Program-made: the position numbers and the translations under genes | The notes under the pieces: model-generated | What the model was told of the DNA's origin: nothing | Database searches by the model: none | What the model saw: only the letters and a program-made list of their open reading frames with translations | Assembly: GCA_035530115.1 (NCBI GenBank) | Contig: DATKVL010000109.1 | Location: 1-46,197, forward strand | Direction: 5' to 3' | DNA: 46,197 nucleotides | Origin: Dehalococcoidia bacterium | GTDB taxonomy: Bacteria > Chloroflexota > Dehalococcoidia > GIF9 > AB-539-J10 | Shown: positions 1 to 46,197 of the stretch, piece by piece | Layout of the letters: each line of letters begins with the position of its first letter | How positions within the stretch are numbered: position 1 is the first letter of the stretch

Positions 1-141
1 GTTGAAGATCAGGCTATAATGGTTGATGTGTTTAAGAATATTAGGGATAATAAATTACACGAGCAGGTATCCTTTCCTCAACAGCTATTTAATATGGTAG
101 GTGGAGTTTATGAGAAGAGGACTGGAAAGAAGTTAGAAGTA
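1..141. repeat. Terminal direct repeat (assembly/circularisation overlap), identical to 46057..46197
   Basis: Bases 1-141 (gttgaagatcaggctataatgg...agttagaagta) reappear exactly at 46057-46197. The repeat lies inside an open reading frame. Confidence 0.95.
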
Positions 142-3100
142 CTAGGCGGAGTTAATAAATCTGAGATTACTGTTGATAAGATAATCTCTGAATTCGACAA
201 TACATCTCTGGCCAAAGGTGAGGGTTATGAGATTAGAGATAAGAGAAGATTTGAATCTCCTGAGTCAGCACAAAAGGTTGCTGAACGTAAAGGCGCAGAT
301 CATGAAGTGATTAAGATAGGTGACAAGTATGCAGTAGGAAAGTTCATTGAAACTGATATTCCTGAATATGCTTCGATGGATGCTCTTAAAGCTGATCTTG
401 AAGTTATGAGTGAAATCCCCTATGCTAAAGCCAAGATAGAAGCTGAGCAGCCAGAGGGTTCGGAATTCTGGGTGGCTAAGGTAGGGGATAAATATTATAG
501 GACTGTTATTAAAGATCCTAATGCTCCTGTACGTCCTAATGTAGACTTTGTACCTGAAGAAGTTAAAGGTGTAGAGTCTGAGATTGAACCTACTCCTGAG
601 GTTCTTAAGGCTGAAGAGGTTCAGTTGAAAAAGGATCTTAAGGCTTTAGTTAAGGAGAGTAAGAAGGTAGATGCTCCTAAAGAAACAATCCGTCCAGAGA
701 TTGCAGATGCTTTTAAGAAGTATAAAGAACGCTATGTGGATAAAATCAACGTAGCAAAAGAAGTTCCAGTAACACCGAAAGATCTTCCGGTCATTGATTC
801 TAACTTTGCTACCTTCAAGTCTGAGGCTGAGGGTAATACTTACAAGGAAGCTACTGGAAAAAAGGGGGAGTTGATTCAAGATCCCTTGAGTAAAGAATGG
901 TTTATTGAACCTGAGTTGGAAGGATTTGAAGATCTTGGATGGGAAGATGGAGTGGAGAGTCTTACTTCTGAACATAGGAATAGGATCTCAGATGAGACTC
1001 TTGACTATGGTGAGATGAGTGAGGATGGAACTAGAGATCTCTTCAGTATATTCAGTAATGAGAGAGGGTCAGTAGATGTAACCCCTCTTCGTATAGCGGT
1101 AGATAAAATGGAACAAGTTGTTGAGGCATCTAAGAAAGCAGGGAAGAGTGTTGATGAATTCTTAGATATGATAGGTATGAGTCCTGAATCTATTGCCCAG
1201 TTCAAAGTAGCCTTAGCACAAATGCCTAAGGATAAGGAAACGCTTAGAAGTTTAGATCCTATTACTGAAAGGATCCTTAATCCAAGTGGCCCCGTAGTAC
1301 ATCAAACTGTTAAGAGGAATAAGTTAGGTGAGATTAAAAGTGTAATGCCTCCTATCACTCAAGTATTATCTTCTAAGATAATGAATGCTACTAGACATAA
1401 TATCTGGGGAGACTTGAATGTTAAGGTTGATCCTGTTAGTGGGAGGGAAATAACTAACGTTCACACAGGAACTATTCAGCGGTATCTTCAGGCTACTGAA
1501 ACTAGGATTAATGCCTTTAGAAGATTTGGACTCTCTGAAATCTATCGTGATTGGAGAGAGCTTAAGACTAAAAAAGAGTTGGAGTATAACTCTTTAGGTA
1601 AGGAGATTACACTTAAGAAGGATAGTCTTACTAAAAAAGAAAGAGAAGGATTAGCTCTGGCTGCTTATGCAAATATGAAGGGTGGAGAGGAAGCCTTCAC
1701 TGCTATGGGAATTAAGCCTGAAGATATTCCTATTATGAATGCTAAGCAAATGGAAGTATTCAATTGGATGACTAAGACTACCTCTAAGATGTTGGATAGA
1801 GTTAACTATGTCCGTACTCATACAGGACAGAAGCCTATTCCTAGACTCCTTGATAAAAATGGTAAAGAGAACTATCTCCCTCTCATGAGACAGATGAATG
1901 TTCTCAGAGAGATGGGAGTACTAGAGGGAATCACCACTACGGACGCTCGTAGAATTTCATCCATATCTAGTGACTACCATGGGATTTTTAATCCTCATGC
2001 TAAGGTACGTAAGGTATCAGATATTCCTATTGAGTTGGATGTATTCAAAGTAATGGAGTCTTATCTTAATTACACACTGGAGGAGATTTATACTGGGCCT
2101 CTTGCTGCACAACTTAAGGAATTAGCTACAGTACCACTACCTAAGCCTGGAGGTAAAGGTACTGTTATACTTAAGAATCATAACCCAGCACTGTCTCAAC
2201 TTCTTCTTAAGTGGTCTGATGAGATAATGGGAATAGATAGAACCTCTTCTATTATGGCTATTGAGAATCCATTCATCAGGAATGTGGCTCAACAGTTGAG
2301 TAAGAATATAGTTGTGGGAATTATAGGTGGGAATCTTCAGACATTTGTCAAACAATTTACGGCCCTCATAGGTGTATATGCTAACCTTGGTTTACTTGCA
2401 TCTTTATATGGGGCAGGTAGGTATATGATTGAGAAACCTTTTAAGGGAAGTAAGTCAGAAGCTCAGACTCTTTCCAACTCTCTTCATATCCGTAAAGCTG
2501 AATTGATATGGAGTGATTTTGTAGAACAGATGAGGTTGGGAACTCTGAAGGGAGGAAAGGCTATAGCCACTAAGATGGCTTTTGCCCCTATGGACCTAAT
2601 CGATAGTGTGGTAGCTGAGATTGGATGGAATGCTGGATTTCATTATGCTAAAGGTAAATTGAAGTTAAGGGAAAAAGATGCTATAGCCTATGCTGATGAT
2701 CTTGTAGAGAGAACTCAAGGTATGGGAACTAGAGGAGCTGTTTCTCCTATTCAGGCCAGCATTGCTACCAAATGGCTTACGCTTCTTCAGACCTTTGGAA
2801 TCGCAGATTTTAATTATATCTTACAGGATATAGCTGGGGTTAAAAATCCTGATATAACTAAACCTCAACAGGTAAGTAGAGCTTTTAGGTACAGCATAGG
2901 TGTAATGGTTATAGGAGAAATGTTCAAAGCAGCGGGACTTAACTCTCCATTTCCTACACCTGTTGATGCGTTTATGGAATCAAGAGATGAAGGTAAAGGA
3001 ATTCCTTCTGCCACCTTTAGTGCTTTGTTAGAGTTCACTGAAAAGCTTCCAGTATGGGGCGGATCAACTAAGTATGGAAGTAGTCTTGGTGGGGTAATTG

Positions 3101-3399
3101 GAGAGTTTGCACAGGATGTGCCAGAGGCTGCTAAGGCTGTTAATGATCTTATGGATTGGGGCAGTATGACTAAACGTCAGAAGTTGAATGCTAGCATGTT
3201 GATAGCTAAGTCGGTTGGATATGCTTGGGGTATTCCTATGACTAATCAGATACTTAAGGGAGTTAAGACTGCTAGCAGAGGGGGAGATCCTTATCAGATT
3301 ATCTTGGGGATTTATATAGATGAAAAGAAAAAGAAGAAGGGAGGAACTCCTAATTTTAAATTAGAAAGCCCCTCCCTTAAATTACCTAAAGGTCTATAA
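1..3399 (+). CDS. Giant virion/internal (ejection or tape-measure-like) protein, C-terminal part. Continues from 44920 across the circular junction for a total of about 1,511 aa.
   Basis: Frame 1 is open from base 1. Both 46057 and 1 are in the same frame as the ATG at 44920. Hydrophobic segments such as NIVVGIIGGNLQTF...LGLLASLYGAG are present. It is the last gene of the late arm. Confidence 0.85.
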   Translation, partial: VEDQAIMVDVFKNIRDNKLHEQVSFPQQLFNMVGGVYEKRTGKKLEVLGGVNKSEITVDKIISEFDNTSLAKGEGYEIRDKRRFESPESAQKVAERKGADHEVIKIGDKYAVGKFIETDIPEYASMDALKADLEVMSEIPYAKAKIEAEQPEGSEFWVAKVGDKYYRTVIKDPNAPVRPNVDFVPEEVKGVESEIEPTPEVLKAEEVQLKKDLKALVKESKKVDAPKETIRPEIADAFKKYKERYVDKINVAKEVPVTPKDLPVIDSNFATFKSEAEGNTYKEATGKKGELIQDPLSKEWFIEPELEGFEDLGWEDGVESLTSEHRNRISDETLDYGEMSEDGTRDLFSIFSNERGSVDVTPLRIAVDKMEQVVEASKKAGKSVDEFLDMIGMSPESIAQFKVALAQMPKDKETLRSLDPITERILNPSGPVVHQTVKRNKLGEIKSVMPPITQVLSSKIMNATRHNIWGDLNVKVDPVSGREITNVHTGTIQRYLQATETRINAFRRFGLSEIYRDWRELKTKKELEYNSLGKEITLKKDSLTKKEREGLALAAYANMKGGEEAFTAMGIKPEDIPIMNAKQMEVFNWMTKTTSKMLDRVNYVRTHTGQKPIPRLLDKNGKENYLPLMRQMNVLREMGVLEGITTTDARRISSISSDYHGIFNPHAKVRKVSDIPIELDVFKVMESYLNYTLEEIYTGPLAAQLKELATVPLPKPGGKGTVILKNHNPALSQLLLKWSDEIMGIDRTSSIMAIENPFIRNVAQQLSKNIVVGIIGGNLQTFVKQFTALIGVYANLGLLASLYGAGRYMIEKPFKGSKSEAQTLSNSLHIRKAELIWSDFVEQMRLGTLKGGKAIATKMAFAPMDLIDSVVAEIGWNAGFHYAKGKLKLREKDAIAYADDLVERTQGMGTRGAVSPIQASIATKWLTLLQTFGIADFNYILQDIAGVKNPDITKPQQVSRAFRYSIGVMVIGEMFKAAGLNSPFPTPVDAFMESRDEGKGIPSATFSALLEFTEKLPVWGGSTKYGSSLGGVIGEFAQDVPEAAKAVNDLMDWGSMTKRQKLNASMLIAKSVGYAWGIPMTNQILKGVKTASRGGDPYQIILGIYIDEKKKKKGGTPNFKLESPSLKLPKGL
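3319..3378 (-). terminator. Candidate intrinsic terminator for the leftward arm, embedded in the 3' end of the giant gene
   Basis: On the minus strand AAGGGAGG (3378-3371) pairs with CCTCCCTT (3344-3337), with an inner CTAATTT/AAATTAG stem. A CTTCTTCTTTTTCTTTTC tract follows. Confidence 0.4.
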
Positions 3400-3703
3400 G
3401 AGTACGAATGAAATTTACTTTAGCTTCATTAGTACCTACTAACCTTTTAATATTTTGAGTACATTCTATACTTCTTTTAATAAACTCTAGAGCCTCCTTA
3501 TCGGTAACCATTCCGGTGGAGGCTTTAAAGTTTTCTACTACCTTACGCCACTTCAAGTGGTCTGGAAGGGTATCACCATGTGCTATATCATTTTCCAGAT
3601 AGTAGTAACAGTTACCTTCTTCCCTATGAACAATCTTCATAATGTCATAGATATGAGGCATCTGACAGAGAAGTAAGTGAAGCATATCCACTAGGGCTTT
3701 CAT
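3386..3703 (-). CDS. Hypothetical protein (105 aa), last gene of the leftward arm
   Basis: ATGA start/stop coupling with the upstream gene at 3700-3703. Overlaps the convergent giant gene by 14 nt. Confidence 0.6.
   Translation of the reverse strand: MKALVDMLHLLLCQMPHIYDIMKIVHREEGNCYYYLENDIAHGDTLPDHLKWRKVVENFKASTGMVTDKEALEFIKRSIECTQNIKRLVGTNEAKVNFIRTLIDL
3402..3435 (+). terminator. Candidate hairpin terminator for the rightward arm
   Basis: GTACGAATGAA (3402-3412) pairs with TTCATTAGTAC (3425-3435) with one mismatch. T-rich runs begin 8 nt downstream. It lies just after the stop at 3399. Confidence 0.3.
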
Positions 3704-4902
3704 GACTGGACACCTCCCTTAGTATTATGTATAAGGATTGTGTCACTCTCTGTATCTCTTGTGGAGATAAAGCCCATGCTCTTCAGAGTTTGAACAATAA
3801 GATCTAGGACTCTAGCATCGGCATCGTACTTGAATTTGTTCTGAAGTTCTCTGAGTGAGATTGTACCAGTCAAACCAATCTCATTCATTATCTTGCTGAG
3901 TACTTCAGCATGTTGAGATTTACCTATACCTGAGAAGACCTTAGGCATGTGGCATTCAGTTTTTTCCAATAGGCTGATAGCCCTCTGAAGATCCACAGAT
4001 GTAATCACCATGCTATCTGTGCGACAAGCGTTTAGGATCATGGATAGTTTCATTACATGAACTGGGCGGCGTTCACAGTAGGCTTCAAGATGAGGGGTGT
4101 TGAATACAGTTCTACCCTCTTGCTTAACATACCACTCAACCCATAAGTCAATGAAGTCTGAGGATGGTTTGAACTGTCCCTTGAGTAAATAGATTTGCTC
4201 AAGGTCGGAATAGAGATCCTCACCAAGTTTAATTATCTCCGGAGTTTGAAAGAGAACTGGGCAAGACTTTCCTTTCTCCTCTTGATACACGAAGATAATT
4301 CGTGAAGTTAATCCACCGCCGATAGCATCCATACTAAGGGTTGATCTAAGTAGGCCAGGAGTTGTGGCCCCAATCAGGTTAATCCAAATCCCGGTGATGT
4401 CATCAGTACCTTGATGCTTGGTACGGTAAGTCCACTTTCCTTCTGGCCCTCTCCCACAATCGAACCAGTCAGTAAGATCCATCATCAGTTGCTGCTGATT
4501 ATAGCCAAGAAATACTGTTAACTCCTGAGAGAAAATGGTAAGTGAAGAATGGAAAGTAAGCTCTCCAGTCTCATCATTAATCTCAGTAGTTGCAGCTTCC
4601 ATTATCTCACGGACTAGAGCCTCCCTGGTTATAGATTCCGCAGCTACCTTCACTCCAATGCGAGAAAGGAATGTGGAACCATAAGCCATGGCTGTACCCT
4701 TACGAGCCTTACCAGGAGGGGCACATAGCACTACATACATATTGGGGAAGAAGCGGATAGGCCCCCAGTTAATTACACATTTCCTTTGGAGAACAGCAGC
4801 GACTGTGGAGATAGCTGTCCATATATGAAAGAGTTCTGGAGGTTCACTTTGATCAGTGAACTCCATGTAAGAGTCCAGCCAGTCGGCAAGTCTACGAGGC
4901 AT
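3700..4902 (-). CDS. DUF3987-like replication protein (helicase/primase-associated, degenerate P-loop)
   Basis: The N-terminal architecture ...NMYVVLCAPPGKARKGTAM resembles the DUF3987 P-loop region. GGAGGG SD upstream. Lies next to the DNA polymerase. Confidence 0.5.
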   Translation of the reverse strand: MPRRLADWLDSYMEFTDQSEPPELFHIWTAISTVAAVLQRKCVINWGPIRFFPNMYVVLCAPPGKARKGTAMAYGSTFLSRIGVKVAAESITREALVREIMEAATTEINDETGELTFHSSLTIFSQELTVFLGYNQQQLMMDLTDWFDCGRGPEGKWTYRTKHQGTDDITGIWINLIGATTPGLLRSTLSMDAIGGGLTSRIIFVYQEEKGKSCPVLFQTPEIIKLGEDLYSDLEQIYLLKGQFKPSSDFIDLWVEWYVKQEGRTVFNTPHLEAYCERRPVHVMKLSMILNACRTDSMVITSVDLQRAISLLEKTECHMPKVFSGIGKSQHAEVLSKIMNEIGLTGTISLRELQNKFKYDADARVLDLIVQTLKSMGFISTRDTESDTILIHNTKGGVQS

Positions 4903-4913
4903 TCTCTACCCTC

Positions 4914-5120
4914 CTAAAAACATATACAGTCTGGAGAACTACATCTATAACCATACCATCCATCCTTACGTAAATTTTCAGTAGTGCCACATACACAACA
5001 TTTAGGTATTTCTTTCTCTTTAGGAGGAGTCCATCCTAAAGTTACTAGTGCATCTCTAATAGCTATATCTTTTATAGGCCTTTTACATTTTATGCACTGT
5101 GTCATACCGTCGGTAGCCAT
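4914..5120 (-). CDS. Zinc-ribbon miniprotein (68 aa)
   Basis: CIKC...CCVC...CSSPDC cysteine pairs. Overlaps the polymerase stop. Confidence 0.6.
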   Translation of the reverse strand: MATDGMTQCIKCKRPIKDIAIRDALVTLGWTPPKEKEIPKCCVCGTTENLRKDGWYGYRCSSPDCICF

Positions 5121-7639
5121 CCTTGTGTTACCTCATAGTAAGATTGTTCAATAGATTGAGGATCAATAGATTTAAGATCCTTAGCCTTTGTCATATTTGC
5201 TGCCATATTTGAAGGATATTTCTTTCGCAGATTTTCAAAAGTTAATTCTTTATTAAGACAAACTCCCATAGTTACATCAGCAGGGATTATAAACCGCTGT
5301 CCATAGTGAGTATAGAGTGGTGTCTCAAGACTCTGCTTAACCATGGTCAGAATCCTTGAGTGATCTTCCCAACTCACTGGAGTTTCAGGATGCAGAGGAG
5401 ATGGGATTTGAAATCCTATCTGATCATGTACCTGAATTAATAGTTGAACATATTTAAAGAGTGGGTTAGTATTATAATATACATAGTTGATTCCCCTCTG
5501 ATCAATCACATCTCCAACTGTTCCTTGAGGTATGCAAGCATAGCCATCCTTATAGAGTGCGTCGTCAAGGCGATCAGTAAAGAGAGTCTTACGACCCATG
5601 TAATTAGTTAAGGTTCTATTCTTGTTGATGCATTGTTTGATGTAAGCATGAAAGCCACTTCGCACCCCAGGATATGCTTTGTGATAGATGTCAACAATCA
5701 TCTTACCATCACGTTCAGGGATCTCATTATACAAGGAGAAGGTCTTAAAGCCGAGGTCATAGTTAAGACCATGATTGGCTTTCTTTCCCCAGTCACGCCA
5801 TGTCTTCTTACCATCGCCAATAGGGGCTAAGTCCTTCACAGTTAAGTGATCAGACTTACCATTGAAGAAGATGTTCATCATAATTCTGGCAGTCAGTCCG
5901 TGAATATCCTCACCTCTTTCAAAGGCTTCAATCATCTGAGTGATGCGGCCGATGTAGGCGACCAATCTATTCTCAGCTTGACTTAAGTCCAGCCCATAAA
6001 AGATATGCCAAGGGTCTGCTAAGAAATGGGTGAGGACTCTGTGAGGTTGATTTTGCAAGTTATTTCCTGTTCCAAATATGTTTTCAGAGGAAGAAACTCT
6101 GGAGAATCTGGTTCCGACGGGATTATATGAGCACCGCATTCTTCCGTCTACATCAACTTTAGCAGGGTCGAGGAAAGTGCTTCGCTCTTTTGAAAGTCCC
6201 CGGAGTCTAAGGATGAGTGAAGCTTCTCCATAACCTTTTCTTGCAATCCTCTTAAGTGCTTTCTCATCTGTAGTGTCTCCTCCGGTTTTATTCTTATATG
6301 CTGGTAAGCCTTTCTGTTTATAGAAATAACTAGCTACCTGTTTAGGTGAGTTGGGATTGATGTCAAACTTACAAACCTTGTGAAGTTCCTTTAGAGTATC
6401 CTCCATCTCATGGCCCATCTCATTGTAAGCCTGAGTCATGGAGGCTACGTTTATTCGAATTCCCTTCTCCATAATGTAGACGTAGGCAGGGATAGTTTTA
6501 CACTTACGCTCATAAGCATAGTAGTTCTGCTGACGGATCAGATCTTGGAGTTGCTTAGGCAGGGCTTCAGCACAGACTGCTGAGTCAAGAGCATTGTATC
6601 TCCAACCACTCTCAAAGTTTCCTATTCCCTTCAGCCAATACTTACCATCATCCTTGTAGTATGGGATGTCAGTATAAAGAGAGCAGATGAAATGCAGACC
6701 TACAGCATAGTCAGGGAGGAGGGTCTTCTGAGCTATCATAGTGTCGTGCATATTCCTTACCTTGATCCCATACTTACGAAGCATATAGTGGGAATCAAAG
6801 CAGAGATTTTGCCCACACTTTTCTATCTCAGCATTTTCTAGTAGACTGGCTATCTTAAGGAGAATGGTTATCTCTTGATCAATGGTAAAGTAATCTCCAT
6901 GTTCACATGTGAAAGGAATGCTGATGATATTCTCAGCATCGTAGGCAAAGGAGATACAGGTCATTTCTCCGTTGAATACATCTACTTCAATGTCGTATGA
7001 GATGGGATTCCCCATCAGACCATACTGCTCACAGGCTGTGAGGAACTGCATAGATTGTGAGAAGGTAGGACGTATTGTTATCTGACGAGGGGTAGGAATG
7101 TGCCCATTCTCTTGGATCTTCTTAGCCCGTTTAAGATCCATGATCAGAAGACGTTTGTTCTTGTAGACATACTTGTAAGTGATAGTATCTGGGTGAAGTG
7201 CAGGGATTACTATCTTATCTCCACCAATTAGATTGGAGCGGAGAATGGAACTACGCCAGCGGTTAATACCCCACCTATCGGTGAGTGCAAAGAGAGGTAT
7301 ATTTCCCAGGGTTATGATTACCTTAGCTGAACATGAGTTGATTTCAGCGGCCAGTTGGTTGATATACTCCTGCCCTTCAGGATGGATTACCGGACCTTTC
7401 TTCGTGAACTCTATGTAGTGAGCAATAGGGCGGTCTATATCTTTAATGACATTAGTAAAGTAACACTCACTCCTAGTGATCCCTGCCTTGTGAAGATTAT
7501 CATCAAGCTCCAAGCCTGATAGTCCACAGAATGGACGACCTTTCATTACTTCAGATCGACCAGGTTGCTCGCCTATCACGATGTACTTGGCAGTTAGTTT
7601 GTCGCCCGAAGATGGGACGTATGTTGCTTTGGGTATCAT
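5102..7639 (-). CDS. Uracil-DNA-glycosylase-like domain fused to family-A DNA polymerase with 3'-5' exonuclease
   Basis: N-terminal family-4 UDG motifs GEQPG...PFCGLSG and ALHPD. Exonuclease motifs YDIEVD, NLCFDSHY, YNALDSAV. Polymerase motifs DLSQAENRL, KKANHGLNYD, QVHDQ. The start at 7639 is ATGA-coupled to the upstream ORF with an AAAGGA SD. Confidence 0.92.
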   Translation of the reverse strand: MIPKATYVPSSGDKLTAKYIVIGEQPGRSEVMKGRPFCGLSGLELDDNLHKAGITRSECYFTNVIKDIDRPIAHYIEFTKKGPVIHPEGQEYINQLAAEINSCSAKVIITLGNIPLFALTDRWGINRWRSSILRSNLIGGDKIVIPALHPDTITYKYVYKNKRLLIMDLKRAKKIQENGHIPTPRQITIRPTFSQSMQFLTACEQYGLMGNPISYDIEVDVFNGEMTCISFAYDAENIISIPFTCEHGDYFTIDQEITILLKIASLLENAEIEKCGQNLCFDSHYMLRKYGIKVRNMHDTMIAQKTLLPDYAVGLHFICSLYTDIPYYKDDGKYWLKGIGNFESGWRYNALDSAVCAEALPKQLQDLIRQQNYYAYERKCKTIPAYVYIMEKGIRINVASMTQAYNEMGHEMEDTLKELHKVCKFDINPNSPKQVASYFYKQKGLPAYKNKTGGDTTDEKALKRIARKGYGEASLILRLRGLSKERSTFLDPAKVDVDGRMRCSYNPVGTRFSRVSSSENIFGTGNNLQNQPHRVLTHFLADPWHIFYGLDLSQAENRLVAYIGRITQMIEAFERGEDIHGLTARIMMNIFFNGKSDHLTVKDLAPIGDGKKTWRDWGKKANHGLNYDLGFKTFSLYNEIPERDGKMIVDIYHKAYPGVRSGFHAYIKQCINKNRTLTNYMGRKTLFTDRLDDALYKDGYACIPQGTVGDVIDQRGINYVYYNTNPLFKYVQLLIQVHDQIGFQIPSPLHPETPVSWEDHSRILTMVKQSLETPLYTHYGQRFIIPADVTMGVCLNKELTFENLRKKYPSNMAANMTKAKDLKSIDPQSIEQSYYEVTQGWLPTV

Positions 7640-7821
7640 ACAGTATCCTTTATATGACATGAGGGACAATTTTCTAATGAGCATCCAGTATAACCTACAT
7701 CAACTATTCCGTGTCCGCCACATTCTTTACATTTAAGATCAGCCTTTGGATTTATAGGATAGCCAAGACGATCTGGAATCCATTTAGCTTTTTCAAACTC
7801 TTTTCTTTTTAATGATTTCAT
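7636..7821 (-). CDS. DnaJ-type zinc-finger miniprotein (CxxCxGxG)
   Basis: Contains CKECGGHG plus CPSC. Its stop overlaps the polymerase start (ATGA). Confidence 0.65.
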   Translation of the reverse strand: MKSLKRKEFEKAKWIPDRLGYPINPKADLKCKECGGHGIVDVGYTGCSLENCPSCHIKDTV

Positions 7822-7826
7822 CTTGT

Positions 7827-8003
7827 TTACCTATCCCAGGCTTCAATATCTAATAAGTTAAATAATTCTGAACGAAATTTAGATATACACTCTTCCTCAT
7901 TATTTGTTATAGGATTTTGAATTAACCCTTTAAGTGTATTAGCCTCTATTTCAGTAAGTTCTAATACTATTCGTATTTCTTTTTTAATTTCTATACGTTT
8001 CAT
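7827..8003 (-). CDS. Hypothetical protein (58 aa; the track start at 8015 is also possible)
   Basis: A GGAGA SD lies 5 nt upstream of the ATG at 8003. This is the first gene after motif copy M1. Confidence 0.55.
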   Translation of the reverse strand: MKRIEIKKEIRIVLELTEIEANTLKGLIQNPITNNEEECISKFRSELFNLLDIEAWDR

Positions 8004-8016
8004 ATATGTCTCCATA

Positions 8017-8045
8017 TTGCTATGTGGATTTAATCAACACAGGAA
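8017..8045 (-). promoter_or_regulatory. 29-bp quasi-palindromic motif, copy M1
   Basis: Minus strand reads ttcctgtgttGATTAAATCcacatagcaa. It overlaps the thyX stop and the SD follows 3 nt later. Confidence 0.8.
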
Positions 8046-8885
8046 ATCATTCCAAGGCATCATGTTCATAATCCGCACCATGTCAGGATGGGCAGATGGA
8101 TGTGTTCTCAACTTCTTGATGTGCGCCCACTCAGCGGCATCGGCAGTGATGATGATCTCGGTTTTGAGGGAGTTCGGCAGCACAGCCCGAGCCTGTTGGG
8201 GGGATAGTCCACCATAAAGCATTGCCTTGTACAGCTCCTCAGATCGCCCACAGGCATTTGCAAACTTCTGCTGGTTGCCAGGACTCCACTCCTCAAACCC
8301 AGCAGGCTCAATGAACTCCATGTCCTTGCCGCCGTAGTTGACATAGCGGGTGGACTCCTGAGCGAAACTGCAAGGCCGGTGCCGGACAAGTTCGTGGCTG
8401 ACTCCCCGGTCGCAGATGAACTTGGCCGAGTAGCGGTGGAGGGCTTTGGGGATTTCGTTGTGGGGGCAGACTTGCCAGTCAGTTTTCCCATCAACGACAT
8501 TCAGACCAAACAACTCTCCGTATACCCCTCGGAACAATAACATTCCCTTTGCAGCTAGGTATGGAGTTTGTACCCACGCGGTTAAGCTCCCACCGATATA
8601 GCCGTAGTCTTCATCATTAAACACGTTCAAGTATTTGTCGGCAGACTGTATCCGTTCGGAGGCCCCAGTACCTAGCGGGATGCGCACCACAAAATTACTG
8701 TGCTCCACCATGGCCAGATGCCTAGCCTTAATCAAGCGCTTGACAAACCCCTCGGCACTGTCGGCAGTGATCTTGTCCTCAGACTTGTAGCAAGTCCTCC
8801 CGGCCTTCTCAATGAAAGCCAGTGCCCCAGCATAGTCTGTCGGTACGGCGCCAAAAAACTCTACAGATGGTTTGATAATCTTCAT
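8034..8885 (-). CDS. thyX: FAD-dependent thymidylate synthase ThyX
   Basis: ThyX signature LVRHRPCSFAQESTRY. AAGGAGA SD before the MKIIKP start at 8885. Markedly GC-richer than its neighbours. Confidence 0.9.
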   Translation of the reverse strand: MKIIKPSVEFFGAVPTDYAGALAFIEKAGRTCYKSEDKITADSAEGFVKRLIKARHLAMVEHSNFVVRIPLGTGASERIQSADKYLNVFNDEDYGYIGGSLTAWVQTPYLAAKGMLLFRGVYGELFGLNVVDGKTDWQVCPHNEIPKALHRYSAKFICDRGVSHELVRHRPCSFAQESTRYVNYGGKDMEFIEPAGFEEWSPGNQQKFANACGRSEELYKAMLYGGLSPQQARAVLPNSLKTEIIITADAAEWAHIKKLRTHPSAHPDMVRIMNMMPWNDFLC

Positions 8886-8886
8886 C

Positions 8887-8991
8887 TCAATTCTCCTTAT
8901 AATCACAAGTTGCACAATACCCACACTTAGGGCATCGTGACATTGAGTGTACATGGCCACATCTAGGGCAGGTGTAAGTTATACTATTCAT
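8887..8991 (-). CDS. Zinc-ribbon miniprotein (34 aa), not in the ORF track
   Basis: My translation is MNSITYTCPRCGHVHSMSRCPKCGYCATCDYKEN. GGAG SD 6 nt upstream. The stop lies 1 nt before the thyX ATG. Confidence 0.5.
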   Translation of the reverse strand: MNSITYTCPRCGHVHSMSRCPKCGYCATCDYKEN

Positions 8992-9190
8992 CTTTGGCTC
9001 CATAGAAATATTGGCAGTACTGAGGATTCCAAGTCCAGTAGCCTACTACCAGTTTCTCTTTCTCAACCTGTTCAAGTCTTGACTGTTCAAGAATATCGAG
9101 TCTCTTGTCTTGTTCTACATGAGAGATTGTCATAAGAATTAAAATTATGAGAATGGTTAAAGCATAGAATCCATCTTCTAGAATCTTCAT
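8984..9190 (-). CDS. Small membrane protein (68 aa, N-terminal TM)
   Basis: Hydrophobic segment FYALTILIILILMTI. AAGGAG SD upstream. Confidence 0.6.
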   Translation of the reverse strand: MKILEDGFYALTILIILILMTISHVEQDKRLDILEQSRLEQVEKEKLVVGYWTWNPQYCQYFYGAKDE

Positions 9191-9193
9191 ATC

Positions 9194-9784
9194 TTACTCC
9201 TTCACTAATCTATCCGCAGCAATAGCGGCATACCCCTGGATGTCGATGTAGTTGTCACGCTTAGACTGTTGGCCTGAACATCGAGCGAGCTTGAATAGCA
9301 TCATCATGTGGGCTACGTCGAGTGCAGTTAGTTTCTTTAAATCCATATTACCCTCAGAAAAATAAGCGTTCCAATACTGAGCAATTAATGAGAAGGAATC
9401 CTCAGGATTTCCATAAGAATCCTGACGCTCACCATTGATGATAGAGTGGGCTTCGTTGAGAGAGTCTCCTAGTTTCTTTTTAATAATCTTTTTTATAGGA
9501 TATTCAGGAAGAGTAGTTGCATCAATTTCTATAACCTTACCAGGCCTTATTGCATTCTTCAGACTCTCTACATCTTCTGAAGTTAAAAAGGATGTACTTT
9601 CAATGGGCATCTCAAAGATAGTATCATCTTTAAATTTAACTGCATAGATTGGAAGTTTTGTAAGATCTACTAAGTCTTTAATATGTGTTGTAATATCATT
9701 AGTATTTAGGTATCCAAAAGGCCAAGGCTCCCAGAATCCGCTTTCTGTAGTTGTGTAATGTGTAGGCTTTTGCATAGCATCCAT
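9194..9784 (-). CDS. MazG-fold/DUF6378-like nucleotide pyrophosphohydrolase-domain protein
   Basis: The C-terminal pattern NGERQDSYGNPEDSF..IAQYWNAY...LTALDVAHMMMLFKLAR..D..GYAA is typical of the phage all-alpha NTP-PPase-like domain. Confidence 0.45.
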   Translation of the reverse strand: MDAMQKPTHYTTTESGFWEPWPFGYLNTNDITTHIKDLVDLTKLPIYAVKFKDDTIFEMPIESTSFLTSEDVESLKNAIRPGKVIEIDATTLPEYPIKKIIKKKLGDSLNEAHSIINGERQDSYGNPEDSFSLIAQYWNAYFSEGNMDLKKLTALDVAHMMMLFKLARCSGQQSKRDNYIDIQGYAAIAADRLVKE

Positions 9785-10383
9785 TAGAGTATCCCCCTCT
9801 TAGCAAGTTCAAAGTAACAACGTTTAGTTGCGAGTACATCAGCTAGAGCATCATGAGCACCAGAGAATTCTTCATTAAATAAGATTCGATGAAGTTCTTC
9901 AAGCTTTGGAAACTTACAACCCTTCCTACCGGACGGGAAAGGTAGGGCGCAAAACTGAATGGTACTCTTCATGGTGCATTTGTAAGGGAGTTCATTGATC
10001 TCATCAAGAATGAGAGTAGGTTCATCTCCATGGGTTTGAGTGAGAGAATGTGCCAAGATTTGAATCAACTTATAGTCAAAGTCAAAGTTATGACAGACAA
10101 AGAACTCAGCATCTTGGGACATAGAGTGGAATTTAGTGAGAGCTTCCATAGGATGGATACCTTCAGAGTTTGCCTTCTCACTGGAGATTCCATGTGCAGC
10201 TAGAGCCATAGGATGGATGGGTTTAGAACCTATCTTTACCAGAGTGGCATACTCTTCAATTACTTCTCCCTTATCATCAGTGAGGACTGCTCCAAGTTGG
10301 AGAAGAGCTGGTTGATTAGGGTGATTGAAGGGAAGCTTTCCATTAGGTAGGCCGGTTGTTTCAGTATCGAAGAAGAGTATCAT
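9784..10383 (-). CDS. DnaQ-like (DEDDh) 3'-5' exonuclease
   Basis: Motifs FFDTETTG, HNFDFDYK and GAHDALADV. Confidence 0.8.
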   Translation of the reverse strand: MILFFDTETTGLPNGKLPFNHPNQPALLQLGAVLTDDKGEVIEEYATLVKIGSKPIHPMALAAHGISSEKANSEGIHPMEALTKFHSMSQDAEFFVCHNFDFDYKLIQILAHSLTQTHGDEPTLILDEINELPYKCTMKSTIQFCALPFPSGRKGCKFPKLEELHRILFNEEFSGAHDALADVLATKRCYFELAKRGIL

Positions 10384-11711
10384 TCTGTCGCTCCTAACAT
10401 TTCTTTAAGTTGAAGAATGTAACCATCTTTGAATTGTTGAGTTAAGTCTGTACCTATCATGTTGATAGAGTTGTTATGCCCAACTATAAGACCCACTCCA
10501 CTTCCTAAGAAAGGAATAAACCCATTAGTTCCAGGCTTAGCGAATGTGGTATATACATCTTGCATCAACTCAATGGGACGCTGAGTTGGATGATACTTCT
10601 TGGTATGGGGCACTGGATTGTGCTGGAAGATATTGGAGCGTCCTGGTCTCTGTAACTTAGCCTGCCCCTTACGAGCATAAAAGAACATCTCATAAGCATT
10701 ACCTAGAAAGGTTTCGGGCTGAGCAGTTTGACCATTAGGCTTGGCCCAAATCCCAGGGATTAGATTCATCTTAAATCCCACACCCTGCATCAGAGATGCA
10801 ATCTCCTGAAACCAAGGATCAGCAGCGAACCAACACACTAGCCATGACCCCTCACGGAGTACTCGATAGGATTCTTGGAATACTTTAGACATAAAGGAAG
10901 CATATTCCATCTTGTCTATCTCGTTGTATCCCATACACTCGTTATCTTTCTTAACCTTCTGTAGGTCGATTGCATACGGAGGGTCAATCTCAATGAAGTC
11001 TAGTGTGTTGTTAGGAATCTTCTTAAAGGTCTCAAGACAATCTCCAATGATGTAGGAAGAAGAGAGTCTCTTGAATACTTTATCATTGGCCCCGGCACTC
11101 TTGGTATATGCGGAAGCTTGGGCTGAATTGTTTAGAGTTTTGGTTACATTCTTAAGGCGCTTAAAAGCATCAGCCTTATTCTTACACTTGTCTAGTTGGA
11201 GTTCAGGAAATCTTTCGATGGCCTCGGCTAGTTGAAGATCCTTAGCCACGGTTGAGGGATCTTTCTTCACTAACTTAGCGGTGTCTGCCTGGCTCCAGCC
11301 AGGCGCATCAGGACTTCTAGTTATCTTAGGGCCATGAATTTCAATCTGGAGATTGTTGATCTGTCTCATGAGAGCAATCTCTTCTGCGTACTCCATACTC
11401 TTTCGATCAAAGTTCTCAGCCAACTCAATGGAACGTAAGTCTAGTTCGGAGATAGGTTGGTCGTAAATCCGGACAGGGATAGAAGTCCAGCCCATAGCAG
11501 TTAGGGCCGCCATCCTTCGACCCCCAGCAAGTAGGATATAAGGGAGATCAGTCTCTCTTCCCACCTTAACCTTGTCGGCTACGCCTACAGCGACTGGAGT
11601 GATTAGGCCATTCTTCTTGATTGAGAACATGAGTTGCTCAATGTTTCCGTAATCTTTACGGAAGCGTTCTCCCAGTTCTATGGAAGTTATAGGAATTTCC
11701 GGAGTATCCAT
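10380..11711 (-). CDS. ParB-like nuclease domain fused to a beta-class DNA methyltransferase
   Basis: N-terminal ParB box LLAGGRRMAA. IDPPY (motif IV) precedes FLGSGVG (motif I). The ATG at 11711 overlaps the upstream stop (TAATG). Confidence 0.8.
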   Translation of the reverse strand: MDTPEIPITSIELGERFRKDYGNIEQLMFSIKKNGLITPVAVGVADKVKVGRETDLPYILLAGGRRMAALTAMGWTSIPVRIYDQPISELDLRSIELAENFDRKSMEYAEEIALMRQINNLQIEIHGPKITRSPDAPGWSQADTAKLVKKDPSTVAKDLQLAEAIERFPELQLDKCKNKADAFKRLKNVTKTLNNSAQASAYTKSAGANDKVFKRLSSSYIIGDCLETFKKIPNNTLDFIEIDPPYAIDLQKVKKDNECMGYNEIDKMEYASFMSKVFQESYRVLREGSWLVCWFAADPWFQEIASLMQGVGFKMNLIPGIWAKPNGQTAQPETFLGNAYEMFFYARKGQAKLQRPGRSNIFQHNPVPHTKKYHPTQRPIELMQDVYTTFAKPGTNGFIPFLGSGVGLIVGHNNSINMIGTDLTQQFKDGYILQLKEMLGATE

Positions 11712-11890
11712 TAGCACCCCTCTCTTGCACTGAGGAAACTATCAATAAGTTCGACTTCATCCTTAGTAGTTTCACTGTATTGCTGATCAGATTCAGGATC
11801 ATTAGACTCAATGCAGAGAACTGTATCCTCCACTCCCATTATAAAATCAAGGAACTCTTTAAGGAATTCTTTCTTTTCTTCTGGTGTCAT
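11711..11890 (-). CDS. Acidic miniprotein (59 aa), not in the ORF track
   Basis: My translation is MTPEEKKEFLKEFLDFIMGVEDTVLCIESNDPESDQQYSETTKDEVELIDSFLSAREGC. ATGA and TAATG coupling at the two ends. Confidence 0.55.
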   Translation of the reverse strand: MTPEEKKEFLKEFLDFIMGVEDTVLCIESNDPESDQQYSETTKDEVELIDSFLSAREGC

Positions 11891-12138
11891 TTCTTAACTC
11901 CTTTCATGAGGGATGCCGCTAAGGCGGCCTTTGCTTCAGTGGTCATACCATTAGCTAGGGCAAATAAATCTTGTTGCTTTGGAGCTTTCTTGCTAGGTGC
12001 ACGAGAGACCTTAGCCGGTGCAGATTTACGAGCAGCAGGTCGAGTACGACGAGTGGCTCTGATCTTGTGGATCTTAACCATAAGTTCAGGCCGACTCATA
12101 TCTGATATGGATATTCCTAAGGAATCAATCGTGGCCAT
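11887..12138 (-). CDS. Basic hypothetical protein (83 aa)
   Basis: Lys/Arg/Ala-rich centre (RATRRTRPAARKSAPAKVSRAPSKKAPK). Co-directional, overlapping neighbours. Confidence 0.6.
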   Translation of the reverse strand: MATIDSLGISISDMSRPELMVKIHKIRATRRTRPAARKSAPAKVSRAPSKKAPKQQDLFALANGMTTEAKAALAASLMKGVKK

Positions 12139-12436
12139 TCCTAAGTTCCTTTAGTTTATTCTCAAAGAATTCTATCTGACTGTTACGAGATCGGGACAGG
12201 CCACAAGTTACTACTTGGGTAATTCCGATGTGGTTTGATACGATGGCTCCTATAGCGGGAAGACCTCCCTTGTCGTAGAGATCTAAGACTCCCTGCACAA
12301 GAGCTTGAAATAGTGGTTTCTGCATACCATGAGGTAGGATCTGCAGAAGTTTTTGGTGCTGTTCGGGAGTGAGTTCAGCTGCTAGACGTGGACGATAATC
12401 TCCACCTGCTGAGCTACTCTTTTGATCCGTGCTCAC
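12125..12436 (-). CDS. Hypothetical protein (103 aa)
   Basis: ORF in a packed co-directional block. No motif recognised. Confidence 0.55.
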   Translation of the reverse strand: MSTDQKSSSAGGDYRPRLAAELTPEQHQKLLQILPHGMQKPLFQALVQGVLDLYDKGGLPAIGAIVSNHIGITQVVTCGLSRSRNSQIEFFENKLKELRNGHD

Positions 12437-12626
12437 GTATGAGGGCCCTCCTTATACCTATTTTTATAGCATTGAAAGTTCCTGAGACTGTGGATAGACA
12501 GGGTTTGCAATACTTTCGGGGAATGCCGATACCTGTCCAGTAGAGTTCCATCACATGGGTTTCTCTACATAAAGGGCATAGGCAGTCCATCTTCTTATAC
12601 AACTCGTCTACTTTCTCAGGGGGCAT
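12414..12626 (-). CDS. Zinc-ribbon miniprotein (70 aa)
   Basis: CLCPLC...CKPC. First gene after M2, with an unusual SD-hairpin-ATG arrangement upstream. Confidence 0.55.
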   Translation of the reverse strand: MPPEKVDELYKKMDCLCPLCRETHVMELYWTGIGIPRKYCKPCLSTVSGTFNAIKIGIRRALIREHGSKE

Positions 12627-12655
12627 GATTAGTTAAGGGGGATTCTATCCCCTCC

Positions 12656-12684
12656 TTGCTATGTGGATTTAATCAATGTAGCAA
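12656..12684 (-). promoter_or_regulatory. 29-bp quasi-palindromic motif, copy M2
   Basis: Minus strand reads ttgctacattGATTAAATCcacatagcaa, followed immediately by GGAGG. Confidence 0.8.
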
Positions 12685-12748
12685 AACATGGTTAAGGATT
12701 ACCGGAGCGCCCGGCTTGCCTTACCTACTTCGTACGAGAGCCTTAACC
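12683..12748 (-). terminator. Candidate structured terminator after the SSB-like gene
   Basis: On the minus strand GGTTAAGG (12748-12741) pairs with CCTTAACC (12697-12690), enclosing a CCGG-gcgct-CCGG hairpin. ATGTTTTG follows. Confidence 0.35.
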
Positions 12749-12763
12749 AGTTTGCTAACTTAC

Positions 12764-13210
12764 TTACGCACCAATGATAAACTTTACAACATCATTCTGA
12801 TCACCATACTGCTCGGAGTGGGACTTGCGTAGGATAGCATAGCCTTCCCTCCCTACCATCTCATTGAAGTTCAGCTCGGTGAGATTGAATGCACGCTTGA
12901 GGCACTCCAGATCCCACTTAACACCGTTCAACTTCTTGGCATCCATACCTTCGACCGGCACAGAGAAGATCTTACTGAAGTTTCTGGAACTAGCTTCATC
13001 AGGAATATCAAAGTTCACGATGAAGAACTTGTTGCCGGTCTCAGTTTTGGTTCGAACGATCTTACCATCAGTGTCCTTCTTGAATCCAGTAATCCGGATC
13101 TTATATTCCCCATCCTCAACACAGGTAGGCTCAACTGCATCACCTGTGTCGATGTCCAGAATACTCTCACCCATTTCACTTGCTACATCCTGATAGATTT
13201 CTTCACTCAT
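12764..13210 (-). CDS. Putative OB-fold ssDNA-binding protein (DUF2815-like)
   Basis: Size, acidic N-terminus and position beside the Sak4-like ATPase and Cas4-like nuclease. No strict motif. Confidence 0.4.
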   Translation of the reverse strand: MSEEIYQDVASEMGESILDIDTGDAVEPTCVEDGEYKIRITGFKKDTDGKIVRTKTETGNKFFIVNFDIPDEASSRNFSKIFSVPVEGMDAKKLNGVKWDLECLKRAFNLTELNFNEMVGREGYAILRKSHSEQYGDQNDVVKFIIGA

Positions 13211-13263
13211 TGCAATACTCCTTGTTGTTGATTAGCGCTAATGCGCTGATTGTCAGGACAGGC

Positions 13264-13668
13264 TTAGTCGCCAGCCTGAAGTTTGATGATTGCACCTTTC
13301 AGCTTTCCTATAGCGAGGATATAGCCAGGAGGTTTTGTTGATTCGAGGTCGGTGATGAGACCTTGAATTGCATATATGAATTGATCTCCGAGCACTTTGC
13401 ACCCAATGGATTTAGGAGTGGTTTCACACTGAGCTTGAGGAGCGGATTCATCAGTTATGCCAAGCTCAATATCCTTACTACGATCTTCCCATCCAGGAAC
13501 TCCAGGGCCATCTTCATACTTAGGCTCATCAAGTTCACTGTCTGGTAACATGTCTAAACATTTTTCAAGTAGAGTTTCATCAAACTCTCCACCGTAAGTG
13601 ATTTCTACCCCAGAGATTTTAATTACTTCTTCAGGCAATGGTGTGCAATACTTCTTAGTCTCAGGCAT
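13264..13668 (-). CDS. Acidic hypothetical protein (134 aa)
   Basis: ORF in a co-directional block. D/E-rich. Confidence 0.55.
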   Translation of the reverse strand: MPETKKYCTPLPEEVIKISGVEITYGGEFDETLLEKCLDMLPDSELDEPKYEDGPGVPGWEDRSKDIELGITDESAPQAQCETTPKSIGCKVLGDQFIYAIQGLITDLESTKPPGYILAIGKLKGAIIKLQAGD

Positions 13669-13678
13669 AACTTCCTCC

Positions 13679-14473
13679 TTATGGAATGAACTTCAGTTTA
13701 GAATCCTTTAGAGGGACTCCCTTATAATACTCATCTATCCTCTTAGACACTAAGTCCAAGTCATTATCAATCCGATATGGAAACATATCGAATGGAGTTT
13801 TAGCAGTGGTGTAACCATCACTTTGTGTGGTGAAGTAATAGGATCGCTTGGTATCGTCGGCTACTACTTCGGCAAATAGGACGATGGTACTCAGGCCTTC
13901 AAGAGTTACCTTATCATCAAGGAGTTTACCCAGAGTTTTCATCTTCCTCTCAGTGCCAGTATCTTCTTCGTGTGTAAGAATGAATACCTTAAGGCTACCT
14001 CTTAATTTAGTAGCTAGTATTACCACATCGAAGATGTGTTTAGCCATAAGGGTGAACTTATCGAATCCTTTCTCAAGGGCTTTAGCCATGAACTCAGTAG
14101 CCATGATGTACTGGGCATCATCAATGACTAGGTGTTTCCACTTCTCATCCCGTGATACTTCCATCATAGTCCGAGAGATGGTAGCAGGATCGGCTGAGTT
14201 CAGCATGTTCTTCTTCTCTTGGTATTGCATACCTTTGGGAAAGGGAAGAGACTTTCCCACCACGTTTATTAGAAAGGTATTCTCCGGGTTCAAGTTACGA
14301 ATGGAGTTAGACTTTCCTCGCCCACTTTTGGATATACCAAGAATGAGTTGGGACTTCTGACCTTTGTACATAGACTCTGCATTCTCAGAAGCAGCCTGAG
14401 TTAGGTTGGCCTCAATAGGTTTCACTGTAGTCTGAGTTATTGGTGGGACTGGGGGTTTTGTCGGTTCTGCCAT
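13679..14473 (-). CDS. Sak4/RecA-like P-loop ATPase
   Basis: Walker A GISKSGRGKS and Walker B HLVIDDAQ. AAAGGAGAAAG SD before the MAEPTK start at 14473. Confidence 0.65.
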   Translation of the reverse strand: MAEPTKPPVPPITQTTVKPIEANLTQAASENAESMYKGQKSQLILGISKSGRGKSNSIRNLNPENTFLINVVGKSLPFPKGMQYQEKKNMLNSADPATISRTMMEVSRDEKWKHLVIDDAQYIMATEFMAKALEKGFDKFTLMAKHIFDVVILATKLRGSLKVFILTHEEDTGTERKMKTLGKLLDDKVTLEGLSTIVLFAEVVADDTKRSYYFTTQSDGYTTAKTPFDMFPYRIDNDLDLVSKRIDEYYKGVPLKDSKLKFIP

Positions 14474-14702
14474 TTGCTTTCTCCTTTCTATAACGTTCAA
14501 GAACTCTAAACCATTTCTCGTAAATTCTATTAAACTCGTCGAAAGAAACTCCGGCTTCTTGTAGGAAGGGGACTCTCTCTGATTGAAGCATATCTTCAAG
14601 GAGCATCAGAAGAGTCAACTCAGCCTGACGTTCGTCTTCAATGGTTAGTCCTCCGATTAGTTCTGGCTTTGTCTCAGATAGAATTAGATGATCATTACTC
14701 AT
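14412..14702 (-). CDS. Hypothetical protein (96 aa)
   Basis: ORF track. Its 3' end overlaps the ATPase start by about 60 nt in another frame. Confidence 0.5.
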   Translation of the reverse strand: MSNDHLILSETKPELIGGLTIEDERQAELTLLMLLEDMLQSERVPFLQEAGVSFDEFNRIYEKWFRVLERYRKEKANGRTDKTPSPTNNSDYSETY

Positions 14703-14953
14703 AATGAGTAGTCCTCCAACTTACTTAAAGCATCCTTAAAATCCTTAGAATCCATCCAATAAGAACAGACTTTTAAACCCTCAAGAAATATAACTACCAT
14801 ATCTCTAGGAGTTAAATATTTAGTTATTGGATAATATTCTACTAAATCTCCATTAGAATCTTTAATATCTACAGCTAACTCAAGTGTATTAGAACTCTCA
14901 TTAATATGTAGATTGTGAAATGTTTTATGTGTTAGATTATATGAAGTGCTCAT
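14699..14953 (-). CDS. Hypothetical protein (84 aa)
   Basis: ATGA coupling with the nuclease stop at 14950-14953. Confidence 0.55.
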   Translation of the reverse strand: MSTSYNLTHKTFHNLHINESSNTLELAVDIKDSNGDLVEYYPITKYLTPRDMVVIFLEGLKVCSYWMDSKDFKDALSKLEDYSL

Positions 14954-15918
14954 AAGGATAGTACCTCTCGAAGATCTTCTTCCAACGGATTCCAAAACTC
15001 AACCTTCATATCAGCAGGAAGTTTCTCCTGATGCTGAATAGGGTTATTCCAACTATTACAGAGGCCTAAATAGGTGCAAGTCCTCCCCCAGTTACAACAA
15101 CTCCTACCATTCAGAGGGAAGCAATCCATACGGTCAGCTCCAATAGTAGTACCCGCCAACAGAGCGAAGTCTTTATAGATGCGATCCATCCAACTCTTTG
15201 TATTCTCCAGCCAGTTGAACATCTGGGAGTTGGAATAGTTAATAGGGAATCTTTTGAGAATATAATCAGCGATTTTGGTTTTCTTAAAGCACATACAGTT
15301 GATGATGATACCACTTACTTCTTCAGGCGGGAAGAGGCAGTTGAGGACGTGAGTATAGGTACCGCACTGAATTCCCATCATATGTTCGTATAGGTAGGAG
15401 TCGGAGATATAGTTTCCACCCTTGGTCTTATGCTCAAGTGAGCAGTATTTTCCATCACGCTGATCTTGGAGTACGGTGTCCATCTTGAAGGCAATCTTGT
15501 GCTTAGGTGAAAGGTGGATAGTTCCTCCGAATTCTGTCTTGTAGACTTTGTAGTTGGTGAGATCATCTGCATACTGTTTGAGATATAGGATCAACATCTC
15601 GAAAAATCTTCCCGGAGTTTTAGGTGAAAAGATTTCATCAGTAGATTCAGGAAATGCACTACGATATTCATCGTTGAAGAGGGTGAGAGCTTCCATTACT
15701 GCTTCCACTCGATAGCCGTGGAGGATGATATGCTCCATTGCTATGTGGACTGCCTTGCCGAAGTGCAAGTGGTTATTGGGATAGGAGGATCTCCACCCGA
15801 GGACGTACTCGTAGAAGAAAGCACGCGGGCAATCCTGATAGGATTGAATCTTGGTGCTATCGAGAATGTCCATACTTGAATGGTATGAGATGGGGAGGGG
15901 TAGTTCAGAGATGTTCAT
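14950..15918 (-). CDS. PD-(D/E)XK nuclease with Cas4-like cysteine cluster (DUF2800-like)
   Basis: Catalytic D...ExK (FKMDTV...CSLEHKTKG). One N-terminal Cys (QDCPRAF) plus C-terminal CCNWGRTCTYLGLC. Confidence 0.7.
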   Translation of the reverse strand: MNISELPLPISYHSSMDILDSTKIQSYQDCPRAFFYEYVLGWRSSYPNNHLHFGKAVHIAMEHIILHGYRVEAVMEALTLFNDEYRSAFPESTDEIFSPKTPGRFFEMLILYLKQYADDLTNYKVYKTEFGGTIHLSPKHKIAFKMDTVLQDQRDGKYCSLEHKTKGGNYISDSYLYEHMMGIQCGTYTHVLNCLFPPEEVSGIIINCMCFKKTKIADYILKRFPINYSNSQMFNWLENTKSWMDRIYKDFALLAGTTIGADRMDCFPLNGRSCCNWGRTCTYLGLCNSWNNPIQHQEKLPADMKVEFWNPLEEDLREVLSL

Positions 15919-15919
15919 A

Positions 15920-16138
15920 TTACTTTATCCCCTTCTTAGGAGCTTCAATCATAAGACATGCCTCAGGATCAAGATCATACAACTCAGACATAAGAGCTTT
16001 TATTGAAGGGTCAATCTTAGCAAGTTGTTGATATATAAGATATTCATATTCTTCTTTACGAGCACGGAGTTGATGCCGAAGCTCATTGATCTTACGTTTC
16101 TCTGAAAATTTAACGCTTACTACTTTCTTAGTGGTCAT
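15920..16138 (-). CDS. Hypothetical coiled-coil protein (72 aa)
   Basis: AAGGAGA SD. First gene after M3. Confidence 0.6.
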   Translation of the reverse strand: MTTKKVVSVKFSEKRKINELRHQLRARKEEYEYLIYQQLAKIDPSIKALMSELYDLDPEACLMIEAPKKGIK

Positions 16139-16192
16139 GACAATTCTCCTTCTTTATAATTAAGGATTGACTTCATCCTCTAGGGTGGCGGA

Positions 16193-16221
16193 TTCCTATG
16201 TTGATTTAATCATGATAGCAA
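16193..16221 (-). promoter_or_regulatory. 29-bp quasi-palindromic motif, copy M3
   Basis: Minus strand reads ttgctatcatGATTAAATCaacataggaa, 55 nt upstream of the ATG at 16138. Confidence 0.75.
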
Positions 16222-16227
16222 TATTTT

Positions 16228-16410
16228 CTAAAGATTACGTATAACATCCATTAGGCCAGAAAGAGTTATATTAACTGATTCAAAGTCTGTACTTACATAA
16301 GCCATAGACTGGCTACAGGCAGCACGTTGTAAGTTTTCAGCAATCATACCTTCACGTTCAGTTATACACATTTCTAATTGAATTCTAATATCTAAAAGTT
16401 GACGTTCCAT
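16228..16410 (-). CDS. Hypothetical protein (60 aa)
   Basis: ORF track. Adjacent to the ligase stop. Confidence 0.5.
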   Translation of the reverse strand: MERQLLDIRIQLEMCITEREGMIAENLQRAACSQSMAYVSTDFESVNITLSGLMDVIRNL

Positions 16411-16412
16411 AA

Positions 16413-17303
16413 TTAGTCCTCATTTCCGCACTCAGGTTTATCTGATACAATCCGTACAGCCCGGGAGAATAGGGGGACTCCCTTGGCATCAGACATAGTT
16501 TGGTATTCTATCTCAAGATACTCCCCTTTAAAATGTTCGGGGAATATTTTATAGTCTATCCAACTATTTCTGCGGGCATCATGAGAAAGTTTACCGGCTC
16601 CTACTTTGAAATAAGTACCTTCTGTATCTACACACTCGAAAGCGCCAATCATTCCAAGAGGTTTACCTTCTTCAGAGATTGCCTCAATCACACGAGCAAT
16701 CATATAGTGATCGGTCTTCTTAGGTTTAAACTTCATCATCGCACCAACTCTGCGGCGCGTATAGAAAGAGTTCATCTCTCGTACAATAAATCCCTCATAG
16801 CCCATCTCTATATACTGTTCATATAGGGAGTAGAGTTTCTCCAAACTATCGGAAACTCTTACTGGCACTGACTTGATTGGGCCATTAGGGATTGATTGTA
16901 ATATCTTGTTGAGATTTTGTAGACGAAACCATTGGGGAGAGTTATCTATCAAGTCGAATAGATGAAGTTCCATCACTCCTGAATTAGAGTGCATGTTAGT
17001 TTCACGGCTGACGATAGAGTGGATTTCACTCCAAGACATACCGTGGACGTAGAGTTCACCATCATACTCACCGTCTGGTAAGGATAGGCCAGCCTGATTT
17101 ATGTGAGGCACTGCGGGAATAATGTCTTCACTTGAAGATAGGAGAAGGCAGCGAGAACCTTCCTTAATAAGGCGGCAGCGTTCACCATTCAACTTGGGTT
17201 GAACTATCCAGGGCTGAGACCAAGTGGTTTTGAAGCGCCCTTGATTAAGGATGCGACGTTCTGAGAATGGTTCAGCAAGTTGGATTCCAGATCGGATAGC
17301 CAT
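16413..17303 (-). CDS. ATP-dependent DNA ligase
   Basis: Motif I KLNGER (Asn in place of the usual Asp), motif III DGELYV, motif IV EGFIVR, motif V MMKFKPK. Confidence 0.8.
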   Translation of the reverse strand: MAIRSGIQLAEPFSERRILNQGRFKTTWSQPWIVQPKLNGERCRLIKEGSRCLLLSSSEDIIPAVPHINQAGLSLPDGEYDGELYVHGMSWSEIHSIVSRETNMHSNSGVMELHLFDLIDNSPQWFRLQNLNKILQSIPNGPIKSVPVRVSDSLEKLYSLYEQYIEMGYEGFIVREMNSFYTRRRVGAMMKFKPKKTDHYMIARVIEAISEEGKPLGMIGAFECVDTEGTYFKVGAGKLSHDARRNSWIDYKIFPEHFKGEYLEIEYQTMSDAKGVPLFSRAVRIVSDKPECGNED

Positions 17304-17476
17304 TAGTTACACTCCTGACACCAATAAGTTCTCATATCATTACCTGATTGTCCAAACTCATCGGTTATAACTTCTATATTAGTATCATTTGTAATTACTT
17401 CCATAACTGCATGTTTGAAGCACAGGACTTTTCCTGTCTCCTTAATTCTGAATATAGTCTTTAAATTAAATTCCAT
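17303..17476 (-). CDS. Miniprotein (57 aa), not in the ORF track
   Basis: My translation is MEFNLKTIFRIKETGKVLCFKH...RTYWCQECN. Its stop overlaps the ligase ATG (TAATG). Confidence 0.5.
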   Translation of the reverse strand: MEFNLKTIFRIKETGKVLCFKHAVMEVITNDTNIEVITDEFGQSGNDMRTYWCQECN

Positions 17477-17517
17477 ATAAGTAACCTCAAATGATCGGGT
17501 TGGTACAATCTAAGAGT

Positions 17518-17553
17518 AAAATAAAAGTCCCGTTGATGAAGAAGGCACGGGAC
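17518..17553 (-). terminator. Rho-independent terminator
   Basis: On the minus strand GTCCCGT (17553-17547) pairs with ACGGGAC (17533-17527) around a 13-nt loop, followed by TTTTATTTT. Confidence 0.6.
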
Positions 17554-17581
17554 CACACCTTTAATACAGTCCTACAGGGGG

Positions 17582-17974
17582 TTAGGACTGCACACCCAGA
17601 GAGGCCAGGAACTCAGCCTGCTTCTCAGGAGACCAAGAAGAGAAGGCATTCTGAATTGCCACAGCAGGATCGACCTGAGTCTTCTCGATAACCATACCGG
17701 GCTTCCAAGCGGATACGAGGGTCTGAATCTGATCTACGGAGAGACCAGCTTTCAACTTGGCACGAATGATAGACTGGAGACCAACCTTGGCATTGGCCTT
17801 GTAGTTGGAGTGCACGGCCTCAGCACCACAGATTTCAACTGCAGAATCCAGATTGTCACCAAAGTCAAATTCAACAGTAGCCTGCTTCCAGGACGGCTGA
17901 CCTTCCTCATTCAGTACAACATTACCGTCTTTGTCCTTTACCTGATACTTTGCTTCTACAGTTTCCATAGCCAT
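17582..17974 (-). CDS. Hypothetical protein (130 aa) in a monocistronic promoter-terminator cassette
   Basis: AAGGAG SD before MAMETVEAKYQ. Flanked by its own sigma70 promoter and terminator. GC-richer than its neighbours. Confidence 0.7.
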   Translation of the reverse strand: MAMETVEAKYQVKDKDGNVVLNEEGQPSWKQATVEFDFGDNLDSAVEICGAEAVHSNYKANAKVGLQSIIRAKLKAGLSVDQIQTLVSAWKPGMVIEKTQVDPAVAIQNAFSSWSPEKQAEFLASLGVQS

Positions 17975-18032
17975 GATTGAGACTCCTTGTTTGAATTGAA
18001 GTGAATCGGCATAATTGCCATTTGTTGAATAC

Positions 18033-18061
18033 ACAATACCATATGAATGTACAGTTGTCAA
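18033..18061 (-). promoter_or_regulatory. sigma70-type promoter (TTGACA-N17-TATTGT)
   Basis: On the minus strand TTGACA is at 18061-18056 and TATTGT at 18038-18033, separated by a 17-nt spacer. Confidence 0.6.
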
Positions 18062-18074
18062 CATCTTGGTGAAA

Positions 18075-18281
18075 TTATTTTTTGGGCTTATGAATCCAAT
18101 AGTAGTAATTACAAATAGGACACTGCTCTTCTGAACTACTTATATCAGATGGGCATCTATCACCAGACTGGAGACCAACCTTATTAGCATAATCATATTC
18201 CCTATCACAAGCACAGAATATCTGAACTCTCTTATACTGATTGTTAATGTAGAATTTCTTCTTCTTAGTTTTCTTAGTCAT
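18075..18281 (-). CDS. Zinc-ribbon miniprotein (68 aa)
   Basis: CAC...CPSD...CPIC. AGGAGA SD directly after noncoding element A. Confidence 0.6.
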   Translation of the reverse strand: MTKKTKKKKFYINNQYKRVQIFCACDREYDYANKVGLQSGDRCPSDISSSEEQCPICNYYYWIHKPKK

Positions 18282-18302
18282 TGAAGTCTCCTAATTATTT
18301 AT

Positions 18303-18490
18303 CAGTGCGCGGGCGTCGCAAGCTCCGCCCTGCGCAACAACATACATGAGAAAACCAGTGTACCGCTTCGATCTAAAGCGAGTATCCGCCGCCATACATG
18401 AGAGCCAGTCCGTCTGCCCGGCCACTTTCCTATCGGTACTACCCGACATACAAAAGCAACTGCGCTTTTGAAAAAGAATAAGATCATGAT
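18303..18490 (-). ncRNA. Noncoding element A, candidate structured RNA and paralog of 30491..30696
   Basis: Six collinear blocks are shared with element B at near-identical spacing. GC-rich hairpins are present. The overlapping 61-aa Arg-rich track ORF has no SD. Confidence 0.55.
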
Positions 18491-18493
18491 TCT

Positions 18494-18850
18494 TTAAGTT
18501 GTTGGATTGATGCTAGCTTCCTTCCTATTGGATTCAAGTAGAGAGTGGATGAGACTCTCACGGGCTTCAGTAGTCATGCTGTCGAGGGATGCGAAGAGTT
18601 CCTCCTCACGAAGTGGTGCGGTGGGGATTGTAGATCGACGGACTTTAGGGATTATAGTAGGAAGTTTAGTGATCTTACCAGCTGATTCCCAGATGTTGAT
18701 CTGGAGGTTGATTCTCTCCCTATCCAGAGATTGGAAGAGTTTCTGACGAGAGGCTAGTTTATCCTTAATATCTTGGATTTCCTCACGAAGTTCTTTAAGA
18801 ACTATGGCCAACTCTTGGAGACGGGGATTAGATTGTAATTTTTCACTCAT
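18494..18850 (-). CDS. Coiled-coil hypothetical protein (118 aa)
   Basis: ORF track. ATGA-type overlap with the upstream gene. Confidence 0.6.
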   Translation of the reverse strand: MSEKLQSNPRLQELAIVLKELREEIQDIKDKLASRQKLFQSLDRERINLQINIWESAGKITKLPTIIPKVRRSTIPTAPLREEELFASLDSMTTEARESLIHSLLESNRKEASINPTT

Positions 18851-19062
18851 GATTTATCCTCCTTAAACGCAAAAGCTTTTCTTCCCACAGCTTGATAGAA
18901 ATCGGCCATAAGCTCAGTTATTTTCTCAGCGGCGGCTTTCAACTCTTCATCATGTGACACGGCTTCATGGTTGGCTACGTTATCACTGAAAAAATCAACA
19001 GCAAGACTTGACCTGTCCAGAGCTTCATGCCAGTAAAGCTCACTTTGTTTATATTCACTCAT
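18847..19062 (-). CDS. Hypothetical protein (71 aa)
   Basis: ORF track. Overlapping start and stop with both neighbours. Confidence 0.6.
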   Translation of the reverse strand: MSEYKQSELYWHEALDRSSLAVDFFSDNVANHEAVSHDEELKAAAEKITELMADFYQAVGRKAFAFKEDKS

Positions 19063-19292
19063 AGTTTATCCTCATACAGTTTCGTAATGTCTATCTGTAC
19101 TGTTCCGATATATTGCTCTATTATTCTTTCTGTCCAAGCCTTGCCGCAAACACTACACACAAGGTCGATATCTAGTTGGTTCTTGCAGGACGGGCAATGT
19201 AGGTGCCCACAAATATAGGTTTTCATCTTCCCAGTCTCCAGGCTTTCTTCCAATAAGTTGAGAGTGGATTCCTGTATGGATTTAATCAACAT
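19059..19292 (-). CDS. Zinc-ribbon protein (77 aa; alternative start at 19226 gives 55 aa)
   Basis: CGHLHCPSC...CSVCGK. The ATG at 19292 lies inside motif M4 with GGGGAG 5 nt upstream. The internal ATG at 19226 has a GGAGA SD. Confidence 0.6.
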   Translation of the reverse strand: MLIKSIQESTLNLLEESLETGKMKTYICGHLHCPSCKNQLDIDLVCSVCGKAWTERIIEQYIGTVQIDITKLYEDKL

Positions 19293-19297
19293 AGCAA
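19269..19297 (-). promoter_or_regulatory. 29-bp quasi-palindromic motif, copy M4
   Basis: Minus strand reads ttgctatgttGATTAAATCcatacaggaa. It contains a possible start codon. Confidence 0.75.
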
Positions 19298-19303
19298 CTC
19301 CCC

Positions 19304-19813
19304 CTATTCTTTAGCCTGCTCAGGAATCATCCCAAGAGATTTCTTGAACTCCTCAGTTCTTTCATTAGATTCAGCCACTCTCTCTTGGAGTTCCTCACTC
19401 AGTCGGTTCTCCAGATTAGCCAGAGCCATCTGATGGGTAGGTTTACTTACTTTAGTCTTAGGAGTAGTAAGGGCGGCTGAAGGCTGGAGGGATGTGGTCA
19501 AAGAGTCAAGAGACATACCTTCGGCAATCATAGCAGTGGCCATATTCCGAGGGTTTATCTTCTGAACCTTGAGGCTCATTCTCTCCAACACCATCATGGC
19601 CTCTTCTTGGGTCTGCGGGAAGTCAGCTTTACCTGAGAGTGTGAGGAGTTCAGCGAAACTCTCCATACTTAGTCGGATAAGTTCACTAATGGAGGAGGGA
19701 GTCTCACCGACTGAGGCCCAATAAAGAGCGAGGGTCGCCAGGTAACGAGCATCCACTCGACTGGTGAGGATGAGGGTTGCAGGACGGTTCTTTACTTCGG
19801 ATAGTTTACTCAT
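19304..19813 (-). CDS. Putative ribbon-helix-helix DNA-binding protein (169 aa)
   Basis: The N-terminal pattern TLILTSRVDARYLATLALYWASVGETPSSISELIRL fits beta-strand, helix, G-x-T/S, helix. AGAGGA SD before MSKLSE. Confidence 0.4.
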   Translation of the reverse strand: MSKLSEVKNRPATLILTSRVDARYLATLALYWASVGETPSSISELIRLSMESFAELLTLSGKADFPQTQEEAMMVLERMSLKVQKINPRNMATAMIAEGMSLDSLTTSLQPSAALTTPKTKVSKPTHQMALANLENRLSEELQERVAESNERTEEFKKSLGMIPEQAKE

Positions 19814-20057
19814 TAGTTTTCCTCTTTTCAATCAAATCCTTAAAGTAATCCAGAACTTCTCTCCATGTATGGAATCCAGGAGATATCTGACAGTCATTAG
19901 GAAAGTTGATGAATCCTTTCTTCTGTTTCTTATTGATTTGAGCCATCTCTTCCTTAGAATACCAAGGATATTGAAGATAGGAATTCTGCAATGAGCATGG
20001 ATGCTCGGTGAGCTTGCTCAGTTGGGCGGTTACTTGAGCCATGGTTAGATCTTTCAT
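19806..20057 (-). CDS. Hypothetical protein (83 aa)
   Basis: GGAGA SD 5 nt upstream of the ATG. Confidence 0.6.
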   Translation of the reverse strand: MKDLTMAQVTAQLSKLTEHPCSLQNSYLQYPWYSKEEMAQINKKQKKGFINFPNDCQISPGFHTWREVLDYFKDLIEKRKTNE

Positions 20058-20066
20058 GAGGATCTC

Positions 20067-20393
20067 CTATTGAAATGCACAGTTAGTGTTTATATAACAG
20101 CTGAGTCTTTCATAATGCTTATCAAGATCAGTACCTTTTATCTGACCTGCTTTAATACCTTTTACAACTTCATGAAAGTATTTCCTATAATTATTCAAAG
20201 CACTCTTAATATTTATTTTAGGATCATGAAGTTTCTTATTAAGGCATACAGTAAATCTTGAAGCATTTGCAATTCTTACTATAGTAATGCCTATGTGATA
20301 GTTAACTCCTACTACTTTGGACTTACAAACTGATCCATCATTATAGATATAGTCAATTTCTACTCCTTCAAGTTCAGGGTAGTCAGTTTTCAT
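20067..20393 (-). CDS. Hypothetical protein (108 aa)
   Basis: ORF track. ATGA coupling with the upstream gene. Confidence 0.6.
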   Translation of the reverse strand: MKTDYPELEGVEIDYIYNDGSVCKSKVVGVNYHIGITIVRIANASRFTVCLNKKLHDPKINIKSALNNYRKYFHEVVKGIKAGQIKGTDLDKHYERLSCYINTNCAFQ

Positions 20394-20674
20394 GGTATTC
20401 TTTCTCCTCTTTCTTTCTTAATCTTATTGAGCTTCTTAAGACACTCTCCACATTCTTTCATGGCAGTGGCAGTATCCGAAATCATATTGTCCAGGAGTCT
20501 CTGCTTGTTGAATTCTATATCTATTTCCTTGGTGAGGAGGGTGTAAACAAAGTAGCCCCAAGAAGTCCTATGGACTTGAGTTGTGAACTTCTCAGGGCTA
20601 GTTACCTTTCGAGTTGTGAATTCGAGAGATTTATTGGATAGTTCGATTAAGGTGTAGGAGGGCATCTTGTGCAC
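20390..20674 (-). CDS. Hypothetical protein (94 aa)
   Basis: ORF track. Packed co-directional block. Confidence 0.6.
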   Translation of the reverse strand: MHKMPSYTLIELSNKSLEFTTRKVTSPEKFTTQVHRTSWGYFVYTLLTKEIDIEFNKQRLLDNMISDTATAMKECGECLKKLNKIKKERGERIP

Positions 20675-21025
20675 CTATATAAGTTTGGCTAATTTAGCTG
20701 CTCTGGTAGCAATTTCGTTAGCAACTTTTAGTTGTGCTTCAGGATCATGCTCAAGTCTTACATACTGCATGTATAACTCTCCTTCCCTTGCACAGCCAGA
20801 AGGCCACAAACTGCACAGAGGGCATACTTTTTGGCATTGAAGTTCAGGGTATCCTACATACATCCTAGGATATTCCTGACTTACATACTCACAACAAGGA
20901 CAGTCATGTAGCATGGGATCAAAATACCATTCATATAGAATACGACTCTTTAACTTTCCAGTCTCTGCAACCTCTCTCCATAATGATGCAGAAAGTTCTA
21001 TAGCAGCATCTCTTGTTAAATTCAT
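20675..21025 (-). CDS. Cys-rich hypothetical protein (116 aa)
   Basis: CPCCEY...CQKVCPLC...GC cluster. Confidence 0.6.
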   Translation of the reverse strand: MNLTRDAAIELSASLWREVAETGKLKSRILYEWYFDPMLHDCPCCEYVSQEYPRMYVGYPELQCQKVCPLCSLWPSGCAREGELYMQYVRLEHDPEAQLKVANEIATRAAKLAKLI

Positions 21026-21034
21026 AAGATTTCC

Positions 21035-21298
21035 TTATTTCTTAATCAGCCGTAATCGGTACTTCTGACCATGCTCTTTAGTGTGGAGATTATTCACTTT
21101 TAAAAGATATTCTTTAGCCTTAATTCTGATCTCCTCACACTCAGGACATCCAGAGCAGGATTCACTCTTAAGGAATCTAGCTTGGATGCGAACTGAGAAT
21201 CCTCGCCCAGTACGGTAGGACTCCTTACTAATGCGATACCAGAGACCTTTGCATTCGACAGTGTTAAAAGGTATAGGACATTCAGGATATACCTTCAT
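21035..21298 (-). CDS. Cys-rich hypothetical protein (87 aa)
   Basis: ECPIP...ECKG...CSGCPEC. GAGGAGG SD upstream. Confidence 0.6.
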   Translation of the reverse strand: MKVYPECPIPFNTVECKGLWYRISKESYRTGRGFSVRIQARFLKSESCSGCPECEEIRIKAKEYLLKVNNLHTKEHGQKYRLRLIKK

Positions 21299-21437
21299 TG
21301 AAGACCTCCTCAGAAATCATATCATAAGACTTAAGTAAATCTAATAATTTATTACGAGTAATTTCTGATGGTATTTCACTTAAAATTTCTTTAAGTATAT
21401 TTATATCAGAGGGTGTAAATCCTTCATAATTATACAT
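21282..21437 (-). CDS. Miniprotein (51 aa), not in the ORF track
   Basis: My translation is MYNYEGFTPSDINILKEILSEIPSEITRNKLLDLLKSYDMISEEVFNEGIS. AAGGAGG SD 10 nt upstream. Confidence 0.45.
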   Translation of the reverse strand: MYNYEGFTPSDINILKEILSEIPSEITRNKLLDLLKSYDMISEEVFNEGIS

Positions 21438-21439
21438 AG

Positions 21440-21532
21440 TTAAATATCCTCCTTGAATTTCCTCCTACTCCACCCAGTCAGACAGATGTAAAGTAGAAGG
21501 ACTACGAGTAGGTAGATGATTTTAAGTAGCAT
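21440..21532 (-). CDS. Possible hydrophobic miniprotein (30 aa)
   Basis: My translation is MLLKIIYLLVVLLLYICLTGWSRRKFKEDI. It fills an otherwise noncoding gap. The SD is weak. Confidence 0.3.
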   Translation of the reverse strand: MLLKIIYLLVVLLLYICLTGWSRRKFKEDI

Positions 21533-21713
21533 TGTTCTTCTCCTTATATCTCTTAACAGCAGCTTTTTCTATCTCAGATACTCTTCGATTTAAGAGTGCC
21601 TCTCTAGCCTCCCACCCACCCTTGAAAGCATCCTTCATTATTTTCATAGTGTCAGTGTCGAGACTTAAACGATTGATGCCACTTTCTTGTATGGCTTTAG
21701 ATAATTCACTCAC
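21522..21713 (-). CDS. Hypothetical protein (63 aa, GTG start)
   Basis: AAGGAG SD 6 nt before the GTG at 21713. Confidence 0.55.
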   Translation of the reverse strand: MSELSKAIQESGINRLSLDTDTMKIMKDAFKGGWEAREALLNRRVSEIEKAAVKRYKEKNNAT

Positions 21714-21873
21714 TGTTCTTCTCCTTCATGTAAAGTTCAATAGGAATCCGATGGACTCTGCCACTCCGAGGAGAGGATCGAGTCCGTCGGTAGGTAGGCT
21801 TAGGATGCGGACGATACAAAGAGTGCTTCTTAATCTCATAGACCACTTCGGAGAGAATCTCTTTGGAATCCAT
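21706..21873 (-). CDS. Basic miniprotein (55 aa), preferred over track ORF 21726..21941
   Basis: My translation is MDSKEILSEVVYEIKKHSLYRPHPKPTYRRTRSSPRSGRVHRIPIELYMKEKNSE. GGGAGG SD 9 nt upstream. Confidence 0.4.
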   Translation of the reverse strand: MDSKEILSEVVYEIKKHSLYRPHPKPTYRRTRSSPRSGRVHRIPIELYMKEKNSE

Positions 21874-21894
21874 AACCTTAGGCCTCCCAAGTTA

Positions 21895-22122
21895 TCAGTG
21901 AAGAATGAGGGAGAATCCAGGGTAGCGAGGAGTTTCTCCAATCTCCATCTTATAAGCGGCTAGAAGGATGTACAAAGTACCCAGTCCGTTGGGCTTGGAT
22001 ACTATGTGATGAAGAAGGGTGGTGGTGGGAAGTTTGGGAGCCTTATACTTGCCACAAGGCCCGATAGAGGCAATACCTTTACATTCCACACGAGTACAAT
22101 TATTACAGATTCTGAGAGACAT
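21895..22122 (-). CDS. Cys-containing hypothetical protein (75 aa)
   Basis: CNNCTRVECKG...GPCGK. Confidence 0.55.
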   Translation of the reverse strand: MSLRICNNCTRVECKGIASIGPCGKYKAPKLPTTTLLHHIVSKPNGLGTLYILLAAYKMEIGETPRYPGFSLILH

Positions 22123-22125
22123 GAG

Positions 22126-22308
22126 TTAATCCTCCTTATGAATTGTTAATCTTCCTACAAATGAATAAGTAATTTTAGTTTCTCCATTTCGTAACTGTCT
22201 AAGAAGACTCTCTATAATATCGAAAGTCCTATATCTATCAACAGTTATATTGATAGAGTCAGGAAAATCTTTTAAAGTAGTAATACTACATGATTTAGGC
22301 TTTCTCAT
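22126..22308 (-). CDS. Hypothetical protein (60 aa)
   Basis: ORF track. Packed block. Confidence 0.5.
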   Translation of the reverse strand: MRKPKSCSITTLKDFPDSINITVDRYRTFDIIESLLRQLRNGETKITYSFVGRLTIHKED

Positions 22309-22316
22309 ATAACCTC

Positions 22317-22577
22317 CTAAATTACCATCCAGATTATTGAGCCAATCACTATAGCCAGCCCAGTGAGTACTATCAACCTCTTCCCCCTTACAGTTCTACG
22401 CTTAGACTCGAAGAACTCCCTCTGAGCATCCCTCCAGGTCCAGAAGATCACTTGATCCGACCACTGCCATCGATTCACGTGGAGAGGCTGGAAGTTTAAG
22501 AATCCCATCTCCTTTCCACGTCGAACTTCTGGAGAACGATCCATGTCAGGGAATTTTGATTTCTTAGATTTTCTCAT
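22317..22577 (-). CDS. Small membrane protein (86 aa, C-terminal TM)
   Basis: Hydrophobic segment LIVLTGLAIVIGSIIWMVI at the C-terminus. Confidence 0.55.
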   Translation of the reverse strand: MRKSKKSKFPDMDRSPEVRRGKEMGFLNFQPLHVNRWQWSDQVIFWTWRDAQREFFESKRRTVRGKRLIVLTGLAIVIGSIIWMVI

Positions 22578-22788
22578 AGAAATTACCTCCTATAATAACA
22601 TAGTCAATGCCTATACTGTCAATACTGATAGATGTAACTTCAATAGATGTATAAATTATATCTTTAGAATTACAGAACCTTATTACAGATTCTTTATCCT
22701 TAGATATAATCCATATAATCTTTTCATCCGTAGCATCAGTACCACCATTAAAGCCTTCTTCAACTACTTCATAGACGATCATGACCAA
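22564..22788 (-). CDS. Hypothetical protein (74 aa)
   Basis: ORF track. Overlapping ends with both neighbours. Confidence 0.55.
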   Translation of the reverse strand: MVMIVYEVVEEGFNGGTDATDEKIIWIISKDKESVIRFCNSKDIIYTSIEVTSISIDSIGIDYVIIGGNFYEKI

Positions 22789-23027
22789 GTCTCCGCAGGA
22801 CAGTGTTTACACCGGTTGAGAGTATCCCCATCACTGTTAATGTAGAGGACTTCCCACTCGTTAACATGAGGATCTATCTTACCAAAAGATCGACCTTTAG
22901 CAGGTAAGCCAAATGTTCTGATACATTTATAAGGAAAGTTAATGACATAGATGCAAATTCCCATGACTATGGCAATGATTAGCATCCCCACTCGTACAGT
23001 CCAGATGAGTAACATTTCATGTCCCAT
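22779..23027 (-). CDS. Small membrane protein (82 aa, N-terminal TM)
   Basis: Hydrophobic segment LLIWTVRVGMLIIAIVMGICIYVI. GGGAGG SD. First gene after the promoter at 23091..23119. Confidence 0.6.
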   Translation of the reverse strand: MGHEMLLIWTVRVGMLIIAIVMGICIYVINFPYKCIRTFGLPAKGRSFGKIDPHVNEWEVLYINSDGDTLNRCKHCPAETWS

Positions 23028-23068
23028 GAATATTTCCTCCCAGTTATTGTTGATCTAAGGGCAAATCC

Positions 23069-23110
23069 ATTACCCCATTCATACCATTACACCATACACC
23101 ACATTACACC
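23069..23110 (-). repeat. Tandem array of five 8-9-bp units (GGTGTAAT-like) overlapping a promoter
   Basis: Minus strand reads GGTGTAAT GTGGTGTAT GGTGTAAT GGTATGAAT GGGGTAAT. Confidence 0.7.
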
Positions 23111-23119
23111 AGTTGTCAA
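23091..23119 (-). promoter_or_regulatory. sigma70-type promoter (TTGACA-N17-TATGGT)
   Basis: On the minus strand TTGACA is at 23119-23114 and TATGGT at 23096-23091. Confidence 0.5.
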
Positions 23120-23156
23120 TATCTAACCAATTTTAATTTGAGTAGTGGAGATGGTT

Positions 23157-23185
23157 ATGCTATGATGATTTAATCCACATAGCAT
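23157..23185 (-). promoter_or_regulatory. 29-bp quasi-palindromic motif, copy M5
   Basis: Minus strand reads atgctatgtgGATTAAATCatcatagcat, 37 nt upstream of the -35 element at 23119. Confidence 0.75.
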
Positions 23186-23261
23186 TCCAACTTCTCCTAG
23201 TCAGGCTAATAGATGAGAAAGTCTGACTGGAGAGGTCAGCATGATTCCTTGCGGAATCCCA

Positions 23262-23393
23262 TTAGTTCCATACATTAAGGACACGAACATTAGTAGCAAT
23301 CACCACTAATGCCCATTCAGAAGTCCGGCCACTCCGAATCCACCACCCACAGAATCTCAACGAGTAGGTACTCCACCCCAGTAGTCCATCCAT
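23262..23393 (-). CDS. Trp-rich miniprotein (43 aa), not in the ORF track
   Basis: My translation is MDGLLGWSTYSLRFCGWWIRSGRTSEWALVVIATNVRVLNVWN. Strong GGAGGAGG SD 7 nt upstream. Confidence 0.45.
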   Translation of the reverse strand: MDGLLGWSTYSLRFCGWWIRSGRTSEWALVVIATNVRVLNVWN

Positions 23394-23727
23394 ATCTCTA
23401 CCTCCTCCAGTATATAGTTCTACTGACTATTGGGACGATAGTCCCGAATGCACCAAATGGAATGAGCGTCAAGAGTCTCATAAACCCAATGAATCCACCC
23501 CATACACACACCATTCAATCAAAATTTTGTAATGGAGAGAGTTGATATTCAATCTATATATAATCCTTCTTAGTTATATAATATTTTTTGGTACCACCTT
23601 AACTCTAAGGCATTTTCCCGTTACGCCATTACCCAGTTACTGCGTTACAATTCCATTTAAATTTGTGTGTGCATGGGGTGCGTTTAATCCATTCTTTCGG
23701 CTTTTTCAATTCAACCAATGCACCCCA

Positions 23728-23874
23728 TTACACTCCACCCTGACAAGAACACAGAAGTTCCCCTAGATATATCTGACCTTCTTTGATGAATATCTCACGT
23801 CCAAATATCATTACTAATTTAGAGTCATACTTAAATAATAACTTTCCACAGTCTGGGCATTTTGCATATAGCAT
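23728..23874 (-). CDS. Zinc-ribbon miniprotein (48 aa), not in the ORF track
   Basis: My translation is MLYAKCPDCGKLLFKYDSKLVMIFGREIFIKEGQIYLGELLCSCQGGV. AAGGAG SD 6 nt upstream. Confidence 0.55.
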   Translation of the reverse strand: MLYAKCPDCGKLLFKYDSKLVMIFGREIFIKEGQIYLGELLCSCQGGV

Positions 23875-23963
23875 GATAATCTCCTTGTTAAGTTAATGTT
23901 GATGATACCCAGCATAAAGAGCAGATAACTTTGGTTGGTTAGTTGGTGAGCCTACTGATTGAC

Positions 23964-24455
23964 TTAATATTCTTCTGCGTCCCCAGGATCGACAAAGATC
24001 GGATCGCCATCCTCGTCCAACTCTGGAGTGTTGTCCACTTCCTCCTGCTTTACTTCGTTGCCACCTGCTTCGAGAAACTTACTCCAGTCGTTCCTGATCT
24101 GCCCCTGCCATCCCCCTCGTACATTCCACAAGAAAGCCCTAACCTCCTCCGGTGACTTCCCGGCAAGGTATGCCCGAATGTCGTCCTCAGTAATCGGGCG
24201 GGTACGATTGCGGCCGCCCTCGAAGAGAGGGACTCCGAATGTTACAATCTTCGGGAGTTTCCCACTGAGGAACTTATCCCAGTTGTTCCTGATCTGCCCC
24301 TGCCATATGACAATCTGATTCGCAATGGCATGACGCTGAATGATCGAGGGATCAACCCCGTCAAATGAACATTCAAACTCTACTTCCTTGAAATTCTTCG
24401 CGGCCTTCTGCTCCGCATCCATTGCCACTTTAAACTTCACAGTTGTTGTGCTCAT
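23964..24455 (-). CDS. First early protein (163 aa) with an internal duplication and acidic C-terminal tail
   Basis: WQGQIRNNWDKFL and WQGQIRNDWSKFL repeats. C-terminus DEDGDPIFVDPGDAEEY. AAGGAGA SD. Lies downstream of the consensus early promoter. Confidence 0.75.
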   Translation of the reverse strand: MSTTTVKFKVAMDAEQKAAKNFKEVEFECSFDGVDPSIIQRHAIANQIVIWQGQIRNNWDKFLSGKLPKIVTFGVPLFEGGRNRTRPITEDDIRAYLAGKSPEEVRAFLWNVRGGWQGQIRNDWSKFLEAGGNEVKQEEVDNTPELDEDGDPIFVDPGDAEEY

Positions 24456-24638
24456 GATGATTCTCCTTATTGTCGGAAAGTCATCTGCCCTTTAGGCCAG
24501 GTATCATGTATTCCAGCTCTGTTACGCCATGCCCTACGGCTCTCCCGTATCCCATGTCGCCAGCCCTACTGGTTCGGGCGATGCCCGTTATGTCAATGAT
24601 CGGTGGGGCGTTATGTATTGTGCCCCGATGTTGATCCC

Positions 24639-24666
24639 ATTATACCAAATTTGAGGGATTTGTCAA
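24639..24666 (-). promoter_or_regulatory. Leftward early promoter P_L, consensus sigma70 with extended -10
   Basis: On the minus strand TTGACA is at 24666-24661, then a 16-nt spacer ending in TGg, then TATAAT at 24644-24639. Confidence 0.75.
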
Positions 24667-24817
24667 ATTAGGCGTCCAAAACCCGCATGGTCCCCCCATC
24701 GGGGGTTGGGGGTTGGCTGTACCCCATAGATCCTTGTATGTAAGTTGTGTCGTAAGTTTGGTATTGGTACCAATTGGTGATTAATCCATCCTCTTAGCAC
24801 TCTATCCTTAGCACTTT

Positions 24818-24846
24818 GTGCTATGTGGATTTAATCCATACAGCAC
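24818..24846 (-). promoter_or_regulatory. 29-bp quasi-palindromic motif, copy M6, between the divergent promoters
   Basis: Minus strand reads gtgctgtatgGATTAAATCcacatagcac. Flanked by two TTAGCAC repeats (24794-24800 and 24808-24814). Confidence 0.75.
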
Positions 24847-24853
24847 AGGCCAA

Positions 24854-24869
24854 GATCACTGAGGTGATC
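24854..24869. promoter_or_regulatory. Perfect palindrome GATCAC-tgag-GTGATC, a candidate operator
   Basis: Read directly from the sequence. Lies between M6 and P_R. Confidence 0.4.
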
Positions 24870-24925
24870 CACTGGGCGAGGTTCAGAATTGCTAACTAGT
24901 AGCCTACTATGTGCCAAATGATGCC

Positions 24926-24954
24926 TTGATTTATTCCTATGAGCATGGTAAAAT
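24926..24954 (+). promoter_or_regulatory. Rightward promoter P_R (TTGATT-N17-TAAAAT)
   Basis: TTGATT at 24926-24931 and TAAAAT at 24949-24954. GGAGG SD and the ATG at 24978 follow. Confidence 0.6.
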
Positions 24955-24977
24955 GGATTCACAATTGGAGGACTTTT

Positions 24978-25592
24978 ATGTCTAGTGTTATCACAAATAC
25001 TGTCATCAATGCTGCTGGGCAGGAGGTAGTGTACTCTTATCCAGGGGATAGGTATCTACAGCCTGATCGTAAGGATGCCCGTAGGATTGAGAATAAAACT
25101 GCGCCTGGTGAAGTTGCTAAGAAGAAGGGATGGCAAGTAGCTGAGATGTGGGATAGGCATCATGAGATTGCTAGGAGGATTATCCTCGGGCAGAATAACC
25201 AAGAGATTGGTGAAGCTCTTAATGTAACTGCTCAACAGGTTTCCAATGTTAGGAACTCTCCGGTGGTGCAGGATAAGATCACCATCATGAGGGCGGCTCG
25301 TGATGCTGGGACTATCGACCTGGCGAAGGATATTGCTGACCTAGCTCCTATCGCTCTTCAAAGAGTGAGGGAAGCTCTGGAGACTGGTCAAGTTCTTGGC
25401 CGTGAGCTGAGCGGGTCTTCCATTATGAAGGAAGCGAACAATCTGATGGATCGTGAGATTGGGAAACCTACTCAGAGGATTGACACTAGAAATGTCCATG
25501 GGCATTTTACGTTGGATGATATAGAAAGGATTAAAGAGAGAGCTAGAGAACTAGCTGGATTTTCAGGTCAGATGGCTATTGAACCAGGATGA
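24978..25592 (+). CDS. HTH DNA-binding protein (possible small terminase subunit or late regulator)
   Basis: Sigma-r4/LuxR-like HTH NQEIGEALNVTAQQVSNVRN. GGAGG SD before MSSVITN. The track start at 24939 lacks an SD. Confidence 0.55.
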   Translation: MSSVITNTVINAAGQEVVYSYPGDRYLQPDRKDARRIENKTAPGEVAKKKGWQVAEMWDRHHEIARRIILGQNNQEIGEALNVTAQQVSNVRNSPVVQDKITIMRAARDAGTIDLAKDIADLAPIALQRVREALETGQVLGRELSGSSIMKEANNLMDREIGKPTQRIDTRNVHGHFTLDDIERIKERARELAGFSGQMAIEPG

Positions 25593-25981
25593 AACTGATT
25601 ATGAGTAAGTTATTTGCCCCTGACCAGTATTGGAAGTTGACACCAGAAGCTCGTGCTAATGCTACGAATGGATGTGGTACGAGAGGGGTCATTGGTATAC
25701 TGGTTCCAGATACAATCTATGGACTATGTATTACTCCAGCTTGTAATATCCACGATTGGATGTATATCTGTGGGGCCACATTAGAGGATAAAAATGAAGC
25801 GGATCGAGTTTTCTTAAACAATATGCTTCGGTTAATAGATGATGGCTGTAGTTGGAAATGGCTGAAGCTATTGAGAATTCGACGAGCAAAGATATACTAT
25901 CAAGCAGTACATTTATGTGGTGGGCCAGCATTTTGGGCTGCTAAGAATAAGCCAGAATCCTTAGGGTATAGTAATGGATGA
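25589..25981 (+). CDS. PLA2-like/DUF1353-like His-Asp motif protein
   Basis: CNIHDWMY...ADRVFLNNM resembles the CxxHDxxY...D core of PLA2. ATGA coupling. Sits in the lysis cluster. Confidence 0.35.
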   Translation: MKLIMSKLFAPDQYWKLTPEARANATNGCGTRGVIGILVPDTIYGLCITPACNIHDWMYICGATLEDKNEADRVFLNNMLRLIDDGCSWKWLKLLRIRRAKIYYQAVHLCGGPAFWAAKNKPESLGYSNG

Positions 25982-26249
25982 TCTGATTCAATCTGGAGGT
26001 ATTGGAGGAATTGGCGCACTCTTTGGAGCTCTCTTAGCTTGGGCAGGATTTAGAGAAAGACTTGCTGTAGGGGAAGATAGAGCAATTCAACTTGAGAAAG
26101 ATGTAGTATATAAAGATACTTGTACTGTGTGTCAGAAGGATTCAGACCACAGGTTTAAAGATATAACTGATAGATTATCCAGAGTAGAGACTTCCATTGA
26201 TAAGGGGTTCTCTGATTTATCCACTCTTGTGAAGGAGTTAGCAAAATGA
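25974..26249 (+). CDS. Single-TM holin or i-spanin-like protein
   Basis: N-terminal TM GGIGGIGALFGALLAWAGF followed by a coiled coil. Directly upstream of the amidase. Confidence 0.5.
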   Translation: MDDLIQSGGIGGIGALFGALLAWAGFRERLAVGEDRAIQLEKDVVYKDTCTVCQKDSDHRFKDITDRLSRVETSIDKGFSDLSTLVKELAK

Positions 26250-26653
26250 GATCCATCAATTTAATAGTCATTCATTGCGCAGATACTCCATCAACTATGG
26301 ATATTGGTACTGATGAGATTCGTCAGTGGCACATTAAAGAGAGGGGCTGGAAAGATATTGGCTATCACTATGTGATTCGTAGGAATGGTACTGTAGAGTT
26401 TGGTCGAGATCTTGAAGTGGCAGGTGCTCATGTAGCAGGCCATAATGCTCACAGTATTGGAGTATGTCTTATAGGTGGTAAGCCTAAAGCTAATTACACC
26501 ATTGAGCAGTGGGCCTCTCTTGCCAAGTTGATTGAGGGTCTTAAGTTTACTTACAAAAATGCAGAAGTTCTTGGTCACTGTGACCTTGATAAGAATAAGA
26601 CTTGTCCACAGTTCGATGTTAGATCATGGTGGAATACTATTATGAGGTTCTAA
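26246..26653 (+). CDS. N-acetylmuramoyl-L-alanine amidase (T7 lysozyme/PGRP type) endolysin
   Basis: IVIHCADTP, GYHYVIRRNG, GAHVAGHNAHSIGVCLIGG, GHCDL..KTCPQFDV. Confidence 0.9.
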   Translation: MRSINLIVIHCADTPSTMDIGTDEIRQWHIKERGWKDIGYHYVIRRNGTVEFGRDLEVAGAHVAGHNAHSIGVCLIGGKPKANYTIEQWASLAKLIEGLKFTYKNAEVLGHCDLDKNKTCPQFDVRSWWNTIMRF

Positions 26654-26980
26654 ATGTCTAACACAGTTGTAGTTGGTGAGAGTTTTATCAATGTGACATT
26701 GGATGGGGCTACGGCTTTCGATATTACTTCTGCAACTTTGGGGTTGGCAGATGGGGCTAGGGTAAATGGGATTAGAGCAAAGTCCCTACAGTTTGTCCCG
26801 GCCGCTACTGATAATATTCTTACTGTACGTGAAGGTAGTGCCTCTGGCCCTGTGATCTTCAAGTGTAAAGCAGCCAATGCATATGACCTTAAGCAACTTT
26901 CCTTGACGGGTAAACCTCAGAAACTTTATATAACAGGTAATGAAGCTACAGCTACAGTAATGCTTATTGTGGAAATTTAA
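26654..26980 (+). CDS. Hypothetical beta-rich protein (108 aa)
   Basis: GAGG SD. TAATG coupling to TerL. Confidence 0.6.
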   Translation: MSNTVVVGESFINVTLDGATAFDITSATLGLADGARVNGIRAKSLQFVPAATDNILTVREGSASGPVIFKCKAANAYDLKQLSLTGKPQKLYITGNEATATVMLIVEI

Positions 26981-28497
26981 TGAACCCTAATCAAGACTCA
27001 GGGTTAGATGAAGTCCTAGCACATTGTATTCTGGATGTTAAGGTCTTTTGTAAGGTGATCTTTCCAGATATATTCTATGCTGACTTCTCCACCCTACATG
27101 ATCAGATATTTGAGTTGATCAATGCAGGTCATAAGAGAATTGCTATTGCAGCTCCTCGTGGTATTGGTAAGACTTCTATAGCCCGGGCTGTAGTAATGAG
27201 GTCGATTCTATTTCGACTTCACTCATTTATCGTATATATGAGTAATTCAGCCACTAGTGCTGAAATGCAGACGGAGAATGTTAAGAGGGATCTTCTCAGT
27301 AATCAGCAAGTAAAACAGATGTTCGGGAATATCAAGGATGCTATTGGTACTGATAAAGGGATGGATGAGAGCTTTGCTAAGAGTGCTTGGACTGCTTATG
27401 GATCAACATTCATTCTACCTCGTGGTGCAGGTCAACAGGTACGTGGACTCAACTGGGCTAATCATCGCCCGGAGTTAGTTATCATTGATGACTTGGAAGA
27501 TAAGAATGAGATCAAGAGTGAGGAGAATAGGAAGAAGCTGAAGGAATGGTTTCACTCAGACTTGATGAAGACAGAGGATAAATACTCAGAGGGGTGCGTA
27601 TTCATTTACATAGATACCATCAAACATGAGGATTCTCTCCTGGTTGATTTAATAGAATCTCCCGAGTGGGCATCTGTTCAGTTGTCCATCTGTGATGGGG
27701 ATTACAAGAGTTATGATCCCAACTATATGACAGATGAGGAGATTGCCAAGGAGGTTGAGGAACATAGGAGGCTGGGAACACTGGATGCCTTCTATATGGA
27801 GCGCATGAATATTCCTATATCCTCGGAAGATGCGGTCTTCAAGCAAGAGTACTTCAAGTACTTTGAAGATCAGATGGATAAGTTGAAGATTGGTGAGGAG
27901 GAGGTTAGGACTTATAATCTTCTTCACATTACCATAGTGGATCCTGCAAGAACAGTTAAATTGCAGAGTGCTGATTCGGCCATCCTTACTGTGGCCATTG
28001 ATAGGAAGAGTCGTCGCATATATGTCAGGGAAGTGACTAGTAGGAAGTTCTACCCTGATGAGTTATATGAGGAGATGTTCAGACAGGTGACTGTCTATGG
28101 GTCTTTCATTCTTGGTTACGACGCAGTGGGGTTGAGTAACTTTATAACCCAGCCGATTGAGAATGAGTGTAGGATCCGAAGTAAGCATCCCATGCTTATT
28201 GAGCTTCCTGCTAAGCGGAGTAAAGAGGAGAGAGTTGCCACTCTTGCCCCCCTCTACAAGATGGGATATGTGTATCATAACAAGAGTGGCTGCGGAAAGT
28301 TAGAGGGGCAACTCCTGGGGTTTCCCCGTAGTAAGTTGTGGGACGCGATGGATGCATTAGCTTACATCAACTACATCCTAGATAAGCATGCTATTTACTT
28401 TGACCCTTCAGATGATACTGAAGAAGCTCCCCCAGATGAAGATTATGCTTCATTGGAGTGCGAAGGCGAGATGGAAGATATGGGTCAGATCATTTGA
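26980..28497 (+). CDS. terL: Terminase large subunit
   Basis: Walker A AAPRGIGKTS and Walker B LVIIDDLED. C-terminal nuclease-sized domain. The portal gene follows. Confidence 0.88.
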   Translation: MNPNQDSGLDEVLAHCILDVKVFCKVIFPDIFYADFSTLHDQIFELINAGHKRIAIAAPRGIGKTSIARAVVMRSILFRLHSFIVYMSNSATSAEMQTENVKRDLLSNQQVKQMFGNIKDAIGTDKGMDESFAKSAWTAYGSTFILPRGAGQQVRGLNWANHRPELVIIDDLEDKNEIKSEENRKKLKEWFHSDLMKTEDKYSEGCVFIYIDTIKHEDSLLVDLIESPEWASVQLSICDGDYKSYDPNYMTDEEIAKEVEEHRRLGTLDAFYMERMNIPISSEDAVFKQEYFKYFEDQMDKLKIGEEEVRTYNLLHITIVDPARTVKLQSADSAILTVAIDRKSRRIYVREVTSRKFYPDELYEEMFRQVTVYGSFILGYDAVGLSNFITQPIENECRIRSKHPMLIELPAKRSKEERVATLAPLYKMGYVYHNKSGCGKLEGQLLGFPRSKLWDAMDALAYINYILDKHAIYFDPSDDTEEAPPDEDYASLECEGEMEDMGQII

Positions 28498-28499
28498 CC

Positions 28500-28528
28500 T
28501 TGCTACGTTGATTAAATCATTATAGCAA
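28500..28528 (+). promoter_or_regulatory. 29-bp quasi-palindromic motif, copy M7
   Basis: ttgctacgttGATTAAATCattatagcaa, lying 2 nt after the TerL stop and 12 nt before the portal ATG. Confidence 0.8.
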
Positions 28529-28540
28529 TCGGTGTGTACT

Positions 28541-30487
28541 ATGCCTCCAGTTCTAAGGGGAGAAGGTAATTATAGATCATCTAACCCGTCCATGGGAGTT
28601 AAGCATGAGTATGCTTATCCAGATGGATTGGATTTTACTCCTGGCTCTAAACTTCATAATCGCGTCAGAGATGAAGTTATGGAGAGGGCCTACAATAGTG
28701 CTAAGGTTATGTCTAGGAGACATGCTGCGTGGAATGAGATAGACTTCACTCTTACAGCCTACATCCCTGCAGATGAGAAGGAGAATCTTCTTAAGGAGAA
28801 GGATTCAAGAAAGCCTATCTCTGTAGTCTTTCCATACTCTTATACAGTATTGGAAACTCTTCTGAGTTACTATGTAGCGGCCTTTCTTCAGGAACCTATC
28901 TTCAGATATGAAGGTACTGGACCGAGTGATGTAATTGGAGCAATCCTTCTAGAAAAACTTATCAGCCTCCAGTGCCAAAAGAATAAGGTGGGGCTTAACT
29001 TACATACTCAAGCTAGAGATGCATTCTCTTATGGGTTTGGAGTTACTACCCCTACTTGGGTTACTGAGTATGGGAGGAAGTCTGTTAAAAAGACTTCTGG
29101 GGGATTCCTGGGATTTGGTAGTAAGACTACTACTGTAATGGAGAATCAACTTCTTTTTGAGGGGAATTCTCTTGAAAATATTGACCCTTATTTATATCTC
29201 CCAGATGTTAATGTCCCTATACATGAACCTCAAAGGGGGGAGTATGTAGGATGGTTGAACACTACCAACTACATGACTCTGTTGAGTGAAGAAAGGAATG
29301 ACTCAGACCTGTTCAATGTTAAGTATCTCAAACAGTTGAATGGGAGAAGATCGGGGATTATCTCTGGTGACAATACTGGTAGGAATACCAAGAGTGGTAT
29401 GTCCACTAGGGATCAATTTGCTGAGAGTACTTCCAGTGCTTTGGACAGGGTGAAAATGTTCGTTAGACTCATTCCTAAGGATTGGGGCCTGGGAGATAGT
29501 GAGTACCCTGAGATGTGGTACTTTGAACTTGGGTCTGATGAGATTGTACTACGGGCTAACCCAGCTAATCTAGATCACAATAAGTTCCCAGTGAGTGTAA
29601 TCGCCCCTGATTATGATGGATACTCATTGGCCCCCATCAGTAGGATAGAAATTCTCTACGGAATGCAAGGAGTCCTCGACTTCATGTTCAACAGTCATGT
29701 TGCTAATGTGAGGAAAGCCATTAACGATATGATTATCTACGATCCTTACCTAGTGAATAGTAATGATCTTAAGAACCCGGCTCCTGGAAAACTCATCAGA
29801 CTCCGTCGCCCAGCTTGGGGAAAGGGAGTTAAAGACGTCGCTCAACAGCTTGGGGTTTCGGACGTCACACGGGGAAACATTGCTGATTCAACATGGCTCG
29901 TACAGTGGATGGATCGGATTTCTGGAGCCGATTCCGCTATGTCAGGATCACTTAGGCAGGGAGGTCCTGATCGGCTTACTGGGACAGAATTCCAAGGTAC
30001 CCGCGCTGGAGGACTTAACAGGCTGGAGAGAATTGCTAAAGTAGTAGGTATGCAGGGCTTGCAAGATATAGGTATGTTCTTCGGCCATCATAACAAACAA
30101 ATGATGACTAATGAGAGTTATATTAAACTTGCTGGAGATTGGCAAGATGTTCTTCTCAAGGAATTTGAACAGTCTGTAGATCGTGGACGAGTCATTGTAA
30201 GTCCTGATCAGCTAGACATCAACTATAATGTAATGGTCAGGGATGGATCCATCCCAGGTGGAAACTACGCTGATACTTGGGTTCAACTATTTCAGATCCT
30301 AGGATCTAATCCTGAACTCGCGCAGAACTTTGATGTAGTACGTATCTTCACACATATTGCCCGTAACTTGGGTGCAAAGAACGTTAATGACTTTGTAAGG
30401 AAGGGTGGTAACATCCAACAGAAATCTATGTCGAATGAAGGAATTAGAAGTCAAGTTGATGCAGGTAACTTGGTGCCATTAACTTAG
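28541..30487 (+). CDS. Portal protein
   Basis: About 648 aa, immediately after TerL. The ATG at 28541 is preferred over the GTG at 28532. Confidence 0.75.
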   Translation: MPPVLRGEGNYRSSNPSMGVKHEYAYPDGLDFTPGSKLHNRVRDEVMERAYNSAKVMSRRHAAWNEIDFTLTAYIPADEKENLLKEKDSRKPISVVFPYSYTVLETLLSYYVAAFLQEPIFRYEGTGPSDVIGAILLEKLISLQCQKNKVGLNLHTQARDAFSYGFGVTTPTWVTEYGRKSVKKTSGGFLGFGSKTTTVMENQLLFEGNSLENIDPYLYLPDVNVPIHEPQRGEYVGWLNTTNYMTLLSEERNDSDLFNVKYLKQLNGRRSGIISGDNTGRNTKSGMSTRDQFAESTSSALDRVKMFVRLIPKDWGLGDSEYPEMWYFELGSDEIVLRANPANLDHNKFPVSVIAPDYDGYSLAPISRIEILYGMQGVLDFMFNSHVANVRKAINDMIIYDPYLVNSNDLKNPAPGKLIRLRRPAWGKGVKDVAQQLGVSDVTRGNIADSTWLVQWMDRISGADSAMSGSLRQGGPDRLTGTEFQGTRAGGLNRLERIAKVVGMQGLQDIGMFFGHHNKQMMTNESYIKLAGDWQDVLLKEFEQSVDRGRVIVSPDQLDINYNVMVRDGSIPGGNYADTWVQLFQILGSNPELAQNFDVVRIFTHIARNLGAKNVNDFVRKGGNIQQKSMSNEGIRSQVDAGNLVPLT

Positions 30488-30490
30488 ATC

Positions 30491-30696
30491 TCAAATCATG
30501 CTTATTCTTTTTCAAGGTGCTGTTGCTGTTGTATTATACTACTGCTGATGTAGGACAGTGGCCTGGCAAGCCCATGGTATTCTCATTGTGTACCTGCGAC
30601 GGGCATGTTAGATGCACATTTGGTATTCTCATCTTTATACGTGTTTGATGTAGGTTTTTTTAGCGAGCATTGGCGCGGAACGCACCATGCGAGCAT
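30491..30696 (+). ncRNA. Noncoding element B, candidate structured RNA and paralog of 18303..18490
   Basis: 229-bp gap between portal and the next gene. Blocks CTTATTCTTTTTCAA, GTTGCTGTTGTAT, AGTGGCCTGGCA, TCTCAT, TTAGAT and TGGTATTCTCAT are collinear with element A. Confidence 0.55.
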
Positions 30697-30716
30697 AGAA
30701 AAGTTTAAGGAGTCTT

Positions 30717-31019
30717 ATGGAACGTGAACTTAAAAATCTACCATTGAATCCAGTAAGAGACTATACACCTATCTCTTCACCTGGATCTATTGGAAGTTTT
30801 ATCGAAAGTACTATCCATATAGACTTCATCAATGAGTTAACTCTTCGTATCGAGCAACTTAGAGATTATAATGAAGTTTGTGATAGTAAGAAGTATCTTG
30901 AAACACGTGGGGCCATAGCAGCTTTAAGACTTGTAGGGGATATATTCCAAGACTTGATGCAAAATGCTATGACTGATAACACTACTCCAAATGAAGAGGA
31001 AATTGAAGATGAACCTTGA
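30717..31019 (+). CDS. Hypothetical acidic protein (100 aa)
   Basis: AAGGAG SD 5 nt upstream. Confidence 0.65.
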   Translation: MERELKNLPLNPVRDYTPISSPGSIGSFIESTIHIDFINELTLRIEQLRDYNEVCDSKKYLETRGAIAALRLVGDIFQDLMQNAMTDNTTPNEEEIEDEP

Positions 31020-31911
31020 TGAGAATGGTAATCCTATTGTGGAAGCACCGGCCACTGACAATACGGATTCCACAGGTATGGGAAATGTAGAAGTAATTGC
31101 AGAATTGTTTAGTGATGGTGCAGCTGCTGATGCGACACCTTATACTATAGAATCTGCTGATAAACCCTCAGATGCAGCACTCGCTACAGATGTAACGCCT
31201 TCGGGTAAAGAGCCTGTGGAGAGTACTACTGTGACTGAAACTCCAGCAACTACTGCGACAGAAGGTGCAACTCCTCCTGCTCCAACCACTACTACTCCTG
31301 AACTTAGTGAGGTAGAAGCACTTAAGAAGCAGATTGAGACCTTAACCACTTTGGTGGATACGATGTCTGGAACTGCTAAGGTTGTTCCTACTACAACTGA
31401 GACTCCAGCAGTAGAAGTAAAAATTTCAGAACTTGATGATCTTTTCAAGGATATGGATTTCGACTCAGTTATGGAGTCTAAAGAAAACTTCGTAAAGTTC
31501 TTCAAAGATGCTATGGCTGTAGTTAAAGAACATGCAAAACAAGAAACCTTGGTTAATCTTCCTAATGTTGTTGGAGATTTTGTTCAACGCCAAACTAGCA
31601 TTAGGGATGTAGCAACTGAGTTTTATACTACATATCCTGAACTTAAGAAAGTAAAACAGTATGTGGCGCATGTAGCTAATACAGTATCTGCTGAACAACC
31701 CGAGTGGAATATTAGTCAGGTACTTATTGAAGCAGCTAAACGTACTAAGGAAACTCTTAATTTACAGGCTGTTGTAGAGGATGTAAGTACAGAGAAGACT
31801 GATACTACTAAACATAAGCCTTCTCTTCCTGGAGGGACTCAGAGTTCTAAAACTCCTAAGGCCCCTTCTAATGGATTTCAAGATGAGATCAACGATTTAA
31901 TTACTGATTAA
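31009..31911 (+). CDS. Putative scaffolding protein
   Basis: Acidic, Ala/Thr/Glu-rich, predicted helical. Lies between portal and capsid genes. GAGGA SD before the ATG at 31009. Confidence 0.5.
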   Translation: MNLDENGNPIVEAPATDNTDSTGMGNVEVIAELFSDGAAADATPYTIESADKPSDAALATDVTPSGKEPVESTTVTETPATTATEGATPPAPTTTTPELSEVEALKKQIETLTTLVDTMSGTAKVVPTTTETPAVEVKISELDDLFKDMDFDSVMESKENFVKFFKDAMAVVKEHAKQETLVNLPNVVGDFVQRQTSIRDVATEFYTTYPELKKVKQYVAHVANTVSAEQPEWNISQVLIEAAKRTKETLNLQAVVEDVSTEKTDTTKHKPSLPGGTQSSKTPKAPSNGFQDEINDLITD

Positions 31912-31924
31912 TAAGGAGACAGTT

Positions 31925-32701
31925 ATGGTTGGCGAAGGTGGATTTATTGATAATTTGATGAAAGGGGATCTTAAAGTTCCTGGTGCTATCAAGCAGGGTA
32001 ATGAAGCTAGGTATTGCTTCGAGGAATTTAAAGTTCAGCCCGTCTGTCAGGTAGTAAATGCAACTACTGCTAATCCCAGTGGTACTGCCGATACTGCAAA
32101 TACTGCACAGTTTGGTACTAATGTATTTGAGTATGTAGCTAAAGGTACTCAGACTATTATCGGTCTAGGATCTCTAGCTGCTACTGGCTGTAGTGTATCT
32201 GGTGACCAGGCAGATAATGATGGTAGAGAAATTAACTTTGCTGCGGGTATTACTGCTCGGGCTATTCGCTCTTATACTGTAGGTCGGGCCTTTTTCGCTC
32301 GCCTTAAATTCAGTATTGCAGTAGTAGCCGGTACTGACGACTGTGCATTTGGTTTTCGTAAAGCTGAAGCATACCAGACCAATCTGGATGATTATGATGA
32401 AATGGCAGTTCTCAACGTAATCAGTGGTGATATTAAGATTGAAACTATTCTTAATGCTGCTACTACTACTACTACTGCCACTACTGAGAATTGGGCAGAT
32501 ACTGAAACCCATGAACTTAGAGTAGATGTAGCTGTTGATGGTAGTGTAACCTTTGCAGTAGATGGCGCTGAACCTTCTGTAGTATCTACCTTCTCTTTCG
32601 ATGCTGGAGAAGTAGTAATTCCGTTTATGTTCTTCTTGCAGGCCAATGCTTCGCAGACCGGCGCTATTGTTCTTAGTGAATTTGAAAGCTCTTACGTGTA
32701 A
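31925..32701 (+). CDS. Virion structural protein (258 aa, possible capsid accessory or decoration)
   Basis: AAGGAGA SD. Position in the head module. Confidence 0.5.
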   Translation: MVGEGGFIDNLMKGDLKVPGAIKQGNEARYCFEEFKVQPVCQVVNATTANPSGTADTANTAQFGTNVFEYVAKGTQTIIGLGSLAATGCSVSGDQADNDGREINFAAGITARAIRSYTVGRAFFARLKFSIAVVAGTDDCAFGFRKAEAYQTNLDDYDEMAVLNVISGDIKIETILNAATTTTTATTENWADTETHELRVDVAVDGSVTFAVDGAEPSVVSTFSFDAGEVVIPFMFFLQANASQTGAIVLSEFESSYV

Positions 32702-32715
32702 GGAGGAGGTAATCA

Positions 32716-33711
32716 ATGAGTCTTTTAGGTAGGCTAGCTAAATTTGGTCTTAATCCTTGGGGAGCTCCAGTAGCATCTTCGCTGGCAGGAACCTCAGGAC
32801 AGATCTTGGTTCTTATGCGCGATAAGGATAAAAAGATCCTTATGGCTACAGGTACTGATGTACCTTCAAATGCAACTGCTGGATATGCAAAAGGGTGCAT
32901 ATTCATAGATCGTAATGTAGCTACAGGTATTACTGGTCTCTATGAGAATATTGGGACTAACTCTTCCTGTAACTTTAATGCTATCGGAGCGATTTCAGCA
33001 GGTGAAATCACCCTAGCTACTGGCAGTATTCTTCTTGGTACTGCTGGAGTGGCTGCAGCTCTTGATGGTAAGGGTGATGGTAAAATCCTAGTAGGTAATG
33101 GAACTACTATGACTAGTGTAGCTCTTAGTCAGGATGTTACTATTAATAATGCAGGTGTAGCTACCATTGCTAAGATTAATAATCTGGCAACTGCTGCTGA
33201 GGTAAATGGAGTATGTGACGGTAATACGGCCACTGCTGCTGAGATTGTCAGAACTTGTGATCTCACTGGTAGGGTAGTTACTCTAACAGATACTGGAGCA
33301 ATTACAGAAGTTCTTCATGAAGGTCGAGTATGTATGCTTGGGGAAGTAGGCGGCAATGCTCTCGTTACTCTCACTCTTCCTGAAGCTACTGGAAGTGGGG
33401 CACGATACAAGTTTATCGTAAGTGTCCTTAATACCTCAAGTTATGTAATTGTTGTAGCGGATACAACTAATGCTAACTTCATAGGTAATGTAATCAATCA
33501 AGATGCTGATCTTGTAGGTACTATTGCTGCGATTATGTACCCTGCTCCTGCTAATGCAGATACCATCACTCTTAATGGAACTTCTACTGGTGGGCAACTT
33601 GGAGATTTCATCGAATTGGTTGACGTAGCAGCTGATGTGTGGGCAGTAAATGGTGTTGTATCTTGTCCGGCTGGTTCTGATACTGCCTCGCCGTTTAGTG
33701 CGGCAGTCTAA
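32716..33711 (+). CDS. Virion structural protein (331 aa, possible capsid decoration or fibre)
   Basis: AGGAGGAGG SD. Gly/Thr/Ala-rich beta-type sequence. Position in the head module. Confidence 0.5.
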   Translation: MSLLGRLAKFGLNPWGAPVASSLAGTSGQILVLMRDKDKKILMATGTDVPSNATAGYAKGCIFIDRNVATGITGLYENIGTNSSCNFNAIGAISAGEITLATGSILLGTAGVAAALDGKGDGKILVGNGTTMTSVALSQDVTINNAGVATIAKINNLATAAEVNGVCDGNTATAAEIVRTCDLTGRVVTLTDTGAITEVLHEGRVCMLGEVGGNALVTLTLPEATGSGARYKFIVSVLNTSSYVIVVADTTNANFIGNVINQDADLVGTIAAIMYPAPANADTITLNGTSTGGQLGDFIELVDVAADVWAVNGVVSCPAGSDTASPFSAAV

Positions 33712-33726
33712 TCTAACTTTTAATGA

Positions 33727-35043
33727 ATGGTGAATGAGATGGCATTTCTTGGTATGCGTGGTACTGGTGATTGGGTTACTGATCAGCGTCCGAAAAATTG
33801 GCGGGAGGCGATTCTCTATCGCTATCCCAATGGCTCCGCCCCTCTTACTGCAATCTTGAGTAAAATGACAAGTGAGAAAACTACTGATCCTGAGTTCAAC
33901 TGGTGGACTAAATCTCTGGCCACTCAGCGGGCAACGGTGACTGGGGTCTACACTGACTCTGGCCTTTCTGTAGCTTATGTAAGTGGGGCTCTTGCTAATG
34001 ATCAACTCTATGTGAAGATGAGTTCTGATGATATTAGTCACTTCCGTACTGGTCATATTGCACTTCTTCGGGATGCAAGTGATCTTACAGTTGATGTAGT
34101 GGCTAAGGTTATTGGCCGTGTTTCTAGTGGGGAAAACTCTTACATCCAGGTAGTACTGCTTGAGGCTGATGATAACTCTACTGCTGGTGATCTCAGTAAT
34201 TGTGATGCAGCTTTGATCATCGGTAATGCTAATGCTGAGGGCGCTGCTATGCCTGATGCGATTAGTTATGGCCCAGCTAAGTGGTACAACTTCACTCAAA
34301 TCTTTAGGACCCCTCTTGAGATGACTCGTACTGCTATGCAGACCCGTCTTCGGACTGGTGAGCATTATAAGGGAGCTAAGAGGGAAGCTCTGGAATTGCA
34401 CTCCATTGAGATGGAGAAAGCTTTCTTGTTTGGTGTACCTTCTGAGCGTACTGGTGATAATGGTAAGCCTGAACGTACTACTCTGGGTATCATTCCTGCA
34501 ATCAAGGGTGGGTATACTGGAAGTGGCGGTGATGCCGGCACGGTCAATAACTTTGCAGCCAATACTGATTTCTCCGGGCAGACTTGGTTGCAGGGCGGTG
34601 AGGAGTGGTTGGATACTCAGTTGGAAGTTATCTTCAGGAAGGGAAGTTCTGAGAAGTTGGCATTCGCTGGATCGGGCGCAATTCTTGGTATTAACTCCCT
34701 GATTAAGGCCGGAGGTAATTTCGATTACTCTGCGGCCACGATGGACTATGGTATCAAAGTAACCAAGTGGGTAACTGCTTTCGGTACTATCAACATCATG
34801 ACCCATCCACTCTTCTCTCATGAGGTCACCACCAGGAATGCAATGGTGATCTTGGAGCCGAAGGACATTAAGTATCGCTTCATTCAGGATACTATGTACA
34901 AAGCCGATGATCGTCTGCAGAAGGGTGGTTGGACTTCTCGTGATGGCATCAAGGAAGAGTATCTCACTGAGTGTGGTCTTGAGTACCATCACCCTGATGG
35001 TTGGGGTTATCTGTATGGTTTCAATACTGCTAACGCAGTCTAA
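33727..35043 (+). CDS. Major capsid protein
   Basis: 438 aa, last gene of the head module and followed by a strong hairpin. N-terminal MAFLGMRGTGDW...DPEFNWW is capsid-like. Confidence 0.7.
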   Translation: MVNEMAFLGMRGTGDWVTDQRPKNWREAILYRYPNGSAPLTAILSKMTSEKTTDPEFNWWTKSLATQRATVTGVYTDSGLSVAYVSGALANDQLYVKMSSDDISHFRTGHIALLRDASDLTVDVVAKVIGRVSSGENSYIQVVLLEADDNSTAGDLSNCDAALIIGNANAEGAAMPDAISYGPAKWYNFTQIFRTPLEMTRTAMQTRLRTGEHYKGAKREALELHSIEMEKAFLFGVPSERTGDNGKPERTTLGIIPAIKGGYTGSGGDAGTVNNFAANTDFSGQTWLQGGEEWLDTQLEVIFRKGSSEKLAFAGSGAILGINSLIKAGGNFDYSAATMDYGIKVTKWVTAFGTINIMTHPLFSHEVTTRNAMVILEPKDIKYRFIQDTMYKADDRLQKGGWTSRDGIKEEYLTECGLEYHHPDGWGYLYGFNTANAV

Positions 35044-35058
35044 TATTTAACATGAGTG

Positions 35059-35082
35059 CCGGGGGGATGAGAGTCCCCTCGG
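35059..35082 (+). terminator. Post-capsid hairpin (attenuator or terminator without a U-tract)
   Basis: CCGGGGGGA (35059-35067) pairs with TCCCCTCGG (35074-35082) in a 9-bp stem containing one G-T pair, with loop TGAGAG. Confidence 0.45.
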
Positions 35083-35110
35083 TGCTACGTTGATTAAATC
35101 ATCATAGGGA
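35082..35110 (+). promoter_or_regulatory. 29-bp quasi-palindromic motif, copy M8
   Basis: gtgctacgttGATTAAATCatcataggga. Its 3' end supplies the AGGGA SD for the ATG at 35116. Confidence 0.8.
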
Positions 35111-35115
35111 TAACA

Positions 35116-35358
35116 ATGGAACCTAATAAGAATTTAACTATTGGTGATCTTGAGAAGAAGAGAGGGGAGCTTAACGCTACTATAGCAGAAGCCATTCAGA
35201 AATTTGAGACTGAAACTGGTACTAGGGTTGGATATATAGACACAGTACGTAAGAGAGATCATGAAGAGAAAGGTGGCGGATGTTGTGGTCCTATGCCTTA
35301 TAATGAAGATCGTGGAGATGTAGTAACTGTTAACATCAATATGAATATGGACTTCTGA
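35116..35358 (+). CDS. Hypothetical virion-module protein (80 aa)
   Basis: First gene after M8. Confidence 0.6.
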   Translation: MEPNKNLTIGDLEKKRGELNATIAEAIQKFETETGTRVGYIDTVRKRDHEEKGGGCCGPMPYNEDRGDVVTVNINMNMDF

Positions 35359-35359
35359 A

Positions 35360-36097
35360 ATGAACCTCTTAGAAGTAAGAACTCAGTTTACTAAGATTTC
35401 TGGAAGATATGATCTAGTTGGCACCGCATTTATAGATGCCGGGGCAGACGTATATATAAATGAAGGACAGAGATTTCTAGATCGTAAGTTTGACTACGGG
35501 CCAGCATTAGGGAAATATTATAAAGACTTGACAGCAGGTACTTTTAAAGTCCCTCTTACTGATTGTCGATCAGTCCTGGAAGTATGGGTTCTCAATTCTG
35601 ATAGTAGAACTGAGCTCAAACCTCTAGATGAATATGAACTTAGATCTATATATCAAAGTAATAGTGTATATTCTACACCGTTAACTACCATGACTCAGGA
35701 TAGGCCTTTATACTACTATCCTACAAACTTTAGACGTGTACCAGATACTGGAACTTTTACTGATTCTGCAACTCTTATATCTTATTTAGATACAACTTCA
35801 CCTACTGACTCAACTGTCAATGGGTTAATAATAATCCCACCTCCTGCAACTGATTATGCTATTGAAGTTTCAGGATTGTTTTATAGTCCTAAATTAGTTG
35901 CTGATATTGATACTAACTATTGGACTCTTAATCACCCTAACTTGTTAATCACTGCTGCTTTGCGGCAATTAGATATAATGTACAATAGTGCACGAAACCT
36001 CAGAACCTTTGATGAAGCTATGGCTACTGATCTTAGGGATTTAGAATATGACTTTATAAGCCAAAGTACTACTGATGCAGTTGAATTAGAAGGCTAG
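35360..36097 (+). CDS. Virion protein (245 aa, possible head-tail adaptor)
   Basis: Position directly after the capsid block. Start abuts the upstream stop. Confidence 0.5.
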   Translation: MNLLEVRTQFTKISGRYDLVGTAFIDAGADVYINEGQRFLDRKFDYGPALGKYYKDLTAGTFKVPLTDCRSVLEVWVLNSDSRTELKPLDEYELRSIYQSNSVYSTPLTTMTQDRPLYYYPTNFRRVPDTGTFTDSATLISYLDTTSPTDSTVNGLIIIPPPATDYAIEVSGLFYSPKLVADIDTNYWTLNHPNLLITAALRQLDIMYNSARNLRTFDEAMATDLRDLEYDFISQSTTDAVELEG

Positions 36098-36110
36098 TAT
36101 TGGAAATATT

Positions 36111-36734
36111 ATGGATTGGAAAACTTATAAAAATCCAGGGCCTTTTAAAATAGATAAGACTTTAGCAGGTACTAGGTATAATACTGGTGATGCTATAGTA
36201 GATGTTAATCATCCAGTGTGGAATCTTAAAGATAAAAGTGGAATTCCTATAACTTCTACTCATGATCCTTGTGGATACTGGAATAATGTTTTAGATCTAA
36301 TTGATCCTTTTACAGAAGTTACAAGTAAACCTTATCCAATTGAAGTTTTTGAGGCTACTGAATCCTTAGGTGCTACATTGATTAGTATGAGGTATACTAA
36401 TCAAACATACAATAGTGGATTACCTGAGGGAGTTGAATCATACGGAGCTCCATTAGTTGGAGGAAATCTTACTCAGACATTCTTCTTAGTGTCTTATACT
36501 AGTGGGGCGGCTGAAGGGGTAGAATCTTCAGGAGCTTCTATAATTACTGGTAATCTTGGAGTAGCATTTATACTTAAAGTTTACAGTAATTATCAACCTG
36601 AAGCTACTGAAGCTTATGGGGCAAGTTTAATATCTGGAGATTTAGGAGTAGGTATTACAATAGTAAGTTATAGTATGTTACCTGAGGCTACAGAATCTTT
36701 AGGTTCAACAGTTATAGGAGGAAGTCTTGGATAA
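36111..36734 (+). CDS. Virion protein with five tandem ~29-aa repeats
   Basis: E(A/G)(T/V)E(S/A)xG(A/S)xL(I/V)xGxL repeat units starting from about 36351. Confidence 0.65.
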   Translation: MDWKTYKNPGPFKIDKTLAGTRYNTGDAIVDVNHPVWNLKDKSGIPITSTHDPCGYWNNVLDLIDPFTEVTSKPYPIEVFEATESLGATLISMRYTNQTYNSGLPEGVESYGAPLVGGNLTQTFFLVSYTSGAAEGVESSGASIITGNLGVAFILKVYSNYQPEATEAYGASLISGDLGVGITIVSYSMLPEATESLGSTVIGGSLG

Positions 36735-37644
36735 GCCTATTTTAGAGTTACATACAGAAGTTGAAGGATGGTTTAAGTTTGAGGCTATTAGTGAGGATGG
36801 TACTAAGAGGGTCCTAGCTGACTGGTTCCCTAATTTGATTACAAATCAGGGTTTGAATCAAATGGGGACTCTAAGCACCTGGCTAGATGCTTGCCAGGTA
36901 GGGAGTGGATCTACAGTCCCAGCAGTTAGTGATACCCAGTTAGTTACATTAGTTGCTGGGACTACAGCAGTTCAGAGTACTGTACAGGGTATACAATCTA
37001 CTCCTCCCTATTATGCGTCAAGGACTGTGACTTATAGATTTGCTGCTGGAGTCGCAACTGGAACTCTTTCTGAAGTAGGAGTAGGTATTACTGCAACAGT
37101 AGGTAATCTATATAGTAGGGCTTTAATTCTTGATGGTACAGGAGCCCCTACTACACTTACTATTTTAAGCACTGAAACTCTTGATGTAACTTATCAGTGT
37201 AGATATTATGTACCTACAGTAGATTTAACTGGTAGTATATTACTTAGAACTACTACACATGATTGGACTAGTAGAGCTTGTAGGTGTACTACAACTCTTT
37301 GGTGGTCTAATATTAGGGGGCAGGCTGAGAATGCTAGTATCTCTGGGGCTATTTTTTATGGAGGTCTTACTGCTGCAATAGCTGCTATAGAATCTTATCC
37401 TACGGGCACTGCATATGGCGGAATTTATCCTACATGGGCAACATATATAAATAACTCATTTTACGCTGATGCTACTATTACAGCAGACCTAACTATAGGC
37501 AATAATGCTGATGGTTTAGGGGCATTACAATTATATTTAGGTATCGGAACCTATCAAATAGGATTTGTTCCTAATATTATGAAGACCTCTTCCGATATCC
37601 TAGTCTTGGTAGTTAGACATTCCTGGGGAAGGAAAACTATATAA
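36727..37644 (+). CDS. Tail/virion protein (305 aa, TTG start)
   Basis: AGGAGG SD 5 nt before the TTG at 36727. No in-frame ATG for 45 codons. Confidence 0.6.
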   Translation: MDKPILELHTEVEGWFKFEAISEDGTKRVLADWFPNLITNQGLNQMGTLSTWLDACQVGSGSTVPAVSDTQLVTLVAGTTAVQSTVQGIQSTPPYYASRTVTYRFAAGVATGTLSEVGVGITATVGNLYSRALILDGTGAPTTLTILSTETLDVTYQCRYYVPTVDLTGSILLRTTTHDWTSRACRCTTTLWWSNIRGQAENASISGAIFYGGLTAAIAAIESYPTGTAYGGIYPTWATYINNSFYADATITADLTIGNNADGLGALQLYLGIGTYQIGFVPNIMKTSSDILVLVVRHSWGRKTI

Positions 37645-38228
37645 TGTTACCAGATAATGTAATATCATCTTCTGTAATAGCGGGTAATTTCATCCAAGCT
37701 AAACAGTTTGATGTAAATAATCTACTAGATTATGAAGATGGCGGAATTGCTATAGGAGATAATAGCCAAGGAAGACTCTATCAAATCTGGAGATGCAGGT
37801 TGATAGGAGATGATATTACTGTAGATGTTCCTAATGACCCTAGCATCTTACCTCTAATTATTTATAGCGCTCCTAATATAACAGAGATAAGTTTTACATT
37901 TGATTCTAACTTGAAACCTGCCGTAGCATTTGTACAGGATAGTATTCCTAAGTTACGCTGGTATGATACAAGTATTCCAGCATATTCTGTGATAGATATC
38001 CCTTATGCTAAAACTCCTAGGGTGGCATTAGATGATAAGAGAATTACTCAGGATAGTAACAGAGATATAATCTTAGCATATATAAAGAATAATGGTTTAT
38101 GTTATAGACAGCAAAGAGATAGATTTTTAATTGAGTATATATTAACGGCAGGGTTGTATAAGAGGTTAATAAAGATGGGTATGAGTAGTAAACTCCGGAT
38201 GCAGTTTTCTTTAGAGTTAAATATATAG
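37644..38228 (+). CDS. Tail/virion protein (194 aa)
   Basis: TAATG coupling. Confidence 0.6.
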   Translation: MLPDNVISSSVIAGNFIQAKQFDVNNLLDYEDGGIAIGDNSQGRLYQIWRCRLIGDDITVDVPNDPSILPLIIYSAPNITEISFTFDSNLKPAVAFVQDSIPKLRWYDTSIPAYSVIDIPYAKTPRVALDDKRITQDSNRDIILAYIKNNGLCYRQQRDRFLIEYILTAGLYKRLIKMGMSSKLRMQFSLELNI

Positions 38229-38249
38229 TTAAACAGGAGGAGTTAACCA

Positions 38250-38690
38250 ATGGCTAATCAAGTTCCGAATGCATGGAAGTCTCAATTGTGGTATCCGTAT
38301 CTAGCCTCTACTTTTAAAATGATTCTAATGAGTCCAGGATTTGTATTTAATAAGGATACTCACTATACCTATGCAGATGTGTTGGTTAGTGAACTTCCTA
38401 CTGGAAATGGTTATACTGCTGGAGGTCTCACACTTTCAGGCATTACTCGTACGTTGAATATAGTAGATGATAGAGTGGAGATGACTTGGAATCCTGCACA
38501 GTGGAATGCTACAGGTGGAAGTATTATTACTTCTGGGGCTATCATCTATATGAATGCGGCCGTAGGAACTATCTATGAACGTACTGATATTATTGTAAGT
38601 TATAAGGATGCAGGTGGAACTATCACTGCTACGGATGGTACTCCTATTATTGTTAGCGCAGTTATGGAAACGGTTGAAGATAAGGTATAA
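38250..38690 (+). CDS. Tail/virion protein (146 aa)
   Basis: AGGAGGAG SD upstream. Confidence 0.6.
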   Translation: MANQVPNAWKSQLWYPYLASTFKMILMSPGFVFNKDTHYTYADVLVSELPTGNGYTAGGLTLSGITRTLNIVDDRVEMTWNPAQWNATGGSIITSGAIIYMNAAVGTIYERTDIIVSYKDAGGTITATDGTPIIVSAVMETVEDKV

Positions 38691-38695
38691 TATTA

Positions 38696-38724
38696 TTGCT
38701 GTGTGGATTAAATCCACATAGGGA
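38696..38724 (+). promoter_or_regulatory. 29-bp quasi-palindromic motif, copy M9
   Basis: ttgctgtgtgGATTAAATCcacataggga. Its 3' end runs into the GGGAGGG SD for the ATG at 38735. Confidence 0.8.
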
Positions 38725-38734
38725 GGGTTAAGTT

Positions 38735-39169
38735 ATGAAATTAAGTCTAGCGGTTAGAACTGTAAGTGGTGCGGATGCTACAGCTGGCTGGGAGATTAGA
38801 ACTGGTGCTACTCCAGGAAGAGTTAAAGTTCATGAGATTGGATTCTTCCTGGCTGCTGCAACAGCTAGTACTATTGGACTGGGAAGGCCTGCAGCTGTTG
38901 GAGATACTCCTACGACCCCTGTAGATTTTCAACCTGAAGATCCGAATGATGTGCTGGCTACTGGAACTATCCAGTCTGCTCTTGCATGGGCTACAGGGCC
39001 TACTGTACCTGCTAATTTAATAAGGAGAATTTCCCTTCCTGCAACTATCGGAACTGGGGTGATTTGGACATTTCCTGAAGGTTTAGTAATTCCAGTATCT
39101 GGAAGTTTAGTATTATGGAACCTGGCCATTAACTCAGTACTTGATGCTTATGCGGTTGTAAGTATTTAA
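38735..39169 (+). CDS. Tail/virion protein (144 aa)
   Basis: First gene after M9. Confidence 0.6.
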   Translation: MKLSLAVRTVSGADATAGWEIRTGATPGRVKVHEIGFFLAAATASTIGLGRPAAVGDTPTTPVDFQPEDPNDVLATGTIQSALAWATGPTVPANLIRRISLPATIGTGVIWTFPEGLVIPVSGSLVLWNLAINSVLDAYAVVSI

Positions 39170-39182
39170 ACTGGAGGCATAA

Positions 39183-40451
39183 ATGTCTCAAGTTACTACT
39201 CCCATATTTAAAGGTGTAGCGAAGGTATTTACTACATACCCTGTATCTACACTTGCGTTAAAATTGGTAACTGAATCTCCAGGAAATAATTTTCCTAATA
39301 CTACCTCTAAAACTGGTATCAGGTCTATAGGAGTAATAACTAAGTATCCTGCAGCTCCTATAGATTATACCGCTACTATAAACGTAAATTGGTATGATGT
39401 AGATATTGATGGCTTAGCAGCAGTATCTTACGGAGAATTTTATAACGGAGTTGTATCAAGTAGTACCTCCAAATTAGGTATTGGAACTACTAGTAAATTT
39501 ACGGTAGGAATTTCCTTAATACCTTCTGGACTTAACCAATTAGTAATTGGAAGTCTAGGAGATATTTGGGTAGACACTGTTAAGAAGAATTGGGTAAAGT
39601 GGTCTAATATTGGCAGTTCTGATTTTACAATCTGGAAAGATAATATAGCAGGGGCTAGACCTCTTGATTGGGCTGGGTGGGTTTACAGTATTAAGAAATT
39701 AGGAAATAAAGTTATAGTATATGGTGAGAATGGAGTCTCTAGTTTATTTCCTTCTGGTGTTACTTATGGAATGCAGACTATCTATAAAATAGGTATTAAA
39801 GGAAGAGGGGCTGTTAATGGAGATAATTCAATACACTTCTTTGTTGATACTTCTGGGCACTTATTTTCTATGGGAGAATTAGCTAGAAAATCGTCATTGT
39901 TTGAAGAGACTATGCGGCCAGAAGATTTAGGGTATTCTGAGTACTTATCAAGTATGGGTGATCTTACTCTGTCTTGGGATAGTTTAAATAAACTCTTATA
40001 TATATGTGACGGGGTTACAGGTTATATATATAATCCTTCAAGTAAAAGTTTTGGGAAAGGTCCTAATAATATAACTAGCGTAGAAACTCAGGGAGGGATT
40101 CAGTATGTAGGATCTCCTATTGTAATAACAACTCCTACCTTTGAGATAAGTACAGATATATTTGATCTTAGTAGTAGGAAGAATAAGAGTATTAAATATG
40201 TAGAAGTGGGGACTAATCTTAGTGGTTTATTAGAAGGTTCAATAGATTATAGACTTTCTAAAGATGCTGCTTTCCAAAGCACTCCCTGGGTATTAGTAAA
40301 TCCTAATGGAATCTTTCATCTTCCGTGTTTTGGGATAGAGTTTAAGTTTAAACTTAGAGCTCCAGTACTTGAGGACTTTAAGATAGATTATATAAAGGTA
40401 TATGGCAAGGTATTAAACTTTGCATATTTGGATGTTCTTAATAAACAATAG
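39183..40451 (+). CDS. Tail/virion protein (422 aa)
   Basis: GGAGG SD. Position in the tail module. Confidence 0.6.
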   Translation: MSQVTTPIFKGVAKVFTTYPVSTLALKLVTESPGNNFPNTTSKTGIRSIGVITKYPAAPIDYTATINVNWYDVDIDGLAAVSYGEFYNGVVSSSTSKLGIGTTSKFTVGISLIPSGLNQLVIGSLGDIWVDTVKKNWVKWSNIGSSDFTIWKDNIAGARPLDWAGWVYSIKKLGNKVIVYGENGVSSLFPSGVTYGMQTIYKIGIKGRGAVNGDNSIHFFVDTSGHLFSMGELARKSSLFEETMRPEDLGYSEYLSSMGDLTLSWDSLNKLLYICDGVTGYIYNPSSKSFGKGPNNITSVETQGGIQYVGSPIVITTPTFEISTDIFDLSSRKNKSIKYVEVGTNLSGLLEGSIDYRLSKDAAFQSTPWVLVNPNGIFHLPCFGIEFKFKLRAPVLEDFKIDYIKVYGKVLNFAYLDVLNKQ

Positions 40452-40466
40452 TTATAGGGGTATAGT

Positions 40467-40904
40467 ATGATAGTTAAACTTCCAGTTACACAAATTACCC
40501 CCTTCTGGGAATTAATTAAGTTTGCCATCTCTAAAGTATATGAGGTAAAGACAGAGGATTTTAGATCTATATTCAATCATACACTTCATAAACTCTTAAA
40601 TGATAAGGCCCAGTGTTGGGTTAGATTGAATGATAAAAGGATGCTTGTAGCTCTTATGATTACTGAGATTCAAGTAGATAAGATTAATGGTAATAAGCAA
40701 TTATTTGTACCTGTTTTATATTCGTGGAGGCCTACAGGTAATGATGAGTGGAAAGAGGACTTCGAGTTTATAACAAAGTTTGCAAAGAAAGAGAATTGTA
40801 AATACATTACCTGTGAATCAGATATTGCAAGATGCTGGGAGTTGTATGAACTTTGTGGATTTAAGGAAATTCTCAGGAAGTATAGTCTTAAAGTAGGAGA
40901 TTAA
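40467..40904 (+). CDS. Hypothetical protein (145 aa, weak GNAT-like impression)
   Basis: The size and C-terminal ...YELCGFKE resemble an acetyltransferase fold, but motif A (R/QxxGxG/A) is not visible. Confidence 0.5.
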   Translation: MIVKLPVTQITPFWELIKFAISKVYEVKTEDFRSIFNHTLHKLLNDKAQCWVRLNDKRMLVALMITEIQVDKINGNKQLFVPVLYSWRPTGNDEWKEDFEFITKFAKKENCKYITCESDIARCWELYELCGFKEILRKYSLKVGD

Positions 40905-40906
40905 CT

Positions 40907-41911
40907 ATGCGTATATATTCTGAGATAAAGTTTATATGGGATGGGGTTACTAATTCCTATATAGAAGTATCTTCTAATTATGAAGAGTATGTAGGAGAGG
41001 TAGCTTTATGTAAAGGTGGCAGTAGTAGTAGTGGGGGTGATCAGACTACTACTGTAAGATATGCTCCTTATGTAGAGTCTGCCCATAGTAATTTCCTATC
41101 TACAATACAGGCTAAAAGAAATCTTGTTATAAATAACTCTCCATTTGTAGGGTATGTTAATATAGATGTAGATGATGGATTTTTTGGGGCTGGATATATT
41201 ATAAGTAGTTTCCCTTCCTTGTATGATATGTACGGGAAGTTCATGGCAGGGCTTGATATCGAAGCTTTGTGGAATGAGATATTGGGAAGTACAGTAGAAT
41301 CTGCAGTAGTTAAAGATTTAATATCTGCACAATCTGCTATGTTGGATGAAGATATAATTATCAACTCTGTTCCTAGATTACAGACAGGTGCTAGAGATAT
41401 TAATTCTGTAATGAGTTCATCATTTGTTATAGGTAAAGCTATTATAGAAGATGCTAAAACTAAAGCATTATCCTTATTCAGTGCTAATTTAAAGTACCAG
41501 ATGATCTCACTGGCTGATGGTAGATGGAGAGCTCATCTTGACTGGAATAAGAATGTTATAGGTGTATATTCTGAGATAATGAAGTTCTACTATTCTACCA
41601 AGATTGACGTAGATGATGCTAATTATTCTATGGTTGCTAAGGATAGGTTATGGCCATTTACAGTTTTGGATTTTGAGAGGGCAGCTCTCGGAGCTCTTCA
41701 AGGCGCTATTAATACGAAGACAGACGTAGCTGGAGCCTCTACTGCCTCTAAAGTATTAGGGGGAGCTCTTAGTGGTGCTGCTATGGGAGCAGCTATAGGT
41801 AGTAATTTTAATACTGCGGCTACCTCAACTACAGCTGCAAGTACTGCAGGCAGTGCTTGGGGAGCTGGAGCTGGTGCTGTATTAGGAGTTGCTGCAGCTC
41901 TTACTTACTAA
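40907..41911 (+). CDS. Virion protein, paralog 1 (334 aa) with a Gly/Ala-zipper C-terminus
   Basis: Shares TVRYAPYVE.AH..FL, FPSLYD..GK.MAGLDIE.LWN, SSSFV.GKA.IED and LWPFTVL.FE with 41924..42802. Confidence 0.65.
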   Translation: MRIYSEIKFIWDGVTNSYIEVSSNYEEYVGEVALCKGGSSSSGGDQTTTVRYAPYVESAHSNFLSTIQAKRNLVINNSPFVGYVNIDVDDGFFGAGYIISSFPSLYDMYGKFMAGLDIEALWNEILGSTVESAVVKDLISAQSAMLDEDIIINSVPRLQTGARDINSVMSSSFVIGKAIIEDAKTKALSLFSANLKYQMISLADGRWRAHLDWNKNVIGVYSEIMKFYYSTKIDVDDANYSMVAKDRLWPFTVLDFERAALGALQGAINTKTDVAGASTASKVLGGALSGAAMGAAIGSNFNTAATSTTAASTAGSAWGAGAGAVLGVAAALTY

Positions 41912-41923
41912 TAAGGATTAATT

Positions 41924-42802
41924 ATGGGCGGGGGTGGAAGTGGGGGAAGTTCTGGGGGAGATGTAGTAAGGACTACTAGGTATGCTCCATATGTAGAGGA
42001 AGCTCATAATAGTTTTCTTAACAATACTACAGCAGTTAGAAATACTATCATAGATGATTCCCCTTATTTAGGGTTTACTAACATCACTACAGATGAGGCA
42101 TTCTTTGGAATTGGATATATTATGGGGAGTTTTCCATCTCTCTATGATACCTTCGGAAAGTACATGGCAGGATTGGATATTGAGGAGTTATGGAATAAGG
42201 TAGCTTCAGAGATATTTAATAATCCAGATATAGATTCAGATATTAAATCTAGGATGCAGGTTATAGATGATGATATAACATTAAAGCTTGCAGCATTTAC
42301 TTTAAGTATGCGTAATGTAAACTGTACCAACTCATCATCCTTTGTAGTAGGTAAAGCAGTAATAGAGGATTATAGATTAAAGATGCTGAGTGATGTAAGT
42401 AAGGAAGTAAAGTTTAGACTTCTCCCTAATATCCAAACTGATTTTATAACCTCGTTGAATTGGAATTCAGGAAATGTTAAAGTATATGCATTATCTATGA
42501 AGTTATACTTTACATCAAAGTTGGCTGCAGATGATGATAATTATACTAATGCTGCAAGAGACATTCTATGGCCTTTTACAGTATTAGGATTTGAATTAAT
42601 GGCTATTGGAGCCCTTCAGGGAACTAGAGCATTTCAAAAAACTGCTGATAGAGTAGGAAGGTCTGGAGTTTCTAAAGGGCTTTTAGTACTTTCAAATACT
42701 GTAACTGGTGCTTATATTGGATCATCATGGGGGCCTGTAGGAACAGTAGTTGGAGCTGTTGTAGGTTTTGTAATTGGAATAGCAACTTTATTCTTTGAAT
42801 AA
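41924..42802 (+). CDS. Virion protein, paralog 2 (292 aa) with a hydrophobic Gly-zipper C-terminus
   Basis: Tandem paralog of 40907..41911. C-terminus GPVGTVVGAVVGFVIGIATLFF. Confidence 0.65.
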   Translation: MGGGGSGGSSGGDVVRTTRYAPYVEEAHNSFLNNTTAVRNTIIDDSPYLGFTNITTDEAFFGIGYIMGSFPSLYDTFGKYMAGLDIEELWNKVASEIFNNPDIDSDIKSRMQVIDDDITLKLAAFTLSMRNVNCTNSSSFVVGKAVIEDYRLKMLSDVSKEVKFRLLPNIQTDFITSLNWNSGNVKVYALSMKLYFTSKLAADDDNYTNAARDILWPFTVLGFELMAIGALQGTRAFQKTADRVGRSGVSKGLLVLSNTVTGAYIGSSWGPVGTVVGAVVGFVIGIATLFFE

Positions 42803-42820
42803 TACTATTAGGAGATTACT

Positions 42821-43195
42821 ATGATTACTGCAGAAGAGAGAGAAGATATTATAAATGCTACAGTTGAGAGAACTTTGTTGCTTCTTCCAGAAACTGTAGG
42901 TAATCTTATAGCTAATCATATGGCTATGAGTAAACTTAATAGTGAATTCTATGCAGCGCATCCTGAGTTTAGAGATAAGAAAGATGTTGTGGTGGCAGTT
43001 ATGGAAATGGTAGAGGGGGAAAATCCTATTGATAATTACGAAGATCTTCTTAAAAAGGCAGTTCCTAAGATTAGAGAACGTATCAGCATTTTAAAAACTG
43101 CTGATGTGGATAGTGTTAAACCAAGCCCTAATCGGGATTTCAGTACTATGGGAATTGTAGAAGGTGAAGTTAAATCTACTAATGGAGAACTTTAA
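42821..43195 (+). CDS. Hypothetical virion-module protein (124 aa)
   Basis: AGGAGA SD. Confidence 0.6.
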   Translation: MITAEEREDIINATVERTLLLLPETVGNLIANHMAMSKLNSEFYAAHPEFRDKKDVVVAVMEMVEGENPIDNYEDLLKKAVPKIRERISILKTADVDSVKPSPNRDFSTMGIVEGEVKSTNGEL

Positions 43196-43680
43196 TGTCT
43201 TTAGTAATTGATAGAGGTGGTGGTTTTACATTATCTATTGAGAGTGAACAATTATCTAAGGGGTTACGCCCTAGTAAGAGACTGCAAAGGGATAGTAATT
43301 TCTTAACGGTTTGTAACGGGGCAGTAGGTAGAGATGGAGTTTTATGTACTATAGATCAGTTGACTAGAATGGTTACTGATGTTATTGTAGATGGGTTTCC
43401 CTACCCTCAAGTGTTTGTATTGACTAGCATGATTATAGTATGCGGGTTGACCAAGATTTATGAGATAGTAGAAGGGGTGCTGATAGAGAAGTTAACTGTA
43501 ACTGCTGGCAATACTTGGAGTTTAGTAGACTTTAATGACTATGTATATATGAGTAATGGTATGGTAGCAGTAACTAGAAGTGTGGCAGATAAAACTTATA
43601 GCTTATCAACTACTCTACCAGTAGCAAATGCTATATGCAATAATAACGGACAGATTATTATCGGTGGGTTAACTACTTAA
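43195..43680 (+). CDS. Hypothetical virion-module protein (161 aa)
   Basis: TAATG coupling. Confidence 0.6.
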   Translation: MSLVIDRGGGFTLSIESEQLSKGLRPSKRLQRDSNFLTVCNGAVGRDGVLCTIDQLTRMVTDVIVDGFPYPQVFVLTSMIIVCGLTKIYEIVEGVLIEKLTVTAGNTWSLVDFNDYVYMSNGMVAVTRSVADKTYSLSTTLPVANAICNNNGQIIIGGLTT

Positions 43681-43694
43681 TTTAGAGGTATGAT

Positions 43695-44162
43695 ATGGGC
43701 ATTTTTGATTTTCTATCTAGTGATACAGCTGCTACTGATATACCAGGCCAAGTTCCACCAGCTACAGAAACTTCTACATCTGGAAAACTTCTAACTGATC
43801 CAAATTTTCTTAGGTTGTTAGCAGGTATGGGTTCAGGATTCTCTAAAGGTCTTGGGGCTGGAGAGGCTATAGGAGGTGCTACAACTGAGATGATAAGGAA
43901 TCAGCAAGTGCAGAAAGCTGGGGGGAATATTCTTAAACAACTTCTAGGGGGTGGGACTACTATTCCTACACCTACTCCTAGAGGCATGGCTGGGCCTGAT
44001 GCAGTTACTACTAAGAGGACTGCTGATGGAACTACTACAACTGTACAAGAGCCCTCTGCTGCAAATCTAAGTAGTTATGGAACTAATGTTCCTGCAGAGA
44101 ATATGAGTGCTAAGGGAGGAGCCGTTGAGCAATCCCCTTTCTGGAAAGCCCTGCTTCAGTAA
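43695..44162 (+). CDS. Low-complexity virion protein (155 aa), the zero-frame product of a candidate -1 frameshift pair
   Basis: GAGG SD. Gly/Thr/Pro-rich. The slippery site lies 7 codons before its stop. Confidence 0.65.
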   Translation: MGIFDFLSSDTAATDIPGQVPPATETSTSGKLLTDPNFLRLLAGMGSGFSKGLGAGEAIGGATTEMIRNQQVQKAGGNILKQLLGGGTTIPTPTPRGMAGPDAVTTKRTADGTTTTVQEPSAANLSSYGTNVPAENMSAKGGAVEQSPFWKALLQ

Positions 44163-44176
44163 GTACTGGAGTAGGG
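44135..44176 (+). promoter_or_regulatory. Candidate -1 programmed ribosomal frameshift signal
   Basis: C CCU UUC in the zero frame at 44135-44141, a 6-nt spacer, then a 13-bp stem (44148-44160 pairing with 44165-44177, two G-U pairs) closed by an AAGU loop. Confidence 0.55.
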
Positions 44177-44182
44177 CAAGAT

Positions 44183-44920
44183 TTGACTGGTGCTCTAGCT
44201 GGGCAAGATATAGATCTTAGAGGTTTAGGCCCAGAAGAAATTAAGATGATGTTATTAGGTGGGCAGAGTATAGGTAAGATGAAAGCTGATCAAGTTATGG
44301 CTCAGCAAGCTGCTGATATTGCAGGTAAGAAAGATGTAATAGCTAATGCCAAGTTAGCATTGGATGAGAAGAAGGCTAATATTCAGCAGGAACTTGCAGA
44401 GAAAAGAATTACTGCACAGGAAGCTAGAGATCGTGCAAGTCAAGCTGACCGTGATGCTCAGATTGCAGTTAGTCAGGGCCTGCTTGCAGTGGCTATGAGG
44501 AATGCAGATATTGCTAGTAGGAGAGCTGATATATCAGATAAGACTACTAGGGATGCTAATGCCCCTAAGCCTGTTACTCCTGCTCAGCAGTTAGATATGG
44601 ATACTCAGATAGCTGGAATAGGTGCTGCTATCGCAAGTGGTAAGGATAGTAAAGGAAATACTCTTGATCCTGCCTCACTTGATAGTTATGTAGCATTGTA
44701 TAACAAACACTCACCTAATGATAAGTATGTTAAAGCTCCTGATACTTCCCCTAAGACTATTGGCGGGGTGGAGATTCCTTTCACCGGTGAGAAAGGTGGA
44801 TATGTTAAAGTTCCTAAGACTGGAGTAGCTCCTGCAGAGGCATTAGACTTGCTCAAAAAGAATCCTGCACTTAAAGATCAATTCAAGAAGAAATATGGAT
44901 ACTTGCCGGAGGGAATCTAA
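44183..44920 (+). CDS. Coiled-coil virion protein. Either starts independently at the TTG at 44183 (245 aa) or is the -1 frame extension from 44141.
   Basis: The frame is open from 44129 with no ATG or GTG before 44243. The TTG has only a distant GGAG, 11 nt upstream. Confidence 0.6.
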   Translation: MTGALAGQDIDLRGLGPEEIKMMLLGGQSIGKMKADQVMAQQAADIAGKKDVIANAKLALDEKKANIQQELAEKRITAQEARDRASQADRDAQIAVSQGLLAVAMRNADIASRRADISDKTTRDANAPKPVTPAQQLDMDTQIAGIGAAIASGKDSKGNTLDPASLDSYVALYNKHSPNDKYVKAPDTSPKTIGGVEIPFTGEKGGYVKVPKTGVAPAEALDLLKKNPALKDQFKKKYGYLPEGI

Positions 44921-46197
44921 TGGCAAACCCGTTTGATCAGTTTGACTCTGTAGCAACTGGGAGTAATGCTTTTGATCAGTTTGATGAAGTTCCTATAGTT
45001 GCTACTCCTGCAGCTCCAGTTAAAGTTGAGGCTCCTAAAGTTCAACCTAAGACTCTCTTTGGAGATGCAGTAGTTCCTGCATTGATGGAATCTCTAACTA
45101 AGTCTGAGCCTTCTGTTGCAGAACCTGGATTATATGGGGCTGCTAAGGATGTAGCATTGGGAGTTCCTGAAGCTATTGCAGGAATGATCTCTGGACTTAT
45201 AGCTTTCCCATTTGGGCAAGTTGCATCAGCTCCTACAGCTCTTACAGCTATGCTTCCTCAAAGTAGGGGTGATAAGTTTGATGTAGCTGGAGGTTTTGCT
45301 GAAGGACAGAAAGTTGCAGAGAAGATAAGTGCTGCCGGAACTTATCATCCTACTACTGATACAGGCAAACTGTTAATGAAGCCTATTGATTTAGTATTTG
45401 GAACTCTTCTTGGATCAGTAGGGAATACTGTAAGACAGTTGGCAGATCCTACCACTCCAAAAGAAGAGGTTGATAAAAGAGTTCAAGCATCTCATTATGT
45501 TACTAATTCACTTCTTCTTGGACTTCCATTAGTTACTGGTAAATTGCAGAAAGGTAAACCTTTAACTATCTCAGATTTCAAGGAAGTTGAGAAGGCTATC
45601 CCAGTTGATACACCTCCTGATGTAGCATCCGCAGCATTAGAGGCATTGAGGAATTTCAATATTAAGGAAGCTGTATCTTCAAATGTTAAGACTAAGTTTG
45701 AAGGTAATCAGTCTATAGCTGAAGGTCTTATGACTGAGGCTCTTAAGAGAGAGGGCCATGCTAAGGGGGCATTGAATAGAACTGCTAAGATTATCAGTGA
45801 TCTTGAAGGAGACGCAAAAGGAGTAGATTTTAAAAGTATGAAAGGTGTAGGTCCGAAGTCTCAGGCTTTGATTGAGAAGTTTATTAAAGATAGAGATGCT
45901 GTACTTACTCCTGAGATTTCCCCTGTTGAGGAGACTGCAACTCCTATTAATCTTCCAGAAATGGGTAAGAAGTTAGAACCTACAGGCACTGATATTCTAA
46001 CTTCTGAAATGGATAATCCTGATGTAGCTCTTAAACATTTTGAGAACTCTATTCCAGTTGAAGATCAGGCTATAATGGTTGATGTGTTTAAGAATATTAG
46101 GGATAATAAATTACACGAGCAGGTATCCTTTCCTCAACAGCTATTTAATATGGTAGGTGGAGTTTATGAGAAGAGGACTGGAAAGAAGTTAGAAGTA
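44920..46197 (+). CDS. Giant virion protein, N-terminal part (continues into 1..3399)
   Basis: GGAGGG SD and TAATG coupling. My translation begins MANPFDQFDSVATGSNAFDQFDE... An HhH-like GVGPKSQALIEKF is present. There is no stop before the window end. Confidence 0.85.
   Translation, partial: MANPFDQFDSVATGSNAFDQFDEVPIVATPAAPVKVEAPKVQPKTLFGDAVVPALMESLTKSEPSVAEPGLYGAAKDVALGVPEAIAGMISGLIAFPFGQVASAPTALTAMLPQSRGDKFDVAGGFAEGQKVAEKISAAGTYHPTTDTGKLLMKPIDLVFGTLLGSVGNTVRQLADPTTPKEEVDKRVQASHYVTNSLLLGLPLVTGKLQKGKPLTISDFKEVEKAIPVDTPPDVASAALEALRNFNIKEAVSSNVKTKFEGNQSIAEGLMTEALKREGHAKGALNRTAKIISDLEGDAKGVDFKSMKGVGPKSQALIEKFIKDRDAVLTPEISPVEETATPINLPEMGKKLEPTGTDILTSEMDNPDVALKHFENSIPVEDQAIMVDVFKNIRDNKLHEQVSFPQQLFNMVGGVYEKRTGKKLEV

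Follow-up and report, generated by a model that had tools for sequence, protein, structure and literature searches.

The window, meaning the whole 46,197-nucleotide stretch of DNA analysed, is a complete, circularly permuted podophage genome (46 kb) with an SU10-like structural module, and it carries nine to ten copies, the tenth of them degenerate, of a 29-bp palindromic element (Table 1). On balance, these elements are probably sites on duplex DNA that are read by a co-evolving phage protein. Because relatives keep the junctions while each lineage rewrites the palindrome, the elements are regarded as putative docking sites for one of the small proteins that the phage itself encodes. An operator of a phage DNA-binding protein, one hypothesis of an earlier sequence-only reading of the window, fits all the evidence. 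The sites, their synteny, their concerted change, the independence of their halves and their association with one gene family are direct observations. The phage looks lytic, no integrase being seen in its genome and copies being essentially absent from 185,579 species genomes.

Table 1. Positions in the window of the sites, promoters and genes discussed in the text.
Feature	Coordinates	Strand	Description
M1	8017..8045	-	TTCCTGTGTTGATTAAATCCACATAGCAA; boundary between thymidylate-synthase-like gene and block of small genes, DNA polymerase and primase
M2	12656..12684	-	TTGCTACATTGATTAAATCCACATAGCAA; after 148-aa core gene (p148)
M3	16193..16221	-	boundary between ligase block and exonuclease block
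M4	19269..19297	-	6 nt 3' of candidate binder gene stop
M5	23157..23185	-	among best palindromes, 12/14 pairs
M6	24818..24846	no coding strand defined	spacer between divergent promoters P_L and P_R
M7	28500..28528	+	boundary between large terminase and SU10-like portal genes
M8	35082..35110	+	3' of SU10-like major capsid gene, conserved hairpin (35061-35078)
M9	38696..38724	+	precedes gene at 38735
Tenth copy, degenerate	729..757	-	TTGCTACGTTGATTTTATCCACATAGCGT; within and antisense to giant virion gene (~1558 aa)
P_L	24666-24639	-	TTGACA-16-TGgTATAAT, sigma70-type, 12/12 match
P_R	24926-24954	+	TTGATT-17-TAAAAT with TG; upstream of small-terminase homologue
Candidate cognate binder, 169 aa	19304..19813	-	unannotated family; gene site-flanked in most lineages
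ParB_N-N6/N4-methyltransferase fusion	10380-11717		gene encoded by the phage

All nine copies placed by the sequence-only reading were recovered at the same positions and on the same strands as exact matches to GATTAAATC (nine in the window against 0.76 expected; 0 of 100 shuffles reached nine). Each of these cores sits within a 29-bp dyad, and the positions claimed as invariant, the 9-bp core together with T2, C4, T5, A23, A25 and G26, are the same in all nine. A search with the 29-mer consensus at up to three mismatches returned the nine copies and one extra, missed earlier, where none was expected; under a position-weight matrix the nine reached 39-44 bits and the tenth 31.5, no other place exceeding 8.2. 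When odd 29-bp palindromes are counted at 11 or more pairs out of 14, the window has 13 versus 2.15 in shuffles; seven of the 13 are copies of the motif. Three conserved patches, TGCT, GATTnAATC and AnAG, are centred near positions 3.5, 15 and 25, about one helical turn apart, while positions 7-10 and 20-23 vary freely and no conserved flanks extend beyond the dyad.

The nine copies all lie in gaps or at gene junctions, gaps of at least 25 nt totalling 2039 nt, about 4.4% of the genome (crude gene model; sum of listed lengths). The intergenic bias proposed earlier held in the scan, with the degenerate tenth copy as the coding exception. Spacing is 1.66-6.6 kb inside the listed span from M1 to M9, which corrects the earlier block sizes of 1.6-10.7 kb; the wrap-around gap is ~15.4 kb, or 8.1 and 7.3 kb with the tenth copy counted. 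On the coding strand, the site carries stops in three frames (TGA at 10-12, TAA at 14-16 and TAG at 24-26). M1 contains the stop TGA of the thymidylate-synthase-like gene, and M4 includes, as had been suspected, the ATG of the next ORF, its in-frame TAG being lost. A start codon is found 5-13 nt beyond the site at M1, M7, M8 and M9. Ribosome-binding sites had been claimed at the 3' end of the motif: that of the gene after M8 is indeed the M8 3' arm AGGGA, and GGGAGGG (3' arm plus flank) serves at M9, but the GGAGG that follows M2 belongs to a hairpin some 22 nt away from the ATG and is not usable. The hairpin described before M8 is present and conserved. M7 is unchanged (29/29) in relatives whose identity over the region is 85-87%.

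Related uncultured phages, from 66-88% nucleotide identity down to a protein identity of ~33%, have sites at the same gene junctions, and each lineage has its own 29-bp palindrome with a core uniform within its genome. Lineages nearer the window have the outer arms TTGCTATGT/ACATAGCAA in common and differ in the inner 11 bp, exchanged jointly in every copy: GGATTaAATCC in the window, CCCAAaTTGGG in a Desulfofustis phage, and TACATtATGTA, TAAATaATTTA, GACAAtTTGTC or GACATnATGTC in others. The recurrent junctions are the flanks of the 169-aa gene, the ligase/exonuclease junction (the M3 position, with a site in at least seven lineages), p148 (the M2 position, with a site at or adjoining p148, usually in the p148/p103 gap, in most related lineages), and those beside the small terminase gene and after primase. 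This placement holds in lineages with exonucleases 33-39% identical to that of the window. Over 13 lineages, 51 of 74 sites lie outside ORFs of at least 60 aa, versus 12.7% of random 29-mers. The sites have changed in concert between lineages, with synteny retained.

The best candidate reader on comparative grounds is the 169-aa protein, which had been called RHH-like. An iterated profile search found one member of its family in every related locus spanning the region; the family comprises 656 representative clusters and has no match in Pfam or the PDB. Among the shared proteins, the 169-aa protein has diverged most, with 39-44% identity versus 53-65% for its neighbours. Before an invariant R-x-D lies a hypervariable segment whose sequence goes with site type: ATL[IVT]LTSR occurs with kGATT, ATLALTSR with GACAT, PTLAFTSR with TACAT, PTLSFTSR with GACAA and ATHALSTR with TAAAT, and GDV[ML]VQVW is found in two phages of one site type. 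This link is confounded by phylogeny, since every protein diverges between lineages. In the AlphaFold model, the N-terminal domain (pLDDT 88) consists of an extended segment and then two helices, and the protein ends in a long C-terminal helix. A ribbon-helix-helix fold is suggested, without statistical support: Foldseek gave E-values of at least 2, with DinJ, VapB, ParD and MatP among the weak matches, and hhalign against Arc/Mnt/CopG gave P = 0.38. The 169-aa protein may be the binder of the sites, a tentative assignment that we hold to be close to an even call. Against it, other core proteins (the ParB_N-methyltransferase fusion, p148, p160, p103 and the small terminase) are equally universal in relatives. 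The other candidate named earlier, an 'HTH protein' at 24978-25592, is not supported as the binder, being a homologue of the annotated small terminase subunit in the Desulfofustis phage record.

The sites might instead act on DNA outside transcription, as loading or anchoring sites for organising or marking the genome, which we consider unlikely. They would be either parS-like entry points for the ParB_N-methyltransferase fusion or matS-like sites bridged by a coiled-coil protein, with a role in condensation, replication or packaging. Spacing round the whole circle is fairly even (1.7-8 kb), and intergenic placement could simply follow from the fact that no coding sequence can hold a fixed 29-mer with a stop in each frame. 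The fusion belongs to the core genes of every lineage whose sequence covers the region; such fusions are common in phages and unexplained (PMC12704722), and a DNA-modifying enzyme has been found to require a phage ParB-like protein (PMC13229309). The long C-terminal helix of the 169-aa candidate and the presence of MatP-matS among the weak fold matches point the same way. However, no HTH or other DNA-binding domain was detected in the fusion, as is typical of ParB-like proteins tied to phage DNA modification (PMC13229309), and its divergence is no faster than that of neighbouring proteins. The precise placement at block boundaries and the flanking of one small gene look regulatory.

A phage-specific middle/late promoter class, the other hypothesis of the sequence-only reading, would rely on host RNA polymerase with a phage factor or on an unrecognised phage polymerase, and would take the form TTGCTA-N17-TAGCAA or that of a T7-like contiguous promoter. 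Among sigma70 promoters in the genome, P_L alone stands out; with one consensus promoter per 46 kb and promoter-like sites unenriched elsewhere, internal promoters would be useful, and the sites do head conserved gene blocks. In T7-like phages, promoter specificity regions change along with their polymerase, which offers a parallel. Such a class is nonetheless improbable. No RNA polymerase or sigma family match was found among the phage proteins tested, and the giant ORF across the circular junction matches nothing and has no such signature. A near-perfect dyad without conserved flanks carries almost no directional information and cannot set direction, the -7 T of a -10 element is missing from TAGCAA, and the start codons past M1, M7, M8 and M9 leave no room for an activator-type promoter, the ribosome-binding site overlapping the site. 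The resemblance to T3, SP6 and K11 promoters is confined to the core of the window lineage and is gone in sister lineages, with inner cores CCCAAaTTGGG, TACATtATGTA, GACAAtTTGTC and others. M6, which does lie between divergent sigma70 promoters, is probably not transcribed and would fire into nothing. The hexamers of P_L are kept over diverged spacers in three relatives (L018, L020 and L057), and P_R, with a -35 inside TGATTTATTCC, a sequence a single mismatch away from the site core, is conserved in L020.

The element had been called directional from its central A, present on the coding strand in 9/9 window copies (that of M6 being undefined); this uniformity counts in favour of promoters. 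The base is T in the M8 and M9 orthologues and one further site of relatives, and in the Desulfofustis phage sites it can be any of the four; strict directionality is weakened and not supported. Within the window, the uniform central A is a hint of polarity that a purely symmetric model leaves unexplained.

That the sites are RNA hairpins—processing sites as for RNase III in T7, mRNA stabilisers, attenuators or translational operators—is very unlikely. They lie between genes within long co-transcribed operons, M8 and M9 have ribosome-binding sequence in or adjoining their 3' arms, and palindromy is retained as the core changes between lineages. Folding is clearly better than in shuffles for M5, M6, M7 and M9 (z -2.4 to -4.5), whereas the other five of the nine (M1-M4 and M8) fold no better (z +1.1 to -1.4), and transcription is least likely for M5 and M6, which are the best palindromes. 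Mismatches between the halves were described earlier as non-compensatory, and within lineages no covariation was found: in a set of 28 distinct window-type sites, paired cells make up 80.6% versus 81.8% in shuffles, and deviations from the lineage consensus in 74 pooled sites fall in one half only in 223 cases, are compensatory in 20 and affect both halves with different bases in 21. Coding-strand G-T (7) and A-C (6) mismatches are equally common over the nine copies, the invariant GATTnAATC could form only ~3 base pairs round a triloop, Rfam gave no match, and the sequence itself, beyond pairing, is fixed within each genome. Independent halves, together with five of nine copies without excess folding, argue for duplex DNA read by a symmetric protein and not for a hairpin; the earlier view of a DNA-level element, drawn from this independence and from the position of M6, is upheld.

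A selfish or neutral repeat, whether a mobile REP/MITE-like palindrome or a modular-recombination 'linker' between relatives, would be short, palindromic, intergenic and multi-copy like this element, and the phage has genes for a Sak4-like annealase and an exonuclease, and one relative (L040) has two copies 52 bp apart, but it is highly improbable given syntenic positions across deep divergence with differing sequences, the opposite of recent insertion, a phage without a transposase or HUH gene, blast identity blocks that on informal inspection do not break at sites, and a within-genome homogeneity at orthologous positions that calls for selection by a trans-acting reader.

In the favoured explanation, the reader would be a phage-encoded, symmetric (dimeric or higher), sequence-specific protein evolving together with its sites, which would form a genome-wide operator set at gene-block boundaries. 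The TGCT, GATTnAATC and AnAG patches would be presented on one helix face, and the variable N-terminal strand of the 169-aa early protein may read the lineage-specific inner core. Bound protein could be a roadblock or repressor at block junctions, a best guess that is doubtful and draws on priors about ribbon-helix-helix proteins rather than on the window itself. Awkward for a roadblock are a binder encoded upstream of the replication genes, sites also within the late operon and the lytic look of the phage. At M5 and M6, the protein might act on early promoters, autoregulation included, its own gene being flanked by sites. A minus-strand TTGACA-17-TATGGT lies at 23119-23091, with M5 ~38 bp upstream; M5 and M6 are ~85-200 bp from the nearest predicted start sites (estimated from coordinates), too far for simple operator action. 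The function that we infer lies among roadblock or repression, activation and genome organisation, and occupancy of the sites would modulate host-RNA-polymerase traffic from the central divergent sigma70 promoters down two long arms of the phage genome.

The window contains nine copies of GATTAAATC, where 0.76 would be expected, and the sequence-only reading, which had listed nine copies of a 29-bp palindromic motif (M1-M9), was borne out in coordinates, strands and invariant positions alike. A search with the 29-mer consensus at up to three mismatches returned these nine copies and one extra, degenerate copy (M10), where chance would give none. With a weight matrix built from the nine, the copies score 39-44 bits, the tenth scores 31.5 bits, and everything else in the window scores 8.2 bits or less. 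Each site is a 29-bp dyad in which 10-12 of the 14 pairs are formed; the centre is A+T-rich, and no T tract is present. Read on the coding strand, the consensus contains TGA, TAA and TAG, one per frame, so the element is non-coding by construction in that orientation; the TAG is lost in M4, the copy that overlaps a start codon. According to a crude gene model, gaps of at least 25 nt sum to about 2 kb of the window (listed lengths summed); seven copies lie within such gaps, and M1 and M4 occupy tighter junctions. A terminator scan called none of the sites, which do not show the G+C-rich stem and T run of an intrinsic terminator, and a tRNA scan gave no match. A CRISPR repeat or mimic, as judged against Rfam models, was rejected, because the sites are 1.7-8 kb apart, form no regular array with spacers of about 30-40 bp, and match no Rfam family at threshold, CRISPR-DR models included. 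A 77-aa protein with two CxxC pairs and weak zinc-ribbon matches is the product of the ORF whose start lies in M4; none of the other lineages examined yielded a homologue.

The first 141 nt of the window are identical to 46057-46197, resembling the assembly overlap of a circular genome. When the circle is joined, a single ORF of 1573 codons crosses the junction (from about 44920 to 3399), and the two ends of the window are adjacent in one relative. Thus, the window represents an entire genome of about 46.06 kb that is circularly permuted. Its large ORFs encode DNA polymerase A, primase, portal, large terminase and an unmatched 1558-aa virion protein. The giant ORF, as reconstructed across the junction, contains C-terminal segments rich in Gly and in hydrophobic residues, shows no polymerase signature and no match to PDB sequences or Pfam, and matches in size the 1577-aa gene of Desulfofustis phage LS06-2018-MD01 (OP947158.1). 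About 50 window proteins were scanned with PHROGs and Pfam; no RNA polymerase, sigma factor, HTH/RHH regulator or integrase was detected, and no family match to a classical repressor, parA or a transposase was obtained among the proteins tested. The hexamers of the two divergent sigma70 promoters that flank M6, P_L (leftward) and P_R (rightward), are retained in relatives over diverged spacers, suggesting that both promoters are probably real. Elsewhere, promoter-like and terminator-like matches were no commoner than in shuffles in either arm, and no sigma70 -10 element was found at a fixed distance downstream of the sites.

Features of the window, with coordinates and strands
Feature	Coordinates	Strand	Description
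Minus arm	3.4-24.5 kb	-	Primase, family A DNA polymerase, thymidylate-synthase-like protein, ParB_N-N6/N4 methyltransferase fusion, Sak4-like annealase, PD-(D/E)XK exonuclease, ATP-dependent ligase, many small unknowns
Plus arm		+	Homologue of the small terminase as annotated in the Desulfofustis phage record, amidase, large terminase, SU10-like portal, capsid and adaptor, tail genes, giant protein
P_L	24666-24639	-	Only outstanding sigma70 promoter, TTGACA-16-TGgTATAAT
P_R	24926-24954	+	TTGATT-17-TAAAAT
M10	729-757	-	Tenth, degenerate copy
ParB_N + N6/N4 methyltransferase fusion	10380-11717	-	Core gene of the whole clade
Hairpin just after M2	12637-12655	-	G+C-rich
ORF starting inside M4	19059-19292	-	77-aa protein
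169-aa protein gene	19304-19813	-	Candidate binder of the sites
Stretch from M5 to the 163-aa gene	23028-23727		About 700 nt
GTGCGTTTAATCCAT	23678-23692		Partial site-like sequence
163-aa protein gene	23964-24455	-	First gene downstream of P_L, a perfect sigma70 promoter
40-nt DNA repeats	24072-24111 / 24267-24306		90% identical
TTAGCAC repeats	24794-24814		Two arm-like repeats adjoining M6
GATCACTGAGGTGATC	24854-24869		Second palindrome, 8 nt right of M6
TGATTTATTCC	within 24927-24937		Partial site-like sequence, overlapping the P_R -35 element
Hairpin just before M8	35061-35078	+	G+C-rich

The surroundings of the promoters contain several further elements. Partial site-like sequences, all below the matrix threshold, were noted: TGATTTATTCC, which is one mismatch from the site core; GTGCGTTTAATCCAT; and the TTAGCAC repeats, which are not conserved in the close relative L057. 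The second palindrome, GATCACTGAGGTGATC, differs from the sites, is conserved in the related contig L020 as TATCACTGGGGTGATC, and could be where a further regulator binds in this divergent promoter region. The 163-aa protein has no family match, is conserved only in closer relatives, and is internally duplicated, with WQGQIRNxWxKFL present twice and the 40-nt repeats at the DNA level. Between M5 and this gene lies a stretch with no convincing gene and no Rfam match, containing CCATTACAC-like repeats, an A+T-rich patch and several inverted repeats; the minimum of the cumulative GC skew falls near 22-24 kb, and this stretch could therefore be a replication origin. Away from this region, the hairpin next to M2 is paired through different sequences in relatives (GGGGAT..ATCCCC vs GGGT..ACCC), the hairpin next to M8 is conserved in the related contigs L017 and L024, and neither contains a clear T tract.

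Megablast of the window against GenBank phages gave no match, and protein searches identified as the only GenBank relative the Desulfofustis phage, whose large terminase is 50% and whose exonuclease is 34% identical to that of the window. Scanning IMG/VR for the motif revealed eight contigs that are 66-88% identical to and collinear with the window and carry the same motif in the corresponding places; in these contigs M2 and M7 are 27-29/29 identical, with diverged flanks. The Desulfofustis phage carries nine copies of its own 29-bp palindrome, TTGCTATGTCCCAAATTGGGACATAGCAA, whose length and outer arms are those of the window sites and whose inner 11 bp differ. Other lineages have the arms in common with the window around the cores TACATtATGTA, TAAATaATTTA, GACAAtTTGTC, GACATnATGTC or TAAnnnnnTTA, and at least six inner cores were found with the same arms. 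Distant relatives detected with an exonuclease profile (33-39% identity) contain other 29-bp odd palindromes: CCTATGGTTAAAnTTTAACCATAGG, CTATCACCAAnnATTGGTGATAG, AGTTCGTTTAAnnnTTAAACGATCT, TTACCTCATTGAAAtTTTCAATGAGGTAA and TGTAAAATGTGCnnnnnGCACATTTTACA. One related contig, L040, has two identical palindrome copies 52 bp apart (1047-1075 and 1099-1127), upstream of the early region. Among 74 sites from 13 lineages, 51 lie outside any ORF of at least 60 aa on either strand, compared with 12.7% of random 29-mers. A gene-order map showed that lineages with unrelated site sequences have their sites at shared junctions: one small gene has a site on each side, and other sites occupy the ligase/exonuclease boundary, lie at or adjoin the gene for p148 (usually in the gap between p148 and p103, both small core genes of the clade), lie beside the small terminase gene of the divergent region, or follow the primase gene. 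A mobile palindrome (REP/MITE) was rejected on the basis of these syntenic junctions across deep divergence and the lack of a transposase family match.

A scan of viral contigs with the outer-arm pattern yielded only four loci, because perfect arms are rare, and a metagenome scan yielded four loci; five further contigs were short, adding no more than single sites. The clade was essentially absent from 185,579 species genomes. Product names in OP947158.1 look unreliable for very short ORFs, as in the case of a 63-aa ORF named 'terminase large subunit' (2040-2231), and its replication arm bears the doubtful labels 'tellurite resistance', 'aminoglycoside resistance' and 'tail protein'.

The sites were compared for signs of selection on base pairing. 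In the window-type group (28 distinct sites), no measure of covariation rose above shuffles, the proportion of paired cells being 80.6% vs 81.8% with shuffled partners. Across the 74 sites, departures from the half-site consensus affected one half only in 223 cases, both halves in the same way in 20, and both halves differently in 21. As RNA, M1-M4 and M8 were predicted to fold no more stably than shuffles (z from +1.1 to -1.4); only M5, M6, M9 and, less so, M7 rose above shuffles, M5 and M6 being the copies least likely to be transcribed. On the coding strand, G-T and A-C mismatches were equally common (seven and six, counted from the copy sequences). The lack of covariation, the independence of the halves and the unstable RNA folds indicate that pairing itself is not under selection; each half is held to the same sequence, as recognition of duplex DNA by a symmetric protein would demand. 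The conserved columns fall into three patches (2-5, 11-19, and 23 with 25-26) with centres about 11 bp apart, which would place them on one face of the helix. A hairpin for RNA processing or stability, of the T7 RNase III-site type, was rejected, since compensatory changes were not found and five of the nine copies fold no better than shuffles.

The motif had also been read as directional. The central base is indeed A on the coding strand in all window copies with a defined coding strand, but this is not kept in relatives: it is T in the M8 orthologue of L017, in the M9 orthologue of the related contig L013 and in one more site of the relatives, and on the coding strand of the Desulfofustis phage the central bases are A, A, A, T, T, C, T, G and A. 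A second asymmetry, the change of GCAA in the 3' arm to GGAA or GGGA, is explained by the ribosome-binding site of the closely following gene. With both points considered, the directionality of the site would be a weak bias at most.

Orthologous sites were found to have changed together in every copy of a genome, which calls for a trans-acting factor that has changed in step with them. The best candidate for the predicted reader is the 169-aa protein. Iterated profile searches found one member of its family in every related locus covering the region, including the Desulfofustis phage (862-1191, labelled hypothetical in OP947158.1) and the most distant lineages. In most lineages sites lie on either side of the gene, and in several it directly abuts one; the protein is the most diverged among the shared proteins. 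Its family, comprising 656 clusters at 50% identity, is unannotated. Equally universal in the clade are the ParB_N-methyltransferase fusion and several small proteins. In an AlphaFold model of residues 1-66 (pLDDT 88), an extended segment (residues 10-21) is followed by two helices; in the full model, a helical middle part and a long helix at the C terminus come after these. Between its invariant residues the extended segment is hypervariable, and its sequence sorts with site type, a correlation that is confounded by phylogeny. With the extended segment-helix-helix pattern of its model, the protein looks like the ribbon-helix-helix (RHH) protein guessed earlier, but no significant match was obtained with Foldseek, with PDB profiles, with Pfam (searched member by member) or with hhalign: DinJ, VapB, ParD and MatP were among the weak Foldseek matches, with E values of at least 2, and hhalign against Arc/Mnt/CopG sequences gave P = 0.38. 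As for the fusion, its identity is 34-53% in distinct lineages and 88% in L057. In ParB-parS systems an HTH-bearing ParB binds a 16-bp palindrome, usually together with a ParA partner; such a system is improbable here, because only ParB_N and N6_N4_Mtase domains were detected in the fusion, with no HTH, and no parA was found among the proteins tested.

What remains is a set of about ten predicted protein-binding sites at block boundaries, in a genome whose two long arms are seemingly driven from one central promoter region. Almost all RHH proteins act as repressors, partition adaptors or architectural proteins, and this prior favours, by analogy, a roadblock or repressor role, which would include autoregulation of the site-flanked gene. 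The RHH repressors Arc, Mnt, CopG, MetJ and NikR resemble the present case in that a two-stranded sheet reads symmetric or repeated subsites spaced by about one helical turn; the predicted model of the 169-aa protein has an extended segment, two helices and a C-terminal helix. NikR reads the 28-bp dyad GTATGA-N16-TCATAC, and MatP, by way of its coiled coil, bridges the multiple dispersed palindromes to which it binds. Classical phage RHH repressors, in contrast, act at one operator region, compared with ten sites round the genome here. In RK2 KorB O_B (12 palindromes), the P1 C1 operators and the phiC31 inverted repeats, one regulator serves about 10-20 sites spread across a small replicon and coordinates several operons; these sites are 13-17 bp long and usually at promoters, the replicons are temperate or plasmid-borne, and the protein families (ParB-type HTH, C1 and phiC31 repressor) differ from the candidate here. 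Ranked second is a non-transcriptional organising role, which we consider quite improbable.

A more elaborate reading, speculative and on the whole rather unlikely, treats each site as a two-part 'address' operator, in which a conserved outer handle surrounds a lineage-rewritten core that is putatively read by the hypervariable strand of a new small-protein family. On this view, conflict between co-infecting relatives would have left its footprint in the switching, through immunity-like roadblock exclusion or genome organising and not through ordinary internal regulation, in phages that look strictly lytic. This reading covers a widespread, undescribed clade of uncultured podophages and a protein family without Pfam or PDB match.

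Cluster A stoperators (L5 gp71, Bxb1 gp69) share several features with the window: one short site in many copies on both genome arms, mostly in short intergenic gaps and away from promoters, with a site-dense region near the regulator gene. Their consensus also differs between sub-lineages, tracking the cognate protein (PMC6550527). However, stoperators are 13-14 bp, asymmetric, bound non-cooperatively by a temperate-phage immunity repressor and strictly oriented with transcription, at 20-30 per genome (PMC6550527), whereas the window has 9-10 copies of 29-bp dyads without reliable orientation, and its phage looks lytic, with no recognisable HTH repressor, integrase or parA. Since the clade is essentially absent from species genomes and no lysogeny genes were found, a role in prophage immunity like that of stoperators is doubtful. 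The repeated switching of specificity nevertheless resembles that of immunity systems (PMC6550527). Cluster O mycobacteriophages contain more than 30 17-bp dyad repeats, TGTTCGG-N3-CCGAACA, about one third of them inside genes; the repeats' function is unknown, and the authors infer a dimeric DNA-binding protein with a role other than transcription initiation (PMC4351075). Like the window sites, these are dyads dispersed in a not obviously temperate phage, with central bases that are asymmetric and not meaningfully oriented. The window sites differ in their 29-bp length, almost entirely intergenic location, syntenic junctions and conserved-arm, variable-core design; the description of Cluster O points to no particular candidate protein and reports no rewriting between lineages.

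The proposal that the motif is a phage promoter class is unlikely to hold. T7-like promoters (T3, SP6, K11) are likewise conserved elements, of about 23 bp, at many intergenic positions, with a specificity region that changes with the cognate protein between phages, as is proposed for the sites here, and the window site superficially resembles ATTAA...CAC.ATAG, a likeness that is absent in sister lineages. Yet T7-like promoters are asymmetric, strictly co-oriented, equipped with a defined start base and dependent on a polymerase gene, whereas the sites are dyads without conserved flanks, their orientation is not conserved, and no polymerase-family gene was found. Host regulators were compared by eye, using consensus sequences, and sigma54, DnaA box, IHF, Fur, LexA, CRP, the lambda CII repeat, the P2 Ogr dyad and FNR (TTGAT-N4-ATCAA vs TTGAT-N3-ATCAA here) were all rejected on spacing or variable positions.

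Dispersed operator-like repeats in phages are already known (PMC6550527, PMC4351075). The present case differs from these in its clade of uncultured SU10-like podophages, its 29-bp dyad geometry with conserved arms and a lineage-specific core, its strict junctional synteny and its unannotated candidate family. A literature search found no description of the element or the clade, and in the paper on Desulfofustis phage LS06-2018-MD01 a term search turned up nothing on such repeats. In genomes in which most genes are unannotated, the sites delimit gene blocks, and they offer a simple means of recognising the clade in metagenomes. Should the sites and the 169-aa family prove cognate, the clade would supply a naturally occurring set of protein-DNA pairs that differ in specificity while the 29-bp scaffold stays constant, from which a recognition code could be learnt and orthogonal parts drawn. 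If true, the finding would show how a phage without an RNA-polymerase-family gene, and with apparently one strong promoter region, partitions two 20-kb transcription arms.

Follow-up and report, generated by a model that had tools for sequence, protein, structure and literature searches.

Elements A and B in their genomic setting

Within the window, by which we mean the whole stretch of 46,197 nt that was analysed, two intergenic regions on opposite strands hold related sequences. Element A (18282..18493, minus strand) lies between a gene for a 118-aa protein (18494..18850) and one for a 68-aa protein (18075..18281), a gap that measures 212 bp as previously reported, and its paralog, element B (30488..30716, plus strand), lies between the portal gene (28532..30487) and a gene for a 100-aa protein (30717..31019). 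Their parts are the following:

18495-18473: P1, a weak pairing of the first part of the T-rich block with the stop-codon region (AAAGAAT/ATTCTTT, about -1.4 kcal/mol)
18302..18487, minus: 61-aa ORF (MILFFFKSAV...), unique to this window
18468..18482, minus: T-rich block CTTATTCTTTTTCAA, identical in A and B
18451..18470, minus: hairpin CAAAAGC-GCAGTT-GCTTTTG, specific to copy A
18431..18448, minus: P3 hairpin TGTCGG-GTAGTA-CCGATA, whose 3' arm adjoins the core block
18415..18432, minus: core block TAGGAAAGTGGCCGGGCA, whose primary sequence is the best conserved in the family (TAGGAMAKYGGYYKGRCA)
18346..18403, minus: middle domain of A, with the TCTCAT block (18403-18398), TTAGAT and a second TGGTTTTCTCAT (18357-18346)
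18376-18371, minus: TTAGAT, in the loop of a CGCTT/AAGCG hairpin (18380-18364)
18307..18335, minus: 3' terminal hairpin of A, GCGC-A-GGGCG [GAGCTTGCGA] CGCCC-GCGC, with a conserved bulged A and no U-tract
18279..18293, minus: Shine-Dalgarno sequence (AGGAG) and start codon of the downstream 68-aa gene
30539-30553, plus: hairpin CTAC-TGCTGAT-GTAG, 5' of the core block of B
30551..30568, plus: core block of B, TAGGACAGTGGCCTGGCA
30667..30690, plus: 3' terminal hairpin of B, GCAT-T-GGCGCG [GAA] CGCACC-ATGC, with one C.A mismatch

The six ordered blocks that the preliminary description had reported as common to A and B were all found in place, and re-measurement of the spacings between them returned the same values (7/6, 21/22, 11/12, 21/21 and 13/7 nt in A/B). 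The window has two copies of the shared 15-mer CTTATTCTTTTTCAA and no more, at 18482-18468(-) and 30501-30515(+). The local alignment of A with B scores 57, against 17.2 +/- 2.3 for shuffles (maximum 30) and 16 for A aligned with the reverse complement of B, and the family HMM (nhmmer) recovers A with E = 4.6e-47 and B with E = 1.7e-43. Judged from these alignments, A and B are true paralogs, which have diverged inside one genome and retain the six blocks in the same order; between the diverged copies, blocks persist and spacers vary. No further copies were found beyond these two in the window, nor elsewhere in 347 kb of related loci. The paralogy seems to start about 12 nt 5' of the upstream stop codon, where the upstream ORFs of the A and B loci agree at 7-10 of their last 12 nt and both end in ACT-TAR. 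The gap had also been described as far more GC-rich than its flanks, an overstatement: A, at 49-52% GC (flanking genes 44% and 33%, genome 41%), reaches the 95th percentile of 200-nt windows, and B, at 43%, is not GC-rich.

In all members of the family, the element begins at the stop codon of the upstream gene, while its downstream neighbor differs: this may encode a 68-aa zinc-ribbon-like protein, a GNAT or a 100-aa head-module protein, and in some members no gene precedes the next promoter. L018 and L029 lack the 68-aa gene 3' of the element, L033 carries an insertion of a GNAT gene after B, and in L018, L029 and L043 a promoter stands directly 3' of the element with no gene between. Both loci are hot spots of gene gain and loss, and what borders the inserted genes is not the element but duplicated microhomologies, either of the ribosome-binding site or of AAATAAT. 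Element A sits at the border where an early cluster of small genes meets a replication cluster; the latter is served by a conserved TTGACA-17-TATTGT promoter of its own. The nearest promoter-like sites lie 0.8-6 kb upstream of the elements, no promoter follows B, and no conserved promoter was found within the element: as candidates, a sigma-70 promoter (TTGCGA in the hairpin loop, with no conserved -10 partner) and a sigma-54 promoter (wrong spacing) were both rejected. No phage RNA polymerase gene was found and the promoters are of the sigma-70 type, which implies that the phage depends on the host polymerase; a T7 class II terminator (CTGTT) was discarded since the phage has no RNA polymerase.

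Distribution and conservation of the family

Members of the family come only from metagenomic podophage-like genomes that form a narrow clade, with SU10-type portals of at least 81% identity. The nearest cultured relative is a Desulfofustis phage with 39% portal identity. Relatives with portals of 75% identity or less do not have the element, and their two genes simply overlap, which indicates that the element is dispensable. BLASTN against 50,697 phage records gave no match for the element or its 3-kb neighbourhood. The larger collections were scanned with degenerate core patterns, two on viral contigs, one on metagenome contigs and one on genome contigs. The viral-contig scans returned this clade only; the metagenome scan returned two true matches, both duplicates, plus two GC-rich chance matches (L023 and L024); and among 185,579 species genomes there was no match, hence no host or prophage copy. 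The latest protein look-ups made for more diversity gave only copies identical or nearly identical to known ones. The preliminary description could not assign the element to an RNA family, and no described family was matched here: Rfam 15 at the gathering threshold gave no match in the window or in nine related loci, matches at E up to 10 were at chance level with none on the conserved parts of the element, and ARAGORN found no tRNA or tmRNA. By these searches, the element is new and narrowly distributed.

At the B locus, the copies come in two forms, a long one of about 230 nt and a short one of about 165 nt, the latter without some 65 nt of the middle domain. Copies at the A locus are found in one sub-clade only, so that A is probably a later duplicate of B. 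The proposal that each copy is oriented with its own transcription arm is based on two loci only, A on the minus and B on the plus strand, and the short-form clade has a single copy, that at the B locus.

The identity of the element among members is 0.78-0.97 where the 4-fold degenerate sites of the adjacent portal gene show 0.41-0.81, and the A locus gives the same result. In the deepest comparison, that of the long with the short form, the element stands at 0.78 while both flanks are at 0.47-0.61, near saturation. Measured against these sites, the element is conserved above the neutral rate. Part of the excess could come from recombinational exchange, given that synonymous identity is visibly mosaic; the modules of the family are mosaic as well, since L043 joins a 5' part like that of L028 to a 3' part like that of L018, and the loop and tail of L026 are A/L003-like.

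Coding capacity and structure

The 61-aa ORF noted earlier does exist (18302..18487) and is shortened to 16-27 codons in the remaining A-locus copies. The view that conservation acts on the nucleic acid and not on a peptide is borne out by the homologous gaps, which keep the blocks while no frame is open across all members. An argument formerly given for this view, that the 15-mer is read in different frames in the two copies, is right for the two ATG-initiated ORFs, but one frame of B reads the 15-mer as A does. Stops fall at different places among members, changes in the core block are mostly non-synonymous, and frames on either strand, including the antisense ATGAGA (complement of TCTCAT), are inconsistent between members, which also led us to reject a read-through or frameshift extension of the upstream gene. 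A conserved start-bearing frame with mostly synonymous change, as expected for a gene encoding a small protein or leader peptide, was not found. From this comparison of members, we consider that the element is non-coding.

A hairpin had been described as closing each element, and it is present in A and B with clear covariation once the homologous gaps are aligned. Across the family, 98.8% of the cells in its stem are paired and eight of the nine pairs show double compensatory changes, a level reached by 0/500 shuffles, and slid controls fall to 19-51% paired. The loop is freely swapped among members (GAGCUUGCGA, GAGCAAAGCGA, GACA, GAUA or GAA), a pattern to be expected if the stem is the part that counts. 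The stem has 9 bp plus the bulged A; it extends to about 18-19 bp in A (where G.U pairs can lengthen it to 18342-18300), L028 and L032, reaches only about 11 bp in B and L001, and measures 9-13 bp in several members. The hairpin sits 15-35 nt 5' of the next ribosome-binding site. It consists of Watson-Crick pairs only, with no G.U, and its sole mismatch, the C.A in B, would be a G.T on the other strand, so that the helix alone cannot separate an RNA from a DNA hairpin. No member has a U-run 3' of the hairpin, where the sequence continues as ACTGATAAAT in A, GAGCATAGAAAAG in B and GAACAACCCGG in L003, and a terminator scan found no intrinsic terminator at A or B. Without a U-tract, the terminal hairpin is not an intrinsic (Rho-independent) terminator.

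The other hairpins named in the preliminary description are all present (CAAAAGC/GCTTTTG, TGTCGG/CCGATA, CGCTT/AAGCG and the terminal one in A; CTAC/GTAG and GCAT/ATGC in B), but their equivalence of place holds only in part: in the relatives, TTAGAT falls in a loop if the copy is A-type and in a stem if it is B-type. P3 is kept in relatives with compensatory changes, and its G.U pairs would be C.A on the antisense strand; these changes lend the helix modest comparative support that is specific to the sense strand. The sense strand as a whole is predicted to fold 14-15 kcal/mol more stably than the antisense. The designation of the element as a structured RNA is therefore upheld for two helices, the terminal hairpin and P3, which have comparative support, and not for a defined global fold. 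The folding energy does not differ significantly from that of shuffles (MFE z = -0.71 for A and -0.08 for B), and group-wise RNAalifold and subdomain folds differ between members, again with z-scores that are not significant, so that no consistent global fold was found. In the predicted folds of many members, the core is not single-stranded but pairs with the upstream GYUKUU repeats, the region that is spanned in A by the hairpin at 18451..18470.

Two long-range interactions were considered and rejected. For a closing helix, or anti-Shine-Dalgarno pairing, of the T-rich 15-mer with the A-rich tail and the Shine-Dalgarno sequence, cognate duplexes are no better than non-cognate ones and shuffles, and no conserved pairing sequesters the Shine-Dalgarno sequence and start codon of the 68-aa gene. 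Kissing of a GCUUGC loop with GCAAGC of the core does not explain the conservation, since B, L001 and L033 keep the core and lack the loop. The family comprises only about five independent sequence lineages, and with this number only one helix can be validated.

Possible functions of the element

We tentatively favor, at a confidence well short of even, the reading of A and B as a non-coding intercistronic RNA module that is maintained by selection and acts in cis at the post-transcriptional level; transcription, cis action, processing or stabilization and factor binding are all steps that we infer. Each copy would be transcribed within the polycistronic mRNA of its arm. The first part of the module would be a sequence-conserved 5' domain of about 130 nt, running from the T-rich tract after the stop codon through the GYUKUU repeats, P3 and the core UAGGAMAGUGGCCNGGCA to UCUCAU, and serving as a putative binding site for a modulating factor, either a protein or the ribosome. 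The second part would be the stable, bulged, GC-rich 3' hairpin without U-tract, a candidate clamp for processing or against exonucleases, in the manner of a phage RNase III site or a REP element. This clamp would determine where the upstream cistron ends and how stable it is, and would keep the next ribosome-binding site insulated. A plain stabilizing or processing hairpin would leave about 130 nt of conserved primary sequence unexplained, which speaks against this reading. If the element functions as RNA, a compact non-coding module under selection would have been acquired by a phage between the portal and the downstream head-module genes and then duplicated into the early arm, and it would offer a tractable case of phages evolving post-transcriptional control points inside operons, with a practical value limited for now by the fact that the family belongs to one small clade of uncultivated phages.

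The RNase III sites of T7 (R0.3, R0.5, R1.1 and others) offer one model for such a clamp. Like the elements described here, they form a family of paralogs oriented with transcription, each a hairpin without U-tract whose stem is interrupted by a bulge or internal loop, located between the cistrons of a polycistronic phage mRNA just upstream of the next ribosome-binding site. A T7-type site is expected to span about two helical turns; the extended stem reaches about 19 bp in L028 and L032 and only about 11 bp in B and L001. However, a T7 site is a stand-alone hairpin of about 60 nt, whereas a conserved domain of about 130 nt lies 5' of the hairpin here; T7 has ten of them against one or two copies per genome here, and there is no sequence similarity. 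A second model is provided by REP/BIME elements, which are likewise GC-rich, imperfect, bulged palindromes without U-tract, intergenic in operons (the transcription of our element being presumed), and which act as 3' exonuclease barriers that differentially stabilize the upstream cistron. REPs measure 20-40 nt, start with a GTAG-type tetranucleotide, exist in tens to hundreds of copies and are mobilized by RAYT (Y1) transposases; our element differs in its two copies, its long conserved 5' domain and the absence of a transposase among the scanned proteins.

A control of transcription elongation is a less probable function, which we regard as unlikely: the element would be a terminator or attenuator at operon boundaries that lacks a U-tract or depends on a factor, or else a nut/put-like antitermination RNA that acts in cis and modifies the host RNA polymerase, one per divergent arm. 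It would suit a phage that relies on the host polymerase and in which canonical intrinsic terminators are not enriched (13 found in the genome vs 11.9 expected), as well as the place of A at the boundary of the replication cluster. The two opposite-oriented paralogs of the sub-clade, about 6 kb either side of divergent promoters, recall nutL/nutR of lambda and putL/putR of HK022, which are also pairs of paralogous sites, one per divergent operon, oriented with transcription in phages using the host RNA polymerase, and the succession of UCUCAU, spacer and hairpin is loosely like the short linear motif and hairpin of boxA-spacer-boxB. Yet the conserved motif, K-Y-UCUCAU, does not fit the boxA consensus GCUCUUUA, there is no put-like two-stem fold, and no N- or Q-like gene was identified. 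Furthermore, the elements lie 0.8-6 kb from the candidate promoters and are thus not promoter-proximal, the short-form clade has the B copy only, the hairpin is without U-tract, and an unregulated terminator between the portal and the scaffold/capsid genes, with no promoter after B, would be counter-productive.

We give a similarly small chance to a discrete, stable RNA of about 170-200 nt that would be cut from the mRNA and act in trans, as an sRNA with the core as its seed, a protein sponge or a small ribozyme. The primary sequence of the core is more conserved than the surrounding stems, as is typical of seeds or catalytic cores, the 3' hairpin could shield a processed 3' end, and the AU-rich 5' tract is plausible as an RNase E entry site. 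In addition, the element persists with no gene before the next promoter in L018, L029 and L043, and, as many phage sRNAs, it is accessory and restricted to one clade. Against such an RNA stand the lack of a promoter of its own and of a terminator, the predicted pairing of the core with the GYUKUU repeats in many members, the absence of any match to a ribozyme or sRNA of Rfam, also when E was raised to 10, and the fact that no complementary target stands out in the window.

An element that works as DNA, either single-stranded or duplex, for example a strand-specific priming or primosome-assembly signal of the ssi/sso kind or another protein-binding or recombination site, we deem quite unlikely. 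Signals of the ssi/sso type combine conserved sequence boxes with a GC-rich hairpin that has a conserved loop, and the element has such boxes and a GC-rich hairpin whose loop was once conserved and whose covarying pairs are purely Watson-Crick. From their coordinates, the inverted copies at about 18.4 and 30.6 kb are roughly symmetric about a divergent region at about 24.5 kb, so that the structured strand would be the lagging-strand template on both sides of a central origin; the gain and loss of genes at both loci would fit as well. Nevertheless, the symmetry could be a coincidence, the central origin is hypothetical, and the short-form clade has a single copy. No site-specific recombinase, Rep protein or transposase was recognizable among the scanned proteins, and gene insertions are flanked by other microhomologies. 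A MITE or non-autonomous transposon was looked for in particular: its two terminal segments, 5' and 3', match each other as complements no better than shuffles or non-cognate pairs do, and comparison with empty sites revealed a rebuilt junction and no evident target-site duplication, from which we conclude that the element is not MITE-like.

A leader mini-ORF, or a small hydrophobic peptide of the form M(x)LILF(Q/H)SAV..., is in our view distinctly unlikely. In this proposal, ribosomes would re-initiate at an AUG 6-10 nt past the stop codon, and either translation would remodel the downstream RNA or the peptide would be the product. Such a start, followed by an ORF of 11-27 codons, is present in nine of the 13 copies, including every A-locus copy; all these ORFs run through the GYUKUU repeats and stop close to P3 or the core, and the apparent beginning of the paralogy about 12 nt before the stop codon points in the same direction. 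The two T-to-A differences in the T-rich block of the short form are synonymous in this frame (CTT ATT CTT TTT -> CTT ATA CTA TTT), but the same changes are also compensated in hairpin P1. The start codon is missing in four to five B copies (L001, L026, L027, L033 and L044), that is, in most of the long-form ones, the 15-mer frame differs in the window's own A copy, and the mini-ORF has no Shine-Dalgarno sequence, whereas strong AAGGAG sites precede the real genes of this phage. Depending on the member, the repeat region translates as AVAV, AVCC, CCLLL or AFCC, which means that the peptide is not conserved beyond MLILF.

It also seems rather improbable that the element represents a new class of phage functional RNA, be it factor-binding, a sponge, polymerase- or ribosome-modifying, or a small ribozyme, which would be released from the mRNA or act within it and would have been acquired beside the portal and copied to the opposite arm; if so, the early and late transcription units would share one control point. 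Very improbable, finally, is a functionless or selfish duplicated spacer that seems conserved through recent exchange among close phages, as its restriction to this clade in viral, metagenome and genome contig scans, its dispensability in relatives and the mosaicism of modules (L043, L026) and of flanking synonymous identity might suggest, because conservation is block-wise with compensatory changes in stems and not uniform, the element exceeds both flanks in the deepest comparison, and A and B still hold six blocks in order.

Several known RNAs were dismissed as models. A riboswitch is at odds with the varying class of the downstream gene and with the lack of a terminator and of a Shine-Dalgarno-sequestering helix, and a packaging RNA like the phi29 pRNA is at odds with close relatives whose portals are 75% identical and which lack the element. 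No covariance model supports the likenesses to the CR-I motif of RNase P (AGGAAAGU..CCGGGC) and to 4.5S RNA, and the positions concerned are different in the ancestral B form. Of note, while T4-type PeSL cassettes are short, numerous and carry an early promoter inside, and our element has no conserved promoter and sees its neighbors inserted or deleted via other microhomologies, it resembles these and other phage intergenic repeats in being a stem-loop module at a place where small accessory genes come and go.

Two paralogous elements in a phage-like genome

An exact 141-nt direct repeat at its two ends shows the window to be a complete phage-like genome of ~46 kb (about 46,056 bp); the repeats are either genuine direct terminal repeats or the product of circular assembly. 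Its gene products include a large terminase subunit, an SU10-type portal, an ATP-dependent ligase, a family A DNA polymerase and ThyX, and none of the proteins scanned was recognized as an RNA polymerase. Two divergent transcription arms with sigma-70-type promoters originate at ~24.5 kb. No nucleotide match was obtained among 50,697 phage records, and the closest cultured portal, from Desulfofustis phage LS06-2018-MD01, is 39% identical. Element A lies 3' of a coiled-coil 118-aa gene, where the early small-gene cluster ends, and element B lies immediately 3' of the portal gene.

Terminal repeats and elements in the window
1-141 and 46057-46197: exact 141-nt direct repeat, at both window ends
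18282-18493 (212 bp), minus strand: gap holding element A, between 18494..18850 (118 aa) and 18075..18281 (68 aa), both minus-strand
30488-30716, plus strand: gap holding element B, between the portal gene and a 100-aa gene

The six ordered blocks that the preliminary description reported as common to the two elements were recovered with its coordinates exact, its inter-block spacings (7/6, 21/22, 11/12, 21/21 and 13/7 nt in A/B) reproduced and all of its hairpins present. The resemblance is well above chance, since the window contains the T-rich 15-mer at exactly two places and the local alignment of A with B scores 57, versus 17.2 +/- 2.3 (maximum 30) for shuffles and 16 in the opposite orientation. 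The similarity appears to begin ~12 nt 5' of the upstream stop codons, with 7-10 of the last 12 nt identical, and the upstream ORFs at both loci terminate in ACT-TAR. The GC content of A, described as far above that of its flanks, is indeed raised, though not far (49-52%, versus 41% for the genome and 44% and 33% for the flanking genes), and that of B (43%) is unremarkable against the genome.

Portal relatives for the B-locus survey were collected from viral contigs and from ENA and Logan assemblies via protein look-ups. Every genome with a portal at least 81% identical has a homolog of the element in the same gap, either in a long form of ~230 nt (loci L001/L002, L026, L027, L033, L044 and L048) or in a short form of ~165 nt that misses ~65 nt of the middle domain (L003, L004 and L012). 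With portals at most 75% identical (L005-L011, L013) there is no gap, the stop codon of the portal gene overlapping or abutting the start codon that follows. At the A locus, copies lie 3' of 118-aa gene homologs (L018, L028, L029-31, L032 and L041-43). They are missing from short-form genomes: in L046 and L047, the homolog is directly followed by a different 59-aa gene. The B copy is therefore the probable ancestor, from which A would have been duplicated later. An HMM search of 347 kb (window plus related loci) yielded no copies beyond the known ones, and scans of viral contigs, metagenomes and species genomes for the core pattern gave no copy beyond the clade of this phage. The distribution of the element is very narrow.

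Selection, coding potential and secondary structure

The element is far more conserved than adjoining neutral sites. Between lineages, its identity at the B locus is 0.78-0.97, where 4-fold degenerate positions in the portal gene give 0.41-0.81, and at the A locus it is 0.79-0.85, versus 0.56-0.60 at neutral sites; in the deepest comparison, long versus short form, the element retains 0.78 and both flanks 0.47-0.61. The synonymous identity of the flanks is mosaic, so some exchange has taken place. Conservation is block-wise and concerns the T-rich tract, the GYTKTT repeats, TAGGAMAGTGGCCNGGCA, TCTCAT and the flanks of the hairpin.

The proposal that this conservation acts on the nucleic acid rather than on a peptide is borne out, as the 61-aa ORF is found only in the window and frames are inconsistent among copies; the supporting remark that the 15-mer is read in different frames holds relative to the two ATG-initiated ORFs and not otherwise. 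Read from the same start codon, the frame stays open for 16-17 codons in L018, L028 and L029, and for 27 in L032. A mini-ORF, M(x)LILF..., is present in 9 of 13 copies, its start codon being absent from four long-form B copies. The repeat region falls in differing frames across copies (AVAV, AVCC, CCLLL or AFCC), L012 has a stop codon in one frame within the core block, the most conserved primary sequence of the family, changes in that block are mostly non-synonymous in every frame, and antisense ORFs starting from ATGAGA use two different frames. Together, the lost start codons, shifting frames, L012 stop, core changes and antisense differences disfavor a conserved peptide, and the element reads as non-coding.

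Covariation in homologous gaps, a check suggested in the preliminary description, is seen for the 3' terminal hairpin: in an alignment of nine distinct sequences, pairing holds in 98.8% of cells, double-sided changes affect 8 of 9 pairs, none of 500 shuffles reaches the observed values and slid controls are 19-51% paired. Copies differ in the lower stem (GCGC/GCGC, GCAT/ATGC, GCAC/GTGC or ACGC/GCGT) and in the upper stem (GGGCG/CGCCC, GACGC(GG)/(CC)GCGTC, TGGCC/GGCCA or GGCGC/GCGCC), and a bulged A is kept (T in two copies). The loop GAGCUUGCGA, which can form tandem G.A pairs and a CUUG tetraloop closed by G-C, is replaced elsewhere by GAGCAAAGCGA, GACA, GAUA or GAA.

The comparative data suffice to validate this one helix only. 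P3, a candidate small hairpin of the 5' part whose 3' arm is set against AGGAMAG, is kept through a change of both partners of one pair between A and L032 (C-G to A-U) and, in relatives, through sense-strand-only G.U pairs (A-U to G.U in L027, C-G to U.G in L033). In B, L003 and L026, P3 is weak or missing. P1, a second candidate joining the stop-codon region to the T-rich block, is energetically marginal (-3 to +5 kcal/mol). Pairing of the GYUKUU repeats with the core is predicted in 8 of 12 members, and one U-A pair is exchanged for G-C when A and B are compared; the register shifts among members and many pairs are G.U, so this pairing is not compelling. A long-range helix joining the T-rich block to the Shine-Dalgarno-proximal tail was rejected on testing. 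Overall MFE z-scores for A and B are non-significant (sense, -0.71 and -0.08; antisense, -1.06 and -0.47); the fold of the sense strand is more stable than that of the antisense strand by 14-15 kcal/mol, owing to its G+U-rich composition.

Possible nature of the element

The element is non-coding and is selected at the nucleotide level. At both loci it points in the direction of transcription and is anchored at the upstream stop codon, its downstream neighbor varies, and the stable hairpin that ends it is not a terminator. On these grounds we tentatively favor a cis-acting intercistronic RNA module, composed of a hairpin clamp and a factor-binding 5' domain. The hairpin would be a processing or exonuclease-barrier clamp, a role we liken to those of T7 RNase III sites and of REP elements, and the sequence-specific 5' domain a putative factor-binding site.

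Other readings are kept because a simple stabilizer has no need of 130 nt of conserved sequence. Control of transcription elongation and a processed RNA acting in trans are both unlikely, and to the same degree. A strand-specific signal at the DNA level is slightly more doubtful; since all pairs of the 3' hairpin are Watson-Crick, that helix alone cannot separate RNA from DNA. A mini-ORF device, a shade less probable again, is retained as a minor rival because two short-form changes in the T-rich block are synonymous, but the same two changes are also compensated in P1. Neutral or selfish DNA, the null, is the least probable reading.

The element matches no Rfam family, the outcome of another check suggested at the outset. 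It failed as an intrinsic terminator (no U-run follows the hairpin in any family member), as a small protein gene (inconsistent frames and start codons), and as a REP, nut/put, MITE or riboswitch. Set against the roughly two helical turns of a T7-type RNase III site, its stem of 9 bp plus a bulged A extends to about 18-19 bp in A, L028 and L032 but to only about 11 bp in B and L001. The family is new in sequence but broadly familiar in kind, namely a hairpin-containing element between phage cistrons, whose conserved 5' domain this kind does not account for.

Other features of the phage genome

Between the divergent arms, at 24639-24666 (minus strand), is a promoter that fits the consensus perfectly (TTGACA-16-TATAAT with TG). 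A strong sigma-70-type promoter, TTGACA-17-TATTGT with extended TG (18033-18061, minus strand), lies just 3' of the 68-aa gene, marks the start of the replication-gene cluster and is kept in all relatives (L018, L029, L043, L047), including those without element A. The 68-aa gene itself (18075-18281), which encodes a lysine-rich, four-cysteine, zinc-ribbon-like protein, is missing from L018, L029, L041 and L043, its deletion being bounded by AAATAAT microhomology; in L043, a 165-aa gene is inserted 3' of the promoter in its place. In L033, a GNAT acetyltransferase gene (19695-20075) separates element B from the 100-aa gene; this moron-like insertion is flanked by an 18-nt duplication that covers the ribosome-binding site and the start region (TTAAGGAGAATTATGGAA).

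The window also contains about ten near-perfect 27-nt palindromes, unrelated to elements A and B.

Palindromes in the window
~729, 8017, 12656, 16193, 19269, 23157, 24818, 28500, 35083 and 38696: consensus TGCTAYGTKGATTWAATCMACRTAGCA

Most are intergenic, just 5' of gene starts on both arms, and a dimeric phage regulator likely uses the palindromes as operator or promoter sites; the copy near 729 is inside a 1126-aa ORF (19..3399), and the one 5' of the homolog of the 118-aa gene is also present in L047 (2262-2290). The strongest local hairpin of the window (35050-35092, -26.6 kcal/mol, GCCGGGGGGA-TGAGAG-TCCCCTCGGT) is directly 3' of the major capsid gene, just 5' of a palindrome copy, and lacks a U-tract; this phage may commonly punctuate its operons with GC-rich hairpins of this U-tract-less type.

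Within a 163-aa gene (23964..24455), a 40-nt direct repeat, 90% identical (24072-24111 and 24267-24306), encodes a repeated WQGQIRN(N/D)W(D/S)KFL motif. The adjoining genes 40907-41911 and 41924-42802 are paralogous (~70% nucleotide identity over 165 nt, 81% over 36 nt) and are probably duplicated tail or fiber genes. The family A DNA polymerase (5102-7684) carries an N-terminal uracil-DNA-glycosylase-superfamily domain (residues 25-176), followed by 3'-5' exonuclease and polymerase domains.

Follow-up and report, generated by a model that had tools for sequence, protein, structure and literature searches.

Intercistronic hairpins that set mRNA ends and stability are found in the REP-type stabilisers and in the RNase III sites of phage T7; REPs are high-copy host elements, and in the classical T7 RNase III sites an irregular duplex extends over about two helical turns. 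The nutL/nutR sites of lambda and the putL/putR sites of HK022 are paralogous cis-acting RNA sites, one per divergent arm, that are promoter-proximal in the early operons and span 30–75 nt, with a linear boxA-like motif beside a short hairpin in nut and two stem-loops in put. A third kind, the promoter-early stem-loop (PeSL) cassettes, was described in T4-type phages (Arbiol et al. 2010, PMC2839356; Comeau et al. 2014, PMC4122927). PeSLs are defined by their promoter, measure about 100 bp, number about 50 per genome and concentrate upstream of ORFans in hyperplastic regions (PMC2839356, PMC4122927), and their stem-loops have been shown experimentally to attenuate transcription (PMC2839356). 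The element analysed here, judged from its aligned copies, is shown to be a clade-restricted noncoding cassette of about 160–240 nt that is present twice in its phage genome, as copy B in the late operon and copy A in the early arm. It belongs to no described family; its kind, the phage intergenic hairpin-based regulatory cassette, is already known.

With PeSLs the element shares the plan of a repeated intergenic noncoding cassette that reaches from an upstream stop codon to a downstream Shine-Dalgarno sequence and ATG, a stable GC-rich stem-loop in all copies (by analogy a candidate for attenuation, the demonstrated feature of PeSLs), a tie to the gain and loss of small ORFans at the A site and, at element A, a consensus sigma-70 promoter that comes after the stem-loop and an AT-rich tract. 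It differs from them in number and place (two copies of 160–240 bp in a 46-kb genome, one of them in the conserved head module), in having no sigma-70 promoter within the cassette and no credible promoter at B, and in its most conserved part, a 95-nt 5' block to which nothing in PeSLs corresponds; the two kinds share no sequence homology, and the phage here is of podovirus type. As for PeSL-type recombination, variable cargo beside A and mosaic junctions at B and in A were found, the events being few. Like the REP and T7 RNase III hairpins, the element lies between cistrons, is paralogous, keeps structure more than sequence and has no U-tract; unlike them, it has a stem of 9–11 bp with a single bulge that is tied to a long conserved upstream sequence. 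With its 2-bp apex this stem is also shorter than the classical RNase III sites. The resemblance to nut and put lies in two sites that are oriented with transcription and in each of which a hairpin with a covarying stem accompanies a conserved linear sequence. However, A and B sit about 4.6 kb and about 5.5 kb into their arms, show no evident boxA- or boxB-like motif, extend over 160–240 nt and keep a variable distance of 60–150 nt between block and hairpin.

The window, that is, the whole stretch of 46,197 nt that was analysed, is a complete phage genome of about 46 kb. Its bases 1–141 are identical to bases 46057–46197, the last 141 of the window, which gives a closed size of about 46,056 bp, and an ORF from about 44923 crosses the genome junction to 3399: its 425 codons are open to the window end, and the frame runs on into a 1126-aa ORF at 19–3399. 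The identical ends and the frame spanning the junction indicate that the genome is complete, either closed into a circle or terminally redundant; what looks like a 1.3-kb gap at the 3' end of the window is therefore coding. The phage is podovirus-type with SU10-like head genes, and no DNA-level relatives of it were found among GenBank phages. A minus-strand arm (about 3.4–23 kb) carries the replication genes (primase, DNA polymerase, ligase and a Sak4-like protein), and the late arm carries the packaging and head genes listed in Table 1. Between the divergent arms lies a probable early control region, 620 bp without an ORF (24319–24938), with the genome's only perfect sigma-70 consensus promoter, which is TG-extended (24666–24639, minus strand), and two GC-rich hairpins at 24565–24608 and 24671–24714. 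Within the portal gene, a plus-strand segment at 29582–30180 is 87–97% identical at the nucleotide level in all close relatives, compared with 67–86% elsewhere in the gene, the cause being either strong constraint or a shared recombination patch.

Element B fills the widest gap of the late operon, the next widest being 72 and 44 bp, and is followed by a 100-aa gene that starts at 30717. The 72-bp gap lies directly after the major capsid gene and holds the most stable local hairpin of the genome (35049–35092, plus strand, -26.6 kcal/mol); no U-tract follows this hairpin, which may stabilise the mRNA or be a terminator of a non-canonical kind. So stable a structure right behind the major capsid gene places U-tract-less hairpins in the repertoire of the phage, and since a 130-aa gene of the early arm ends in a canonical terminator (see below), both hairpin classes coexist in the genome.

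Table 1. Positions of elements A and B, their parts and the genes around them (coordinates of the window).
Feature	Position	Strand	Remarks
Large terminase	26980-28497	+	late arm
SU10-type portal	28532-30487	+	late arm
SU10-type major capsid protein	33727-35043	+	late arm
Last portal codon and stop, ACT TAG	30482-30487	+	insertion junction
Gap, element B	30488-30716 (229 bp)	+	from portal stop to ATG of 100-aa gene
5' sequence-conserved block, ~95 nt	30498-30586	+	common to all 11 distinct A and B copies
Pyrimidine tract	30501-30513	+	within 5' block of B
GCTGTT, two copies	30519-30530	+	within 5' block of B
Core GATGTAGGACAGTGGCCTGGCAAGCCCA	30547-30574	+	within 5' block of B
Box 1 TGGTATTCTCAT	30575-30586	+	within 5' block of B
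Middle module	30587-30661	+	in long B and A copies; missing from L003/L004/L012
Box 2, second copy of the 12-nt box	30621-30632	+	middle module
9-nt repeat TGATGTAGG	30546-30554 and 30646-30654	+	second copy in middle module
T7 run	30655-30661	+	middle module
Direct repeat GCGAGCAT	30663-30670 and 30689-30696	+	flanks hairpin
3' bulged GC stem-loop GCAT-T-GGCGCG / GAA / CGCACC-ATGC	30667-30690	+	no U-tract after it
Shine-Dalgarno AAGGAG and ATG of 100-aa gene	30707-30719	+	downstream edge of element B
Element A	18282-18493 (212 bp)	-	paralogue of B in early arm
Element A core	18434-18409	-	paralogous core
Element A boxes	18407-18398 and 18357-18346	-	paralogous boxes
Element A 3' bulged stem-loop GCGC-A-GGGCG / GAGCTTGCGA / CGCCC-GCGC	18307-18335	-	same architecture as B
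Sigma-70-like promoter TTGACA-17-TATTGT, TG-extended, 10/12	18033-18061	-	downstream of A; drives 130-aa gene

The preliminary description of this DNA had reported a noncoding element in a 229-bp gap of the late operon, after the portal, and had called it a paralogue of element A, and both statements were borne out. All six frames carry stops in every B copy, and six-frame translation of the 11 distinct copies yielded no common open frame, so a coding capacity was rejected. Positions 7–81 of B match 18491–18415 on the minus strand (76% over 79 nt, E = 1e-8), and the only two copies that a profile of the shared block detects in the genome are A and B, at 78–88 bits; by these alignments, the paralogy of the two elements and their conservation in relatives were confirmed to lie far above chance. 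Box 2, the T7 run, the repeat GCGAGCAT, the hairpin TGGCGCG-GAA-CGCACCA and an ATG at 30498 had been located correctly. Box 1 is present as described but begins at 30575 instead of 30577, and the ACCTGC half of a proposed distal stem is likewise present but spans 30592–30597 instead of 30593–30598. The internal box repeat of B scores moderately above shuffled sequences (13.5 versus 9.0 ± 1.3). An origin from a tandem unit of ~53 nt was discarded, as TRF returned nothing and the internal similarity is restricted to boxes of about 20 nt. A genome-wide scan found no occurrence of the boxes and core motif elsewhere in the genome beyond chance; they are confined to elements A and B, and the idea of genome-wide binding sites was dropped. 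No terminal inverted repeats or flanking target duplications were found at the element, and with no copies outside the clade either, a MITE or other transposon-derived element was rejected. Searches for known RNAs were equally negative: Rfam 15 gave no match at the gathering threshold over the whole window and only chance-level matches to the two elements under permissive filters (E of 0.2 or more, 19 bits or less), and a tRNA/tmRNA search found none. Folds of the whole elements are not above shuffles (z = +0.21 and -0.98). A candidate sigma-70 promoter inside B (TTTTCA-17-TATTAT, a 9/12 match) was rejected, being one of 42 in the genome compared with 56 in shuffles.

Portal relatives were taken from IMG/VR, ENA and Logan, and conservation of the element was looked for among them. 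It was found in all portal relatives that are at least 81% identical, 7 of 7 lineages carrying element B. The element occurs in a long form of 225–240 bp (L001/L002, L068 and L067, 79–84% identical) and a short form of 161–164 bp that lacks the middle module (L003/L004/L012). More than ten lineages at 40–75% portal identity (L005–L011, L013–L015 and L069–L071) have no gap; there, the stop of the portal gene and the start codon that follows overlap by 4 bp (ATGA or GTGA). Portals at filled sites end in GNLVPL-T and the stop, while those at empty sites continue with GGAM, RGMG or VEG to theirs; these differing C-termini indicate that the insertion junction supplies the last portal codon and stop. 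This comparison of filled and empty sites identifies element B as an insertion specific to the clade, at a junction where the two genes formerly overlapped, which the preliminary description had not recognised; the portal and the next gene were presumably translationally coupled before it. A pattern based on the invariant columns was run against collections of viral, metagenome and prokaryote genomes and returned clade members and chance matches only, with no copy outside the clade. Weak matches (21–22 bits) in a Desulfobacteria MAG with a type I-C CRISPR-Cas operon (L043/L099) and in a Bacillaceae chromosome (L026/L085) had been preselected by the pattern, have no common context and were judged to be chance. 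The top outlier among the weak-match loci is a 220-bp gap in the cas operon of the former (L043:4054–4275), which lies between cas7 and a 190-aa gene upstream of cas4 and contains a 22-bit core match; it too was pattern-preselected and judged to be chance.

Two parts of the element are conserved in different ways. The 5' block is 70–73% identical to that of L012/L004, a comparison in which 4-fold degenerate sites are 48–50% identical in the portal gene and 54–62% in the downstream gene. Set against the synonymous sites of both flanking genes, the block is thus shown to be conserved above the apparent neutral level, although part of this excess could reflect recent recombination and not constraint because the region is mosaic. 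Its invariant columns concentrate in the core (14/25, permutation p about 0.02). No supported fold was obtained for the block with RNAalifold (-3.1 kcal/mol for 7 copies, -1.2 kcal/mol for 11 copies). An apparent GCUKUU:GAMAGU covariation is broken in L072 and was rejected, and a helix between GAUGUAGGA and UUCUCAU of box 1, paired in 79.5% of cells, shows no covariation: its columns barely vary, and 201 of 500 shuffles equal it. Pairing of the pyrimidine tract with the downstream ribosome-binding site as an anti-Shine-Dalgarno element was also rejected, the z scores of -0.35 to -1.7 not being significant.

The 3' bulged stem-loop is the best-supported feature of the element. All seven distinct versions fold alike, with 4 bp, a one-base 5' bulge and a further 5–7 bp, at energies of -10.4 to -22.2 kcal/mol and z scores of -2.4 to -5.4. 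In a structure-guided alignment, 7 of the 9 core pairs have undergone double compensatory changes. Pairing holds in 44 of 45 cells; permuting the columns gives 19.6 ± 5.1, and none of 20,000 permutations attained 44. The covariation shows that pairing of the predicted stem is under selection across five lineages; the hairpin of the preliminary description is thereby upheld by compensatory changes in relatives. It is this hairpin, and not the T-run, that is the conserved feature, a point that the earlier description had missed. The apex GAGCYUGCGA (DNA GAGCYTGCGA) is kept on three unrelated stems (A type, L012-type B and L067 B) and is shortened in the window copy of B and in L001/L068. The window B hairpin is the weakest version (-10.4 kcal/mol). 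Apart from its single C.A mismatch, which on the opposite strand would read as a G.U wobble, every pair in the stems is Watson-Crick, and for this reason the functional strand and action on RNA as opposed to DNA cannot be read from the hairpin. A U-tract behind the stem-loop is absent in every copy (GAGCAUAGAAAAG follows in B and ACUGAUAAAUAAUU in A), and a terminator scan of A and B called no site, so the hairpin does not qualify as an intrinsic (Rho-independent) terminator.

Element A is flanked by a 118-aa gene and a 68-aa ORF and has the orientation of these neighbours, and A and B are each co-oriented with local transcription. The gene upstream of A ends in ACTTAA, which may be compared with the portal end at B. 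Strong early promoters are located at 24666 and 23119, and A begins at 18493. Orthologues of A are found in L016/L056/L064 and in L072–L075; A is absent from the L012 phage lineage (L065/L066), where an unrelated 59-aa ORF is found, and from L080. In L016 and L072–L075 the A hairpin is followed by an AT-rich stretch, GATAAAAATAATTTCACCAAGATG, and then by the sigma-70 promoter, which in L072–L075 is the full consensus (TTGACA-17-TATAAT, 12/12). The promoter follows A and is not contained in it. The cargo between A and the 130-aa gene varies from nothing in L016 through the 68-aa ORF in the window to an HNH endonuclease in L072–L075, and the slot beside A is thus a hotspot for mobile genes. The sigma-70 promoter and the variable cargo slot directly downstream of A had escaped the preliminary description. 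The 68-aa ORF (18075–18281, minus strand) is Cys-rich, has its own Shine-Dalgarno sequence and gave no family match. An 8-bp direct repeat, AAATAATT, brackets it at 18300–18293 and 18080–18073, and the ORF with its flanks (18073–18300) is missing from the otherwise collinear L016, which makes it a 220-bp indel at microhomology. The HNH homing endonuclease (L072:1722–2219, also in L073, L074 and L075; PHROG 374, E = 2e-42) stands behind the perfect TTGACA-17-TATAAT, whose -35 half is common with the resident promoter. The conserved gene at 17477–18061 (minus strand) encodes 130 aa and not the 160 aa of the longest ORF, as its homologues begin at an internal Met. It ends in a canonical terminator, GUCCCGU...ACGGGAC-UUUUAUUUU (about 17552–17515), with a second hairpin before it, and is a self-contained, probably highly expressed unit.

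Both copies bear traces of recombination. The A copies of the window and of L016 are about 95% identical at positions 61–190 and 40–50% identical at positions 11–60, with a sharp boundary just ahead of the core. The patch in window A resembles the window's own B (31/44 matches), which suggests a conversion or recombination event in this copy. At B, identity to L001 and L068 rises from 75–80% at the portal 3' end to 90–97% from about 30630 into the downstream genes. This step places a recombination junction in or beside B, effectively a single event, and the argument from constraint is correspondingly weaker in comparisons with L001 and L068.

We tentatively interpret the element as a cis-acting intercistronic RNA cassette, the most probable of the readings considered, whose hairpin would attenuate transcription or set mRNA ends and so uncouple the portal from the head genes. 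The cassette was inserted at a gene boundary, where the portal and the next gene had overlapped by 4 bp, and is read in the direction of the genes around it. Its bulged stem-loop without a U-tract may be a partial transcription attenuator, a barrier that defines and protects mRNA ends, or both, so that the amount and lifetime of the portal message could be uncoupled from those of the downstream head-assembly genes. At A, the same hairpin might insulate the early genes from the strong promoter behind it, and the unstructured block of ~95 nt could be the docking site for the acting factor, whether a ribonuclease, an RNA chaperone or a phage protein. From sequence comparison we infer that the element acts at the RNA level, that it serves attenuation or stability and that a factor binds it. 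The interpretation draws its support from the insertion at an overlap, the lack of an open frame, the covariation of the stem, the conservation of the 5' block and the co-orientation with transcription, as well as from the order of hairpin, AT-rich tract and sigma-70 promoter at A, which matches that of PeSL attenuators (PMC2839356), and from the very stable U-tract-less hairpin after the major capsid gene. It is disfavoured by whole-element folds that are no better than shuffles, by the presence of the weakest hairpin version in window B itself, and by the lack of a U-tract, and hence of a canonical terminator. Attenuation between portal and capsid would also run opposite to the expected stoichiometry, unless the effect is one of stability and not of termination. 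A cis role in mRNA attenuation, processing or stability nevertheless remains the most economical reading of these sequences.

The same layout could also be produced by a pair of trans-acting small RNAs, cut from the operon transcripts with their 3' ends at the hairpin and base-pairing through the 5' block, with A supplying the RNA early and B late for the same, probably host, targets. A block kept in sequence but not structure, followed by a 3' hairpin kept in structure but not sequence, is typical of such RNAs, and the co-oriented paralogues, one per early and late arm, the clustering of the core-motif columns and the mosaic A copies, in which a conversion patch keeps the 5' block B-like, fit the idea as well. 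However, neither copy has a promoter of its own above chance, the hairpin has no U-tract behind it, a conserved stretch of 95 nt is longer than usual for a seed region, and pairing to 82 phage translation-initiation regions was no better than that of shuffled cores; we regard small RNAs as rather unlikely. About equally unlikely is a DNA-level recombination cassette of PeSL-like character, or a selfish duplicated intergenic segment, which would provide homology for module exchange and for its own spread, any regulation being secondary. The variable cargo beside A, the unrelated 59-aa ORF where A is missing, the block of 90–97% identity that begins in the 3' half of B next to a portal 3' end of 75–80%, the sharp mosaic boundary in the A copies and the stem-loop, AT-rich and sigma-70 layout at A, as in PeSLs (PMC2839356, PMC4122927), all point in this direction. 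On the other side, there are 2 copies per genome and not the roughly 50 of PeSLs, B has no promoter, terminal inverted repeats and target duplications are lacking, the cargo indels fall downstream of A (in the promoter or AT-rich tract) and not within it, and the mosaic junction at B amounts to one event; the compensatory upkeep of the stem, moreover, argues for a function beyond homology. Less probable again is that A and B are two sites or genes of an undescribed phage RNA regulatory system with a common recognition sequence and a bulged hairpin. The recognition sequence would comprise the core GAUGUAGGA-AGUGGCC-GGCA together with the UCUCAU boxes, and a phage or host factor would act through it on transcription elongation, RNA processing or host targets. 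Such a system would resemble nutL/nutR or putL/putR in function, without being related to them.

The distal stem ACCTGC/GTAGGT of the preliminary description, or else a pairing of box 2 with GATGTAGG, would with the T7 run behind it make an intrinsic terminator or attenuator. A structure UCUCAUC...GAUG-U-AGG followed by U7 can indeed form in the window, and T6–T7 is present in three of the four long B lineages. The relatives speak against it: the distal stem is not kept in L001, L068 or L067, the closest relatives carrying GATCATGCG in its place; the box 2 stem has an A.A mismatch in the same three; and the run shrinks to T6 in L001/L068 and to T4 in L067, while short B copies lack the module and A has no counterpart of the run. 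In addition, no terminator-like site was called, and the T7 run precedes the conserved hairpin and follows only a weak, non-conserved stem. A terminator at this position is therefore very unlikely. No better placed is the view that the element no longer has a function and is what decay has left of a gene or mobile-gene cassette. That the sites accept mobile genes, that the middle module is variable and that the window hairpin has a mismatch would agree with decay, but the stem is upheld by compensatory substitutions across five lineages, the 5' block is conserved above synonymous sites, no protein remnant is recognisable in any frame of any copy, and every sampled member of the sub-clade retains the element. 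The slightest chance is left to a small hydrophobic or leader peptide (MLILFQGAVAVVLYYC), which the preliminary description had left as a possibility for the 16-codon ORF at the ATG noted above and which is largely refuted as the functional product. A short hydrophobic ORF is found near the 5' end in window B, L004 and the A copies. There is no ATG, GTG or TTG start in L001, L068 and L067 (3 of 11 copies), however, and the frame shifts in L003 and also in A, where indels of 2 nt and 1 nt move it across the T-tract so that the same DNA encodes different residues. The predicted lengths are 11, 14, 16, 18 and 61 aa, no Shine-Dalgarno sequence precedes the ORF, and nucleotide conservation runs beyond its stop codon.

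If the cis-acting cassette is functional, these phages would constitute a natural experiment, in which closely related genomes differ only in having portal and head-assembly genes translationally coupled by a 4-bp overlap or separated by a structured noncoding cassette, and control of the portal-to-capsid expression ratio would be directly testable. Being tiny and restricted to phages of one uncultured clade, the family is of limited general importance unless it proves to act in trans, and element B is probably a modest regulatory spacer in messenger RNA. It adds to the phage intergenic cassettes an uncatalogued motif, absent from Rfam, that joins a linear block to a covarying bulged hairpin, and it provides an example of cassettes that are duplicated between early and late arms and located at recombination junctions and cargo slots.
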